The notes beneath the pieces were generated by a model. It worked only from the letters and a program-made list of their open reading frames with translations, searched no databases and had not been told where the DNA came from. The translations under genes were made by a program, and so were the position numbers. DNA of 64,000 nucleotides, taken from Paramoeba atlantica (Eukaryota > Protista > Discosea). Shown here one piece after another: positions 1-64,000 of the stretch. Each line of letters begins with the position of its first letter. Position 1 is the first letter of the stretch. The stretch lies in NCBI GenBank assembly GCA_977017575.1, contig CDRNVI010000078.1, positions 38,586-102,585 of the forward strand, given 5' to 3'.

Positions 1-1275
1 AACTTCTTCTAATTTCTCAGCCTGATTCCGGATAAAGAAGTCTTCGCTATACGTCTTTGGCACCGCTGGTGGCAAGAAACCGTTGTCTTCGATGGGAGCT
101 TCAAGAAGGTCTACACCATGGAAGACAACTCGGTACCACCCTGATCGAAGCTCTTTGGAGGGAAGTAAAAGCTCCCATTGATGTTCAGGAAAATCTTCAT
201 ATTGTGTTGATTTCGCGAGACCTTTTTCGGCATACGTTGAAAATCGGGACATAATCTGTTTGAGTGGAATTTTATGGTTCGAAGGAAAGGAACGAATTAC
301 TCTATGTCTTCGCGAAAGTGAGGCGTGCGAGAATCTAAGAGCAATGTTCGGAATAGGAGAATATGTTGTGGAAGCAGAGCGGTACTCTACGCTTATCATT
401 GCTCGGCTTCCTACCCAATTGCGATACGCTCTGTACAGAAAATTTAGTTGAACCGATAAAGTAAGCTCAGCTTCGGACACTACGATGGTATTATAAAGAG
501 GCTCCTTCTTGGGATACTGTATCAGCAGTTTCCCTCGTGGCAATAAATGAAAAGGTTCAGTGTAGCGCAAGCCCACACGGAACACGTAGCACGCTTTTAA
601 CGGTTGGGATGAAGTGTGTAATGTTCCTCCTTCTCTTTCCGGTACGCGTAAGAGAATTCTTTTTCGTGTGTCACTCCACACGACTTTTTCGCACGGAATA
701 CACCCCCCTTCCTTTGGATTTTGCAGAATCGGATGAAACTCTAACAGATCGATTTCACAGAGATCTACAGTATCGGCACTTGAGCGCAAGACCTGAGAAG
801 CAAAGACGTCATACCAAGAATGATCTTCCGTATCTGTGCGACGTAGACAAATTCTGTCCCCGGCAAATAAAACAGGACCAAGGTGCTTGTCACGGCACAC
901 TGGTGTTCTGTCCTCCACAAGAGAAGTCTGAGACGTGTCCGAACGTGACTTAGGGAATGGATAAAATTCCCAGCCTGCATACCTGGCCCATTCGGGTGTC
1001 GCATATGCAGGAGGTCCCAAAACATTTGATAGCTGAATCGCCGGATCGGCAATAATCGCCGCTCGAAGGCTTTTCCTCTCCTTTTCAAGTTCGGGGTCGC
1101 CATCTACACAAGAAGTTGTGATAAATGCTCTTACGCATCGAATCCACGGAAGCGTGGCAGATGACGATTTTTCTTTTTGTGACACACATACGTCCGTACT
1201 GCACAATCGATTTGAGGTCTTGTCAATCCCGTTAAAAAGAGATAAAAACAAGAAGCAGAAGAATAGAAGTTTCAT
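1..1275 (-). CDS. Partial gene running off the left edge; signal-peptide protein paralogous to the N-terminal ~440 aa of the 10745..15919 protein (absent from the ORF track)
   Basis: Manual translation is open from ATG 1275 to base 1 (MKLLFFCFLFLSLFNG...). Collinear matches to the TBC protein: CYVFRVGLRYTEPF/CYVFSVGLRYSTPF, NFLYRAY/RFLYRAW, IPLKQI/IPLKEI, RSGWYRVVFHGVD/RTGWYRVAFHHVD. Confidence 0.9.
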   Translation of the reverse strand, partial: MKLLFFCFLFLSLFNGIDKTSNRLCSTDVCVSQKEKSSSATLPWIRCVRAFITTSCVDGDPELEKERKSLRAAIIADPAIQLSNVLGPPAYATPEWARYAGWEFYPFPKSRSDTSQTSLVEDRTPVCRDKHLGPVLFAGDRICLRRTDTEDHSWYDVFASQVLRSSADTVDLCEIDLLEFHPILQNPKEGGCIPCEKVVWSDTRKRILLRVPEREGGTLHTSSQPLKACYVFRVGLRYTEPFHLLPRGKLLIQYPKKEPLYNTIVVSEAELTLSVQLNFLYRAYRNWVGSRAMISVEYRSASTTYSPIPNIALRFSHASLSRRHRVIRSFPSNHKIPLKQIMSRFSTYAEKGLAKSTQYEDFPEHQWELLLPSKELRSGWYRVVFHGVDLLEAPIEDNGFLPPAVPKTYSEDFFIRNQAEKLEEV

Positions 1276-1599
1276 CTCATGTTGGTATGACAAGGTTCTC
1301 GCATTAGATTGCTGCGCATTGCTGTTCCATTATTATAAAAATAAATTGTTCGCTTTAAGAAACATTTGCACTTCTAGTTTGTATTTCTATTCTGAACTCA
1401 AAGCTATGGTTCTCCTGACTCAACACGCGAATCATACCATATTCGACATGCTGTGAATGACACATGCGGATCTTGAATTGAACTGCGAATCAACTGTGAA
1501 ATTTCTCTTGCTCTTGTATATAGAAGTATAAAAAGTAAAATACGTTTAAAAAGCCCCAAAAAACAAGCTAGCGAAATATTTTTGAACGGTGTAACTATG

Positions 1600-2220
1600 T
1601 TAATTTGGCGCCCCAAAAGCTTCGGGAAGTCTTTCAATTGTATATCGATGACGACTAATGTACATGATGGGAACACCCGGGATCTTTCTAATTCTTCTTT
1701 TCAGATCTTTATCACAGGTTGCTACAATATAAATTCGATGTTGCGTGATGCGGTCAACAATGCAATCATCCGCGTAAGTGCTACCGCAGTGCAAACGCTG
1801 AAAACGAGGATCTCGTGCTAATCGAAGTGCGATACGAAATTTTTTCCCCAGTTTTTCCATTTCAGCCAGCACGCAATCACAAACACATGGTACACATTTC
1901 GCCATCAGGCAGTCCATCATTGAAGGAATGATTTCCAACTTATTTTGCATGGAAAAATTTATAAAATTTGTGTCTAGAAGAATATGAAAGGGAGGCCCAA
2001 GGGCATGATTATACGTGAGAAACATTGAGCTTGGCATTTGTTCGGTGCGACGAACTTCTTTAGCGTCAAAATGTTGAGCATCTGCGTCGGTAAGACCTTT
2101 CCTGTTGTATGTAACTTGATACTGGTGATGCTCTTCTTCCTTTTCTCGTTCTCTTTGTAGTCGGTCTTTATGGAGAATGCGCTTTATAGCTACCCTGCGT
2201 GTTTGTCGTGATTTCGTCAT
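1600..2220 (-). CDS. FCF1: rRNA-processing PIN nuclease Fcf1/Utp24
   Basis: [57 protein letters not shown]. Confidence 0.95.
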
Positions 2221-2483
2221 GTTAGAATATTTTTTATCGGAAAGTAAACTTGTACGATGTCAAAAGAGACAAACGAACCACAGACGTAGAAAAAATAGGA
2301 AAACTGTAGAGTTGAGAAAAGCAGAACGCCAAAAGTCTAACTTACAACGGTGCGCTAAACGTAGCGCATCTTTTCATAATAGAATTTTGAAGGTGCGTGA
2401 GACGTACACTTAAAAGTAGAACGGTGTGACAAAATTTTTACAAAACATACCCTGGATGGGGTAATGAGGTAATTCCCTCCCAT

Positions 2484-2582
2484 CAGTGACTTCGTTAAAC
2501 GCGGTGGTTGTTTTCAACTTAGAAGTCACTCATGCTGCGCGCTTCGCGTTGAAAACTAGCTCCGCGTTTAACGAAGCCACTG
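2484..2582. repeat. Imperfect inverted repeat with 35-bp arms and a ~29-bp spacer
   Basis: CAGTGACTTCGTTAAACGCGGTGGTTGTTTTCAAC versus the reverse complement of 2548-2582, about 5 mismatches. Confidence 0.85.
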
Positions 2583-3397
2583 AAAAAGAAAAATTGCCAA
2601 AACAGCATGAAAGAACAATTTTTTGGGGGGTGAAAAAGCCCGATTTTTAGGCGAAAATTGCGAAATTTTACCCCAAATTTGGGCCGTTTTTGATGCCTTA
2701 CCAATAGGGGTAAGGAGGCGAATCTAACGAAAAAAACGTCGTAGAATGGTAGCTGAGGTCCCAAAATCTTAAAATACGTTTTAGGAGCCGATTTTGGATA
2801 AATAAGATTTTTACTTTTTTTTTGGTCAATTTTTTTTGGTCAATTTTTTTTCGGCATTACCAAAAATTTCGGAAATTTTGACCTTGTCGGACCCCTCCCG
2901 CGCGTACCAGGGGGGGTTACCCCCATGTGGGAGGGGGTGGAAAATCATCGCCGCGGCCTACTCTACCACTTCCCTGCGTTCGATTTCGAAAATCATGATT
3001 TTGAAAGTTTCAAAAAAAGACGTATCCCCCCCCCTGGACCCCCCATTTTTCAAATTTTCAATTTTGGACCACCGGAGCCCCCTTTAATATTTTTGTCTTC
3101 TATTATAAACCCCTCCGCACCAATAAGGCACTCACCCTTAACTTTTCAGCCAAATGTCCGTTTGGGCTGATTTTTGTTGCATTTTGCAGATCTCAACATA
3201 TAGACTGCGCGTGAAGAAATGAGATAAAAAGAAGCGAATACGTGTACTTTAGAGAGAGATTACCGTTTTGTCACCTTTCCTCCGTTACTCGCCACACAAG
3301 CTTTGAGAGGAGCATCGAAGCTCAAAACCGAATCATAAATATAATCTTGAGTTTTTTTTGTCATCCCCCGAGCCCATTAGCGCACGCCCCTGCGGTA

Positions 3398-3766
3398 TCA
3401 GTTTTGTACCGCGGCATGCGCTATCTGGGCGTTCCCCTTTTGGATGGCTACCCCGATTGCCATGATAAAATGGCTGAGGCAATCTTGAGACAATTTACGC
3501 CAAGCTTTACGTACGCTTTTTATGAGATCTTCTTTATTTGCAGGATTGCATTCATCTACAAGATTTTGTACCATGCTCCACACGTTTTCTATTGTTGAGA
3601 GATCGGGGGAGTTGGGCGGCCACTTTTTCAATAATTTCATTTTGCTGCCCTCAGGGTACGCTTTTATTTCCTTCGCAGTGTGAGGTGTTACCCCATCTTG
3701 CTGAAAAATACAGTTTGGGGTGAATGGTACTTTTTTTAATGTTTTAATGTACGAAACACATCTCAT
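3398..3766 (-). mobile_element. IS630/Tc1/mariner DDE transposase relic (C-terminal catalytic part)
   Basis: FQQDGVTPH ... WPPNSPDLSTIENVW, with 35 residues between the second D and the E. No N-terminal domain or TIRs identified. Confidence 0.85.
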
Positions 3767-4184
3767 TGAGTTGGATGGGCGAATAACAAGGTGTCTTTGG
3801 ATTCTTTTTTTACTTCAGGCCTCAGAGTATAAATATTTTCAGGCGAATTGGTTTTCAAATATTTTCAAATATGTTTCATATTGACATTAAACTCGCGGGC
3901 TAGTTGCCTTATCGCAACCCCTTGGCCAAGCCTCATGAGCAATAACACTTTTCCACTTTCTGTAAGACCACCCCTGGGGAATCGATACGTATTTCTTGGC
4001 ATGAAAAATGATTTTTTTTAAAAATACATTCAATTTTTATTTATTTTTCGAAATGACCTAAAGACAACGGGAACGTACAGATCTCAAAATTTTGCACGAT
4101 AAAGTGGTGCGATAACCCCCCTAGCCCCCCTCGTGCGAAAAATAAGGGTGGGTGCCTTTTTGAAGCGGAGGGGTTTATAACCTC

Positions 4185-4988
4185 GTGTGCCCAATGTACG
4201 CTCGCCTTCGGAAATGGATTGTGCACTCTAATAAACGGGCACTAAAACGTCCAGTGACGCTAAGTTTTCCATGCTTAGCCACAGACCCAACTTTTTCATC
4301 CTTTTCCCCACACGATGTACTAGAAAAGTTGGAGTTGGCTACCATGTCCCTCTGCGTAAATTGGTTAAATAGACGATTCTCCCAGTTAACTAGTTCCACG
4401 GTGACAGGTGTATGCCGATCGCTATGCGAGGTCACTATCGATCTCAACATCCTCATTGAGGCTCTCGTTCTGATCTCAAAGCACCGAGAAAATGGTCTGC
4501 TGTTCTTTGCGGACGCCGAGCGGACAAACATTCATGGTGTTTCGGAAGAAGAAGTGCCGGAATACTGGAAATGGAAAAAGCCTAACGCCCGATGGACCCT
4601 GAAACCAAGTGAACTTCCCGCCGAGCTCCTTTCGTCCGAATTATGCCAGTATCTTGAGAAAGAGCACATCAATCACTATGAGCCTTCTCTTAAAGGTCGC
4701 GAGATCGTTGCCGAGTGGTTTCGGTCTCTGTGGAAAAGCATCAGTGGAGCCACTGTTGAAGTGGCCGAAAGGACTTGTGACCGCCACAAGGCATTGCGCC
4801 AAACCATAGAGAGTAGCCGCTCTGAAACGGAACTGCTTTCAAATAAAGTTTCAAAGCAGGAAGCGGAAATTTGCATCCTTCGCCAGGAGTTGAGTACCTT
4901 GAAAAATGCAGTTGAAGATCTTTGCGAACGTTTCGCGAAAAGTAAGCCGACTCACGACGAACCTGTGCGATCTCCCGCCTTTTTCTGA
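4185..4988 (+). CDS. Orphan ORF, 267 aa, with C-terminal coiled coil
   Basis: Long open frame on the strand opposite all host genes; heptad-like C-terminus; weak resemblance to the disrupted ORF at 8735-9318. Confidence 0.5.
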   Translation: MCPMYARLRKWIVHSNKRALKRPVTLSFPCLATDPTFSSFSPHDVLEKLELATMSLCVNWLNRRFSQLTSSTVTGVCRSLCEVTIDLNILIEALVLISKHRENGLLFFADAERTNIHGVSEEEVPEYWKWKKPNARWTLKPSELPAELLSSELCQYLEKEHINHYEPSLKGREIVAEWFRSLWKSISGATVEVAERTCDRHKALRQTIESSRSETELLSNKVSKQEAEICILRQELSTLKNAVEDLCERFAKSKPTHDEPVRSPAFF

Positions 4989-5358
4989 GCCCGGTCCATT
5001 TCTGAGCCGCATTCCGAGTCGCATTTTTGGTAAAAGGGTTCTAAAAACTGCTAACCATACTCGATGTTTTTTTCATTTTTGGAGCATTACAGAGATTGAT
5101 TGATGAATAATAGCTCTTCTTTTAAAATTTTGAAAAACCCGTTTTAATGCTCGTTTTATGCCCATTTTGGGCTTGCGGAATTAACCTTAGTAAGCGAGTT
5201 AGACACTCACCGTATCTCCCTCAATAAGTTATTTTAAGTAATGGGATCCCAACTTTGTTTCCCAAGAAAAAAGACGAGCTTTCTTTGATTGAAATTCATA
5301 GTCAAGGTCCCACTTTGTCACAAAACATTTTTCAAAATGTATGAAGTACGGACTTTCG

Positions 5359-5408
5359 TACTTAGTACGGATAGTACGGTACTTAGTACGTACTATCCGT
5401 ACTAAGTA
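5359..5408. repeat. Perfect 20-bp inverted repeat with 10-bp spacer
   Basis: TACTTAGTACGGATAGTACG / CGTACTATCCGTACTAAGTA. Confidence 0.9.
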
Positions 5409-5552
5409 GATGTATGATAAGTAGTCTGTAGCCAAAAATTGTCCAATTTGCTGAGCTCCCGCTATTCGGGGCGAAGTGGGTGTTACACCAGTTCATCCCG
5501 AACGCCCCACGTCTCCAATAGGAGATGCCAAAGACCTAGGTATTGCATTATC

Positions 5553-5625
5553 GCGGTGCGAGCGTAGTTGGCAGACGGTGGGCCTTCCAACCTGCAGGTT
5601 GGGGGTTGGATTCCCGCTATCGACA
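5553..5625 (+). pseudogene. Degenerate tRNA-Gly(TCC)-like sequence (pseudo-tRNA or SINE head)
   Basis: A-box-like TAGTTGG, anticodon loop CTTCCAA, T-arm-like GGGGG-TTGGATT-CCCGC; the stems contain mismatches. Confidence 0.4.
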
Positions 5626-7549
5626 AAACTCGCAACCTGGCGGCCTCACTACAAAGGGAAAGCGATCAGGAGTGCCTTCAAGTCCCACACCCAACCCCGC
5701 TCCCCTGGAGGACCGACCCGGAACCGCCGAGCTGAACCAGGCTCCAGCGCAGCCGCTAAATTGCAAGCTGCTTACGCAAAGGAGGCTTGAGACACAGCCT
5801 ACACGATGCAACGGGGTGGACGCCCGTCCTGGTAGCTACGGTTGGGTAGCCATTCTCGGGCCGCAAGGCGTCGAGTGCCGTCTGGGAAGGGGGTAGCAAG
5901 ACGATGAAGGTCGGTGACCTGAGACTCTACCTTAACGGTTGGCGCTGCAGAGCCCTCCGTGTCTTCTTCTTCTTCTTCTATTGCATTATCGCCTGCTTGC
6001 TGGCATAGTTCGGAAATGTCGAGTCTCAGCTTCAATGGTTTGGACTCCTCAGCTTCGACGGACCAACTCTTCTAGGGTGTTATACACCCTAGTGTTGTAC
6101 CCTCGAGCGGACTTGGTTCCTCAGCTTCAAAGGACCAAATCTCAGCTTCAACTAGCTCTGAAGCTCCGAATTATGACCCTAGTCCGGTTATCATGGGCTA
6201 GCTGCAAGCCGCAGATGAGCGGTACCCGAAGGGGGCGGCGAAGGGGGCGGCGAGGAGGGGAGGGTGAAGAGGGGTGGGGACGGTGGAGATCTCACATGAT
6301 CTCGTCTTGGGCCTCACCCGCAGCCCCTCACTTGTTGAAGGGAAATGGAGGTGCAGCAAGAAATGCAACGGAAGGTACGACGCATTAGGGCCCATGGTGC
6401 CCGGCCGGGCGTGTAGGAACGCGAAGCAAATAATTAAGTACCTACCGTATTAAGTACCTGCCCCCAGTAATAGAATGGATGGTGTAATGCACCTTAATCT
6501 GCGTCCCTGTAATACTGTAACTAAAAAAACCCTAACAAGGATATAAATGGATCAAAATGGCCGAATCTCTCTTTCAGGGGGATATGCTTTTTTGGCTAGT
6601 TTTCTCTTTTCTCCCATCCTTTTTGACAATTCTTTTATATTTTTGTTCTGAAAACGTGTTAAAACGCTAATTACCCCAGAGGCCCCCGACATGCGGTCAC
6701 TCACCTCCCACGCCCTATACGCCTCCTGTGGGGCACCCGAGCCAAACCTCTCTTACTGGGGGTCAGCCCAAAAAGGACCAAATCTTTCTTATTGGGGGGT
6801 ATACGGTAATTGCTTATATTCGAGGTGGGCGTCGTGAAGACTCGGCGGCAGAGGTGTAACTAAGTAAGCGAACGCTGATATCTCCACGCCAGTGGGTTGA
6901 TTCCATTATGGCAACAGCTCATGTACGTCGGCGTGTTTTGCACCATTCGTCTCTATTATTTTATGCAATGCGATGAAATCTTTTCGTTTCGGTTCGAAAG
7001 CGCCATCGTGGACAACATGGTGCGAGGCGTGTTCGGAGTGAAGGGACAGAAATCGCAGACAATTGCATCCACTACAAGAACTAACAAGCTCTACTAAGTT
7101 AATAGACATAAATTCTGCATATTGTATGTTTGCGCCATAAAAATAGAAAAAAAGTCAAAAGTATGAAAAAGACCAAATTTGCTTCACTTTAACCAATGAT
7201 CCGTAGGGTATTTCAAAGAGTGCTCATCGAAATTGCCCTCCAGCCGAGAGCTTCTTTTAGGAGAAATACTCTTAATTGTACTCTTAATTGGACTTTGTCG
7301 TTCAAAATGACAATGTTTGTGGCTTAACGTGTCTGAAATGCCATTAGAGTGGGTAAAATATGCTGTATAAGTTTATCTTGGCAAAGCCCTTGGCTTGACC
7401 CATTTCTTGAGAGCGAAAATTTCAGGGTATCTTCAACTTTTATGATAAGACACTAAAACCAAGGATGAAAATCATCGATGAATTGACGCATTGCTGGCTA
7501 CTCATACTGATTCTAGGAAGTTGAGCACTCATATCCTGAAGAATCTTCC

Positions 7550-8200
7550 CTAAGTATCTTCCTTAAAGTGTCTTAGTTCACAATTTGGTATTTCTTTGAG
7601 TGCTCCGGAGTACAAATTTAGCATTCGAATTCGATGCTCGAAGTAGTCTATGGCCTGTTTGCTGGGAAGAGTAAGAAAGGCGTGGGCAGATAAAATAATA
7701 AATAATATCCAGGAAAAAAGAATAATTTTTTTGAAACCACATAGCCACATGGCCCAAAGCGCAAGCAAAGTTTGTGATATGTATAATCCTACAGAAAGAA
7801 ATTCAGATTTTATCCGTAGATTTCCGTACATAATTCGCATGCGATGCCTCGCGAAAAGCACAAGGAGGGGGAAGAAAAAACGGGGATAAATGCAACTGTA
7901 CCCCAGCCACATCGCAAGTGCTATATTAAAGTAATTGCGCATAAAATGTCCCCAGTTGATAACATAATATGCAGCATGGCATCCCGATGGGGGGATGCAT
8001 GGAGGGTGCAGTAATGATTTCCACGATCTTATCTCGCTGCTTTTAAAGTGAAAAACAAAATTTATCGCAATAAAAACAAAATCAAGTGTCGACTGCCCCA
8101 GCATACATGAAACTAAATTAACTAAGTATTCTAATTTGTCTATCATTCTTATCACAATATTCCTTAAAGCAGTACTATATTTGCGGCTCGCGAGATGCAA
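7550..8200 (-). CDS. Multi-pass membrane protein, PRA1 (prenylated Rab acceptor)-like; true start may be downstream
   Basis: RSWKS..PP..N..HFMRNY followed by paired hydrophobic hairpins and LSAHAFL, resembling the PRA1 RPW..N..YF..NY / LLHA pattern. Confidence 0.55.
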   Translation of the reverse strand: MHLASRKYSTALRNIVIRMIDKLEYLVNLVSCMLGQSTLDFVFIAINFVFHFKSSEIRSWKSLLHPPCIPPSGCHAAYYVINWGHFMRNYFNIALAMWLGYSCIYPRFFFPLLVLFARHRMRIMYGNLRIKSEFLSVGLYISQTLLALWAMWLCGFKKIILFSWILFIILSAHAFLTLPSKQAIDYFEHRIRMLNLYSGALKEIPNCELRHFKEDT

Positions 8201-8584
8201 AGGAAGTTTGAAAAAGAACTTAAAAATCCTACTAAAAAGTCAAACTAAAGAGCATACGATCAGTTAATTTGACTCAAAACAGAAATCATTTTTTTAATCA
8301 TGCGAAAATTGAAAACATCATGTAAGAACAGAATGCCCATTCGAAGACGTTCGCACACGCGATGCTACATAGCATGCTAACCTGTTGTCTTGGCTAAGGA
8401 AGAATGAAAGTGAACTAAAGATTGAAAGTTAACAGACTTTTCTTAATACACGTTCTTAGTACACGTGAGGGGCTGCGTGTATCATCTCGCGTGATCTTGT
8501 TTTGCCATAGCAGTTTTGACACAGTAAGCGAAAAAAACAATAAAACATAGTGTCAGTTTTCTCTTTCACAACGTTTGTATAAAA

Positions 8585-8665
8585 GCATACACGTTTTATA
8601 TAAATTTTATATAATATTTTATAACGTGTGTATACACGTTATATAACGTGCATATACACGTTTTT
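8585..8665. repeat. AT-rich cluster of overlapping palindromes built from ACACGTT/AACGTG units
   Basis: ATAACGTGT-GTAT-ACACGTTAT and the perfect 16-mer CACGTTATATAACGTG. Confidence 0.7.
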
Positions 8666-8734
8666 TGATTATTATTATTATTGGTTTTCATTCGATTATC
8701 TATCTTTCATTCGATTATCTATTGCATTTCTTCA

Positions 8735-9318
8735 ATGGAGTCGAACGCTGAGGTGAAAGACCGAATCCAAAGTTCCATTGAGTCCTCTTTGTCCTCGGAT
8801 CATACTCTTCACGACCTCGTCGTTCTCACCACGAAGAAAAGCTTTACTACAAGTGTAGAAGGCCCAACGTGTTTACCAAACCACGTTTGGAAATCTTAAC
8901 TGAGGATCTGGAAGGAAAGGTTGTAGAGACAATGGAGTGAATTACCCGTACGATGGATACGTTTGTCCACTGCGGGCGTTCCATTTGCGGTGTGACGCTT
9001 TCGTGCTCGCTCATGGAACGAGTAATTTGTTTCCTAATTGAGCATCAAGAGCATCTGCTCTTAGACGTGGGGCCCCGTGGTGTTTACTTCTTGGAGCAAG
9101 CCACTCAAGACTTGGAATCCTTTCTTGAGAAGAACCCTCTGTATGCCCCGCAGCGAAAAGAAGTAAGTGACGTTTTGCTCCGAGTATGGAGATCACTTAC
9201 TGGAAGTCCCTCACGGGCCTGCCGTGCGTGGCGTAAACGTGCAAAAGTTACAGTAATCCTACTACAGAGACAGATGCTGATACTTCCCAGGATATCAGTG
9301 AAGCTAGTGTCCACCTAG
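8735..9318 (+). pseudogene. Disrupted plus-strand ORF (frameshift near 8890, in-frame TGA near 8938)
   Basis: Two adjacent ORFs read as one protein-like sequence across a shift and a stop; segment RSICGVT..HQE aligns without gaps to RSLCEVT..HRE of 4185..4988. Confidence 0.35.
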
Positions 9319-9592
9319 TGGAAGCCTAGTGAAAAAATAATCAGATTTCCTGATTTATGAAGTAGCAGAAGGATAGAAGTTGAAAATTAAGATAGAGTTG
9401 AAAATTATGAGTAAAAGTCATTGTGGAGTGTTATCTTTCGTTAATTCTTCCTTTTTATTTTTGTCATCTTCCGTCGTTAATTGACCACTATCATTGTTTG
9501 TAGCTCCTTCTTTTCTTGATCTTGTTTATTGCGCAATGTATGGTGTCACACACGACCAGGTGAATCAGTTTTTCAATGAGCTAAAAAGGGTA

Positions 9593-9888
9593 CACCCCCT
9601 CTAATTAATAATGATAATGATAATAAGAATATTTTTTCTGAGATTATCATTATCACTATCATTATTTATGAAAGCAATAAGGGGTGATCAGAAACAAACA
9701 TACATCTGTGTAGTATGATTCTTTGTCTACGAAGGGAAAAAACAAGACAAGATTAAAGAGATGACGGAAGAAACCTCGAGGTGACATGGAGTAACGATGG
9801 AATGAAATGTTTTTGATAATTTTTGAGTAATTTTCACAGTCCGAGGTGAAAATCTTTTTTCAATTATCATTATTAATGAAAGGGGGTG
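9593..9888. mobile_element. MITE, 296 bp, ~27-bp TIRs, TA target duplication
   Basis: TA|CACCCCCTCTAATTAATAATGATAAT ... ATTATCATTATTAATGAAAGGGGGTG|TA, 2 mismatches. Confidence 0.8.
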
Positions 9889-10744
9889 TACATGGGAATG
9901 AAGTTTCGGACACTGACCTCAGGAGGCTTGTAAGTCTTCTTTGTATTTGTGTTCTTTAAATTGTACTTGGGAGCAGTTGTTCGAACTACAAGGTCTGTGG
10001 ACCCTATCGGATACACGTGTTTCAATTCGCACTCTGCGAGAGGACTTCACCCGAGTGGCAATGAAGATGTGAAAGTCTGCTGAAACCTTGCAAAGCTCCG
10101 TTAAAACTCGCTGAACCACTGCATCAGTCTAACGTGACCGAAATCGGTTCTTCACGAAGTCAATATACAGTGTATTCGCGCGCGGTTAGCTCACGTACAG
10201 AAACGTGTCCAACAAAAACCATTTTCGAGATGAGCTCTGTGTGGGGCATGATCAACTAGAGGTACAACAGGGAAAGAATAGCACAGAAGGCGTTGAGATT
10301 GTAACACTTAATTTTGTCAATCTCAAAAGAATTAAACAGGAGATAGGTAATGAATAATGCTGATTTCGAAGCGGCCATTATTTTGTGCACATAAACGTCG
10401 GAAATAGGTCGTCGTTTCCGGGTAATGAGCAATAAATAAATATTAAAGAAATATTTCCTTTCAAGCAAATTACTTTTCTATAAGCAGAACGTACTCGAAA
10501 TAGTAATACTTATTGAATTCTAGAAAAACGGTTGTATTTCAAGATTCCAGCATAAACGTGTATACAATATACGTCATATTAACGATCCACATTTGCTTTA
10601 ATTGGACGCATAAAAACGCGCGCATCGCCAAAGAGTCCAAGAACACTTTGGCAAAAGAAGTGTCATAAGATTTACAGGATATATAGAAGTCTACTTCTTA
10701 TAGACATTGATTCGGAATTCGCACAAAAACTTCCTCATTATTAT

Positions 10745-13700
10745 TTACTCTTCTTTAGAATGTAACGGAACTCCACTCAATTTCCTACGTGTCACACCTT
10801 GAGGTACCGAGAAGTCTGCCTCAGCGGAATTCGCCGCCGGGTGAACGACTAACCGCTTCGGGGAGGATCCACTTTCCATCTCCTCACTGTTCTTCCCCTC
10901 CTCTCCCCACTGCTGTGTCTCGGCATTCGACTCCACTGGACCAAGAAACGGGTCCTCCTCCTCCTCCTCCTTCCCCCTCAACTGCATCGACGACCCTTCC
11001 CCAGGACCTGACGTTGTCTCCCACCCCTCTTCCCACAGCGAGGTCCCGCCGGACTCCTCCGGCTCCCTGGATGATCCGAGGGCACTGCATGTGCTGGTCT
11101 CATCCCACTCACTCCCGTCTGCTGTTGCTGTGTGATTCTGCTGCTCTCGAAGTATGGGCTCCTCCTCGTACGACCCGACACGGAATCGGGAGGGGGTGAG
11201 ATGAATCGGCTGGGGTGGGGGCGCGGGAGGTGCGGAGAGGTGAGAGGACGAGGGCGTCGGGGAGGCATGGGAGAGCGTACGGCCGCGGAGACGAGAGCGC
11301 GACCGGGACCGACACCCGCCGGTACCGCTGCCAAACATCGACCGTTTCGCCTCCTCCTCACGCCGGGAGAGCACGGCACGGCCAAAGGCTTTGTTAAGTG
11401 CCTTAGTGTAGATTTTTGACCCTTTGCGGGATCCGGCGCAGAAGTAGACCGCGTGGGCCCCGAATGGCTGGTTGAGACGGTGAATCATAAGATCGGGGGC
11501 TCGTAAGAGGGTGTCTATGAGGGCTTTGGTGTTGTACTGTGCTATGGCTTTGGTGCAGTAAGTTTGGTTGTTCCATTGACCCTCTGGGAGTCGTTTCAGA
11601 TGGTAGTACAGGACGTGGCGAACAAAGTCGTGCGTGAGTTCATCGACGGGGATGCGTAAGGAGTAACACGGACTGCGCTGAAACTCATCAAAGAGTCGGT
11701 AGTACAAATTTGATAAGGTCTCTGTCAACTGCTCTTCCGTGGAATAGATGTACTGCTTGAAGCGAGGAAGAAGTACCCGAATACGACAACTGCCGTCAGA
11801 TTCTACGGTAAAAGGATCCACTTCGAACTGTGAGGTACCGGAACTCAAAATAAACGCCGCTGGACGAGCTCGAGCACCTTTTATGTACGATCCCTTATTC
11901 ACGATTTCTTCAACCTCAGTAGAAATCACGCTTTCAACGCGATTCGCAGTTCGTACTTCCTTGTCTTGAGCGCTATACTTGGCTGAAATAAATAATGATT
12001 GCAGCTGCTGCAGATCATTCCCGGAAGTAATGTACAAGGATGGACGCTGTAACGCCACTGACATGCGAGTTCGGGACAAAAATTGCCGCAATTGAACGTA
12101 CAAATCGTGCTGTGGAATGTAGAGTCGCAGTGCCATTTGTAATAAACTACGTCCTCCATCATACAAAAATTGAGAATGGGTAGATGAACGCTTTATTTGA
12201 AACCTGGAATCTGAGCCCACGGTTTCATTGCTTGGAATTTCCGGGCAGGATGCTGCGCTCTTGGGATCAGAAAATTCTTCCATGGCTTGCTCTTGTTGCA
12301 AAACTTCATCAATGGCTTGTAGAATGGCCGGAGCCGTGAGATGCATAATGGAGGAGGCTAAGGGGTTTTTGGCCCATTCAAGCATCTCTTCGTATAAAAA
12401 GGGCTTCATAAGAAACTCAGCTGATCGCGAATTCCACCTTTTCCAACGTTTAAAAGCCTGTGCGTAAGCTTCTTGTAATTCTTGGCGTAATGTCGTTTCC
12501 GGAGTTTCGCCACTTAAAGATGCAGTTTCAGAATTGAATAGTTGGTTCACAGTATCTTGAAGCGTGCTTTCAAGTTCATCTAGTTGTAACGCAACATAGG
12601 CGTCTTCTAGCGGACCGGCGGCATCCAGTACGCTCATACAGTCAACAGGAGAAGAACTTTTTGACGCAGTGCTAGACCCATGAGGTGATGGGCTTCGACT
12701 GTGTCCACCTTTTCGTTCTGGTGCAGCAAAGAAACGAAACGGGTTCGGGATACCCATGTCACTTCGACTTCGATCTCTGCGTGAGGATGACGACCTGCGT
12801 GAGGATGAAGATTTGCGAGGCCTACGATTTAGCCTCACGTCACTTAGAGTAGAATTCGTGTATTCAACCTCAGTGCTATCTTTATTCGACTTTCCAAACA
12901 GCCCTGCACTAGACGGTCTCGAGTTTCGGTCTGTTAAGGAAATTTCTGCGCAACGACTTGATGGCAGTGGTTCACTGTCGGCCGATTCAATATAAACAAA
13001 TTCTGGATCATTCATCAGCTTTTCTACTGTGTCTTCAAAGGACATGAGAACATCCACACGAACAGAAGAAACAGCCCCCTCCGATAGCAACTGATCGCTG
13101 TCAAGAATGCTTTGGCTTGGCGTATCTATAGGAGACAACGTTACATTCGGGGATAACACGGGAGACACAACATCACTCGATTGGTCGCCTTCCTCATTCG
13201 GTCGCTGACCCAAACACGGGTTTGTCCCTGGCTCGTAGAGCATTAGTCTCTCCGGTGGGCACACCTTGTAGAGCTCCAGAGCATAGGCGAGTACATTTTC
13301 AAGAGGTTCGTCTGTCTTACCAGAACCATATAGTTCATCAATCTCGGTAGTACCATATCGATGGGGGACAGAAAAGATGGCTTGGTACATGTGAAACGTC
13401 TCCGGCTCCTCGAGTCCCAGTTCCTCGGCCTGGCGGACTATATCGTGATATGCGCGATCCAAGTCTGCCCGGGCATGTATCAGCATGGAAGCAGAGAGGT
13501 AAACGGGCATAAAGAAAGGATCGGTAGCAAAGAAAAAGTCGTACATGCGTGCAACCACATGCAGTGGCCCTTTGGTGTACGCTGTGGTAAATAGAGTTGC
13601 TATCCACGCAAAAGCATAGTCTCCTCCAGCCTGGCTGGCGGCTTCTATGTGCCGAGCACCGACAGGGTCTTTGTACTCAACCAGAGGATGGACAAGCCGA

Positions 13701-15919
13701 AACAGGGACCTTGTTACTTTCGTCCCTGGTGTTAAATGTGGTCGAATCCAATACCTCGTTAATTGCTGCATGAGAGACACAGTTGTTTGAGTATCGCATA
13801 GAAGGTAAGGAACCATAGCCACATCGTCCAATCCCTGATAATAAGGCGCCTCCAAATCGACAGAAAGGATATGATTCATAATGTAGCTAAGTTCATTTTG
13901 CTGGTGAGGATCTGAAGAATTTCCGTAGCGACATCGATGTAAGTCTTTTTGAACCTGGTGGTAATTGGGAAGAGCATCAGGTTTATTTGCCCTACCTAGC
14001 CGCATTGCAGTATCGAGATTACCCACTAACATTTGCTCCCATGCCTTGCACCGACGTTGCGCAGCGTCCTGTAATCCAAATTCAATGGCTCGCTGTCGTG
14101 TGCTCTCTAGAGAACGGGCGGCATGAGGAGATTCCATGTGCTGTCGCTGTACGCGTTTTACCCACTGCTGCGCGTGATCTGGATTTAGAATAAGAAAAGG
14201 AGTAGAATCCACGACAAATTTTTTTTCGTCCTTTATCAACCACATAATCCCCGAGTGCGTTTCCTGGCAAGTCATTCGAAAGAAAAATAAGGAAGTAGGT
14301 AGCCTCATTGGGTCTATCACAGCGTTGTACAGCACATCCGCTTCGACCGGAGGATCCAAATGCGACATTTCAGAAACCTCTATGTTAGAAGCCAGCAAGA
14401 GAACTTGATTAGGTTCTGCGTCTTCCGGTGTACCGGCAAACAGTGCGATATCACAATGCGCTTTTAGTTTGTTGCTCGCGTGCCATGCCACATTGATGTG
14501 CCTATCGGTACTAAACACAGGAATACGTCTTTCCCGGATAGATGCCGACTCCTCCCCATCAGGGAAGCCTCCAGCAATAAGACGAGCCTCCGGAGAAACG
14601 AATCGCACGTCATATTGACTTTGTTGTCGTTGCACACGTATGTAGAACTTTTCGCTGTACGTAAACTCTGTGGTGGGTGGGGAAAAGTTGTTTTGCTGTG
14701 TGGGAGGATCGATGATGTCGACGTGGTGAAATGCTACGCGGTACCAACCCGTTCGCATGCGAGACATTGGCACAAGCAATCTCCAGTAGTGCTGAGCGTG
14801 ATCCTTAAAATACTTCGTTCTTACTGCATTCTTTCGGCTAATAGAGTAATAGCGAGCAAGAATCTCCTTAAGTGGGATCGTGTGCGATCTGTCCGCGTCC
14901 ATTGAGCGTCTCCAAGGTGTCATTTTCTGAGAATCCCCTCTTGCAGCGGAACCGAAAGACATATCTAGGCTGACCTCTGGCACAGGAGAAAATTCATCGG
15001 ACCCCGGGGCTTGATGTTGCAAGCTCAGCGCGGCCAATGGGCCGACGGATTTATCCCATGCACGGTAAAGAAATCGAACGATGACTTGTGAGTACCCACC
15101 TGGTACAATTTCAACGAGATTAGGGTGATACGTCGGTGCATACGAAGGTTCTTGAATATGCAACACTCCGCGTCGCATTAGAGTAAACGGGGTGCTGTAC
15201 CGAAGCCCCACGCTAAAGACGTAGCACCCGAATGTCAGTTTGTTAAACAAATCTTGTGAAGCAAGGTCTTTCCCCACAGGATTTGGTACAATAACGACAA
15301 TACTTTTCCCAGAGCCACTCCACGTGACGTTTGGCAACGTGACACAACTTCCTTCTTCCGTGTTCCTTAGGGCCGGATGAAACTTATTGAGATCAACTCG
15401 ACACATCTCAACCGACTCAGTATTGCGATGTAGAGCTTGGGTGGCAAAGGTTTTGTACCAAGCTTCATGATGAGGTGACCAGGGTTTCTCTTTCAACTCT
15501 ACTGCGTCTCCCATGAAGAGAATTGGGCCACGGTACGCGTCATAAGTAGGTTCCGAGATTTGTACGCCTGGAGGTAGATGTAAGGTGGTATTTGCTTTTC
15601 CATGACCCCCCACGTCCCAATGCGTGTATCTAATCCACTGTGGTGAGAGGTACTTCGGTGGGCGATACATTTCTGAGACCAACAAGCTAGGGTCGCGGTT
15701 TAGAACCTCAGCAAATGGACCTTCAAATTTCATGATAGATTCAGCTTTTGTGAGGTTGTAGGGCCCTTTCGGTGAAAAACGATTCGTCTCTTGTACCTCG
15801 CCGTCATGAGATTCTACACTTCTGTTCGCCATTGATGAATCGCGCAGAGGTGCCGATAACAGTAAGAATAATGCCACGCAACGTACAAGCTGAAACATTC
15901 CTATTTTTTCCTTTCTCAT
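10745..15919 (-). CDS. 1724-aa protein: N-terminal hydrophobic segment, unknown ~580-aa domain, Rab-GAP TBC domain (TBC1D20/Gyp8-like), long C-terminal region
   Basis: YHQVQKDLHRC and YYQGLDDVA TBC fingers, AWIATLFT..ARMYDFFFATDPFFMPVYLSA, at about 14070-13260. Confidence 0.85.
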   Translation of the reverse strand: MRKEKIGMFQLVRCVALFLLLSAPLRDSSMANRSVESHDGEVQETNRFSPKGPYNLTKAESIMKFEGPFAEVLNRDPSLLVSEMYRPPKYLSPQWIRYTHWDVGGHGKANTTLHLPPGVQISEPTYDAYRGPILFMGDAVELKEKPWSPHHEAWYKTFATQALHRNTESVEMCRVDLNKFHPALRNTEEGSCVTLPNVTWSGSGKSIVVIVPNPVGKDLASQDLFNKLTFGCYVFSVGLRYSTPFTLMRRGVLHIQEPSYAPTYHPNLVEIVPGGYSQVIVRFLYRAWDKSVGPLAALSLQHQAPGSDEFSPVPEVSLDMSFGSAARGDSQKMTPWRRSMDADRSHTIPLKEILARYYSISRKNAVRTKYFKDHAQHYWRLLVPMSRMRTGWYRVAFHHVDIIDPPTQQNNFSPPTTEFTYSEKFYIRVQRQQSQYDVRFVSPEARLIAGGFPDGEESASIRERRIPVFSTDRHINVAWHASNKLKAHCDIALFAGTPEDAEPNQVLLLASNIEVSEMSHLDPPVEADVLYNAVIDPMRLPTSLFFFRMTCQETHSGIMWLIKDEKKFVVDSTPFLILNPDHAQQWVKRVQRQHMESPHAARSLESTRQRAIEFGLQDAAQRRCKAWEQMLVGNLDTAMRLGRANKPDALPNYHQVQKDLHRCRYGNSSDPHQQNELSYIMNHILSVDLEAPYYQGLDDVAMVPYLLCDTQTTVSLMQQLTRYWIRPHLTPGTKVTRSLFRLVHPLVEYKDPVGARHIEAASQAGGDYAFAWIATLFTTAYTKGPLHVVARMYDFFFATDPFFMPVYLSASMLIHARADLDRAYHDIVRQAEELGLEEPETFHMYQAIFSVPHRYGTTEIDELYGSGKTDEPLENVLAYALELYKVCPPERLMLYEPGTNPCLGQRPNEEGDQSSDVVSPVLSPNVTLSPIDTPSQSILDSDQLLSEGAVSSVRVDVLMSFEDTVEKLMNDPEFVYIESADSEPLPSSRCAEISLTDRNSRPSSAGLFGKSNKDSTEVEYTNSTLSDVRLNRRPRKSSSSRRSSSSRRDRSRSDMGIPNPFRFFAAPERKGGHSRSPSPHGSSTASKSSSPVDCMSVLDAAGPLEDAYVALQLDELESTLQDTVNQLFNSETASLSGETPETTLRQELQEAYAQAFKRWKRWNSRSAEFLMKPFLYEEMLEWAKNPLASSIMHLTAPAILQAIDEVLQQEQAMEEFSDPKSAASCPEIPSNETVGSDSRFQIKRSSTHSQFLYDGGRSLLQMALRLYIPQHDLYVQLRQFLSRTRMSVALQRPSLYITSGNDLQQLQSLFISAKYSAQDKEVRTANRVESVISTEVEEIVNKGSYIKGARARPAAFILSSGTSQFEVDPFTVESDGSCRIRVLLPRFKQYIYSTEEQLTETLSNLYYRLFDEFQRSPCYSLRIPVDELTHDFVRHVLYYHLKRLPEGQWNNQTYCTKAIAQYNTKALIDTLLRAPDLMIHRLNQPFGAHAVYFCAGSRKGSKIYTKALNKAFGRAVLSRREEEAKRSMFGSGTGGCRSRSRSRLRGRTLSHASPTPSSSHLSAPPAPPPQPIHLTPSRFRVGSYEEEPILREQQNHTATADGSEWDETSTCSALGSSREPEESGGTSLWEEGWETTSGPGEGSSMQLRGKEEEEEDPFLGPVESNAETQQWGEEGKNSEEMESGSSPKRLVVHPAANSAEADFSVPQGVTRRKLSGVPLHSKEE

Positions 15920-16199
15920 GACAACATGACAAGTAAAATAAATTACGCGTAAAATTAGGCAGTCAAATTATTCGATGTGATTAATAGGGAAAAACGATTC
16001 TCCGCTTTATGAAATACAATACTATAAAAGAATAGTAGTTACTTCTCCATTCATAGCTCAAAGGAACTACAGGCAGTTCTCGAATGGCCCATTACTCATC
16101 ATTCAAATCTTCCCAACGAACTCTTAATTATTCCACAAAAAACGAGCGATTTTTTACTTATTTCCACCCCACTGATCGCGAAAGACAATATGGACACCG

Positions 16200-16440
16200 A
16201 AATTCGGGGCGAATCACCTTGCACACGCTCTCTGAACATTCATGAGGCTGCTGCGTTTCGGATGCAGCCTTGGCGACCATTACTGATCTAGCCCAGTCCC
16301 CTGTACCAGGCGTTCACTCCTGTCAGCGTGAGACAAGAGGCGTGTAGCTACTTGATGTTAAATTTTGATTCCAGAGTGCGACGCACTTTAGGGATTATTC
16401 GTCTCCGCCCCTGACTGCTCCAGAGGTTCTCTCAGGAGAT
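16200..16440 (-). ncRNA. Candidate structured RNA in an intergenic gap (unassigned)
   Basis: Long-range complementarity seen by eye (GGGGCG..GAAT / ATTCGCCCC, TACACGC-CTCT / GAGAGCGTGTG) and a hairpin AGGCTGC-ATCCGAAACGCA-GCAGCCT. Confidence 0.2.
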
Positions 16441-16446
16441 CGACAT

Positions 16447-16947
16447 TTACGGTTCGTCATGGGATCGAATTCTTTTTGCCTTTAAGTATACCCCAATCTC
16501 TTTGTGGTCATTCGCAAAAGCCAAATCCTCCGCAGTCTTTCCCGCCTTACTCATGTGAGACAAACACAATGGACTGTGATTGACCAGTACTCGCGTTATT
16601 TCTTCCCATCCCCCAGCCGCAGCGTAGTGCAGCGGTGTCTTCCCGGCATCATCGATGCCATCGCAGTGCGCTCCATAGCGCAGCAAAATATCTACGATTT
16701 CTTTGTGACCACGAGAGGCCGCGAAATGCAACGCGGACCATTTTTGGTTATCAAACGTTCGAGCGGAAGCCCCGTGTGAGAGAAGAAGTTCCGCCACAGC
16801 GCCCTGACCGGAGTGTGAGGCGTGGTGTAGCATTGTCATGCCATTGCGGTCACGCTCTTCGGTGGCGTTGGAGTGCTGTAGGAAAATCCGAATGCGTTCG
16901 AGGTCACCTGTGCGACACGCGTCGTACAGAGATTGTTCAGAGGACAT
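16447..16947 (-). CDS. Ankyrin-repeat protein (likely start ATG 16947; ORF open to 17028)
   Basis: Repeats GMTMLHHAS..G, KWSALHFAASRGH, GKTPLHYAAAGG, GKTAEDLA. Confidence 0.9.
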   Translation of the reverse strand: MSSEQSLYDACRTGDLERIRIFLQHSNATEERDRNGMTMLHHASHSGQGAVAELLLSHGASARTFDNQKWSALHFAASRGHKEIVDILLRYGAHCDGIDDAGKTPLHYAAAGGWEEITRVLVNHSPLCLSHMSKAGKTAEDLAFANDHKEIGVYLKAKRIRSHDEP

Positions 16948-17129
16948 AAGAAAAAAGAGCAATGATTGGGCTATAGAAAAAAAGCTTTGCGCTACAGACG
17001 TGCAGTGTACACTCTTGGACAATGACAAACTGTCACATAAGAAAATATCTTTAACAATTATTTCAAGGTTACAAGAGTTCTTTTTGATCGAAGACTTACA
17101 TCTGCCTTTGCAAAGTGTGAACTGTTGCT

Positions 17130-19037
17130 TTACCGGAATCGTTGTCTTTTGCGCTTCATGACTGGTCGATTTTTCAAGCGGGGCGACGCATTGTTGATCG
17201 CGTCAGTAAAATTTTGTGTCGTTTCTTGTATGTCCTCCGAAGGATTCGATAACTTGTGTTCATCATGCGTCAAGCATGATACAACCGACTCTCTCGCGTG
17301 GTCTACTTCAATCGATTCGACATCTTTGCGTGATACGTCCTTGGGTATGGGAATCTTTGATTCAGTGCGATATTTTTTGGACGCTTTAAAACCGCCCGCC
17401 TTCCCCAACGCGTGGGATACAAGCCGTCCAGAATGCTTGCTGCGTAGCTCACGGGTTCTTTGTCGAGAGAGATATTTGAATTTTCGTGATTCAGTTGAAG
17501 TGGCGTAGGGTGCATACCACCGCAATGGAGCTATTTCATTCAAAGTGCGATCATCAGTTGTCAAAATGTCGATGGCATCTAAAGCGATATCCTGAGAAGG
17601 TACAGTTGCGTACCGAAATTTCGTAGCGGTTTCAGTACTCAGCGGGGTCTGAAGATCACGAAGAGCTTCGCATACAGACGGATCAGACAGAAGTTGTGAT
17701 TCCACAGCGCTTTTCTTTAAGGTATGAGAATAATCTGTACTATCCGTTCCCTGTAGGGAACGTAGGTTTGAATCACGGTGCATTTGATAGTCGTTTTCAA
17801 TATTTTCGTTTTCGTCTGAGTGAAGTTCGCCGCTATCTTTTTCAGCGTAAAAGTTTTCACCAAAAAGACCACTCATCTGTTCGTCCCATTTTGAGGGATC
17901 AAAATCCCTTTTAAGAATGTCCGTAAGATTGAGCTGTTTTATGGACTCGGAACCTGCGACACGACTAATAGCTTCGATACGTTGTTTTCTCTCCTCTTGT
18001 TTCAATCTGCGTAATCTTTGAAGTGATTCACGTTTATCTTGCTCGGCCTGCTGCTGCCTTTCTTCTTTGAGTTGTCTAGAATGTTTTCGAGACGAAGACT
18101 TATTCCGCAGGCTTTGTTCCGCTGTCCGTGGGTAGACGTAAATACGGGATTGTCCTTCGATCTCGTTGACGCCGATGCCGTTTTCTTTCTTTGTGTCATC
18201 CAGTTCTTGCTGTGGATCATTCTTTTCGACTTCAGGATGTAATGAGAAGTCTTCTGACCTATTTGGTTTCTCAACGTGAGACTCTTCTTCTAAGTCTTCA
18301 TTTGTGGAAATTATTTTTCTCCATCCATCTCCACGAAAATAATCCTTCAGAAACTTGTCCTCCTCGGTATCGGCTTTATTTTTCGTTAACACTTCGTAAA
18401 ATCGCACAGACTTTGTAGGAGCTTGTATAGACTTTTCTTGTTGAGCTGGGCCTGTATTTGGTACCACCTTAATGATATCATCTTGTATTTCTTGACTATT
18501 ACTCCGCTCCTCCCTCGCAGCTAGCTCTAGAAAGCGTGCTCGAGTTTTTTCTGCATCAGGATCATACACAAGTCGTGAATTTCCTTTAAGCGTGAACTCG
18601 GTAATATGTGACTCGGAATCCGGAGCCTGATCAAAATTGTCAGAAACACGTTGCGAAAGTTGTTCCGAGATCTGTCTCTTCAGTGTAAGCGGCGTATGCT
18701 CCTGGCTGGATTTTTGAACCTCGTCGTCGCTCAGCACTGCTGTAATTTCATCGTCCCACAAGGGCTTCTTCATATTCTTCAAGGACTCTGGATTATTTCG
18801 AATTTTCCACAGAACATCTGCGAAGACATTTTCACTTTTAGTTGTACATAGGACAGCCTCGTCGTCTTCTATAACTCCCGCTTCACTGTCGGAATCTGAA
18901 TCTCCGTAAGTACGTCGTAGTCTTCGAAGTTCGTACGCCTTTCTGCGATCTTCAAATGTCTTTGCATATCCCTCATTAATTGTCAGATGTGAGCGTTCAT
19001 CCTCATCGGATTCGCTTAGTAAATCTATCTGTTGCAT
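17130..19037 (-). CDS. KRI1: Kri1-like 40S biogenesis factor
   Basis: EDKFLKDYF, RLKQEERKQRI..I..VAG, DFDPSKWDEQM..LFGENFY, FRYATVP..DI.L.A.DIL..DD..LN..APL..YAPY. Confidence 0.9.
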   Translation of the reverse strand: MQQIDLLSESDEDERSHLTINEGYAKTFEDRRKAYELRRLRRTYGDSDSDSEAGVIEDDEAVLCTTKSENVFADVLWKIRNNPESLKNMKKPLWDDEITAVLSDDEVQKSSQEHTPLTLKRQISEQLSQRVSDNFDQAPDSESHITEFTLKGNSRLVYDPDAEKTRARFLELAAREERSNSQEIQDDIIKVVPNTGPAQQEKSIQAPTKSVRFYEVLTKNKADTEEDKFLKDYFRGDGWRKIISTNEDLEEESHVEKPNRSEDFSLHPEVEKNDPQQELDDTKKENGIGVNEIEGQSRIYVYPRTAEQSLRNKSSSRKHSRQLKEERQQQAEQDKRESLQRLRRLKQEERKQRIEAISRVAGSESIKQLNLTDILKRDFDPSKWDEQMSGLFGENFYAEKDSGELHSDENENIENDYQMHRDSNLRSLQGTDSTDYSHTLKKSAVESQLLSDPSVCEALRDLQTPLSTETATKFRYATVPSQDIALDAIDILTTDDRTLNEIAPLRWYAPYATSTESRKFKYLSRQRTRELRSKHSGRLVSHALGKAGGFKASKKYRTESKIPIPKDVSRKDVESIEVDHARESVVSCLTHDEHKLSNPSEDIQETTQNFTDAINNASPRLKNRPVMKRKRQRFR

Positions 19038-19245
19038 ACAGCAGAAAAGCTGTATAATAAAGTGTGTTAAAGTTTTTCTATTTCGAAAATTTCTTTGTTG
19101 AATAATTAAACAAAAAGGCTAGAAAAATATGATATCAAATATCATATTTTACTAGGGGAAATACAATATCCGATATCCCTTTCCTGATGTACAGTAAATC
19201 ACGGCACACAATACCCCGGTGCGAGTGCACAAGAAACATAACGCC

Positions 19246-20124
19246 TCATTCGGCTTGTCGGGCGCATCTCAAGAAGTATAAATCCAACATGAGCGCCTTT
19301 TTTTTGAGAGCTTCCCTTTCCCTAACACTTGTAAGCGTATTGATCATTTGTTGAATCTCTGAGTTCAGGATGTGCAAATTTGCCTTTATAATTTCTAGAC
19401 AAGGTGTTTCTTGTTCGTTCTTGTTTCTTACTTCATTTCCCTTCAACAAATAACGTTGTATTTGAGCTCGATGCATAAAGGGAAGGTCCGATTTAGCTTC
19501 TTTCGGAACCTGTGCATACTCTGGAATAAGGGGATAACCCAAAGGGTATTCCGGCAAGATGCGCTTCTTTCTTTTCCATATCCAGTACGCGAATACGTGG
19601 GCTTTAACATCCAAGGATATATTCTCTACCTCGTCTAGCACAGTCTCATCGGGAAATGTGTCCTGCATATTTTCCCACATAAAGTCTTCTAAAAAATTCA
19701 GAAGAAGTCGAAGTTCGTTTTCTGTTATGCGTAGAGTGCATTTCCACATCTCTTCCGGAATTCCCGTTACCACTGGAACGGATGGTAAATTGATAAAGTG
19801 ACAGTGCGACGAACAAGAGGCCTCACTCTTTACACCATTTCTATTTTCCTCTGAATGAGCGAAAAGGAATTCAGCATCTTCGTGGTCAATCGTATAAGGC
19901 GCGATTTGTGCCGCTGGTGGGGCGCGAAGTGTAGTCACTGGAAGCTGAAATTTCGTTGCACATTTCTTTGGAACAGACTCTCGCTTCGAGTACCGAGGCA
20001 ATAAGATGGGGGGCAATACCTCGGGTTTGGGTGGGTGGGGTAATGGAACCCTTGTAACACAGAGAGGATCGTCGAACGAGAATTTTAGGTCCAAACTTTG
20101 CATGAGTGCCTCGCGTGTGTACAA
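19246..20124 (-). CDS. EPL1: Enhancer of polycomb-like (EPL1/EPC N-terminal domain) protein
   Basis: YTIDHEDAEFL, LLNFLE, VFAYWIWKRKKR..PLIP, LPFMHR and a C-terminal REREALKK helix. Confidence 0.7.
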   Translation of the reverse strand: MYTREALMQSLDLKFSFDDPLCVTRVPLPHPPKPEVLPPILLPRYSKRESVPKKCATKFQLPVTTLRAPPAAQIAPYTIDHEDAEFLFAHSEENRNGVKSEASCSSHCHFINLPSVPVVTGIPEEMWKCTLRITENELRLLLNFLEDFMWENMQDTFPDETVLDEVENISLDVKAHVFAYWIWKRKKRILPEYPLGYPLIPEYAQVPKEAKSDLPFMHRAQIQRYLLKGNEVRNKNEQETPCLEIIKANLHILNSEIQQMINTLTSVREREALKKKALMLDLYFLRCARQAE

Positions 20125-20237
20125 CAGACGCGGATTTAGTAGCGTAACATTGAGTAGAAGTCACAACATCACTAAGAATAAAAGAGGGGTTTTACACGTC
20201 GCGCCGTGTATGAATAAAAATTTGTGTACCCAAAATA

Positions 20238-20959
20238 CTGTCCCCCCCTACTTAAGAGTCCGCCGATTTTGGGCATTTGGACTCTTAAGTGGGGGGGATC
20301 ACAATTTTTCGGACTCTTAAGTAGGGGGTCAGCATTTTTTCATAAAATTTCTATATAGCCGGTTCCTTTTTTGTTTATATTTTCTTACTCTATTTTTTTT
20401 CTCTATTTTGGTCTAATGAAGATCGGCGTCTGTACCCCACGTGCTGTTCAAAAAAACTGTCATAAATATTCAAAATATGACCTTTGATATGCAGGAGAAT
20501 ATAATGATATTCGTAATGCAATACCGCGCACACTTGGGATAGAAGAGAACGAGGTTGGCTACGGAATGGGGTAACGGAAGGTTACCTTGGTTAGGTGGGG
20601 AGATAGATGAAGGGGGTTGGTCGGCAGATTTGCCGTTCTCGTGTGAGGAGGGTGATCGGAGGGGAGGAGAACTTCGATCAGTTCGAGAGAGTTGAAGGGG
20701 GTTGAGGAGGCTGGTTGTGTCCCATGCCTTCCCGTAGTCTACTCCTTCCTCGGAGTACTATCAAGTATAAATAGCTTGGAAATATTAAAAACGCAACTAA
20801 ACGCAATGGGCAGACAACATAAAAAAATCATAGAAAATAGAAAAAAATCAAAAAAAAAAATCTGGCGGCGCTTCGCGCCGCAGGCAGCCCGAGGCTCCGT
20901 CAAAAAGGACTCTTAAGTAGGGGGGTACCCCGCGGACTCTTAAGTAGGGGGGGGGACAA
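20238..20959. mobile_element. MITE-like element, ~720 bp, ~26-bp TIRs, TA target duplication, internal subterminal repeats
   Basis: TA|CTGTCCCCCCCTACTTAAGAGTCCGC ... GCGGACTCTTAAGTAGGGGGGGGGACAA|TA; GGACTCTTAAGT(A/G)GGGG also at 20279, 20311 and 20907. Confidence 0.8.
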
Positions 20960-21068
20960 TACCTGTCAACACATTTTTTCCCTCCACCACATGACGACCA
21001 TCAACCCTATGTACACTGTACCACCCCTCCTTACTTGTACTGCCCACCCCCACCCCTCTATCCCCACC

Positions 21069-21701
21069 CTAATCCCACCTGTACCTCGGTCGTATCACCG
21101 GACCCGTCACCTTCTCCGGGCACCGTTGCAGCACATTCGGATCCTGATACCTCTCCGTCAACCCCAACGGTCGTTGTATCTCATACAACCACGCATGCCG
21201 CCTCCTTGCCACCTCCCTCACCACCCCCTCCGTTCCCTCCCCCCTTCCCACGCTCTCCCGTGCCGTGCGCATCCCGTGGAGCTCCCCCGCGACGGCCGGC
21301 TCCCCGGGGCGGTACGGGTCGTAGGCGCCGGAGTGCCTGTGGTGCCGCCGCATCCACTTGGTGCAGTACGCGCGGTGCATGTCGGTCTGCACCTCGACCC
21401 ACTGGTACGACGGGTTCACGACGCTGTGGCGCAGTGCCATTACCCCGGGGGCCGTGGAGTGGAGGGTGTAGGTGCGGGGGTGGAGCGTGGCGCCGGGGCC
21501 GTCGTGGTAGAGGGGGGCGCGGGTGTAGTAGCGGTGGTCGTAGCGGTGGCGCTGGCGGAGGAGCTGGGCGTGGGGGCCGGGGACGGGGGAGCCGAGGTCG
21601 AAGTTGAACTGGAGCAGGGTGCGGCGGCGGTGGTGGTAGCGGTTTTTGAGGTAGCCGGAGGTGGCTTTGCTGGCATAGGTGGTGGGGGTGGCGTGGAGCA
21701 T
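21069..21701 (-). CDS. Hypothetical 210-aa basic protein, possibly mitochondrion-targeted
   Basis: Strong third-position C bias in this frame, polypyrimidine tract directly before the ATG, Arg/His-rich N-terminus (MLH...). Confidence 0.7.
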   Translation of the reverse strand: MLHATPTTYASKATSGYLKNRYHHRRRTLLQFNFDLGSPVPGPHAQLLRQRHRYDHRYYTRAPLYHDGPGATLHPRTYTLHSTAPGVMALRHSVVNPSYQWVEVQTDMHRAYCTKWMRRHHRHSGAYDPYRPGEPAVAGELHGMRTARESVGRGEGTEGVVREVARRRHAWLYEIQRPLGLTERYQDPNVLQRCPEKVTGPVIRPRYRWD

Positions 21702-22065
21702 GGGGGGGGGAAGAGGAAAAGGAAGGAAAAAAGAAGGCGGGAAAAGAAGGTAGGCGATGGGGGTTGGGGGGTAAAAAGGGTGGAATCGTGAAGAAAAAGT
21801 GCGGATTGTGGAAATGGGTGAGGGGGAAAAATCTACTAAACACTACTAGGGGGTTATTACTACTAAGGGGGGTGGCAAGATTGGCTTCTGTGTGTGGATT
21901 TGGCATTCAATTCCAAAAAAACAACGAAAATAAGGTGATCCTTGGAGATGACTACTCCCCCGTGGGCATGTTCCTTGTCTTTGCCTTTAAACACAGGTTC
22001 AACCTACCGCCCACTACAAATCCTACCTACTCACTCCTGTTCACGTACAACACCCTCACCTCTAC

Positions 22066-23337
22066 CTACACCCATCCGGCACCATCAAACGAGACAGCAT
22101 GTGTGGAGGGGATACTCGGAGGGGACATGGGACACAGAACCGAGTCCGGCCCCTCACCCTGGGCCTCGCCCCCATAGGCACTCGCCCCGATCAACGGGGG
22201 ACGCACCTCATCAAACCACGGGCTGAGGAGTGCCGCCTTCGCGGAGACCCGTGCCATAGGGTCATACCGCAGCATCGAGGACAGCAGTGCCTCCCCCTCC
22301 GGGTCCAGCTCCGGAAACAGCGACCGCAGGGGCTGCGCCCTCCACTGCGGGAACTGCGGGCAGAAGTCCTCCAGCCCCTCCACGGCATGCCACACCCCCG
22401 CATTCGGGGTCCCGAGCAGCTGGAATATCTTATAGAGCTGGTCAATCTCGCAGTCCCCCGGGAACAGCGGGGTGCCACGCCCCAGCAGCTCCCCGAGTAT
22501 ACACCCCACACTCCACACATCCACCGCAGCCGTGTAACTCGGGGACCCGAGCAAGATCTCCGGCGGTCGGTACCACTGCGTCACCACCTCCCGGGTGTAC
22601 TCCGGGGTCGGGACATGAAACGCCCGCGCGAGTCCAAAGTCCGCCAACTTCACCTCCTCCGCATCCGCACTCACCAGAATGTTATGCGGCTTCAAGTCCC
22701 GGTGCAGCACCCGTCGCCCGTGGCAGTGACACAGCCCCGCGAGGATTTGGAACACAATCCGCTTGATGGCGTGCCAGGTCGTTTTTGTGTTCGTAGGGGT
22801 CATGGTCTCTGCCCCCCCCTCGGCCCCCCCCTCCCCGAAGGCCCTCTCCATCCACGCCTTCAGGTCCATGTCGACGAACTCGAACACGAGCGCGAGGCGG
22901 GCGGGGGTGCAGACGACGTCGTGGAGCCGCACCACGTTGGGGTGGTCCAGCGCGAGCAGCAGGGAGGTCTCGCGCAGCGCGGTGGCGGGGATCCCCTCCT
23001 CGGCGTCCTCCGTGGTGCGCATCTTCTTCAGCGCGACGGTGCGGCCGGTGAGGGTGTCGCGGCACTGGTACACCGCCCCGTACGTGCCCTCCCCGAGCTT
23101 CATCTGCTTCACGTAGCGCTGGGTGGGGTCCGGGGCGCCGGGGGGGAGGGGGGGCGGCGCCGGGGAGGGGGGGCCGGTGGCGTTGGTGCGGTCCACGCCG
23201 AAGGCCGGGGGGTCCGCGCCTCGGGCACGTTTCAGGGGTAGGGCCTCCTGTGTGGGGTGCGGGGGGGCGGTGACGCAGGTGGGGTGGACGTGGGTGTGGG
23301 GGAGACGGGGCTCGTGGTGACTTCCGGGGTGGGTCAT
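22066..23337 (-). CDS. Cyclin-dependent kinase, CDK1/CRK3-like
   Basis: GEGTYG, EGIPATALRE (PSTAIRE variant), HRDLKPHN, DFGLAR, YTREVVTQWYRPPE, GDCEIDQLYKIF. Confidence 0.95.
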   Translation of the reverse strand: MTHPGSHHEPRLPHTHVHPTCVTAPPHPTQEALPLKRARGADPPAFGVDRTNATGPPSPAPPPLPPGAPDPTQRYVKQMKLGEGTYGAVYQCRDTLTGRTVALKKMRTTEDAEEGIPATALRETSLLLALDHPNVVRLHDVVCTPARLALVFEFVDMDLKAWMERAFGEGGAEGGAETMTPTNTKTTWHAIKRIVFQILAGLCHCHGRRVLHRDLKPHNILVSADAEEVKLADFGLARAFHVPTPEYTREVVTQWYRPPEILLGSPSYTAAVDVWSVGCILGELLGRGTPLFPGDCEIDQLYKIFQLLGTPNAGVWHAVEGLEDFCPQFPQWRAQPLRSLFPELDPEGEALLSSMLRYDPMARVSAKAALLSPWFDEVRPPLIGASAYGGEAQGEGPDSVLCPMSPPSIPSTHAVSFDGAGWV

Positions 23338-23641
23338 GGGGGTAGGGAGGTGAGGGGTAGAGGGAATAATCGGTAAGGTTGGGGTATGGGTTCATTGTGA
23401 TGCATGTGCAAAACGATAGATTACCTTTTTTAAACACCATCTTCCTTTATTGAAGTGTGTGTACGTTCCTCTTTTACAAAATCTTAGATGGTAAGACAGT
23501 ACTCACGTAAAATCATGTGTGACTCTTTTGGTCCCCTAAAAATTAACTTCTTTCTCCACTTTCTTCCTCTTCCTGAGACTCTCTCACTTACACGCTTAGC
23601 ACATGCCCCGTCCCGGGCGCTCCTCTCCCGCTTTGTACGCT

Positions 23642-24388
23642 CTACTCGGTGCCCCAGTTGTACGGGTTCTGGTTGTCCTCGACGCCCCACTCCACGTTGG
23701 ACTGCGGGGGCTGTCCTGCGGCGCTGTCGGCGGCGGGGGCCGCGGCGGCCTGCTCCTCCTTCTTCTTCATCACCTCATCTGGGTCGCGGTAGAAGAACAG
23801 GTCCGGGACCACCTCCCACGGGACGTACCGCGGCACCCGGCCTCGCATCCGCAGCACCTCCCGGGCCAGGAGCCACCACAGCAGCCCGATGCTGTGGGCA
23901 CCGCGGTTGTTGCAGGGGATCGCGACGTCGAGCTTCCCCATCGGGCTGTCGGTGTCGCAGAGGGCGAGGACGGGGATGTTGCAGTACGTGGCCTCGGTGA
24001 TGGCCTGGTGGTCCGTGCGGGGGTCCGTCACAATGAGCAGGCGCGGCTGGCGGAAGGTCTTCTGCGCGTGATTGGTGAGCATCCCGGGGGTGAAGCGACC
24101 GGCAACATAGGTGGCACCGGTGTAGTGCGCAAACTTCAGCACGGCGCGTTGTCCAAGGAGGCGGGAGGAGACGACCATGACGTCTTTGGGATTCTCAATG
24201 GCTACCACGATGCGAGCTGCGAGAATCAACTTTTCCCAAGTTCCGTAAAGATTGATAATATTGATGCCGTCATCCTTTTTAGTGCCCGCAATGTACCGCT
24301 CAATACCGGAAGTTCGATTTTTGGTGCCGATGTGAACCTTGCAAGCTAGCATGCGCTGCACGTCCTCTGTGGTCAGGTCGAGAGCCAT
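23642..24388 (-). CDS. RPSA: 40S ribosomal protein SA (uS2)
   Basis: [58 protein letters not shown]. Confidence 0.98.
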
Positions 24389-24987
24389 GATATGCTAGAG
24401 AAACAGATGAATGGATTATAAGGTGAAAATCTAAAAAAAAAATATTATTATAAGCAGAAAAAATAAAAAATGTGTAAACTCATGCAAGAGCATTTTAAAC
24501 TTACACAAGTCAGGTACAAATAGAGATACACTACCGGGAATTGTGCATCATAAATATTATAAGTGAGTATACAAGCACTAAGCAAAACAATATCTTCATT
24601 CCCCTCTTCTATCTGATATTTGATACGTTCAATTCTATGCACATTCAAAATTCATATGAATACTGTATGACCGGTCATAACAAAATTAAATAATCCCACA
24701 AAACTCCTGTCCTCTCCAAGCTTGCGAACGGGTGACGCGGGGACCACCCCGCACAACTTTCACTGTCGCGAATTAACAAAGGAAACAAAGTCTTGAATTT
24801 ATAATCACCATAGCAAACGTCATATTCGTCTGTATACACATGGGGTTACATCTGGGGGGTGTATATCAAATCAGTTGAATTCTTACAACAGGTACAATGC
24901 CCCTCGGCCATCACACAATAGATAAACTGGCATAACGTAAATAATTTATTCGCCCAATTCTCTCCGTAAACTATGAAAGGGCGTACT

Positions 24988-27107
24988 CCAGGAGGGGTGT
25001 CTAGGGGGGTGCCTAGGGGGTTGTCCAGGAGGGGGTTTCTAGGAGGGGGTGCCTAGGGGGGGATGTCTAGGAAGGGTGTCCAGGGGTGGTTGTCCAGGGG
25101 AGGGGTGTCTAGGGGGATTGCCCAGGAGAGGAGTGTCTAGGGGGTTTGTCCAGGGGAGTGTCTGGGGGGGTGTCGAGTGGGGGTGTCTAGGCGGTTTGTC
25201 TAGGGGGTGTGTCCAGGGGGGGGTGCATGGGAGGGATGTCTAGGGGGGGTGTCCAGGAGGGTTGTCCAGGGGGGTGTCCAAGGGGGTGTCCAAAGGGGTG
25301 TCCAAGGGGCTGTCCAGGGGTGGTTGTCCAGGGGAGGGGTGTCTAGGGGGATTGTCCAGGAGAGGTGTATCTAGGGGGTTTGTCCAGGGGAGTGTCTCGG
25401 GGGGTGTCTAGGCGGTTTGTCTAGGGGGTGTGTCCAGGGGAGGGGTGCATGGGAGGGGTGTCTAGGGGGGGTGTCGAGGAGGGTTGTCCAGGGGGGTGTC
25501 CAGGGGGGTGTCCAGAGGGGTGTCCAGGGGGGTGTCCAGAGGGGTGTCCAGGGGGGTGTCCAGGGGGGTGTCCAGGGGTGGTTGTCCAGGAGGGGGTGTC
25601 TAGGGGGGTGCCTAGGGGGGCATGTCTAGGGGGGTGCCTAGGGGGGTGTCTAGGCGGTTTGACTAGGGGGTGTGTCCAGGGGAGGGGTGCATGGGAGGGG
25701 TGTCTAGGGGGGGTGTCGAGGAGGGTTGTCCAGGGGGGTGTCCAGGGGGGTGTCCAGGGGTGGTTGTCCAGGGGGGTGTCCAGAGGGGTGTCCAGGGGGG
25801 TGTCCAGGGGGGTGTCCAGGGGTGGTTGTCCAGGAGGGGGTGTCTAGGGGGGTGCCTAGGGGGGCATGTCTAGGGGGGTGCCTAGGGGGGTGTCTAGGCG
25901 GTTTGACTAGGGGGTGTGTCCAGGGGAGGGGTGCATGGGAGGGGTGTCTAGGGGGGGTGTCGAGGAGGGTTGTCCAGGGGGGTGTCCAAGGGGGTGTCCA
26001 GGGGTGGTTGTCCAGGGGAGGGGTGTCTAGGGGGATTGTCCAGGAGAGGTGTATCTAGGGGGTTTGTCCAGGGGAGTGTCTGGGGGGGTGTCTAGGCGGT
26101 TTGTCTAGGGGGTGTGTCCAGGGGAGGGGTGCATGGGAGGGGTGTCTAGGGGGGGTGTCGAGGAGGGTTGTCCAGGGGGGTGTCCAGGGGGGTGTCCAGG
26201 GGGGTGTCCAGGGGTGGTTGTCCAGGGGAGGGGTGTCTAGGGGGATTGTCCAGGAGAGGTGTATCTAGGGGGTTTGTCCAGGGGAGTGTTTGGGGGGGTG
26301 TCTAGGGGGTTTGTCTAGGGGGGGTGTCGAGGAGGGTTGTCCAGGGGGGTGTCCAGAGGGGTGTCCAGGGGGGTGTCCACACCCAGGGGGGTGTCCAGGG
26401 GTGGTTGTCCAGGAGGGGGTGTCTAGGGGGGTGCCTAGGGGGGCATGTCTAGGGGGGTGCCTAGGGGGGTGTCTAGGCGGTTTGTCTAGGGCGTGTGTCC
26501 TGGGGGGGTGCATGGGAGGGGTGCCTAGGGGGGTGTCCAGGGGGGTTGTCCAGGAGAGGTGTATCTAGGGGGTTTGTCCAGGGGAGTGTCTGGGGGGGTG
26601 TCTAGTGGGATTGTCCAGGGGGGTGTCCAGGGGGGTGTCCAGGGGGTTGTCCAGGAGGGGGTGTCTAGTGGGGTGCCTAGGGGGGTTGTCTAGGGGGTGT
26701 CTAGGAGGTTTGTCCAGCAGGGGTGTCTAGGGGGTATCTAAGGGTTTGTGCAGCAGGCGTGTCTAGGGGGTGTCTAGGAGGGGTTGTCTAGGAGGGGTTG
26801 TCTAGGAGGGGTTGTCTAGGAGGGGTTGTCTAGGGGGGTGCCTAGGAGGGGGTGTTTAGGGAGGATGTCTAGGAGGGGTGTCTAAGAGGGTGTCTAGGGG
26901 GGTTGTCCAGGGGGTTGTCTGGGGGGGAGTCTAGGGGGGTGTCTAGGAGGGGTTGTCTGGGAGGGGGTGTTTAGGGAGGATGTCTAGGAGGGGTGTCCAA
27001 GAGGGTGTCTAGGGGGGTTGTCCAGGGGGTTGGCTACGGGGGAGTCGAGCGGGGGGGTCTAGGGGGGTGTCCAGGAGGGGTGTCTAGGGGGTGTCTAGGG
27101 GGGTGCC
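24988..27107 (+). repeat. G-rich satellite of ~11-13-bp G4-6-TGT-C(C/T)A monomers with ~200-245-bp higher-order units
   Basis: GGGGGTGTCCA and GGGGGTGTCTA monomers; the marker GCATGGGAG recurs near 25225, 25447, 25689, 25933, 26131 and 26510. Confidence 0.95.
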
Positions 27108-27546
27108 TTATGTCGATCAACATTTCGTCGGTCGTTAAAAAAAACACGCACCAGAATTTCATTTCGTGTGTATAGCCAAATATAAGTTATAATATAATAT
27201 TCTAAAATAATTGAACTGAGATAATGCACCCTACTCTTGTGATACGATATCAGAAACAGTTTTGTATAGGACTACTTTTGTATAAAACTTTCCCATTGAA
27301 AGAACTACTATCTAGTGTAAAGCTAAATCAATATAAATACGAATGGGCGGTTTGCGCAGTTGAGCGCCAAAGAAGTTTTCTGGACTCGGGCGTCACCGCT
27401 CCCAAAGTTCCAGATTTTGCATTGAGCAGTGCGAGGCAGCAGGCACACAAATCGTCGCGACTGAAGTTGTGAAATCACAAAGCTTTGATGTGCATGTTTG
27501 CGAGAACTTCAAGCTGGAACCACGCGCAGCAAGCAGCTGAGCGCCA

Positions 27547-28088
27547 AGAAATTCACGGATCCTTGCTGTCATAAACGTGAATCAAAATAGCAAAAGAAGA
27601 AGCAATAACTCAAGTATAAATATAACTTCCTTCAATTCAGCCAAAAATATCAGTTTCCCATTTTCTCTCATCTTCTGTCATAAACGAATCAAAAACATCA
27701 CAGAATCAATTGTATCTAACGAACGGGCTTCATGCCCACCACGTCGCGAAATGGTTGGGGGTTGGGTGGGTGGGCACGCTTATGTAGTTTTAAAGTTGGA
27801 AGGATACTAAACAATATAATCCTAATTTAAATCCAAATCGTTCATATGCATCTTTACGTATTTAAATGGGGGGTGTATAAACGAAGGGTGTATAAACAGG
27901 GGATGGGGGAATATGCTTGGGAAAGGACGTGCAATACCCCCCATCCACAAAAATAAGAACTTCAGTTATAGTATCCTAAATTTCATATCGTAAACTCATA
28001 GAAATTCACGGATCCTTCCTGTCATAAACGTGAATCAAAATAGCAAAAGAAGAAGCAATAACTCAAGTATAAATATAACTTCCTTCAA
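27547..28088. repeat. 89-bp direct repeat pair (27547-27635 and 28000-28088)
   Basis: AGAAATTCACGGATCCTT...AACTTCCTTCAA occurs twice with one mismatch; the second copy abuts the truncated RT of element A. Confidence 0.9.
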
Positions 28089-28109
28089 AAGCAACTTCCT
28101 TCAAAAGCA

Positions 28110-29930
28110 ACAACCTGCGGAATAGGCACTTGTGTTTCTCCATTTTCTTGATCAGCAGATTTTCCACGACTTGGTCTGTACCTACGTATGCGCCTAAGAC
28201 TTTTATCGCATCACTGCAAAAGTTTACTCCAAGTTTTTCCAACGGAGGAGGCTGAGCTATGTTGGGAATGTTCTTCTGAAACCAATCGCATTTCTGGAAA
28301 TTAATTCGGAGGTTCATCTCTGCGGCGATCTCACGCAGGTAAAAGAAAGCTGCCTCCAATGCTTGCACGTTTTTGGAGCTCAAAGTCACATCGTCTTGGT
28401 ATGCTCGGATCTTCACGTCAGGATAGAGGTGCATGAGTTCTCGTAGCGGGCCTTGCAAAAGTGCGCAGAAGTACATTGATGAAAGTGCCGATCCTTGGCG
28501 AATTCCTGAAGAGCTTTCGATGGTAGCAAACAGAGCATTGTGCGCAAAAAATAGCAGCTCAGAGGGAATCCCATATTCTAGGTAGAATAGGCGCATGAAA
28601 GGCTTGAAAATGGGATTACCAAGGAGTGCCTCAGCAATGGCGTTGCGTTGTGGTGTATTATACGCGTTGCTAAAATCGACGGTGAGGAGAGCATGTCCTT
28701 CTTCGTATTCATTTAAAAGTTCGTGAACGATGGACTCACATGCGTTTTTTTGCAAAATACCTCGTTGAATTGGGGAGAAAAAATTTTGCAGAGCGTTTTC
28801 ATGTCGTTGTAGAAGGATGGAACCGCAAATCTTCAGAATGGTATCCCCCATCGCAATAGGTCGAATTCCATTTTGAGGTTTCGCTAGCGCGATGATTCTG
28901 CATCGGGTTAGACGTTTTCGCACATTCAGAGGAACTTCGCCGTTGATGACATCCCGAAGCATGTGGCAAAGTGAAAGACATGACTCTTCGTCGTCTACGA
29001 GCAGTCGCATCATGCTTTCACTCAGGCCGGTTGGTCCTGGTGAAGCGCCTCTGGATAATTTTTCGGTCGCTAGGCGAACCTCTGATTTCTCAACAACGCC
29101 AGTCCGTGGGAAGTCTGCTTCCGGGATTCGTATGGCGTCGCCTTCAGGATGAAGTTGTTGAAGCTTTCGCACTTTTTCTTCAGGAGTGAGAGCTGATTCC
29201 TTGTAGACATTGTCCAGGATCCGAGTTGCTTTGCCAAGGTTTCCTGCCCGCGCCGTCTGTAGGGCGTGCCTGATCGAACGCCTGTCAATTTCTAACTCCG
29301 CCCGTTGTTCCGCACTCAAGTTGCTAGCTTCCAAGTTTTCTCGGTCGTTGCGAACATGAGCTACTTTTTGGTTTCGTCGAATTGCTTGACGTACTGTCGC
29401 AAGTGAATCGCGAGGCGCATTCAAAAATTTGTGCCATATCGCCTCTTTTTCTGAGTCAAGCTCCGCCGCTGCATATCCCCGAATTATCGCACGGAAAATC
29501 GCCACAACATGAACCGCGAAAGATGGGTCTATTTGAGCCATAGGCGGGAGCGGATCAAGGTCACTCTGACCGTCTTCGCATGAGATGTGCTCCGCTTGTT
29601 CCTCCAAATTTTGTGTCGGCATCTCGATTTTGAATAACTTAGTGGCTTGGAGGTTACAGATTCTGATTTTATTGGACGGTGGAAGATAAAGAAAACCGCA
29701 TGGACCATCGTGACCTAGAGCCGGCTCCTATGAAATCTTGACTTTCACGGTTGATTTTCGCACGGTCCTGCCTACAACGATGCCGTTTGACTTGTAGTTT
29801 GTAGTGTTCTGTCGGAAGCCCCATTCGATCACACATTCTGTACCCTTGCCCCACTTGGAAACGATGTTGTACACTTGGTCGGGCGATTTGTTGCAGAAGA
29901 ATCAATGCAGAAGTAGCAGTATCTAATATA
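28110..29930 (-). mobile_element. CRE-like RLE non-LTR retrotransposon fragment A (N-terminal domain + RT, 3'-truncated)
   Basis: ASPGPTG, RPIAMGD, DFSNAYN, GIRQGSALS, AYQDD. The frame extends upstream past a TAG with GTECVIEWGF and LPPSNKIRI, matching element C. Confidence 0.9.
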
Positions 29931-30020
29931 TTCGAAAGGAAGATGAAGACGGGTCGGCTCACGTTATTAAAGGCGTTCCGAAGATCCACCTTACAGAACG
30001 TTATGTTCTCATTTTCTTCA

Positions 30021-30700
30021 TTTTTTTTTTTTTACAAAGAAATATCTTATAATTAATATAAGAAATATATATAATTCAGAACTCACGTTCCCTACAAAAA
30101 CTAGAGACTGTTTTTGCAGCCTCCTTCACCTTTGTTGCGCATCTTAATGCGATTTCTTTTCTTCCATTCCACCGTGCTGCGTGTTTCTCTCTCGTGCTAT
30201 TTTCGCCGAAAATCTCATTCCTTGTCTCGCCTCAGTGATGTTATTCATCTGTTCCATGTTGTGGCAAACGAAAGCCGAGCTGAAAAGGGTTTTAGGGCGC
30301 TCGAGACTAAGCTCTTGCTCAACATGAATCGGACGAAACGATTTCCAAGAGAGACACTGCTGCTGGTACGTGGCGCGGGCACTCCACGGGAGTACTTCAC
30401 TCTCAGTGTGGGCAGTCGTCTGGCTTCTTCCTTGTCTCGCCTCAGTAATGTTATTCATCTGTTCCATGTTGTGGCAAACGAAAGCCGAGCTGAAAAGGGT
30501 TTTAGGGCGCTCGAGACTAAGCGCTTGCTCAATATGAATCGGACGAAACGATTTCCAAGAGAGACACTGCTGCTGGTACGTGGTGCGGGCACGGAACGGG
30601 AGAACTTCGCTTTTAGAAGGCAACCTTTCCGTCACTCCCCGCAAAACCTGGACGTGTCTCCGCCTGATGGGGCAGTTGCCCCGTCGTATCATGAAACGTA
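30021..30700 (-). mobile_element. Putative non-autonomous CRE derivative with A-tail and a 165-bp internal duplication
   Basis: Poly(A) (plus-strand T-run 30021-30033); 30218-30382 is repeated at 30428-30592, and each copy carries the GAGC-N18-GCTC motif otherwise found in CRE ORFs. Confidence 0.5.
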
Positions 30701-31359
30701 AAACTGAGTAGATAAATCAACAAGATCAACGAAAGGACCTAATATATTCGAAGGCAACTAATCAATACTTATTTGTACGGAGATATACGTGTGGTAGTGA
30801 ATTTGTTGCCGGCCTGTGTCATTAGCTCCTGTACTCGATCTTGCGTCGATCCATCGTCGTCCAGACACATTGTATCACTGGTCTCGCTTTCTGTTTCGGA
30901 CATTTCTTTGGCTGGGTCCTCTTGGATATGGTTTTCGTCATGGGCTATGTTCTCGTGTGATTGACTCGTAGATCCGATGCGGAAGTTCTTGGCTTTGATT
31001 TTGATTAGATTCCGCGATGTGATTTCACACGGAGGCTCATGGTCCGCCCAATTCGGGGCTAGTGTTTTGGAACCTATTATCTTGATCTTTGGAGTCTTCT
31101 TCACCTTCACTGGTGTCTCCGTGTGCGATCCTGATTCTTCTGCTACCTTTATTCCGTTCGTCTTGCTTTGATCTCGTTGAGTACGTTGTTTTTCAACTCT
31201 CCCGTGAGACTTCCCGTTGTTCACTGTTGTTCTGCTGCCCTTTTTCCGCGTGTTTTCGGAATCTAAACGAGAAGACGTACGAGAAAGGCGTGTCATAAGC
31301 GTAGAAAAATAGAAAATTAAAATGAATCAACAAGGTACAGATGGTGTTCAGATGGTTCA

Positions 31360-32262
31360 GATGGTGTTCTGATGCAAGGATCCGCAAGAAAAAACCGGCA
31401 AGCATTGGAAAGCTACGTCAGGGATCTTTCCTGATTCTACGTATGTTTGATGCTTCCGTTTTATTGCTTCTTTTGCCAGGTTCGCGCATGTCTTACTAAT
31501 GATCGACGGCGCAAGCTCGTGAATCACTGTAAGGTCGTAAAACAGTTCGCCTGTTGACCAATAAATCACGAGGTCAGGGCCTGACCTGAACAACTGCCGC
31601 CCTGAGCATGTCTTCTCATGAATTCCCCTGTTTTCCGGATTCACAGCCACTTTACATGTGGCGCACTTCCAGGAACTGAAGGCCCTAGGTTCACGTTCGC
31701 AAGGTATCCCTGACTTTTGACTTAGGTCAAAGAGGTATTTGACGAGACGATTGTGCTTCACGGTAGCGTTCTGCCCCGAACACTGAGCGCACCCTGGGAT
31801 ATGTACCAAAGCAGTCTTATTGTTCAGCAAAGTCTTACAACCTGGACATAGGATCGTTGCTGGGATTCTTGGGTGAGGAATTCCAAGTCGTGCCATAACT
31901 GGTATTTCAAAGGCATGTGAGGGAACGAAGCGGACCTCCGATTTAAGCCAATCATAATTTCCCTTTCGGGTTGTTACCCTTAAAATATTAGAATACTCCG
32001 GATCTTGTTTTAACCTCGCAACCACTTTTTCGTGAAGTACCGCTGCCGTCGTAACTTCATCCATAGGTGGCAAAGCTGAATTCTCTTCTTCTCCAGTGTA
32101 AGGGACGTTTTGGTTTGGCAACCAAGCCCGAGCAGTAAAAGATTTTATTCGCTCAAGAGCTTGGTAGCGTGATGCCAAATATGCCGCTTCACGAACCTTT
32201 GAACAAGACGTCAATCCTAGGCCTCCCTTTTTCATGGGCAGCCGGGCCATCTCCACCTCCTT
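31360..32262 (-). mobile_element. CRE-like fragment B (thumb, two CCHC knuckles, PD-D endonuclease); 3' third of a split host element
   Basis: ARLPMKKGGLGL, CPGC..H..C, KHN, GPDL..YDLTV..K. Joins fragment D across the TSD TTCCGTC. Confidence 0.9.
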
Positions 32263-32269
32263 TTCCGTC

Positions 32270-35200
32270 TTTTTTTATTCAAATATAATCCCTCCTGAAT
32301 TTCAATCCGTAAACTTTTAGTGTTTATGAAGAGTCTTTTTTTCCTCGTTTTTCCTTCCCCCCTTCTCTCGCTTCTTTGAGAGAAAACTACAACCGCACAT
32401 CTCTAACTATATATTAAAAAACGAGTGTAAGAAATCCATTCTAAAGAAATTAAAGCTAAATCTAGAAGCCATAAGTATCCTCCTCTGTACGGGGCTCCAA
32501 GAACCGACGCAACTGGCAGTTTAACACTGCCCCATTCAATTCTTGCAAATGCAGCGCAAAGTCTCGTTCCACCGCCTGCGGATTCATGGACGATTTCTCG
32601 GCCAAAATGTGTAGTAGCTCTCTTGTGTTGGCGTGAAGTGATCCGCTTGCAAGGATGGGTAAGCACCGAAAGTTGTCCTCTCTTAATATTTTGGTCGCCA
32701 CGTACTTGGTGCGTTTCCTCGTGATCGCGTCTTGGAGTGCTTTTGCTGGCTTGGTACCGAGAATGGAAGGAGCGAGCTCGTGTACGACTGTAAGGTCATA
32801 AAAGATCTCCCCTGTGGCCCAATATACTACCAAATCGGGGCCCGATCGATGCAACGCGCTGCCTTTGCACGCTGTTGCATGCTCCCTCTTTCGCTCTTCG
32901 GAAATTACTTCCGAGCACCCGAGGCACGTGTACGATGAAAACTGACGGGGCTCCCGCTCGCATGGGATACCGGCCTTCATGCAAAGGTCGTAGATGTAAC
33001 GAATCAGACAATTGTGCTTCGTAGTCGAATTCGTTCCGGTGCACCTGACGCATCCCGGCACGTGGGTGAGAGCGGTCTCGCCGTTGATTTCCGTTTTGCA
33101 GCCCGGGCAGAGAAAGGATGAAGGGAGCTCCGGGTGACAGATACCGAGCCTCGGCATCACTGCTAGGGTGTATTGTCGCGTCGGTATAAATCGTTCGGTC
33201 GCGTGCAGCCACGAGTAGCTTCCTTTCCGAGTAGTTGCCTGCATTATCTGCGCAGTTTTCTTGGTTTCACACAGACGCGTTTTTATCGCCTTGTGTACTG
33301 CTTTCTCCGCAAACTCTTCTTCCGGTACAGCGGCCACTGTTGAGGCATCGCACGTCGCGACTTGAGCTGAAAACTTTTTTTGCTGCTCTAAAGCTGCGTG
33401 TTGCGAAGCCTCATATGCGGCCACTCGGATAGAGTCCGTTGAAGACAGGCCCAAACCACCCATCGACAGCGGCAAACGAGCCCACTCGACTTGATCGGAT
33501 GTCAAAGGACCAAGCCATGCTTTCAGAACGTCTTCTACCTCTGAGTCAAATTCCTTCGCCATCTCTCCAGATGCCTCCGGCGCGTGCGTTCGAATCTGGT
33601 ATCTTTGTCTCACATTGACGCATTTCGACAGGATGAGGCACGAGACATTATTTGCTCCCATTCTCCGCAATCTTCTAAAAATTGTTTTATGCTTACGAAG
33701 ATTCCTTAAAAGAAGATTGCTGACCCGTTCATTTTCTCCGATGTATGCCCCTAGTGCTTTCAGGGCATCTGACTCAGAATTCACCCCGGCCATCTTTAGA
33801 GTCTCTGGAATTTCTCTACCTTCTCTCCCGCCAAACCACACACATTTTCTGTTAGCGAGTTGTACATCTCTCTCGCCCAAAAGGTCCCACAGTCTATAGA
33901 ACGCTTTCGTCAAAAGATCCGCGTCGTCGGACACCAGATTTATGTCATCGATATAGGCAAAAATTTTCAGCGTTGGGTATTCAAGAGCCAATGTTGCGAG
34001 CATTGGCTGCATGAAGGTGCAGAAAAGAAAGCTGGAAAGCGGCGACCCCTGCCGCACACCTCGAGAACTACTAACCGTGCCGTGTAGCGTACCATCTTTC
34101 CCGTAGAACAACAGTTCAGATGGTTTAGAATATTGCGCATGGAAGAGACGTTGGAAAGGACGAAGCGTAGCATAAGAGTACAGAGAGTCGGCGATGTGAT
34201 CGCGATACGGTGAATTGAATGCATTGCACAGATCAATCGACAGAATTTTTTCACCCTTCATGTAGCTCTCCTGAAGTTGATGCACGATGGACTCGCATCC
34301 TGATTTTTGCGATACCCCGTATTGCCAAGGAGCAAACAAAGTGCCAAGGGATCGTTCGTATTTCTGTAGCATAACCACTTCCGCTAGCTTCAGAAACATT
34401 TCCCCAACCGCGACAGGGCGAATACCTCCGTCGGCTTTCGGAATAGCAACCAGCCGCGCTCTTTTAAGTCTTGTCATCACCTCGTCCGCTACCTTCCCGT
34501 TGATCACATCCAAGAGCATGTGACATAGGGCAGAGCAACATACTTCGTCATCCAGAAGTATGCGAACGATTCCATCCGTGGTTCCAGAAGGGCCAGGAGC
34601 TGCTCCCTTAGCAAGACGTCGTCCAGCCTCTCGAAGTTCTTGTGTCGATAAAATCGCCAAAGCTGGAGCATCTGCTGGAAGGTGGAATGTGCGTTCGGAA
34701 TATGGATGAAGCGTTTTCAATTTCGCGATCGTCTCCTCGTCAGACAGCTTGCGCTCGATTACCTCCTGGTCCAACACTTTTGTGGCCTTAGATGCACATC
34801 CCTCAACGACCAACCGAATCGCTTTTTTGATCGCTCGGGCGTCCGAGGCTTCCTCATCCTCCATCGCATTCTCTGCCTTTTGGAGCTCGCGTTTCGATTT
34901 CATTGGCCTTCTGCGACGTCTACGCGTGTAGGCCTCACGAACAGCAGCTAAAGAGAACTTCATCGCCGACATCAGTCTATGCCAGATTTTGTTTCTCTGA
35001 TCGTACCCACAGTCCGCATAGTCCCTGATCAATTCCCGGTAAACCGCTATGACGCACGGGACGAATTCCGATCCTATCGATTTGACAGTGGGAATTGGCT
35101 CCAAATCCAAATCACATTCCGTGTTGGTCACGCTTGGAATTAATGGATCACTTTGATTTGTAGTGGGTGAGTCGCCAGGATTTCCTTGGGCTTCCGGTCC

Positions 35201-35960
35201 GACTTGTCCATCCATCCACACTATTCTGTATATCCTAACATTCGGTTGCGGTGGTAAGGTCCCCACGAAAGCTTCTTGTACTTGATGACCCTTAATCCCC
35301 TGATAGTCGATAGCTATTTTGCGAATGCCCGCTCTTGTTTTAACTGAATCCACCACTCCAATCGAGATATTCAACAAGGGCTGTCGATCAAAACTCCATG
35401 CAACTACGCATTCATTCCCTAGTCGAGCGTCTTTAGTCTGCTGCGCTATTCGTTCTGGGCTCAGGGGGAAGTCAACACCAATCCGCACCGTAGCGTAAAG
35501 CGCTCGAACTATCCGGGTGACCGCATTTACATTTCCTGATGTATCTGTGATTCGCAAATCTTCCTTTTCGAATCTCTGCTGCTCATGTGCTGTCGGCGGG
35601 CTATCGCAATCCAGAAATTCATTTAACACCTCATCAGGTGACATGATACCGGGTGTCAAGGGTCTAGGGGTGGCCTCTGTTACCAGAAAGGGTGGTGGAG
35701 AAGAATATTGTGGAGACATGAGTTCTGCAACGGAAATATTCGTAACCGGTAGCGGAGACGGCAACCTCTGAAATGGGGACGACGGATCTGTTGCCGTATT
35801 TTCCGTGGCTTGAGTACGATTCTGCGTGGCCGCCACCGGTCTCTGCGTGGCCGCCACCGGGCTTTGCGTAGTTCTTTCTTGTGCCTGTGGGGATACCGCT
35901 CGGGCGTAAGAAATTTGTTTCTGGCTCACGGTGTTGGGCGGCGAGTCAATGTCCCCCCCA
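32270..35960 (-). mobile_element. Near full-length CRE-like element C (ORF 32462..35929, 1155 aa) with A-tail and 7-bp TSD
   Basis: Uninterrupted ORF with RT (AYIDD), two CCHC knuckles and an RLE domain. TTCCGTC at 32263-32269 and 35961-35967. The frame is open to the 5' junction; first ATG at 35719. Confidence 0.95.
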
Positions 35961-36637
35961 TTCCGTCAATGGACCGAGCCAGTTCTTCAATACGCTCTCG
36001 ACATTGTCATCGAATTTAGTGGAGGCCTCCTTTGTCACAGACGGCGGATGGACGCGCATGACGTATTGTTGCTTAACATTGATACATTGCGAAAGAAGTA
36101 TCAATGCTACATTGCTTAATCCCATTGCTTTTAATCTCTGGAAGCTTGTATCTTGTTTATCCACTGCTTCCATTAATCTTTTCTTGATCTGATTCTCTTT
36201 GCCGATGTGTGCCCCCAATACTTTGACCGCTTCTTCCTCATTGCGCACACCCTGTACCTTCAGGCTTGGTGGGATTGGCTGAGCCGACCCCTCCCCAAAC
36301 CATATACACTTCATTGTTGCTAGCGTGAGCGAGTATTGAACCATCAACTCTTGGAGTCTCTGAAACGCTTTTTCGATTTGAGCACTTTTTAGGGAGGACA
36401 TGGTAACGTCATCGATGAAAGCGTGAAACTCCACTTCGGGAAATTCCATCGACAGTGTTTCCAGCATGGGTTGAAAAAAGGCGCAATAATACATGGAAGC
36501 CAATGGTGAACCCTGCCGCAGACCTGATGTGCTTAGGACTGTTCCGACCAATTTTCCTTCTGAACCATAATACAGCAATTCAGAGGCCCCCGAGTATTCG
36601 ACCTCGAAGAATCGCTGGAAAGGGCGGAGTGCACTGA
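35961..36637 (-). mobile_element. CRE-like fragment D (RT core); middle of the split host element
   Basis: LRPFQRFF, GLRQGSPLA, AFIDD, WLGPLTE; contiguous in protein register with G and B. Confidence 0.9.
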
Positions 36638-37277
36638 AGAAATCAACGACGAGAGTCTTCCACATACATTAAAAACAACTTGTAAGAAAACATTGTTGTA
36701 AGAGCTAAAGAAATATATCGCTGATATCCTGAATCTCATCCACTGCCTATATTTACTAGCTAAAGAATATTCGTATTATTGATGCAACTATCCGGATGTA
36801 TATAGCGCGCAAACTATTTCAAAAGCATAATATAAAAATATAATACGTAGTGAAGGGGCTTTGCCCCCTGGCACGCAGCCACCACCCTTGGGGGCTGGTG
36901 GGAGGGCATCGCACACTAATAAAAATAACTTGTAAGAGAATGTAAGCTATAAAACTATACACAATCTACATAAAGTTATAATTTAAATCATATTAAAAGA
37001 TATAATAGAATTCATAATCAGAGATTATGTGCCTCGTAGGGCCATTCGAGAAAAAGGAGTCTTTTCAAATTCGTATTTGTTCTCGTCTAAATTTCCTCTC
37101 GTAAACTATCAGAAATCAACGACGAGAGTCTTCCACATACATTAAAAACAACTTGTAAGAAAACATTGTTGTAAGAGCTAAAGAAATATATCGCTGATAT
37201 CCTGAATCTCATCCACTGCCTATATTTACTAGCTAAAGAATATTCGTATTATTGATGCAACTATCCGGATGTATATA

Positions 37278-39593
37278 TTTTTTTTTTTTTTTTTCTTGTT
37301 TCTTTTGGCTTTCCTGACGCAACCCAACTATCCAAGAACTTTCTCAAGTTTACATAAACTTTTAGTACTGATTTTTGTCTATCTCTTCGCAGACTTTATA
37401 ATTCCAATTTGTATCTTTTCTGTACTTTTGATTTCTTAAAGAATAGTGCTTTTCTGATAGTCTTGAGGCTCCAAAAAATGTCGGAGCTGTGCGTATACTT
37501 CGGATCCGTTCAGCTCTTGGAGTAGCAACTTGAATGCCTGTTCGGTTTTTTGGGTATCCAACAGGCAGACATCCGTCAGTGATTTAATTAGGCCCCGTGT
37601 GCTCTTATGTAAAGACCCGCAGGACAAGACAGGAAGGCACTCAAAAGCTTCCGCCGGAATCATGCCACTATTGACGTATGTTTCATTTTTCCGCTGTATA
37701 GCTTCTCGCACGAGTTGGGAACACTTTTTATTCCGATGGGAAGGCGCGAGCTCGTGCACCACAGTTAGGTCGTAGAACACCACGCCACTGTTCCAGTAGA
37801 TCGCAAGATCCGGGCCTGAGCGATGAAACTGCCGTCCTCCGCATGTTTTGTGGTGGAGATGCTGATTGTTGTAGTCGACTGTATTTCCGCATGTTAGACA
37901 ACTCCACGTGCTAAAAGAACGCGGCTCTCTTTCGCATGGAATACCAGCTTTCATGCAAAGATCATACAGAAACTTGGTCAACATGTTGTGCTTCGCTGTG
38001 GCGTTGAAACCTGTACATTGCACGCATCCGGGGATGTGAGTTAGTGCAGTGTTTGCATCCATCAATGTTCGGCATCCAGGGCAAGTCATAGCATCAGGAA
38101 GTCTCGGGTGATGTACTCCAAGACGGGGCATGACTGCTAGCTCGAATAAGTGCGGTGGTACATATCTTACATTGGACAGTAGCCAGTCATAACTCCCCTT
38201 ATTGGAGGTTGCTTTTAACGTCCCGGCCATTTGTGGATCGCTTACGAGTTTGTTCCATGCTTCCTCATGAAGTTTCGCTGCAGCGGTAATTTCGTCAGTA
38301 GGTGGTTTTTGACGAGCGAGTTCTTGTTCATTTGCTGTCCCAGCGTGTTCAGTGCTATGAAACTGTGACGGCACAACTCGAGCTGAAAAAGATTTTATAT
38401 GCTCAAAAGCTGCGTGTCGGGAAGCTTCATAAGCTGCCGCGCGCGTTGGGTGACATGCCGTGAGACCAAGTCCTCCTTTCTTCAGGGGTAACCTTGCTAT
38501 GTCAATTTGTCTAGTCTGCAATGGGCCCATCCATGTTTGAAGTACGCTCTCGATTTCGCTATCAAAACGTTTACATGTTTGATCCGTGGCCTTGGGGTTG
38601 TGTGTCCTCATGTAGTACTGTTGACGAACGTTCACACTTTTTGTCAAAAGGATGAGGGATACGTTACTCATGCCCATTAGCTTTAGCCTGCGGAATATTA
38701 CTTCTTGTTTGCCGATCTTTTGGAGCAGTTTTTGACTGATGGCGTCGTCTTCTCCAATAAAAGCCCCCAGTACTTTAGTGGCCTGGCTCTCGGTTTGTAC
38801 TCCTTCGGCTTGAAGAGCTTCTGGAATGGACTTGCCGAGGATGCCACCAAACCAAACACATTTATGCGCCGATAGTGCAAGATTGCTAGATGCGACAAGT
38901 GCCTTCAGCCTTTTAAAAGCGTTCGTGAGCTGATTCGGATCTTCGGATGTCAAATTGATATCGTCGATGTACGCATGTATGTTGATGCCAGGAAATTCTT
39001 CTGCAAGGGTTTCCAATACAGGTTGTAGGTATGTGCAGAAATACAGCGTGGATAGTGGCGATCCCTGTTTTACTCCTGAGGAACTTGATACTGTGTCGAC
39101 CAATTTACCTTCGCTGCCGTAGAAGAGAAGCTGAGATTGCTCGGAATATTCAGCCGCAAAAAACCTTTGGAAGGGTCGGAGCGTTGCGATACCGAAAACA
39201 TGCTTTGCGACGTCATTCCTGGAGGGGGTGTTGAACGCATTTTTCAAGTCTACGGATAGGATGGAGTGGCCTGTCAAATATTTTTCGTGAAGGGTGTGCA
39301 CTATCCTCTCGCAGCCCGCTTTTGACATTATCCCCTGCTGCATTGGCGCAAAAAGTGGCTCCAGGGTATTCTCATAGCGTTGAAAAAGAATGATTCCCGC
39401 TAACTTTCCAAAAACGTCTCCCATAGCAACCGGCCGAACGCCTCCATCTGGTTTCGGGATAGCAATCAACCTCGCTCTGTTTAGCCGCCGTAAAACTTGT
39501 CGCGAAAGAAAACCGTTCAGTAGATCGGCCATCATGTGACAAAGGCTCGTGCAGCACACTTCATCGTCCAGTAGAAGTCGTAGCACGTTGTCA
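37278..39593 (-). mobile_element. 5'-truncated CRE-like element E with poly(A), inserted into repeat B1
   Basis: ORF to stop 37436 with AYIDD, CCHC x2 and GPDL..YDLTV; T17 on the plus strand; the target lost about 2 bp relative to B2. Confidence 0.92.
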
Positions 39594-39850
39594 GCGCAAA
39601 CTATTTCAAAAGCATAATATAAAAATATAATACGTAGTGAAGGGGCTTTGCCCCCTGGCACGCAGCCACCACCCCGATCGCTCGTCTCCTCACAACATCC
39701 TGTCTCTCGTATATTAAATCGCTGCACGTTCCACATACAAAATTCCATTGCGAAGCTGGCCAAGCTGCGAACGGAAGCTTGATAAACCTACATTTGATCA
39801 TTCACTAAATACATATTTTTTTTTTTTTTTTTTTGAAAGAAGAAGCAATC

Positions 39851-39881
<31 letters not shown>

Positions 39882-39891
39882 TGTTTAATCT

Positions 39892-41481
39892 CTAAAAAAT
39901 TCTGCTTATTGGGTCCGCTGGATTTAGTTTCGTAGAAATATAATGAGCTTGAATACATATTCCTTTATTCTTTAAACTCTGTAAAATGCTTTTCAATTCT
40001 TTCGCTATGCCATCAGACTTGCATATTTTCCGATTCAACGCTGCTCGACAAGACGTATTATCAATCCAAAGCTGAACGCAAGTCCCTTGCTCGAAATATT
40101 TTTGGAATTCTTCGAGGGCGAATCGCACCGCCGCCGCTTCTGATTTGTTAACTTCGTAGGTCCATTCTGCTGGCCAAGGTGCGCCCAAAATCTTAACCTC
40201 TCCGCTATCCATGTACAGAATTGCTCCCCATCCTTTTGAGGAGGCGTCTGTAAAGAGTTTATGACGCGGAGGTGCAGTGGCGGGGTGAGGGGGTGCTCTT
40301 ATCGGCACGTTTTTAATCAAGTCGTCACGCCATTGAGCTAAGATCACACGAGTTTTCATGGGAAGATCCACGATTTTGTCCTTTGCAAAAGGATGTCGGT
40401 TCAAGTAATTAATACGTCGTTGTACTATTTTTATCGCAAAGTGATATTGCGGGATTACCACACCAAGTATCGAAGAGCAGTACAGTAGACGCCCCACCGC
40501 CGCCTCCAGCTCTAAGAAAGTGAGTCTCGAAAAAGTATCCCGTTTCAATTTGCTCACAACCTTCGGTCCCAAGCAGACCCGGCTTGATGCGTGATCAAAT
40601 TTCACTCCGTTGAACACGTATTGTTTCGTCGGAGGAACGTCCTGATCTTTAAATCGAGCTCCTGCCACTCGCGCACGCGAGTCAATAAAATAAACATACT
40701 CGTCTGCATGTTTTCTAGATCCGGAAAAACGAACTCCATCTATATAGATATCAGTAGAACCGTGTTGATACGAGTGGGATTTTGAGCAATAATCTTTATT
40801 TCCTGCCAACGCTGCTGTCATGCAATGCATAATTTCAGGCGCACATCTGTGGCCCATGGGTAAAACATTCATTTCGTATAATTGCCCATCTTCTGCACGA
40901 AACCGAAACTTTGCTCGGGATCGTAAGGGTAAGCCAACCTGGTAAAAACCACACATTAGATCACGTTTTACCCCCACCTCAGCATTTACTGCGTATAAAT
41001 AACGAGAAGGGTGTAGGAGAGGAACAGCTGGTTCGTAGTCCTTTAGGCGTAAATTGTCTGATCGTGTCCATGAAATAAAACGTCTTCTGTCTTTGCCCGC
41101 GTCGTCTTTTTCAAGGACAGTGAACGGAACCATATATTGCATGGTCGGGCGTCGTTTGGCTTCTTCGGTAGATACCTTCGATATGACTTTAGACCGAATC
41201 AATGCTGGAATGTCTCCTGGAGCCAATGCCGGTTTAATGCAAGGAGCGGACTCAGCTTTCTCGGGCAACTTGGTGAGTTCATCAAGAACGTACGTTAGCC
41301 TATCATTCTGTTGTTCCGTTAGCCACTTCCGTAATTTTTGAACATTCAACGTCGGAATATTATCCTTTGCATGCAAGGGGATATGGTAGTCGTCGGTTTT
41401 AGCTAATTTGGAACTGCGCCTTGGACATAAAATTGAATACGATTTAAGGAAAGGAACCTGTTCGTGAAACTCCTGAACCAT
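39892..41481 (-). CDS. RT-RNase H of the YR retrotransposon (ATG overlaps the YR stop as TGATG; frame is open much further upstream)
   Basis: DLMCGFYQ, LPMGHRCAP, YIDG; RNase H LFTDASSKGWGA, E, WIDN, NPADPISR. Confidence 0.9.
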   Translation of the reverse strand: MVQEFHEQVPFLKSYSILCPRRSSKLAKTDDYHIPLHAKDNIPTLNVQKLRKWLTEQQNDRLTYVLDELTKLPEKAESAPCIKPALAPGDIPALIRSKVISKVSTEEAKRRPTMQYMVPFTVLEKDDAGKDRRRFISWTRSDNLRLKDYEPAVPLLHPSRYLYAVNAEVGVKRDLMCGFYQVGLPLRSRAKFRFRAEDGQLYEMNVLPMGHRCAPEIMHCMTAALAGNKDYCSKSHSYQHGSTDIYIDGVRFSGSRKHADEYVYFIDSRARVAGARFKDQDVPPTKQYVFNGVKFDHASSRVCLGPKVVSKLKRDTFSRLTFLELEAAVGRLLYCSSILGVVIPQYHFAIKIVQRRINYLNRHPFAKDKIVDLPMKTRVILAQWRDDLIKNVPIRAPPHPATAPPRHKLFTDASSKGWGAILYMDSGEVKILGAPWPAEWTYEVNKSEAAAVRFALEEFQKYFEQGTCVQLWIDNTSCRAALNRKICKSDGIAKELKSILQSLKNKGICIQAHYISTKLNPADPISRIF

Positions 41482-42100
41482 CACATTATCGATGCACCGG
41501 GGAGAAGTACTGACACCTTCTGAGTCCCTAACGCTCTTGCCGTAGTTATTTGGTTGGCGTTGTACCGCAGTAGACTTTCTACGTTCAAGTGCTTTGAGAG
41601 ATTCATTACTTCCGATAAGTTGAGGTGGCCTTCTACTATTTCCTGAAATAGAAAGGTGATGGCTCCTCTCTTGATTGAGTGCGTGCCATATCCGTCGCCT
41701 AGGACGTCTCGAATATGGAGATCCATCTCCTGAACTGTCGCGGTGCTCATTCGTTGCCCTGGTCGCAGGCTGCTTACATACTGAGCTATTTGGTTTGTGC
41801 CCGGACCCGTGATGATCGCGTACATGTACGGTCGGTACGGATTTAGACGAGTGGTCCTCGTGAAACGTCCCCAGTAGATTATTATTTCGTTCGAATTTAC
41901 ACTCAGAAATTGCTCCCTTCTTAGCTCGGCCGTTTCGGTCCAGCGTGACGCGGCTTTCCAGCATAGCAGGACCGTCATTGCTTGTGTTATCGACAGGCGT
42001 GTGCACAATTTTTGCAACATGGGAGGTGTTATCGGTTGCATTTGACGTTGTGGTTCCGTGCCCCCCTGGGCCTGAATCGCTTTTGTGAACAACTTCAACG
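41481..42100 (-). CDS. Tyrosine recombinase, catalytic half
   Basis: ASRWTE (R), HSIKRGA (H..R), LSKH (H), LLRY (Y). Confidence 0.88.
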
Positions 42101-42325
42101 TGTTTGAATGCATTGCACCCCCTGAGAGGACAGGTATACATTGAAAGCTTTCAGCCATGATCTTCCCGGTCTTGACGTATGTGTCATGTTTTCGTCGACA
42201 GGCGTCGCGGAATAAATGTGCACACTTTGTGTCAAGGTTTGAGGGTGCCAATTCGTGGATGACTGTTAGATCGTAGTATATCTCGCCGGTTGCCCAATAT
42301 ATAACAATGTCAGGACCGGACCGAT
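42101..42325 (-). mobile_element. Short CRE RLE-domain fragment fused in frame to the YR half
   Basis: HRSGPDIVIYWATGEIYYDLTVIHELAPS...LSGGAMHSNT followed by LKLFT (YR). Confidence 0.85.
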
Positions 42326-42329
42326 GAAC

Positions 42330-42780
42330 AACAACAACAACAACAACAAATACACTGAGTCCTTTTTAGTGGACCAGTTAGGGGCTCTCGAGTAGGTACT
42401 TATAGTGTCGATACATCTCGACTTCTTCGTATGACACACTGGACTTCACAAAGCAGAAAGAATATACAAAATAGTAAAACACTTAAACTTTTCAATAAAT
42501 CCGACGTGGCGGAACGTACATCGGGTTCATCAAAATATGCTCAACCAGGATTAAATGCTCAACCAGGATCAAATGCTCAACCAGGATTAAATGCTCAACC
42601 AGGATTAAATGCTCAACCAGGATTAAATGCTCAACCAGGATCAAATGCTCAACCAGGATTAAATGCTCAACCAGGATCAAATGCTCAACCAGGATCAAAT
42701 GCTCAACCAGGATCAAATGCTCAACTAGGATCAAATGCTCAAGCCAGGATGAAAGCCTCGACCAGGAACAATGCTCAACG
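42330..42780 (+). repeat. (CAA)n + 190-bp unique block + 18-bp minisatellite (AATGCTCAACCAGGATYA, ~11 units); inverted copy at 57975-58390
   Basis: Direct sequence comparison; the array reads as AQPG(L/S)N repeats. Confidence 0.95.
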
Positions 42781-42825
42781 AGTAATAATTAAGATTCCGG
42801 AACAACAGAAATGTACACATGCAGG

Positions 42826-44720
42826 TTTTTTTTTTTTTTTTTTTTGCCGCAATCTGACTGCTACCGATTTAATGTCACTAACAAATATTGTTAATTGATT
42901 TTATTTTGAATTGGGGGGAGGGATCGCAGTCGGATAAGACGTTCTCATAAATAGTATATTGTCGGAAGACAGCTTCAGTATGGTCTGAAAATCAAGAAGA
43001 CATTCAATTCTCTCACTGTAGATTCCTTTTTATTTGCGGGTTTCGACCAAATTTGGGTGTAAAATGAGATTTTTCATTGAAATCTTGCCCGATGCCACGT
43101 TTGTTAGCTCGTTGTGAAAGCACGTCATCTCGATTTGCACGTTTTCCTATTGTGCTACATGGATGTTTCACTTTATCAGCTTTCTTAGGTTCCTTTAGGA
43201 GCACTAATGTACCTCTTTGACTGTTTGCTCTTCCTACCTTGGATTTACTCATATTACTTACTTCTTGAGTTGGATTTCTTTTCCTAGCAATTTTATTGTT
43301 CTTAGATTTCGGTATGTTTTGTCTGAAACAGAAGGATGATAATGAAACGTCTTGTCTTTCAGCTGCTTGCTTTGCAAGCCAATCAGCCATTTCGTTGTAC
43401 TGGTTGCCGCAATGAGCTTTAACTTTAACAACGTATATAGAATTCGTTTCTTCAATCTTACGGAGCTTTGCATCGATAACACGAAGGAGGGAAGGGTTTT
43501 CAGCTTTTTGGTATCCCGTTAATCTAAACTGGTGTCTTAACTTATGAACAAAATCCCAGACACAAGTAGAATCAGTATGAATAACAACAGTGCGCGTTAA
43601 GCCAGATGCCTGATCAAGTCCTTCACAAAGGGCATACATCTCTGAGTTGGAAGAGGTTCGTTCTATTTCCTCCGGAAGCCTTAAACCTAAATTTATAGTT
43701 GGAAGCTGATGCCCCAGTGCTAATATGCCGCACCCGCATTGCATTTTCCCTTGTTTTCTTATGAGACAACCGTCAGTATACAGGTGAACTTTGTTGCGAT
43801 TCAATGGGAAAACATTGGGTCCTTCCTCAAGAAATTGAAGGTTCTCGTATGTTGTATCCTTAGAGGTTCTCTTATACTCATTCATCCATTTCGTTGATCC
43901 GAATGTTGTTACACCGTGATTGGGTTCAAGACGTTTACGAAGTTGCCCGATAAGTGACGACCAATGACTTCTATCTTGGGCTTGTACGAATACCTCGCTT
44001 ACGAGAAGATTCAAGTCCCTTGCGCATTGTTCAATAGTAGTGGGGAATTTGCTTTCCTCATTATGTCTCCACATAGAAGCATGTGTATAGAGACATGAAT
44101 GACGAACCAGATGACCAACCAATTGTGCTCTCTTAATTCTCGATGTCGTGCTGACTCTGTCGTCACCTTGGTATAGAGAGTCCAAACGTGTGCCCTTCTT
44201 GCCATCCCATGAACTTACCCCACAAACCCATCTTCTCATTCGATGAACCTGTGTATCTAAATGCTTGGTTTCTTTATCCGTGAGTGTCCAAGTTCCAGCA
44301 CTATAGACCAACACAGGCATTACCAATGTTTTGAAAACTATTAGCTTTGAACTTATGGGCAGTGGGGAGTTCCAGATTCCTTGCAGCTTATTCATTGCAT
44401 ACCATGCTGCCCTTACACGTTCTAGAGCAGGTTTACCTCTTTTGCCCTCTTCGTAAACATTTCCTAGATACCGGTACTGTTTTACTCGTGGAATTTCGCC
44501 AATGCTTGTTACGATTAAAGGGCCATTCGAATCAGGAACTCGCCCAAATGTCATCCATGCTGTTTTTGATGGTCCCACAGAAACTCTAAGGTTAGCTTTC
44601 CCGGCACAAGAAACCAAGCTTTCAATCATTTTCGAGAGTTCTTGTTTTGACTCTGCAAAAAGGGCAATGTCGTCGGCATAATTAGTATCCGATACACGAA
44701 TGCGTTCTTTGCAAACACAC
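42826..44720 (-). mobile_element. 5'-truncated non-LTR element J (RT C-terminal half + RNase H + basic tail, poly(A))
   Basis: NYADDIALF, YRYLG, YTDG..EMYA..HTDS..KVKAHCGNQYNEMAD; T20 at 42826-42845. Confidence 0.9.
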
Positions 44721-45683
44721 ATTTATACAGATGGAGCACGAATCGTTAAAAAGGATGAAACTCACACAGGTTGTGGGGTAGTCTGCCTACGCCGCCGCCA
44801 GCCCTCTATATCTCTTGGGTTAAAACCTCCTCATGAATTCTCTCAATCTATTCAGGAAATCGAATCCTTTGCCGCGCACGAGGCTCTTCTCATCGCATTG
44901 TCTTACGACGGAGATGTCATTTTGCACACGGACTCTGAGTATGTTTGGGATTTCTTTCATGGAGCTATCCATAGGTTCAGATTCATAGGATTTAAATCGT
45001 TTGAGGGAGGCGCTATACTTCAGAAATTGCAAGAAACATATATTTCGCTAAGAGGGACAAAGCGCTTCTACTGCGTAAAAGTTAAAGCGCATAACGAAAA
45101 TCCACATAATTATATGGCAGACTGGGTGGCTAAACAAGCAAGTAAAATAAGCAAGGGAGAAAAGGCTTTGAGATTCTACGGCGAGATTCCTCATGCAGAA
45201 GACAAGCGCAAAAACCATACCAATGGTGATTCTAATGGCAGCAAAATGCAGCGCAAACTTAAATCGGTAACCTCTAGCCAAATATGCGCCCATGGTGAGC
45301 ACGTAAAAATATTGCCAAAAAGTAGGACAGTTAGCAAAGGCAAACGTACAGAGATAGAAACGGAAACGAAACGCACAAGATCACAAGAACGCGTACACTC
45401 CAACAACACAAAAAGGCTAAAAGACATTGAGTCAAAGCAACAGTTGCCTCATATAGCACGTATTGTTATTAGTGATCGGGTTAAATTTAGAGCTCCGCAA
45501 AGAAAGAGGAGTAATCAGTTATACCAGGAGAATGATGAGCCAAGCTATGAAAGTCTGGACACAAAGGGGTCACGTCAAAAAACACTCAGTACAAGAGAGA
45601 ACTGCGTCAAAAAGACAGAAAAGCGTCAGTGGAAAGACGATAGATCGCGCACTAACAACGCATTACGAACACCAAAGAAATGA
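44720..45683 (+). mobile_element. RNase H + basic tail fragment K of a related element, inverted and head-to-head with J
   Basis: IYTDG..EIESFAA..HTDS..KVKAHNENPHNYMAD. Confidence 0.85.
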
Positions 45684-46031
45684 TACCCCCCTCATACCCC
45701 CCTTGATCGCATTTTCTGAACAGGTGAGGGATAGTGTGATAAGGTGATATGCTGTTGTTTCTCGTGAAAATATTTTATTAGGTAAACCGTTTGTGCTGAA
45801 AATGAAAAGTCGATTTCATATCACAATTCTTTGACTAAGTACTGGAACGTCATCCACCTCGAATGATTAGGATACATGGAAGTTGTTGCAAGATGTTTTT
45901 GAAAAGCTTCTGGTGAATATGTTAGTTTTGTGGACACCGCCAAAGTGTTTTATGGTAGGAGAAATTTGTGAAACTTTCAACTGGGACATATTAATTTATT
46001 ATCCCAGTGATGGTTGGTTGGTTGGTTGTTG

Positions 46032-46743
46032 GTGACGCGGCTTTCCAGCATAGCAGGACCGTCATTGCTTGTGTTATCGACAGGCGTGTGCACAATTTTT
46101 GCAACATGGGAGGTGTTATCGGTTGCATTTGACGTTGTGGTTCCGTGCCCCCCTGGGCCTGAATCGCATTTGTGAACAACTTCAACGGATTGCATTCCAT
46201 CCCCATCAACGTGAAAACCGTGTGAAGAGCGCGAGCATAATTGAGGCGAGTTGACGGCGCGACGCGTAGAGTCTGGAGATACAAAATGGCGGTTGCTGAA
46301 TTCATCTCTCGGTGCTTCACGCGACAAAATTCGTTTACGTTTTTCCATAGGCGTGTTCTGTTGTTCCAAGTCGACTTTGCCCACATCGGCTGAATCGCTT
46401 CGGTCAGCTGGACGGAGTCCGGATCGTCCGGATTTATCCTCAGAATTGCCTGAGTAATGTTTTGAACTTGGTCGTGGGATACATCGCGACTGTGTTCTCG
46501 TTTTAGTCCTCTGACTGTTTGCGAATCTGTGCGGTGCGCGACACGTGTTTGAGGTAAGACCCTTAGTGGAATCAGTCGTGTGCAAGGATGCATTTTGGTC
46601 TGTATTGGGATACGAGTAGTTTTGGGCACACTCCGGGCACTGATTTTGAGAAATTTGGGAGAGCACCTCACGAACGAGTTTTGCGAACTTTTCCACGATC
46701 TCTTCAATCCAATGACACGAGTAGTTTTTGGGGTGGGGAACAA
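46032..46743 (-). CDS. YR N-terminal half (in frame with gag across one TAG), overlapped by an open -1 frame
   Basis: AIQPMWAKSTWNNRTRLWKNVNEFC; the last 156 bp are duplicated at 41945-42100. Confidence 0.8.
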
Positions 46744-46746
46744 TCC

Positions 46747-47698
46747 CTAGTGGATTGTCCGTCTTTCGCTGCGCACCATTTGGTGGGAACGCGCAGCGCC
46801 ACTCGCCACCCCCCTCTGAAAAATCTGAGTCAAAAGAGGACAGTTAGCACGTATATGACCTGGTTTACGACAATTATAGCAAACAGGGTTGGCACGGCGA
46901 GAAATACGAGTTTGCTTGAGCTGTTCCTCAAGCATCATTTTCCCAAATACGTCATTGGGGTCTTCCACTTGATGGAGGCGTTGTTGAACACGATCGACTG
47001 GCGCTCCAGCAGCTGCCCAATAGTGCGTGCGTAACTCCTCGATCAGCATGGTAGCGATAGCAACGAAATCTTCTGTCCAGGTGCCTAGCTCGCGCGCCGC
47101 ATAAATCCATTTGGTGAGGATAGTAAACAAGCGCTCTCGGATTGAAGCGAACACCTAATTGAGGAGCATCGCGCAATTCTCTGATCAATTCACGGGGCTT
47201 GAAGTCATCTTCAGAGTATATATACGATTTCCATGTCAAGGGGAAGATTACTGAAAATGCCTTGGGGTTTTCTACGCCCACTTCAGATTGGATAGGATCA
47301 CTCACCCGTTGTCCACCCGGCATACGTGCTTGAACCTTGACGAAACTGAGATCGTAATAGCTTATATCCGGGAAAGGAAACGAATATTCAATGTCAGGGT
47401 CATCGTCCCATCGCGCTTTAATCTCACTGTTCGGATCTTTTGGATTCTTAAAGTAGACACGACCTGTAACCGTGTATCGATCCTGGTCCCCTCGCTCCGA
47501 CCACACTGCTTGAACGAAGACGCGATAACCTCGTGAGAGTAGTAAATTGGTTTTATCTGCAAATTCTCGCAAAGCTTCTTCGGACAACGGAACGGCATGG
47601 CCACCGCCTTGCAGAATCGCCTCAACCTGGCCAGGGTTGAGTGTCTGCTGGTGATCACTCGGCGCGGCCGGATCAGGACTGATCGCTCTGGCCGTCAT
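46747..47698 (-). CDS. Gag-like ORF of the YR element (ATG at the end of repeat A1; one frameshift near 47150)
   Basis: CYNCRKPGHIRANC CCHC knuckle; the two overlapping ORFs 46952..47698 and 46747..47154 read as one protein. Confidence 0.75.
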
Positions 47699-47901
47699 CG
47701 CACACTAATAAAAATAACTTGTAAGAGAATGTAAGCTATAAAACTATACACAATCTACATAAAGTTATAATTTAAATCATATTAAAAGATATAATAGAAT
47801 TCATAATCAGAGATTATGTGCCTCGTAGGGCCATTCGAGAAAAAGGAGTCTTTTCAAATTCGTATTTGTTCTCGTCTAAATTTCCTCTCGTAAACTATCA
47901 G

Positions 47902-48900
47902 GCTAAAACGTGCTTTGCTATATCCATTCTGCTCGGCGAGTTAAAGGCATTTTTAACGTCTACGGATAGAATGGAATATCCATTGCTGTGGCGATTCCGA
48001 AGTTGGTGCACTATTTTCTCACATCCCTCTTTTGAGAAAACGCCCTGTTGCATGGGTGCAAATAACGGAGCCAGCGTATGCTCATACCTTTGCATTAGGA
48101 CTATGCCGGCCAATTTATTGAGCACCTCACCCATTGCGACTGGGCGAACCCCTCCACAACTTTTGGGAATGGCAACCAGCCTAGAGCGGTTGATGCGACG
48201 AATCACGTCCTTGCCCAGGAAACCGTTGATGAGATCACATATCATGTGACACAAATTGATGCAGCAAAGTTCATCATCAAGCAGCAGCCGTACAATGCTA
48301 TCCGTCATCCCTGTTGGACCCGGATTGGCCCCTTTCGCCAGGCGCTTTCCAGCAGCACGGAGTTCTTCCATTTCAATCCCAGACATTATTGGCGCGTCTG
48401 CTGGGATTCTGAAGTCGCATTCTTTTTGAGGATGCAATTCTGACAACTTGTCCAAGGTTTCCTCATCCGGAAGATTACTTGGCGTGAAGGCTTGATCTAA
48501 TACTCTGGCTGCTTTTGACGCGCACCCTTCAGTAACCAACCGCGTTGCTCTTTTGATAGCTCTCCGGTCATTCAAGGCGGCCTGATCTTCCTTGTCATCG
48601 TTATTTTTAAGATATGGTCTTTGTCTCCTACTCCTCCCACTGGCGCGGCGTACTCCTGCAAGCGACAGCTTCATCGCCGACAGCAGTCGATGCCAAATAA
48701 TATTCCTCTGCTGGTGATCGGCATTGATGTAATCCTTTACAATTTCACGAAAAGTTGCGATGACGCATGGAATAAGGTCAGGACTGATATTCCGAACGGT
48801 GGGTATTGGTAAGAGATCAACTCCCTCCCCATGTACGTCGTCTGGGGTCAGTGTGATCAGATGATTCTCGATAGTTGTTGGCTCGATCTCCTTGTTGGCT
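47902..48900 (-). mobile_element. CRE-like fragment G (RT N-terminal part); 5' third of the split host element
   Basis: DLLPIPT, WHRLLSAMK, GANPGPTG, RPVAMGE, DVKNAFN; ends KHVLA and continues FSALR in fragment D. Confidence 0.9.
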
Positions 48901-48924
48901 TTTTTTTCATATTCTTACCTCCCG

Positions 48925-50340
48925 TCATGGGCATGTTGACTCGCAGCAGGGCGAAGGACACTGGAGTAGCTCCAGAGATCCTACCGCTGCCGCCGTCCCG
49001 ACGAGGGAACAAGAAACCGCTTGAAGCGGTGCTGCCGCCGCCAGCGCCCACATCACAACAGTCGCCCCCGCCGCAGCAGCGATCGCCATCTTCGCGACAA
49101 AAACAGAAGCCCCCTGAGGCGCTTCCGCCACAGACGCCGCCACAGAGAAAACCGTCTCCGCCGCCCGAGGCGACGCCATCTCCACTCGCTGCGCCTCACG
49201 CCGCGCCTTCTCCCGTCGCGCCGCCTTCTCCCCACCCCGCCGCGCCACTCGTCCCTACCGCCGCGCGGCCTTCACCGTCCTCAACTCCACCCCCTCCGCC
49301 TTCACCCTCTACACCCCAACCGCGGAAGACACTCCGTTCCCCTCCCCCTTCGGGAGATATGCCCCCTCCGTTACCCCCTCCCTCGACATCTCCGTTGCCC
49401 CCGCCTTGCCCCCAAGCTTCGTCCCCAGGCCAGCAAATTCTACCGAAGCCACTCTCGCCTCCGAATTGCCCATTTCCACGCAATTTCATCCAAGATCACT
49501 CCGGTACCCCGAACCGCGAGGAATCGATTAAGGCCAGCACGACGAACAGGAACGAATGCAGCATCACAATCAAACGCACCAACCTGTCACTCAACTATTT
49601 CAAACGTCGCGGTAAACTCAACTTAGTCGCCAGTCCCAAAAAGCAGAACAGCCCCATCATCCGACAATTTGAAGGCAGTGCAAACATGAAGAAGAACAGC
49701 GCGAAAACAACCGCATTCGCTGATCACGGCACTGAGTCAAATTACGCCGACGCTGCCCCAGCGCCGACGCCGACCTATCTATTAACTTATGTCGACGCTG
49801 CCACACCTCCGCCAAAAGATCCTACAACTCTAGATGAAACGAAGCGGCAAGAACACTACAAACGCGCAAAGCAAGGTTCGCTTTCTCCCGAAACTCACCC
49901 TGCCGAAACTCACTCCACTGATGAACGCTCGACCGGAAATTCCGCTTCAAAATCGTGTTTGCAAACCTCAAACGCGATGCGCACAACGACCGCCCAAACG
50001 AATGGAGAAACGCTCAAAAACGGTGAGGCAATAAGAAATCTACCCAAGAAAACCTCCTTCTATGACACCCTCGCGGCTCATTTTCCTTCACGCTTTCCAG
50101 CACGCCTTACAAGACGACAGATCCGAATTTCTTCATCTCCGGAGGCCTCACAATCAAATCCGCAAATGGGAAATGAGAAATCTGGACCTGCTGACAACAG
50201 TGGTATCGATCGCCTCGAGACATCGGCAAACACAGATTCAGCTAACTCACCGGAAACAGGCTCATCACAAGCAAATCAATCGCCGCAGGCAATATCGTCA
50301 CACGTAAATCAAGAAACTGGAAAATCTGAACTTGTTGACA
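48925..50340 (+). mobile_element. Pro-rich N-terminal region of a CRE-like ORF
   Basis: RAKDTGVAPEILPLPP matches KAKEAGVAPVILPLPP at 53713, which leads into the CRE N-terminal domain. Confidence 0.6.
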
Positions 50341-52224
50341 TCATTGAAGTCGATATTGGAAGGCATCGTTTCTAGCACTGCCGGGGTACGCCAAGGTTCA
50401 CCATTGGCTACTCTATATTTCTGCGCATTCTTGCAGCCGATATTGGAAACGCTGTCAATGGAGTTCCCGACCATTGAAATCTCTGCGTTCATCGATGACA
50501 TAACGCTCGTATCAACGGATCCAGACCAATTAGAAAAAGCCTTTATACGACTGCAAGCTTTAATGTCGGAACGTCAATTGAACTTCTCACTGCAAAAGTG
50601 CGTATGGTTTGGAGGACAAACACGACATGCGATTCCCGCCAAACTAGCATCGCTCGGTCTTGCAGAGGAGACAACTGTTACGAAGATCCTAGGTGCTTAT
50701 GTTGGAGAAGATGAAACCATTAGTGAAGAATTACTCAAAACGTTGCAAAAACACGATGACATCTTCCGACGGCTTAAGAAAATGGGCCTCAGCAACGTCT
50801 CACTTAATATACTGACGCGTTGTGTTAATGTACGACAGCAGTATCTGATGAGAGTTCAACACCCAAGTACCACAGATGCTCTCACATCGCAGTTTGACAA
50901 AGAAATTGAAGGGGTTTTGACACATTGGTTAGGACCTTTACAGAATCAACAGGTTGAAATCGCGCGATTGCCAGTTAAGAAAGGAGGGCTAGGATTAACC
51001 GCCACGCATCCACTACGAGAAGCCGCACACACTTCTTCAAAGTATGCAGCTCAAGAGCGCCAAAATTCCTTTTCTGCTCGAGCTCACACAATGAAGAAGA
51101 CTACGACACAAGCCGAACATCTCATACACGAAGGAAAAATGACGGTACTACGACCTCCCGAAGACGATATAACAGAAACTGTTAAGCTGCAAAATAAAAC
51201 TTGGGAAAAACTCATGCACGAACCAAAGCTTGCCGCCATTCTCAAAGTTACCTCATACAAAGGCAATAACGACTGGCTCATGTCAAACACCAGACTCGTA
51301 CCTCCACGGAACTTTGAACTTACGATCATGCCGCGACTTGGAATTGTCCATCCCAAATTACCTCGAAACCTCACCTGCCCCGGGTGCAAGATTATATTAG
51401 ACGGCAACACGGCCCTCACCCACATCCCTGGATGTGTCCGATGCTCCGGCCTCAACGCAACCGTAAAACACAACGCTCTTGTCAAGTACATTGGTGACCT
51501 ATGTATTCGGGCTGGAATTCCATGTGAGATCGAACCTCGGGCCTTCACCACGTGGACGTGTCAAGCATGCAACGCAAATGTTAACTACGAGAACCAGGTC
51601 ATTCATCAAAGAACATGTGCTGGACGAACTTTCCATCGATCAGGACCTGATCTCTTGATTTACTGGGCCAGCGGGGAAATTTTCTACGACCTTACCGTTG
51701 TCCATGACCTTTCTCCGTCGCACATCAACTCTAATTGCTCGAAACTAATGAAGGAAGCCACAGAACGAAAACATGGACATTATGTCGCAAGCGGACTAAT
51801 TTCATCAGGAGCATTTCAGTGCCTACCAGTTTTATCCAGCGGAGGACTGAGCACAACAACAAGAAATCTCCTCTACGCTTTGGCCGACGCAACAGTGCAA
51901 AATAGAAAAACCGTCGAGGCCGACTTTAAACTTCTATTACAGGACCTCAACGGAGCTGCTGTATACTCGCAACTCCGCAAATACTTAGCGTCGAATGGAA
52001 CAGAAAATTATGGTTTTTGAGTCAAACAGATTAATACTTTAGTAAAATTATATATTTAATACATAAGCTTACAAAGACGCGTAAGCTTCAACAAAAAAAA
52101 TCAACAAACCAGAAAACTTAAATTATCTATTTATCTATTTATTTGTAAGTCCTGTTCTAGTTATTTTTGGAGGTAGTTTCTCTCACGAGAGAAGGGGGGA
52201 AGGTGATTTTTCGCCCGTGGCTTC
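50340..52224 (+). mobile_element. CRE-like element F (RT C-terminal half to 3' end; ORF stop 52020)
   Basis: GVRQGSPLA, AFIDD, CCHC x2, GPDL..YDLTV; 3' UTR with hairpin+G6 motif. Confidence 0.92.
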
Positions 52225-52290
52225 AACGTCGGAATATTATCCTTTGCATGCAAGGGGATATGGTAGTCGTCGGTTTTAGCTAATTTGGAA
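52222..52290 (-). mobile_element. ~70-bp fragment of the YR element RT region
   Basis: Matches about 41346-41412 (TTCAACGTCGGAATATT...AATTTGGAAC). Confidence 0.85.
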
Positions 52291-52294
52291 CAAA

Positions 52295-53730
52295 AAAACT
52301 CGATAGTGCTATCACGTAACACGGTAACATCAATCGGAGGTGGCGCTTGATGCCAGATAATGCGGAAGATTCTCACGTTTTCTTGGGGCGGCAGAGATCC
52401 TGTGTATTCCTGTTCTTATTTGTACCCTGAGATCCCCGTGTATTGCATTGAGAGTTTCCCCATCCCTCCACGCTTGCTATGCGTTCGCACTACCTTACCG
52501 CACGCCATATTGATCTTTTCCTGATTTGCAAAAGCCCACACTATCGAACACAAAGTTCCTGCCTTTATTTGCTTGGATTGTCTCCAGATTTCGTCAGGTG
52601 GTATGGGGAATTGTGTTTTGACGTCAATGTTCTGCATAATCTCAAAGACTCCTGAGCTTCCGTCCGGGTGTTCGTCGTTAATAAAGCTGATCGGATGGAC
52701 ATCACCTTCCCGTTGTGGTTTATCTCCCTGAGGCGAGTCGCAATCCTGGAACTCATGCGCTGAGTGATCCTCCAAACCTTCAGATGCGGCTGCTATTTCC
52801 TCGTTCCTGACAGGTGGCTCAAGTGATTGACCGGATTCCTTGCTCGTGTCCGGAGGTTGTGCGTCACCTGCTGCATTGAAAACTGCATCTGACATGGCGT
52901 TGGATGCCGCTTTTAAGGCGCCAGCTGCGACGGCACAAGTTCTTTTAATACGAATGCGCCATTTTCCCGTCTCGTTCGGTTCTCCAATCGGGGCCGCGGG
53001 AGAACATGACGCCGCCTTAGCTGGAGATGCTAGCAATTCGACTGGATACGACATCCGTAAGGGGAGTGGCGAGGGAAGCTTCAAGGGTTGAGACGCAATT
53101 GGAGGTCGCAATGTTTCAATGTTTGTTCGCTGTGGAGATGAGATGCTGGAGGCGGAGTTTTTGTTGATGCCTGCGGTGATGGTTCTGCCTTCCATGTCTC
53201 TAAGTTCAAGGCTCTCATGCGTGCTCTTCGTGATGAGGTGTGCATGCTTGGCCTTGACAACGGCGGAGGCCCAACGAGCGACACGGAGGGAGGCGGAATC
53301 GGCGCGACGGAGGCCGTATCGGAGGTCAGAAGAGGCGGCGCCGCACACATCACGACGGGCAGCTCGGCAGAGAGCGGAGATGACAGCATATCGGGCGGCG
53401 CAGTGGTCACCACAGTGAGCGGAGAAGCGATGGGATGATCGACGATCACCGCGGGAGCGACAGGCACATCGGGCGGAAGAGGAAACGCAGCAGACGTTGC
53501 AGACGACACGGCGGGAAGAGACGTCGCGGCGGGAGATGGCGGCGCAGCAGACGGCGCAGGGGAAAGAGATGGCGGCGCAGCAGACGGCGCAGCGGGAGAT
53601 GGCGGCGCAGCACACTGCGTATTCTGAGAATGCTTTTTCCGCCGGGTGGGGGGGAGGGGCAAAATAACCGGTGCTACACCAGCCTCTTTCGCTTTGGCGC
53701 CCGTGGAGCGCATATATTATATACGCGCCG
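52295..53730 (-). mobile_element. Decayed 5' part of a CRE-like element (Pro-rich region, then the conserved N-terminal domain; frameshift and TAA)
   Basis: EFQDCDSP, FPIPPD.I, GTLCSIVWAF and GSLPPQENVRIFRIIW align to element C. Confidence 0.8.
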
Positions 53731-53749
53731 ATTACTATCAAATGTGAGA

Positions 53750-55950
53750 CATGTTCACCTTCCCCCCTTCTCTCAATTTTCAAAGAGAAACTATCCCGAA
53801 AATGAAATCTATATATTTTTATAAGCTGACTCAGCTTATAGTGATATTGTGTTTAGAACTTATATACTATATTCTTGAGTTTGCGTGCAGCCGTCTAAGT
53901 ATTTCTTTAGCTGCGCATAAATCCCTAATCCATTAAGCTCCTGAATCGTCAGCTTCATTTCGAGTTCGACCTGTTTCCTGTTTAGCATGGCCGCGTCTGC
54001 TAGCGAGTGTACCAAGTTCTGCGTATTGCGGTGCAAAGCGCCTCCTGCCAGTACGGGTAAACATTGAAATGAGTCTTCACGAATTAAGTTCGTACGTACA
54101 TATGTGTTGGACTTTCGCTGCAGCGCGTCATTCATGAGCTGTGTGCATTTCTTTCCACGATTAGACATTGAGAGTTCGTGAATAACTGTCAGATCATAGA
54201 AGACCGCACCCGTGTTCCAATAGATCACGAGATCGGGGCCAGACCGACAAAGTTTTTTTCCTGCACAAGTCTTCTGATGTACCAACTGGTTTTCCGGACT
54301 GATTGTGGATCGGCAAGCGATGCACTTCCACGTAGAAAAGTTTCTAGGTTCCGTTTCACATGGGATGCCTGCTTTCACGCATAGACGATGTAAAAATCCG
54401 ACAAGTGAGTTATGTTTCACGGTCGTATTTATACCTGAACATTGAGCACAGCCTGGGATATGGGTGAGGGCGTTTCGGTTATTGAGGAGAATACCGCACC
54501 CTGGACACAATAGACTGGTAGGTAGATCTGGGTGTTGGGCATTTAGTCGTGGCATAATCGCGAGTTTGAAGAGATGGGAAGGGATGTACTTCGCGTTGGA
54601 AAGGATCCAGTCGCTGTTTCCTTTGAAGGATGTGGCTTGTAGAATGGGCTTAATGTCGGGATCCGTTTGCAACTCTTTCAATACTTCGACATGATGAATG
54701 CTGGTGGAAGTTTTTTTGTCCACTGGTATGACTTTCATTGTCGAGTTCTTAGGAATAGACGGGTGTGATGGCACCGCGTTGTCGATCCGAGCTGAAAAAG
54801 AGTTTCGGCGCTCAAGAACCGAGTAGCGGGATGCCACATATGCCGTCTCCCTAAGGGGACTGCTCGCTGTCAAACCCATTCCTCCCTTCTTAACGGGTAA
54901 TCGTACAATTTTCATTTGATCAGGAGAGAGTGGACCAATCCAAGTCTCTACCACATTTTCAACCTCTTGATCGAATTGTGATGATGCTTTCTCTGTTGTT
55001 TCGGGCGGGTGAACACGAATCAGGTATTGTTGACGAACATTGGCACATTTTGCTAAAAGAATCATCGATATATTATTGATGCCCATTCGTTTTAGCCGCC
55101 GAAAAGCTGTGACCTGCTTCTCTAGTTGACGCAAAAGTCGTTCACTTATTGTGTTGTTTTCTCCAATATACGCTCCGAGTACTTTGACCGCTTCGTCCTC
55201 CGACTTTACACCTTGGGTGCTCAGCGAATTCGGTATGGAATTTCCGGATTTTCCTCTGAACCAAACGCATTTTGCCTCGGCTAGTTTCACCTGTTTTTCT
55301 TCTAGGAGACCTTTGAGCCTAAAGAATGCTTTCTCCAGTTCGGTTGAATCTCGAGACACTAACGTTATATCGTCAATGTATGCATTTATTTCAATACCTG
55401 GAAATTCGGAGGCCAGTGTCTCGAGTATTGGTTGACAGAATACGCAAAAGTAAAGACTAGCCAGAGCGGACCCTTGCCGTACACCTGCTGAGCTCATTAT
55501 AATGTCCGTCAGGCTGCCATCGGAGCCATAAAATAAAAGTTCGGAAGCATTTGAATATTCGGCCGCAAAGAACCTTTGAAAGGGTTTCAGTGTAGCGAAA
55601 GCAAAAACGCACTTTGCAATTTCCTCTCGTGAGGGTGAGTTGAATGCATTTTGCATATCCACAGTCAGGATTGAGTGTCCGTCAAGCCAGCGGTCCCGCA
55701 ACTTGTGTACGATTCGTTCGCACCCCGCTTGAGAGAATACGCCTTGTTGCATTGGTGCAAAGAGGGGTTCTAGTGACTTTTCGTATCTTTGCAGCAGAAT
55801 TATTCCAGCTAATTTGCTAAATATTTCTCCAATAGCTACTGGGCGTACTCCCCCGTTGGGCTTGTCGATGGCTACGAGTCTTGCCCGATTTAGACGCTGT
55901 AGAACTTGTCTAGATAGGAATCCGTTGATCAGATCGCTCATCATGTGGCA
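53750..55950 (-). mobile_element. 5'-truncated CRE-like element H (ORF 53860..55944)
   Basis: RPVAIGE, DMQNAFN, AYIDD, CCHC x2, RLE; 3' UTR hairpin+G6 motif. Confidence 0.93.
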
Positions 55951-56127
55951 AAGGCTATTGCAACATGGCTATTGCAAATTTTGGCGCGCGTGAACACGCC
56001 CATTAAGAAAAGAAAAAGTAGAAAAAAGGAATGCAACAACTCTTTGTGCGCGCGCTGGTTAGCCACGGCTCTGTTTTCTAAATCCGTCATTTCTTGGAGG
56101 CGTTTCTCCTGTGAAATCCTATGACAG

Positions 56128-56690
56128 GAAGCCACGGGCGAAACATCACCTTCCCCCCTTCTCTCGTGAGAGAAACTACCTCCAAAAATAACTAGAACAG
56201 AACTTACAAGTAAATGAATAAATAAATAGATAAATAAATACGCTAACCTGGAAATGTCTATAAGTATTTCGTATTGGCGCTACCCCCCATTGTATGGGGG
56301 TAGTTCTAACTAAGCTTAATAATAATAATAATAATAACAAAAGACTATACACATGCAACTTTCAACGTACACTCTCCTTAGCGCACTGAAACATCTATCC
56401 ACATCACGAATAGGCCAAACCGCGGATTATGCGAATGGAGGTAGGAGACCTATTATCTAACTAAGCTTACGCGTCTTTGTAAGCTAAATCTTATAATTCT
56501 ATATATTTAATATTTGACCTACGATAGTGCTTTGCTCATTTGAGAACACAGCACAGTGCCGTTTAACTCCTGGAGGTGCATTATGAAATCTTGCACCACG
56601 ATATCGCGATCACGCCCGCTAGCATCGGCCAGAGATTTCAGGAGAGCCAGGCCACTTTTGTTCATTGCTCCTCCGGCGAGTTTTGTTCAT
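56128..56690 (-). mobile_element. Very short 5'-truncated CRE-like copy I (last ~55 codons + 3' UTR)
   Basis: Manual translation LAGGAMNKSGLALLKSLADASG...LQELNGTVLCSQMSKALS*; the UTR shares the AGCTTACAAAGACGCGTAAGCT hairpin and 3' end with F. Confidence 0.8.
56318..56455 (-). mobile_element. 138-bp SINE-like insert with (TTA)n tail and 13-bp TSD; second copy at about 56748-56891
   Basis: TCTAACTAAGCTT at 56305-56317 and 56456-56468. Confidence 0.75.
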
Positions 56691-57124
56691 TGCTCCCACG
56701 GCCTCCGTCACTTCTATAGATGCGCTTTCCTCACCAACCTTGCACACTTAATAATAATAATAATATAACAAAAGACTATACACATGCAACTTTCAACGTA
56801 CACTCTCCTTAGCGCACTGAAACATCTATCCACACGAATTTATCACGAATAGGCCAAACCGCGGATTATGCGAATGGAGGTAGGAGACCTATCCTCTTTT
56901 GCAATTAGGAGAAAACGTGTACAAACGAGCACAAGCAAACCAGAACAATCTTACAATTAGCCATTTTCAGCTCAATATTTCACCATCGATATTCAACGCG
57001 GTACCAAGGGTTAAGCAGTACGCAAGTTCTTGCCTTCATTGCCGCGTCATATGCCCGAAGAGCAACTCAGCGCCAACTTGTTCTCTGCTTGCCAAATAAA
57101 CCACCGTATACTATCAATATTACG

Positions 57125-57263
57125 ATTAAACAAAAAGGGGGTAGTAAACAAAAAGGGGGTAGTAAACAAAAAGGGGGTAGTAAACAAAAAGGGGGTAGTA
57201 AACAAAAAGGGGGTAGTAAACAAAAAGGGGGTAGTAAACAAAAAGGGGGTAGTAAACAAAAAA
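57125..57263 (+). repeat. 18-bp minisatellite TAAACAAAAAGGGGGTAG, ~7.5 units
   Basis: Direct reading; perfect units. Confidence 0.95.
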
Positions 57264-57299
57264 AAGCATATCAAGCACTACTACTTTCAAGCCTTCAAC

Positions 57300-57930
57300 A
57301 TTAGAAGGACGCACGATCTGTTTGCTGCAACTCGCAGCCTTTGACTACTCACCTTCACACTTCTTTCCAACTTCCCTAATACTGCCGCTCTGCACGTCTT
57401 CTTGGAGAGCCTCCATTTTTATCCTCTCAGTCTTAAAAAGCGTAAGGAGAAATTGAACCTGGTGGATCGACAGCCCGAGCTGAAACGGAGTTTTGGGCGC
57501 TCTAGAGTTATCGCTCCATCTGGGAACATTTTTCACACGCACGCAATAGACGTTTATCGTAGCAGGGGGCTTCAAGAGCTTCGGTTGCGTGAGGGAGGGA
57601 TGCAGAGACATTTGATGAATCTCAGCAGGGCCCGAGCTGAAAAAGATTTTTGGCGCTCTAGAGATCCACTGATTCCTCATCCGTACAACTGAACCCTTCG
57701 ATTCCTGTGTGAACAAGCTTGCCCGGCACTTTCGAAGAATACCAGCAAAACCCGAGCTGAAAAAGATTTTTGGCGCTCGAGAGTTCCACCGCTTTTGCTT
57801 CAGTGTTCCTGGACCCCTTGTTCCTTTAAGCGAAGCGCGTTTCGACAATTCATGCAACAGGTGCAGAGAAGACATGAACCTCACCCTCCCAACTTCTCGC
57901 TTGGGGCAATGCCGTCCCGGACACATGGTC
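57300..57930 (-). mobile_element. Putative non-autonomous CRE derivative with three GAGC-N17/18-GCTC motifs
   Basis: Motifs at 57477, 57634 and 57754; the LERQKSFSAR frame is broken by TGA codons. Confidence 0.45.
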
Positions 57931-57974
57931 TAAAACTTAGTAGGGAAAAAATGACAACAATATTACGTACCCCA

Positions 57975-58390
57975 CTCAGTGTTTTCGATCCTGGTTGAGC
58001 ATTTGATCCTAGTTGAGCATTTGATCCTGGTTGAGCATTTAATCCTGGTTGAGCATTTGATCCTGGTTGAGCATTTAATCCTGGTTGAGCATTTAATCCT
58101 GGTTGAGCATTTAATCCTGGTTGAGCATTTGATCCTGGTTGAGCATTTAATCCTGGTTGAGCATTTAATCCTGGTTGAGCATATTTTGATGAACCCGATG
58201 TACGTTCCGCCACGTCGGATTTATTGAAAAGTTTAAGTGTTTTACTATTTTGTATATTCTTTCTGCTTTGTGAAGTCCAGTGTGTCATACGAAGAAGTCG
58301 AGATGTATCGACACTATAAGTACCTACTCGAGAGCCCCTAACTGGTCCACTAAAAAGGACTCAGTGTATTTGTTGTTGTTGTTGTTGTTT
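57975..58390 (-). repeat. Inverted second copy of the (CAA)n/unique/18-bp minisatellite block
   Basis: Reverse complement of 42330-42740, with a different order of unit variants. Confidence 0.95.
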
Positions 58391-60132
58391 TCGATGAGTA
58401 CGGATATTTAGCAATGAAATATACATAAATGCTCCAGAATATTATTAACGCGTTGATAAATAAATGTACCAAGAGGACATAACACTCCTGAAAATAAGCG
58501 TTCCAGATTAATGCGCAAAGTTATACACAGCAAATTTCGATTACATATAGCGGCTTTTCTTCACAAAAATGGGGGCATTCGTCATTCTACCCCGTGATGT
58601 CTTGTACTGAGAAAACTTTACTGGATCCCCAGTATTAGCTTCTGGGTTGAGTGAACGAGCAATCCTGACTGTGCTGCCTTCTTCTGTATTTTTCAGTTTC
58701 CCTTTTTTCATATTCACTTTGTGTGTAGATTTTTCTTGGAGATCATGCTCCCTTTTTTGACCGTGATTAGATTTGTTTCCCTCCCTTTGCGTGTGAATGA
58801 CGCATGAAAAACGACGTGCAGCTGTTCTCTGTGCTTTGCGTGCTATTTCATCAGCTTTTTCATTGAAGGAATTCCCGCAGTGTGCCCGCACTTTAATAAC
58901 GTAGAGACTACTATCTGTACAACGCTCTTTAATTGCTCCTTGTATCTGCGTGAGTAGGTCAGCATTTGGCATGCCACCGTATCCAATGATTGAAAAACGA
59001 ACCCTAACATTATGATACCAGTCCCATACATAATGAGAATCAGTATGTATAACTGTGTTCCTCGTAGAAGACGAAGCTGCCTGAATGCCCAAAAGAAAGG
59101 AGCGAAGTTCAGCCCGATCCGGTGAAGTGCATTCCGGTGGTAAAACGTGTTGTCTGGTTCTTACACCATTTGAATTAACAATAACTATCCCCGAACCCAC
59201 GGCTGGTTTTCCTGCTTCTGAACTGACAGCCCCATCTACGTATATGTGTTCGGAATCAGCTGAGAGAGGAGAATGGTCCGTGCCTTCTTCAATTCCTTCG
59301 AGTACTTTGTAGGTGGTAGTATCTAAGTCCTGGCATACCTTCTTCCAGGATCTAGAGCCGAAAACCATGTAGGATTTGTGAGATTCAAGATATTCACGCA
59401 AAAATTTAACTCTCGACGCCCACCAATCCCGATCTCCCGCTAGGACATTGAGATCTTCGACATCTAGTTCCATGTCTTCAGCACATGCCTCTGATAGAGT
59501 GGGACGATATTTCTTTCCTGTTGCTTTGCGCCATAGCATTACCGATTTGAAGGGATTATTGCCGCGGATCAGGTGTCCTAGCATTTGAACTCGGAGGACT
59601 CGACATGCGTTAGAAAGTCGCATTCTGTTCCCGTATAGTGCATCACATGGTGTACCTCTTGTACCATCCCAAGTACGAACCCCGAGAGCTAGTCTTCTCA
59701 TTCGGTTCACTTCACAGTCAATTAAATCAGCGTCTTTTTTTATTAGGGAAAAGTTTCCACAGCCATACAGCAATAAAGGTGAAACCAGAGATTCGAATAA
59801 GTGAAATTTTGTGACAAGCGTGAGGCCTGATTTCCATAATGACTGTAGGCGATGTGTTGCAGCCCACGCTAAGTTAATTCGGTCTTCAAAGTTTACAATG
59901 ACACCCTTATTAGTAATTTTCAACCCCAAGTATCGATATTCGGTGATTCGAGGCACCAACCCCCCATTGGTTAGAATCAAGTCTCCTTGTGCGTCATTCA
60001 CTTGACCTACTGTCATCCACGCAGTTTTATTTACACCAATGTTGAGACGTAAGTTGACTTTCGCAGCTGTTTGTTCCAGTCTTTCCAGAACGCGATTCAA
60101 ATTAGTAAGAGAGGGACATATGAGCACTAAAT
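58369..60132 (-). mobile_element. 5'-truncated RT-RNase H non-LTR element L with (CAA)n tail
   Basis: Begins at the DLVL of the YADD motif; YRYLG; YVDG..AEL..HTDS..KVRAHCGNSFNEKAD. Confidence 0.88.
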
Positions 60133-63095
60133 CACACACACACACACACACACACAACACTGAAGGCATTACCCTTCAGTTGAGAAACTGTTCAAGCTTC
60201 ACTAAATATATGCTCCTAAAACTAGAACTAATAGAATTTGATTCCCACACCATCGTGCGCCCTATTGGTAGATATATTTTTCCATTACTTTCGTTTTGAG
60301 TACACCCCTGAGTTTACAGGTTGGATGTTCGGAAATGTTTCTTTTCGCTTTGTTCAAATTCTGCGTTAGCAAGCGAGGACGCGGTGTCTAGTAACTTACC
60401 TTTTCTCTTACGCCGCATCCGACGCTCCTCACGGGTTGGGTTCGTGGTTTTCTTTTCTATTGTTTTAAGGCAAGCTATCCACTCATATTCGGAGTGGGCC
60501 GATTCATTTCCTCGGTTCAGGTTTTTTCTTCGTTTAGAAATAGGTTCCGAACTAACGAGCTTTTTACTTAAGGTATCCGCTTCTTCATTCCATTTATTCC
60601 CTGAATGGCCTCGGACCTTAATAAAGGTGATGGTTCTCCCCTGACAATGCGCTGATCGAATAAAACTATCCAGAAAACTAAGCAGATCGGAATTCGAGCC
60701 TTCAAAACCAACCAGTCGATCTTTCCTTCGGCGCATATTTACAAAATTCCACACATAATACGAATCTGTGTGTACAACAACATTTTCAACTTCTTTTAGT
60801 TTACTCAAACCAAATAGGGCAGCGTGAATTTCGGCTCTTTCAGGAGATTTGGTTTCCAGGTAGGATAGGGAGGACGAAAAACTTTCATGCTTCTCTGCGT
60901 TTACTATTACACATCCAACTGCTACCTTTACCCTTGTTTCCGTATCATCGGAGATAGAAGCATCCACGTACGCATGCATTTCCTCTGGTTTTACAGGAAA
61001 AGGGGTTTCCCCTTCTTCGATAAATTGTAATTTATTACACACTGTTTCTTTTAAAGCGTTTTTGTATGCTAGTTTCCATTTAGGACTTTTGTAGCCAATA
61101 TAAGACTCTGAGGGCTCGAGTCTCTCTGAGAGGTTTTCAATTAATTTGGCCCAGTGTGCGCGATCAGAGGCATATACAAGCATTTCTTCCATCTCAATCC
61201 CAAGGTCTTGTGCGCATGCTTCGGAAGGCGATGGAAATCTCGCCTTTTCCCGGGAGCCCCATCCTACTAAAGAGCGGTAGATCTCAGAGTGCCTAATTTG
61301 GTGACCCACAAGGCGCGCCCGATTAATACGATGTATTGTATTGAAATGTAGCGTGTTGTGGTACAGAGATTCAATAGGATAACAATGCCCATTCTCATCA
61401 ACTCCTACGGCGTCACACACGATGCGCCTCATGTTGTTTACCTGTACTTCAACGTTTCTCACCTGCGATGCCGATATCACCATGGATGACGTACCGTAGT
61501 TTAGTATGGGATAGACAAGGGTGTCAAAAATTCGAAGCTTAGCCTTTACGCGAAGAGGCGAGATCCAAATACCTCGTAGTTTGCTAAAACACGCCCACGT
61601 CAAACGTAATCTGTCGGTTAATGTTAATTTAGGCTCGGTTTCATTCTGAACATGCCCCAGATGGCGGTACGATTTTACTTTCGGAATGTTCCCACAAGTT
61701 GATGAAAGGAGATCGCCATCCTTATTCTCATTCTTCGAGATGGACATCCATGCCGTTTTGTTGACACCAGCGGCTATACTCAAATTAGCTTTGGATGCTT
61801 CAGTAGCGACGCTGTCGACCATCCTTTCTAATGAACGTTTGGAGTCGGAAAACAGGATCAAATCATCAGCGTAATCAATATCAGTCACTCGTGTTGATTT
61901 ATATCCACGTTTTCTGGTTCCGGCGGAGCTCAGCGTTAGTCCATCATCTTTATTTTTCAATGCCGCGTGAAGGATGCGATCGAGAACCATGATAAATAAA
62001 TACGGAGCCAGCACATCCCCTTGCAAAATACCCGAGGTAATAGGAAAGGAGCTGGTTTTCCCAAACGGGGTACGTACAATGGCCTCTAAGCCCTCGTAGG
62101 CCGACATTGCAAGGGTTGTCATTCGAGGTCCTACGTGGAACGAATGTAACGCTGCCCTGATAGATGAGTGTGAAAGCGATGGAAAGGCAAGTTAATGAAA
62201 GCGAATGAAAGGCAGTTAATTGAGCATCCACTGTAGGAAGAATTCGATTTAGTATCATACGGTTCATGAGTTTTGCAGCGTGCACTATTAGACATATTGG
62301 TCTCCAATTGTTCATGTTGCCTAAGTCGCCTTTTTTCGGAACTGGGACTTGGATAACTCGTTTCCATGTCTGTAGCGCTCTTCCGCTCTCACGAACCATA
62401 TTAATTAAATGTAGAAGAATAGATTGTATGAACGGATCGCTGTTCAGTACTCGTAAGGCTTCAATTGGAATCGAGTCAATGCCTGGTGCTTTACCAGTTG
62501 CCATATCTTTAAGAGCAGTCGTCAATTCATTGAGATCAAACGGTCCACCAGATATAGGGATAAACGACTTTGGCGCTTCCGCAAATTTGATCTTGTTGTC
62601 TACCTCCTTTAGTTGCACAGTATTCTGAAAGTGTAATCGCACATTACATAATTGTTCGCTTTTTGTTTTTCCTGGCGGTCTGAGGCGTGATGAAGTGTGC
62701 CCAGTCATCATTTTAACATGTCTCCAAGAAGAACGTTTGTATCTTTGAAAGTTTTGTTGTAGAGACAGGCATTCTTGAGTGATATTTTCATTCACGGTGA
62801 TGCTATGTTCTTTTACTAGAGAATCGAACCTCTGCGGACTTTGAGACGTACGGAAAATGTCACGGATTCGCAACTGTGTAGTAGTTTCATCGTTTGAAGC
62901 AAACATGTTTATGTTTTCCTCCTTCGTTGGTATAGATTCAGCCGCCATGATAATTGCTTTTTCCAATTTATCCCACAAAATATCACTTGGAAATATCACA
63001 GGCATTTCGGTTGACATTTTCTGGTTTGGCTCATTTCGTCTTCTTTTCATCCCAACTATCTCCGCATGTTCGGTGTAGTTCTCTTTCACAGGAAG
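60133..63095 (-). mobile_element. RT-RNase H non-LTR element M with internal deletion/filler near 62130-62245 and (TG)n tail
   Basis: KAPGIDSIP, WRPICL, GILQGDVLAPYLF, DYADD, YVDA..EIHA..HTDS..KVRGHSGNKWNEEAD; no endonuclease in view. Confidence 0.88.
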
Positions 63096-63097
63096 AG

Positions 63098-64000
63098 AAA
63101 GAGGAAGAAAGAGGAAGAAAGAGGAAGAAAGAGGAAGAAAGAGGAAGAAAGAGGAAGAAAGAGGAAGAAAGAGGAAGAAAGAGGAAGAAAGAGGAAGAAA
63201 GAGGAAGAAAGAGGAAGAAAGAGGAAGAAAGAGGAAGAAAGAGGAAGAAAGAGGAAGAAAGAGGAAGAAAGAGGAAGAAAGAGGAAGAAAGAGGAAGAAA
63301 GAGGAAGAAAGAGGAAGAAAGAGGAAGAAAGAGGAAGAAAGAGGAAGAAAGAGGAAGAAAGAGGAAGAAAGAGGAAGAAAGAGGAAGAAAGAGGAAGAAG
63401 AGGAAGAAAGAGGAAGAAAGAGGAAGAAAGAGGAAGAAAGAGGAAGAAAGAGGAAGAAAGAGGAAGAAAGAGGAAGAAAGAGGAAGAAAGAGGAAGAAAG
63501 AGGAGAAAGAGGAAGAAAGAGGAAGAAAGAGGAAGAAAGAGGAAGAAAGAGGAAAAGAGGAAGAAAGAGGAAGAAAGAGGAAGAAAGAGGAAGAAAGAGG
63601 AAGAAAGAGGAAGAAAGAGGAAGAAAGAGGAAGAAAGAGGAAGAAAGAGGAAGAAAGAGGAAGAAAGAGGAAGAAAGAGGAAGAAAGAGGAAGAAAGAGG
63701 AAGAAAGAGGAAGAAAGAGGAAGAAAGAGGAAGAAAGAGGGGAAAGAGGAAGAAAGAGGAAGAAAGAGGAAGAAAGAGGAAGAAAGAGGAAGAAAGAGGA
63801 AGAAAGAGGAAGAAAGAGGAAGAAAGAGGAAGAAAGAGGAAGAAAGAGGAAGAAAGAGGAAGAAAGAGGAAGAAAGAGGAAGAAAGAGGAAGAAAGAGGA
63901 AGAAAGAGGAAGAAAGAGGAAGAAAGAGGAAGAAAGAGGAAGAAAGAGGAAGAAAGAGGAAGAAAGAGGAAGAAAGGAAGAAAGAGGAAGAAAGAGGAAG
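63098..64000 (+). repeat. Purine-only 10-bp satellite (GAGGAAGAAA)n, ~90 units, running off the window
   Basis: Direct reading, with rare 1-2-bp variants. Confidence 0.98.

Follow-up and report, generated by a model that had tools for sequence, protein, structure and literature searches.

It is proposed that the GAGC-N17-GCTC motif recurring in the window (the whole 64,000-nt stretch of DNA analysed) marks a structured RNA signal. On covariance modelling, the motif makes up the invariant upper part of a larger, ~45-nt hairpin on the sense transcript of CRE-like elements. This hairpin is, on balance, probably a cis-acting recognition signal for the reverse transcriptase (RT) of the element, hijacked by non-autonomous retroposons. 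Judged by sequence, the elements are CRE-like (R2-type, restriction-like-endonuclease) non-LTR retrotransposons of a trypanosome-like, euglenozoan host. Their closest solved relatives are the R2 structures 9nl3, 9dou, 9nl2 and 8gh6 (RT domain, E=1e-16); a word search recovered no named CRE-clade proteins, and they are candidate members of that clade.

Ten GAGC-N17/18-GCTC matches occur in the 64-kb window against 1.51 expected, a number that none of 100 shuffles reaches. All ten coordinates of a preliminary description hold: the N17 form lies at 32130, 33364, 38380, 51055, 54789, 57634 and 57754, and the N18 form at 30277, 30487 and 57477. The N18 spacing given there for the 30-kb copies stands and extends to 57477, which had not been set apart. 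In the window and related loci together (215 kb) there are 41 instances of GAGC-N17-GCTC; at other spacings, this pair of 4-mers is found 10 times at N18, 8 times at N20, and one to three times each at N15, N16 and N19. Because the motif ends are palindromic, strand must be taken from the ORFs, which run on the minus strand in CRE copies B, C, E and H and on the plus strand in F. GAG and GCT lie 17 nt apart in all five, as had been described; the shared peptide, previously written with Leu or Gln first, begins with Phe in copy E (Table 1). The hairpin overlaps codons at the junction of the RT thumb (the ...GGLGL...AAY.AS... block) with a hypervariable linker, before the CCHC/endonuclease domain.

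Table 1. Hairpins, carriers and related features in the window.
Feature	Position	Strand	Covariance model (bits)	Sense peptide at motif	Remark
NA-2, non-autonomous 789-bp discrete insertion	29941..30729	-			TSD CCTTTCG
Spliced-leader relic CTGTACCTTGTTG	31328..31340	-			5' end of another CRE-like copy
Hairpin (53 nt), CRE copy B	32116..32168	-	49.8	LERIKSFTAR	MFE -21.4 kcal/mol, z -4.5; lower stem, 2-nt bulge, GAGC:GCUC
Hairpin, CRE copy C	33350..33402	-	43.4	LEQQKKFSAQ	
Hairpin, CRE copy E	38366..38418	-	47.6	FEHIKSFSAR	ORF 37436-39763; MFE -16.1 kcal/mol, z -3.2; canonical architecture
5' piece of L007-like CRE copy	47900..48875	-			blastn vs L007
Hairpin, CRE copy F	51041..51093	+	43.9	QERQNSFSAR	
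Hairpin, CRE copy H	54775..54827	-	52.6	LERRNSFSAR	ORF 53860-55944
Non-coding hairpin	57463-57516	-	31.5		N18 loop
Non-coding hairpin	57620-57672	-	45.2		
Non-coding hairpin	57740-57792	-	47.6		

Here both the protein and the RNA are under selection. Synonymous constraint had been set beforehand as a test, and codon choice does depart from background usage in 20 CRE-like lineages (at most 70% nucleotide identity), which were found on related contigs of the same assembly by protein homology and not by the motif. The Ala codon is GCT in 18 of 18 cases (background 26%; p=2e-11) and the Glu codon GAG in 17 of 19 (background 40%; p=9.5e-6), making them the two most codon-biased of 64 conserved columns, the next standing at p=0.0016. 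The codon after Glu and the codon after Ala both have C as their first base in all 20 lineages, and the encoded residues vary despite this fixed base (R/Q/H after Glu, R/Q/P after Ala), Arg always being CGN (21/21). Residues between and after the two sites vary freely (ERPINNSA, EHLKPNNA, EQLITPKA) while the GAGC and GCTC nucleotides persist. In P0011 the codon after Ala is Leu CUA, a C-first choice that fits the requirement of the hairpin.

From the base up, the hairpin has an 8-bp lower stem free to vary in sequence, a 2-nt 5' bulge, the 4-bp GAGC:GCUC upper stem and a 17-nt loop that is conserved as A-rich then U-rich (consensus gCc.AAAatCctTTTCt in the non-coding copies). RNAalifold predicts the same 12-pair hairpin from 35 gapless sequences, in whose selection the lower stem played no part. 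Pairing is retained in 90.7% of cells, compared with 26-40% for slid partners, and compensatory changes occur in 9 of 12 pairs. Double-change cells number 93 against 30.5 in shuffles (0/500), although such shuffle-based statistics are inflated by kinship, all sequences coming from one assembly and probably one organism; the slid controls give a fairer yardstick. Of 39 MFE folds of single sequences, 37 include the upper stem, most of them together with the same bulge. Individual hairpins are only moderately stable (z -0.35 to -4.5). A model built without L030 and L031 gives nine matches in these held-out loci (E<0.02 in 45 kb). Codon bias and covariation support the cis-acting RNA element overlapping coding sequence that was originally suggested, in the form of a base-paired sense-strand structure that a lower stem and a bulge make larger than described. 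No support is found for the inner A-U stem of the preliminary description, which shows no covariation: pairing holds in 61% of its cells, compared with 57% in shuffles and 67% after a slide of +1.

The frequency of G·U pairs (53 of 420 paired cells; at columns 11-41 U·G is the commonest pair, 20/35) and the variants of the upper stem indicate that the sense-strand RNA is the structured molecule. Among 25 coding lineages GAAC/GUUC occurs three times, synonymous in Glu and changing Ala to Val, with two of its three carriers not sisters in the tree; GAGC/GCUU and GGGC/GCUC, both forming G·U, occur once each, and AAGC is the only disruptive variant. The invariance of the upper stem in the non-coding set reflects ascertainment, since the upper stem was the search criterion there. 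Every covariance-model match has the sense orientation, judged by the ORF or, where one is resolved, by the poly(A) tail. The hairpin is absent from L011 (28% amino-acid identity) and its model gives 0 matches in 19 loci of the nearest relatives from other metagenomes, indicating a lineage-specific feature and not one general to such RTs.

The non-coding carriers are short retroposons of ~640-810 bp, bounded, where the ends are resolved, by a target-site duplication (TSD) and carrying a spliced-leader relic and a poly(A) tail. NA-2, for which an empty site exists at L007 9517-9625 and in L010, carries the final 7 nt of the spliced leader (CTTGTTG) at its 5' end and contains a 90-nt piece of CRE RT coding sequence after an A13 run. 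Its internal 2 x 210-bp repeat carries one N18 hairpin top per unit (30483-30518, 30273-30308); these are partial model matches (26.3 bits, positions 9-43) in which the lower stem is degenerate, and neither folds as the hairpin described above. The 57-kb hairpins form a ~700-bp cluster (roughly 57263-57960, boundaries approximate) between two 18-mer arrays, and among the CRE loops that of copy H comes closest to theirs (2/17 differences). An 810-bp element with four hairpins, A15 and a short TSD is present at two loci with different flanks (98.4% identity), L009 carries a ~640-nt element with the full spliced leader, three hairpins and an A-run, and similar elements with spliced-leader relics and poly(A) tails occur at several loci. 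A 480-nt CRE coding DNA profile matches all non-coding elements at the hairpin module only, and beyond ~10-25 nt on each side of the motif their flanks are unrelated to CRE coding sequence, as had been reported for the window copies. Of 17 loop positions, the non-coding copies differ at 1-2 from a specific CRE loop (F or H), and features of the family-2 loop persist in family-2-like hairpins. CRE and non-autonomous elements have no common 3' tail other than poly(A). The NA-2 insertion with its TSD and empty site, together with the module-only profile match, speaks against the 30-kb and 57-kb copies being plain duplicates of decayed coding sequence. The earlier proposal that non-autonomous elements captured and multiplied the motif is supported, the hairpin module being all that they have in common with CRE genes, at 2-4 copies each.

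That the short elements copy just this hairpin, and repeatedly, suggests a tag by which the RT picks its RNA. Host mRNAs would all begin with a trans-spliced leader and end in a poly(A) tail, and the ends of element copies are the same; the element protein would therefore need some internal mark to single out its own RNA as template for target-primed reverse transcription. The hairpin may serve as this signal for recognition or loading. The short non-autonomous elements, with spliced leader and poly(A) where resolved, may have kept or captured only the hairpin module and multiplied it, with loops like those of particular CRE families, so as to compete for the enzyme in trans. The ligand would be the element RT or RNP, and binding would promote retrotransposition.

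A less likely, though still plausible, reading is that a host RNA-binding protein reads the hairpin as a post-transcriptional control element, acting on mRNA stability, export, localisation or the pausing of translation; any carrier transcript would benefit, and short elements would keep the hairpin for a raised RNA level and not for RT binding. The structural and selection evidence leaves the identity of the ligand unspecified, kinetoplastid-type gene expression is controlled mainly after transcription, as this reading would have it, and a translational pause between two protein domains could aid folding. However, the motif is confined to CRE-like ORFs and hairpin-array retroposons, with none in host genes or other transposon families in ~260 kb. 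The tracking of particular CRE families by the non-coding loops is easier to reconcile with a partner that the element encodes and that co-evolves with it than with a single host factor, and 2-4 copies in mobile elements suggest competition for a limiting factor. It is improbable that the arrays are decoys or silencing triggers which titrate CRE protein or feed a small-RNA pathway and so restrain CRE, the short elements being selfish competitors or host-favoured suppressors and not efficiently transposing parasites. Several candidate binding modules per element would suit this role, which still needs the hairpin as the recognition site of the protein; but the signs of retroposition (TSD, poly(A), spliced-leader relics, several loci at 98% identity) imply that short elements are mobilised and not merely expressed, and 12-bp stems are too short for typical Dicer substrates.

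More doubtful still is a role in DNA, in which GAGC and GCTC, their centres 21 bp or two helical turns apart, would form the palindromic halves of a site for a dimeric DNA-binding protein, serving as a target-site mark for the element endonuclease or as a promoter or chromatin element. The fixed spacing, the perfectly palindromic ends, the site specificity of trypanosomatid CRE-clade elements (PMC12278014) and the insertion of copy C 109 bp upstream of a hairpin would fit such a site. However, a DNA-binding site does not require a lower stem that covaries without sequence conservation, the frequent G·U pairs are A·C mismatches on the other strand, single upper-stem changes are wobble-compatible (GCUU, GGGC), and double changes restore pairing and not recognition symmetry; moreover, the interior always has one orientation relative to transcription, and observed insertion sites have no common sequence or fixed distance to hairpins. 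It is scarcely credible that a conserved peptide, L-E-R-x-K-x-F-S-A-R, with chance codons and decaying non-coding duplicates accounts for the motif: Glu and Ala are indeed conserved, K/N and F codons automatically yield A- and U-runs and the 30-kb copies are a tandem duplication, but this is contradicted by a bias at exactly the Glu and Ala codons, by the C-first codons, by amino acids that vary around fixed GAGC and GCTC while flanking codons covary as base pairs, and by non-coding copies that match the coding profile over the hairpin only and lie in mobile elements with their own ends.

The recognition signal proposed here resembles 'stringent' LINE-SINE partnerships such as eel UnaL2/UnaSINE1, in which the LINE RT recognises a common stem-loop. 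In both, autonomous non-LTR and short elements have one small conserved stem-loop and little else in common, and conservation extends from the stem to the loop sequence. Theirs is a 3' tail, whereas here the 3' ends have only poly(A) in common, the hairpin is internal to the autonomous ORF and present in 2-4 copies in short elements, and the latter resemble trans-spliced Pol II-type mRNAs and not Pol III transcripts. The R2 protein binds folded regions of the R2 RNA, one of them a 5' segment that overlaps the ORF; in contrast to the single small hairpin between thumb- and linker-coding regions, R2 RNA elements are larger folds (3' UTR, 5' end), and R2 is rDNA-specific without poly(A) dependence. 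Hepadnavirus epsilon and group II intron DIVa are RT-binding hairpins overlapping coding sequence, comparable as bulged stem-loops in or overlapping a coding region and proposed to load the RT onto its own RNA; they resemble the present hairpin neither in sequence nor in structural detail and belong to elements that replicate by other mechanisms, and the comparison implies no role for it in priming.

The elements resemble the kinetoplastid CRE clade (SLACS, CZAR, CRE1, CRE2; PMC12278014) in their long RT ORF, C-terminal CCHC and restriction-like endonuclease motif, poly(A) and a host with a euglenozoan-type spliced leader; a conserved RNA hairpin in CRE-clade elements is not mentioned in that paper. 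Unlike those of the clade, the resolved insertions lie outside spliced-leader RNA genes, in other elements or beside poly(A) tails, and have no common target sequence among them. Dinoflagellate retrogenes carry spliced-leader relics at their 5' ends (PMC5585692, PMC12014239); there as here, DNA copies starting with a full or partial leader represent reverse-transcribed mature trans-spliced mRNAs, but in this euglenozoan-type host the relics mark retrotransposons and non-autonomous parasites. The full 36-nt leader is found at least 12 times in related loci, directly after poly(A) runs. Copy F starts with the relic CCTTGTTG at 48890, followed by an ATG at 48927, comprises ORFs 48831-50375 and 50332-52020, and ends in a short A-run at ~52093; the CRE-like copy with CTGTACCTTGTTG (ORF 30769-31296) follows the broken end of B.

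Copy B (ORF 31357-32256) is the 3' piece of an L007-like CRE. This L007-like copy, whose three pieces (the 5' piece of Table 1, D at 35961-36639 and B at 31363-32269) match L007 10589-11564, 11563-12241 and 12235-13141 by blastn, each at >99.7% identity, is broken up by 11.2 kb of nested elements and by copy C. The latter (element 32270-35960; ORF 32462-35929, 1155 aa; Pfam RVT_1 and a weak C2HC zinc finger) lies as an insertion in the D/B copy, and its junctions show the TSD ACGGAA. RT-RNase H (INGI-like) and tyrosine-recombinase (VIPER/DIRS-like) elements are found alongside the CRE-like ones.

The fold that overlaps the CRE-like reverse transcriptase (RT) ORFs of the window, topped by GAGC-N17/18-GCTC, is a bulged RNA hairpin under selection on the sense transcript, and it has been captured and multiplied by retroposed, mRNA-like non-autonomous elements, referred to here as hairpin arrays. 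Because all mRNAs of the host end alike, sharing a trans-spliced leader and poly(A), we infer that the hairpin may act as a mark of the CRE protein's own RNA. We therefore raise the possibility, which in our estimate falls a little short of an even chance, that a non-LTR lineage evolved an ORF-internal hairpin as a self-recognition (RT loading/packaging) signal, and that trans-spliced, polyadenylated arrays holding only two to four copies of this signal, with loops that track those of their partner families, represent a new SINE-like parasite. The CRE protein would recognise its own RNA by the hairpin, and array RNAs would vie for the same protein. The main rival to such self-recognition is a regulatory role of the hairpin exerted through a host factor. 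It has long been asked how poly(A)-tailed non-LTR retrotransposons achieve cis-preference, the choice of their own RNA, and the way in which parasites get round it is likewise unclear; the hairpin arrays bear on this question. The hairpin offers a candidate signal that is compact (about 45 nt) and follows defined rules: its 4-bp stem is invariant, 2 nt are bulged out, the lower stem is free in sequence and the loop is conserved. The matching of loop variants between autonomous and non-autonomous partners makes recognition directly testable. Close protein relatives of the window occur only in the ENA metagenome assembly ERZ24900291, from which twelve contig stretches were taken (L001-L010 and L030-L031); all data on the hairpin come from one organism and consist of sequence and computation.

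Folding of 39 instances with 14-nt flanks gave one architecture in nearly all, with a 4-bp GAGC:GCUC stem closing a 17-nt loop, two unpaired nucleotides 5' of GAGC and a lower stem that runs on from GCUC on the 3' side. RNAalifold on a gapless alignment of 35 instances (A1; 22 coding and 13 non-coding) gives exactly this 12-pair bulged hairpin; 90.7% of its cells are paired versus 26-40% after a shift of the partners by 1-3 columns, two-sided changes amount to 93 cells versus 30.5 in shuffles (0/500), and compensatory changes are found in nine of the 12 pairs. The lower stem, which was not used when choosing the hairpin sequences, has no conserved sequence: it is, for example, UCUA/UAGA in the ORFs of family 2 (a CRE group with loop features of its own) versus GUUUG/CAAAC in family-2-like non-coding copies, two non-coding neighbours differ as UGUUUC/GAAACA versus CGUUUC/GAAACG, and copy F has AGCUC/GAGCU. 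Of the 420 cells, 53 are G·U pairs, and U·G is the most frequent pair at one position (20/35), which argues that the helix belongs to the sense strand and is most simply RNA. The same wobble pairs speak against GAGC and GCTC being half-sites in DNA, as do the lack of a set sequence in the lower stem and the constant orientation; we disfavour this reading. An inner A-U helix, drawn within the outer stem in the preliminary description, did not survive, since it has no covariation and a shifted control performs as well; it is preferable to regard the A-run and the U-run as conserved loop sequence. Conservation of the loop in non-coding copies (gCc.AAAatCctTTTCt) is at least equal to that in coding ones. 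The stability of single hairpins is modest (z from -0.35 to -4.5) and weak as sole evidence. The position of the hairpin corresponds to the thumb/linker junction of the R2-like protein. A hammerhead-like core, an Sm site and, in the loop, a trans-splice acceptor (a polypyrimidine run followed by AG) were considered by eye and rejected, each being present in some copies only and not conserved across families.

The ten GAGC-N17/18-GCTC positions first reported all hold, with 10 matches against 1.5 expected and no shuffle reaching 10. The ORFs that bear the motif are on the minus strand, F excepted, and in sense the motif reads GAG-C...GCT-C, or E(R/Q/H)-x5-A(R/Q). Over 215 kb (the window and the loci), GAGC and GCTC are separated by N17 in 41 cases, N18 in 10, N20 in eight and by 15, 16 or 19 nt in one to three. 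CRE copies were gathered by tblastn, with 250 aa of copy C as the query and without use of the motif, to give a codon set of 26 copies in 20 lineages with 29-70% nucleotide identity (median 50%). For the motif Ala, 18 lineages out of 18 use GCT (background 26%, p=2e-11), and for the motif Glu 17 of 19 use GAG (background 40%, p=9.5e-6); no other of the 64 conserved columns is as biased, the next having p=0.0016. The codons that follow Glu and Ala start with C in all 20 lineages, with differing residues (R/Q/H and R/Q/P), and Arg at these codons is CGN in 21 of 21 cases and never AGR (p=0.001). The five residues inside the motif differ freely among families (ERPINNSA, EHLKPNNA, EQLITPKA, ERLSSSSA). 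The two lineages with GAA for Glu are the same two that have GTT for GCT, and they are not sisters in the tree; the resulting GAAC...GTTC is a swap of G-C for A-U in which a synonymous change is coupled to a change of Ala to Val. Codon choice at the hairpin is therefore off background, in agreement with the synonymous constraint suspected initially, and conservation of the peptide only is contradicted. The case illustrates cleanly how protein and RNA constraints can overlap.

A covariance model of A1 found 47 matches in its own source loci, all already known and all in sense, and nine matches (E<0.02) in two loci outside the model (L030-L031), including five new coding lineages. Two of these have GAGC/GCUC; one has GAAC/GUUC, the third such case overall; one has GAGC/GCUU, in which Trp follows Ala and the outer pair becomes G·U; and one has GGGC/GCUC, with Gly for Glu and A-U turned to G·U. 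In the sequence P0011, Leu after Ala is encoded by CUA and hence starts with C as the hairpin demands. Over 25 coding lineages a single upper-stem variant (AAGC) breaks a pair, and base pairing appears to have imposed the changes of Ala to Val and Glu to Gly. The model had no match in 67 kb from 19 distant relatives in other metagenomes, the nearest of which (L011, 28% identity) has LRSLQHHAAR at the homologous place without a comparable fold; the hairpin is therefore specific to this element lineage. Rfam 15 gave no match at the gathering score in the window and none at E<=1 in two hairpin arrays, and no published description of the hairpin was found in the literature.

Outside the ORFs, a 480-nt nucleotide profile of CRE coding sequence matches the non-coding elements only at the hairpin and 10-25 nt per side, and these carriers are mobile elements with ends of their own, which contradicts the alternative, foreseen in the preliminary description, that they are plain decayed duplicates of coding sequence. 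NA-2, a 789-bp insertion with the target-site duplication CCTTTCG and an empty site in L007 and L010, starts with CTTGTTG, which corresponds to the final 7 nt of the leader added by trans-splicing. Its interior contains two 210-bp repeats and an A13 run, followed by a piece of about 90 nt that encodes a CRE RT motif (VDLRNAFNNVSRP) and then by the target-site duplication; this layout suggests a chimeric retrocopy formed by template switch during reverse transcription. The two hairpins of NA-2 have 18-nt loops and a degenerate lower stem, do not fold as hairpins alone and may be decaying. Two 18-mer arrays enclose about 700 bp with the three non-coding hairpins near 57 kb; the element ends there are uncertain, and the loops of the trio differ from that of copy H at two of 17 positions. 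Two loci that differ in their flanks carry the same 810-bp element (98.4% identity), which has four hairpins, starts with TTGTTG and ends in A15, with a short duplication; in its predicted minimum free energy fold nt 7-43 pair with nt 744-791, forming a panhandle that sets the leader end beside the poly(A) end. An element of about 640 nt in L009 has a complete leader, three hairpins, two of them still readable as LERRxxFSAR, and an A-run, and another in L004 and L030 combines family-2-like hairpins with a rearranged piece of CRE coding sequence. Loops of the short elements differ from those of particular CRE families at one or two of 17 positions, and one 53-nt model matches both. Long open frames are present in the arrays on both strands (141-194 aa sense and 115-198 aa antisense versus a shuffle mean of about 74 aa), with stop triplets depleted on both; this symmetry, and the mostly amino-acid-changing differences between the two internal repeats of NA-2, do not support protein coding by the short elements.

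A 36-nt leader (CTTTAACGATAAAGATACAGTTTCTGTACCTTGTTG) occurs at least 12 times in the related loci, each time right after a poly(A) run and right before various transposon 5' UTRs, and many element copies retain just its last 6-8 nt. Its core ACAGTTTCTGTAC is the part conserved in spliced leaders of kinetoplastids and diplonemids, which makes the host a euglenozoan. That the leader follows one element's poly(A) and precedes the next element's 5' UTR indicates that mature mRNAs, already trans-spliced and polyadenylated, served as templates for the elements, a case of such copying for euglenozoan retroelements; new elements have often inserted into older poly(A) tails. Full-length CRE copies consist of a leader relic, a short 5' UTR, the ORF, a 3' UTR of 70-190 nt and poly(A), the same generic ends as in the short elements, and the two share no 3' tail besides poly(A).

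The CRE-like copies have a Pfam RVT_1 match and a weak zf-C2HC_3 match, and all contain CPGC...H...C and RSGPDL...YDLTV...K motifs; the PD...D-x-T-V block aligns weakly to the R2 endonuclease, and the best solved relatives of the protein are R2 proteins. An RT, a C-terminal CCHC, a restriction-like endonuclease and a poly(A) tail liken them to the CRE clade (SLACS/CZAR/CRE1/CRE2), an assignment made by domains and not by tree. A word-based protein search returned no reference CRE-clade RT, its matches being unnamed and nearly all from ERZ24900291. The defining site of the CRE clade is a fixed insertion position in the spliced-leader RNA gene; in contrast, no such position is seen here, where C is inserted in another CRE ORF (target-site duplication ACGGAA), other copies adjoin poly(A) tails or unrelated sequence, and the leader sequences run into transposon 5' UTRs and not into a leader-gene intron. 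The hairpin was also considered as a target site and rejected, the resolved insertions (C into the copy made up of pieces D and B, NA-2 and the 810-bp element) having neither a common sequence nor a fixed offset to the hairpin. A stem-loop common to an autonomous and a non-autonomous element recalls stringent LINE-SINE pairs; however, the part shared in those pairs is the 3' tail beside the start of reverse transcription, whereas the distance between the hairpin and poly(A) is about 1 kb for CRE copies and, for short elements with a resolved tail, about 100-600 nt. One CRE copy, at least 99.7% identical to L007, lies in three pieces, split by copy C and by an 11.2-kb nested block comprising E, a DIRS/VIPER-like element and RT-RNase H elements. 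Exact (100%) repeats beside E hint at a tandem arrangement of E with a small E-type copy that has an internal deletion.

Positions of elements, leader sequences and repeats in the window and related loci
Feature	Sequence	Position	Strand
Protein-kinase gene	window	22066-23337	-
12-mer array	window	24994-27105	
NA-2	window	30729 to 29941	-
CRE RT piece of NA-2	window	29949-30035	-
Long open frames of hairpin arrays	window	30144-30692; 57345-57926	both
Long open frame of hairpin array	L009	1458-1946	both
Long open frame of hairpin array	L030	17458-17853	both
810-bp element	L006	12953-13770	
810-bp element	L004	348-1158	
CRE copy in three pieces	window	47900-48875; 35961-36639; 31363-32269	-
Counterpart of the three pieces	L007	10589-13141	
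Element C	window	33005-33754 (part of C)	
Element C, tandem	L001	1679-2428; 4603-5352 (same part of C)	
Exact repeats beside E	window	36638-37277	
DIRS/VIPER-like element	window	39892-42251	
18-mer array and adjoining ~200 bp	window	42330-42788	+
18-mer array and adjoining ~200 bp	window	57984-58389	-
Perfect 18-mer array	window	57127-57262	
10-mer array	window	63096-64000	
Spliced leader	L002	7470-7518; 15071-15119	
Spliced leader	L003	~1802	-
Spliced leader	L004	12463-12511	
Spliced leader	L010	15160-15210	
Leader relic	window	30718-30724	-
Leader relic	window	31328-31340	-
Leader relic	window	48890-48897	+

The window is neither human nor bacterial. Its left third is occupied by eukaryotic genes without introns, all on one strand, whose products are Fcf1, Kri1, a RabGAP-TBC protein of 1724 aa, an ankyrin protein and a protein kinase, and from about 28 kb onward a retroelement nest contains CRE-like non-LTR elements, RT-RNase H non-LTR elements and one DIRS/VIPER-like element, the same repertoire as described for kinetoplastid transposons (PMC12278014). 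The protein-kinase gene lies in an island of 64% G+C, far richer than the remaining window, with overlapping long open frames on both strands. In ctg3826l (L001), which has an identical protein, element C occurs twice in tandem versus once in the window, so the window represents another haplotype, another locus or another version of the assembly. A 2.1-kb array separates the host genes from the transposon nest; it comprises about 163 copies of the degenerate 12-mer GGGGTGTCTAGG, also readable as a 26-mer, and has a strong GC skew (0.37-0.43). An 18-mer array of the ATGCTCAACCAGGATCAA type with its adjoining sequence is present twice, in opposite orientation and at 98% identity, and a different, perfect 18-mer array (TAAACAAAAAGGGGGTAG x 7.6) is found just beyond the 57-kb hairpins, a unit similar to it coming, in L006, after the 810-bp element. 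The last repeat, which closes the window, is a 10-mer (AGAAAGAGGA; 98% matches) in at least 91 copies, with purines only on the given strand.
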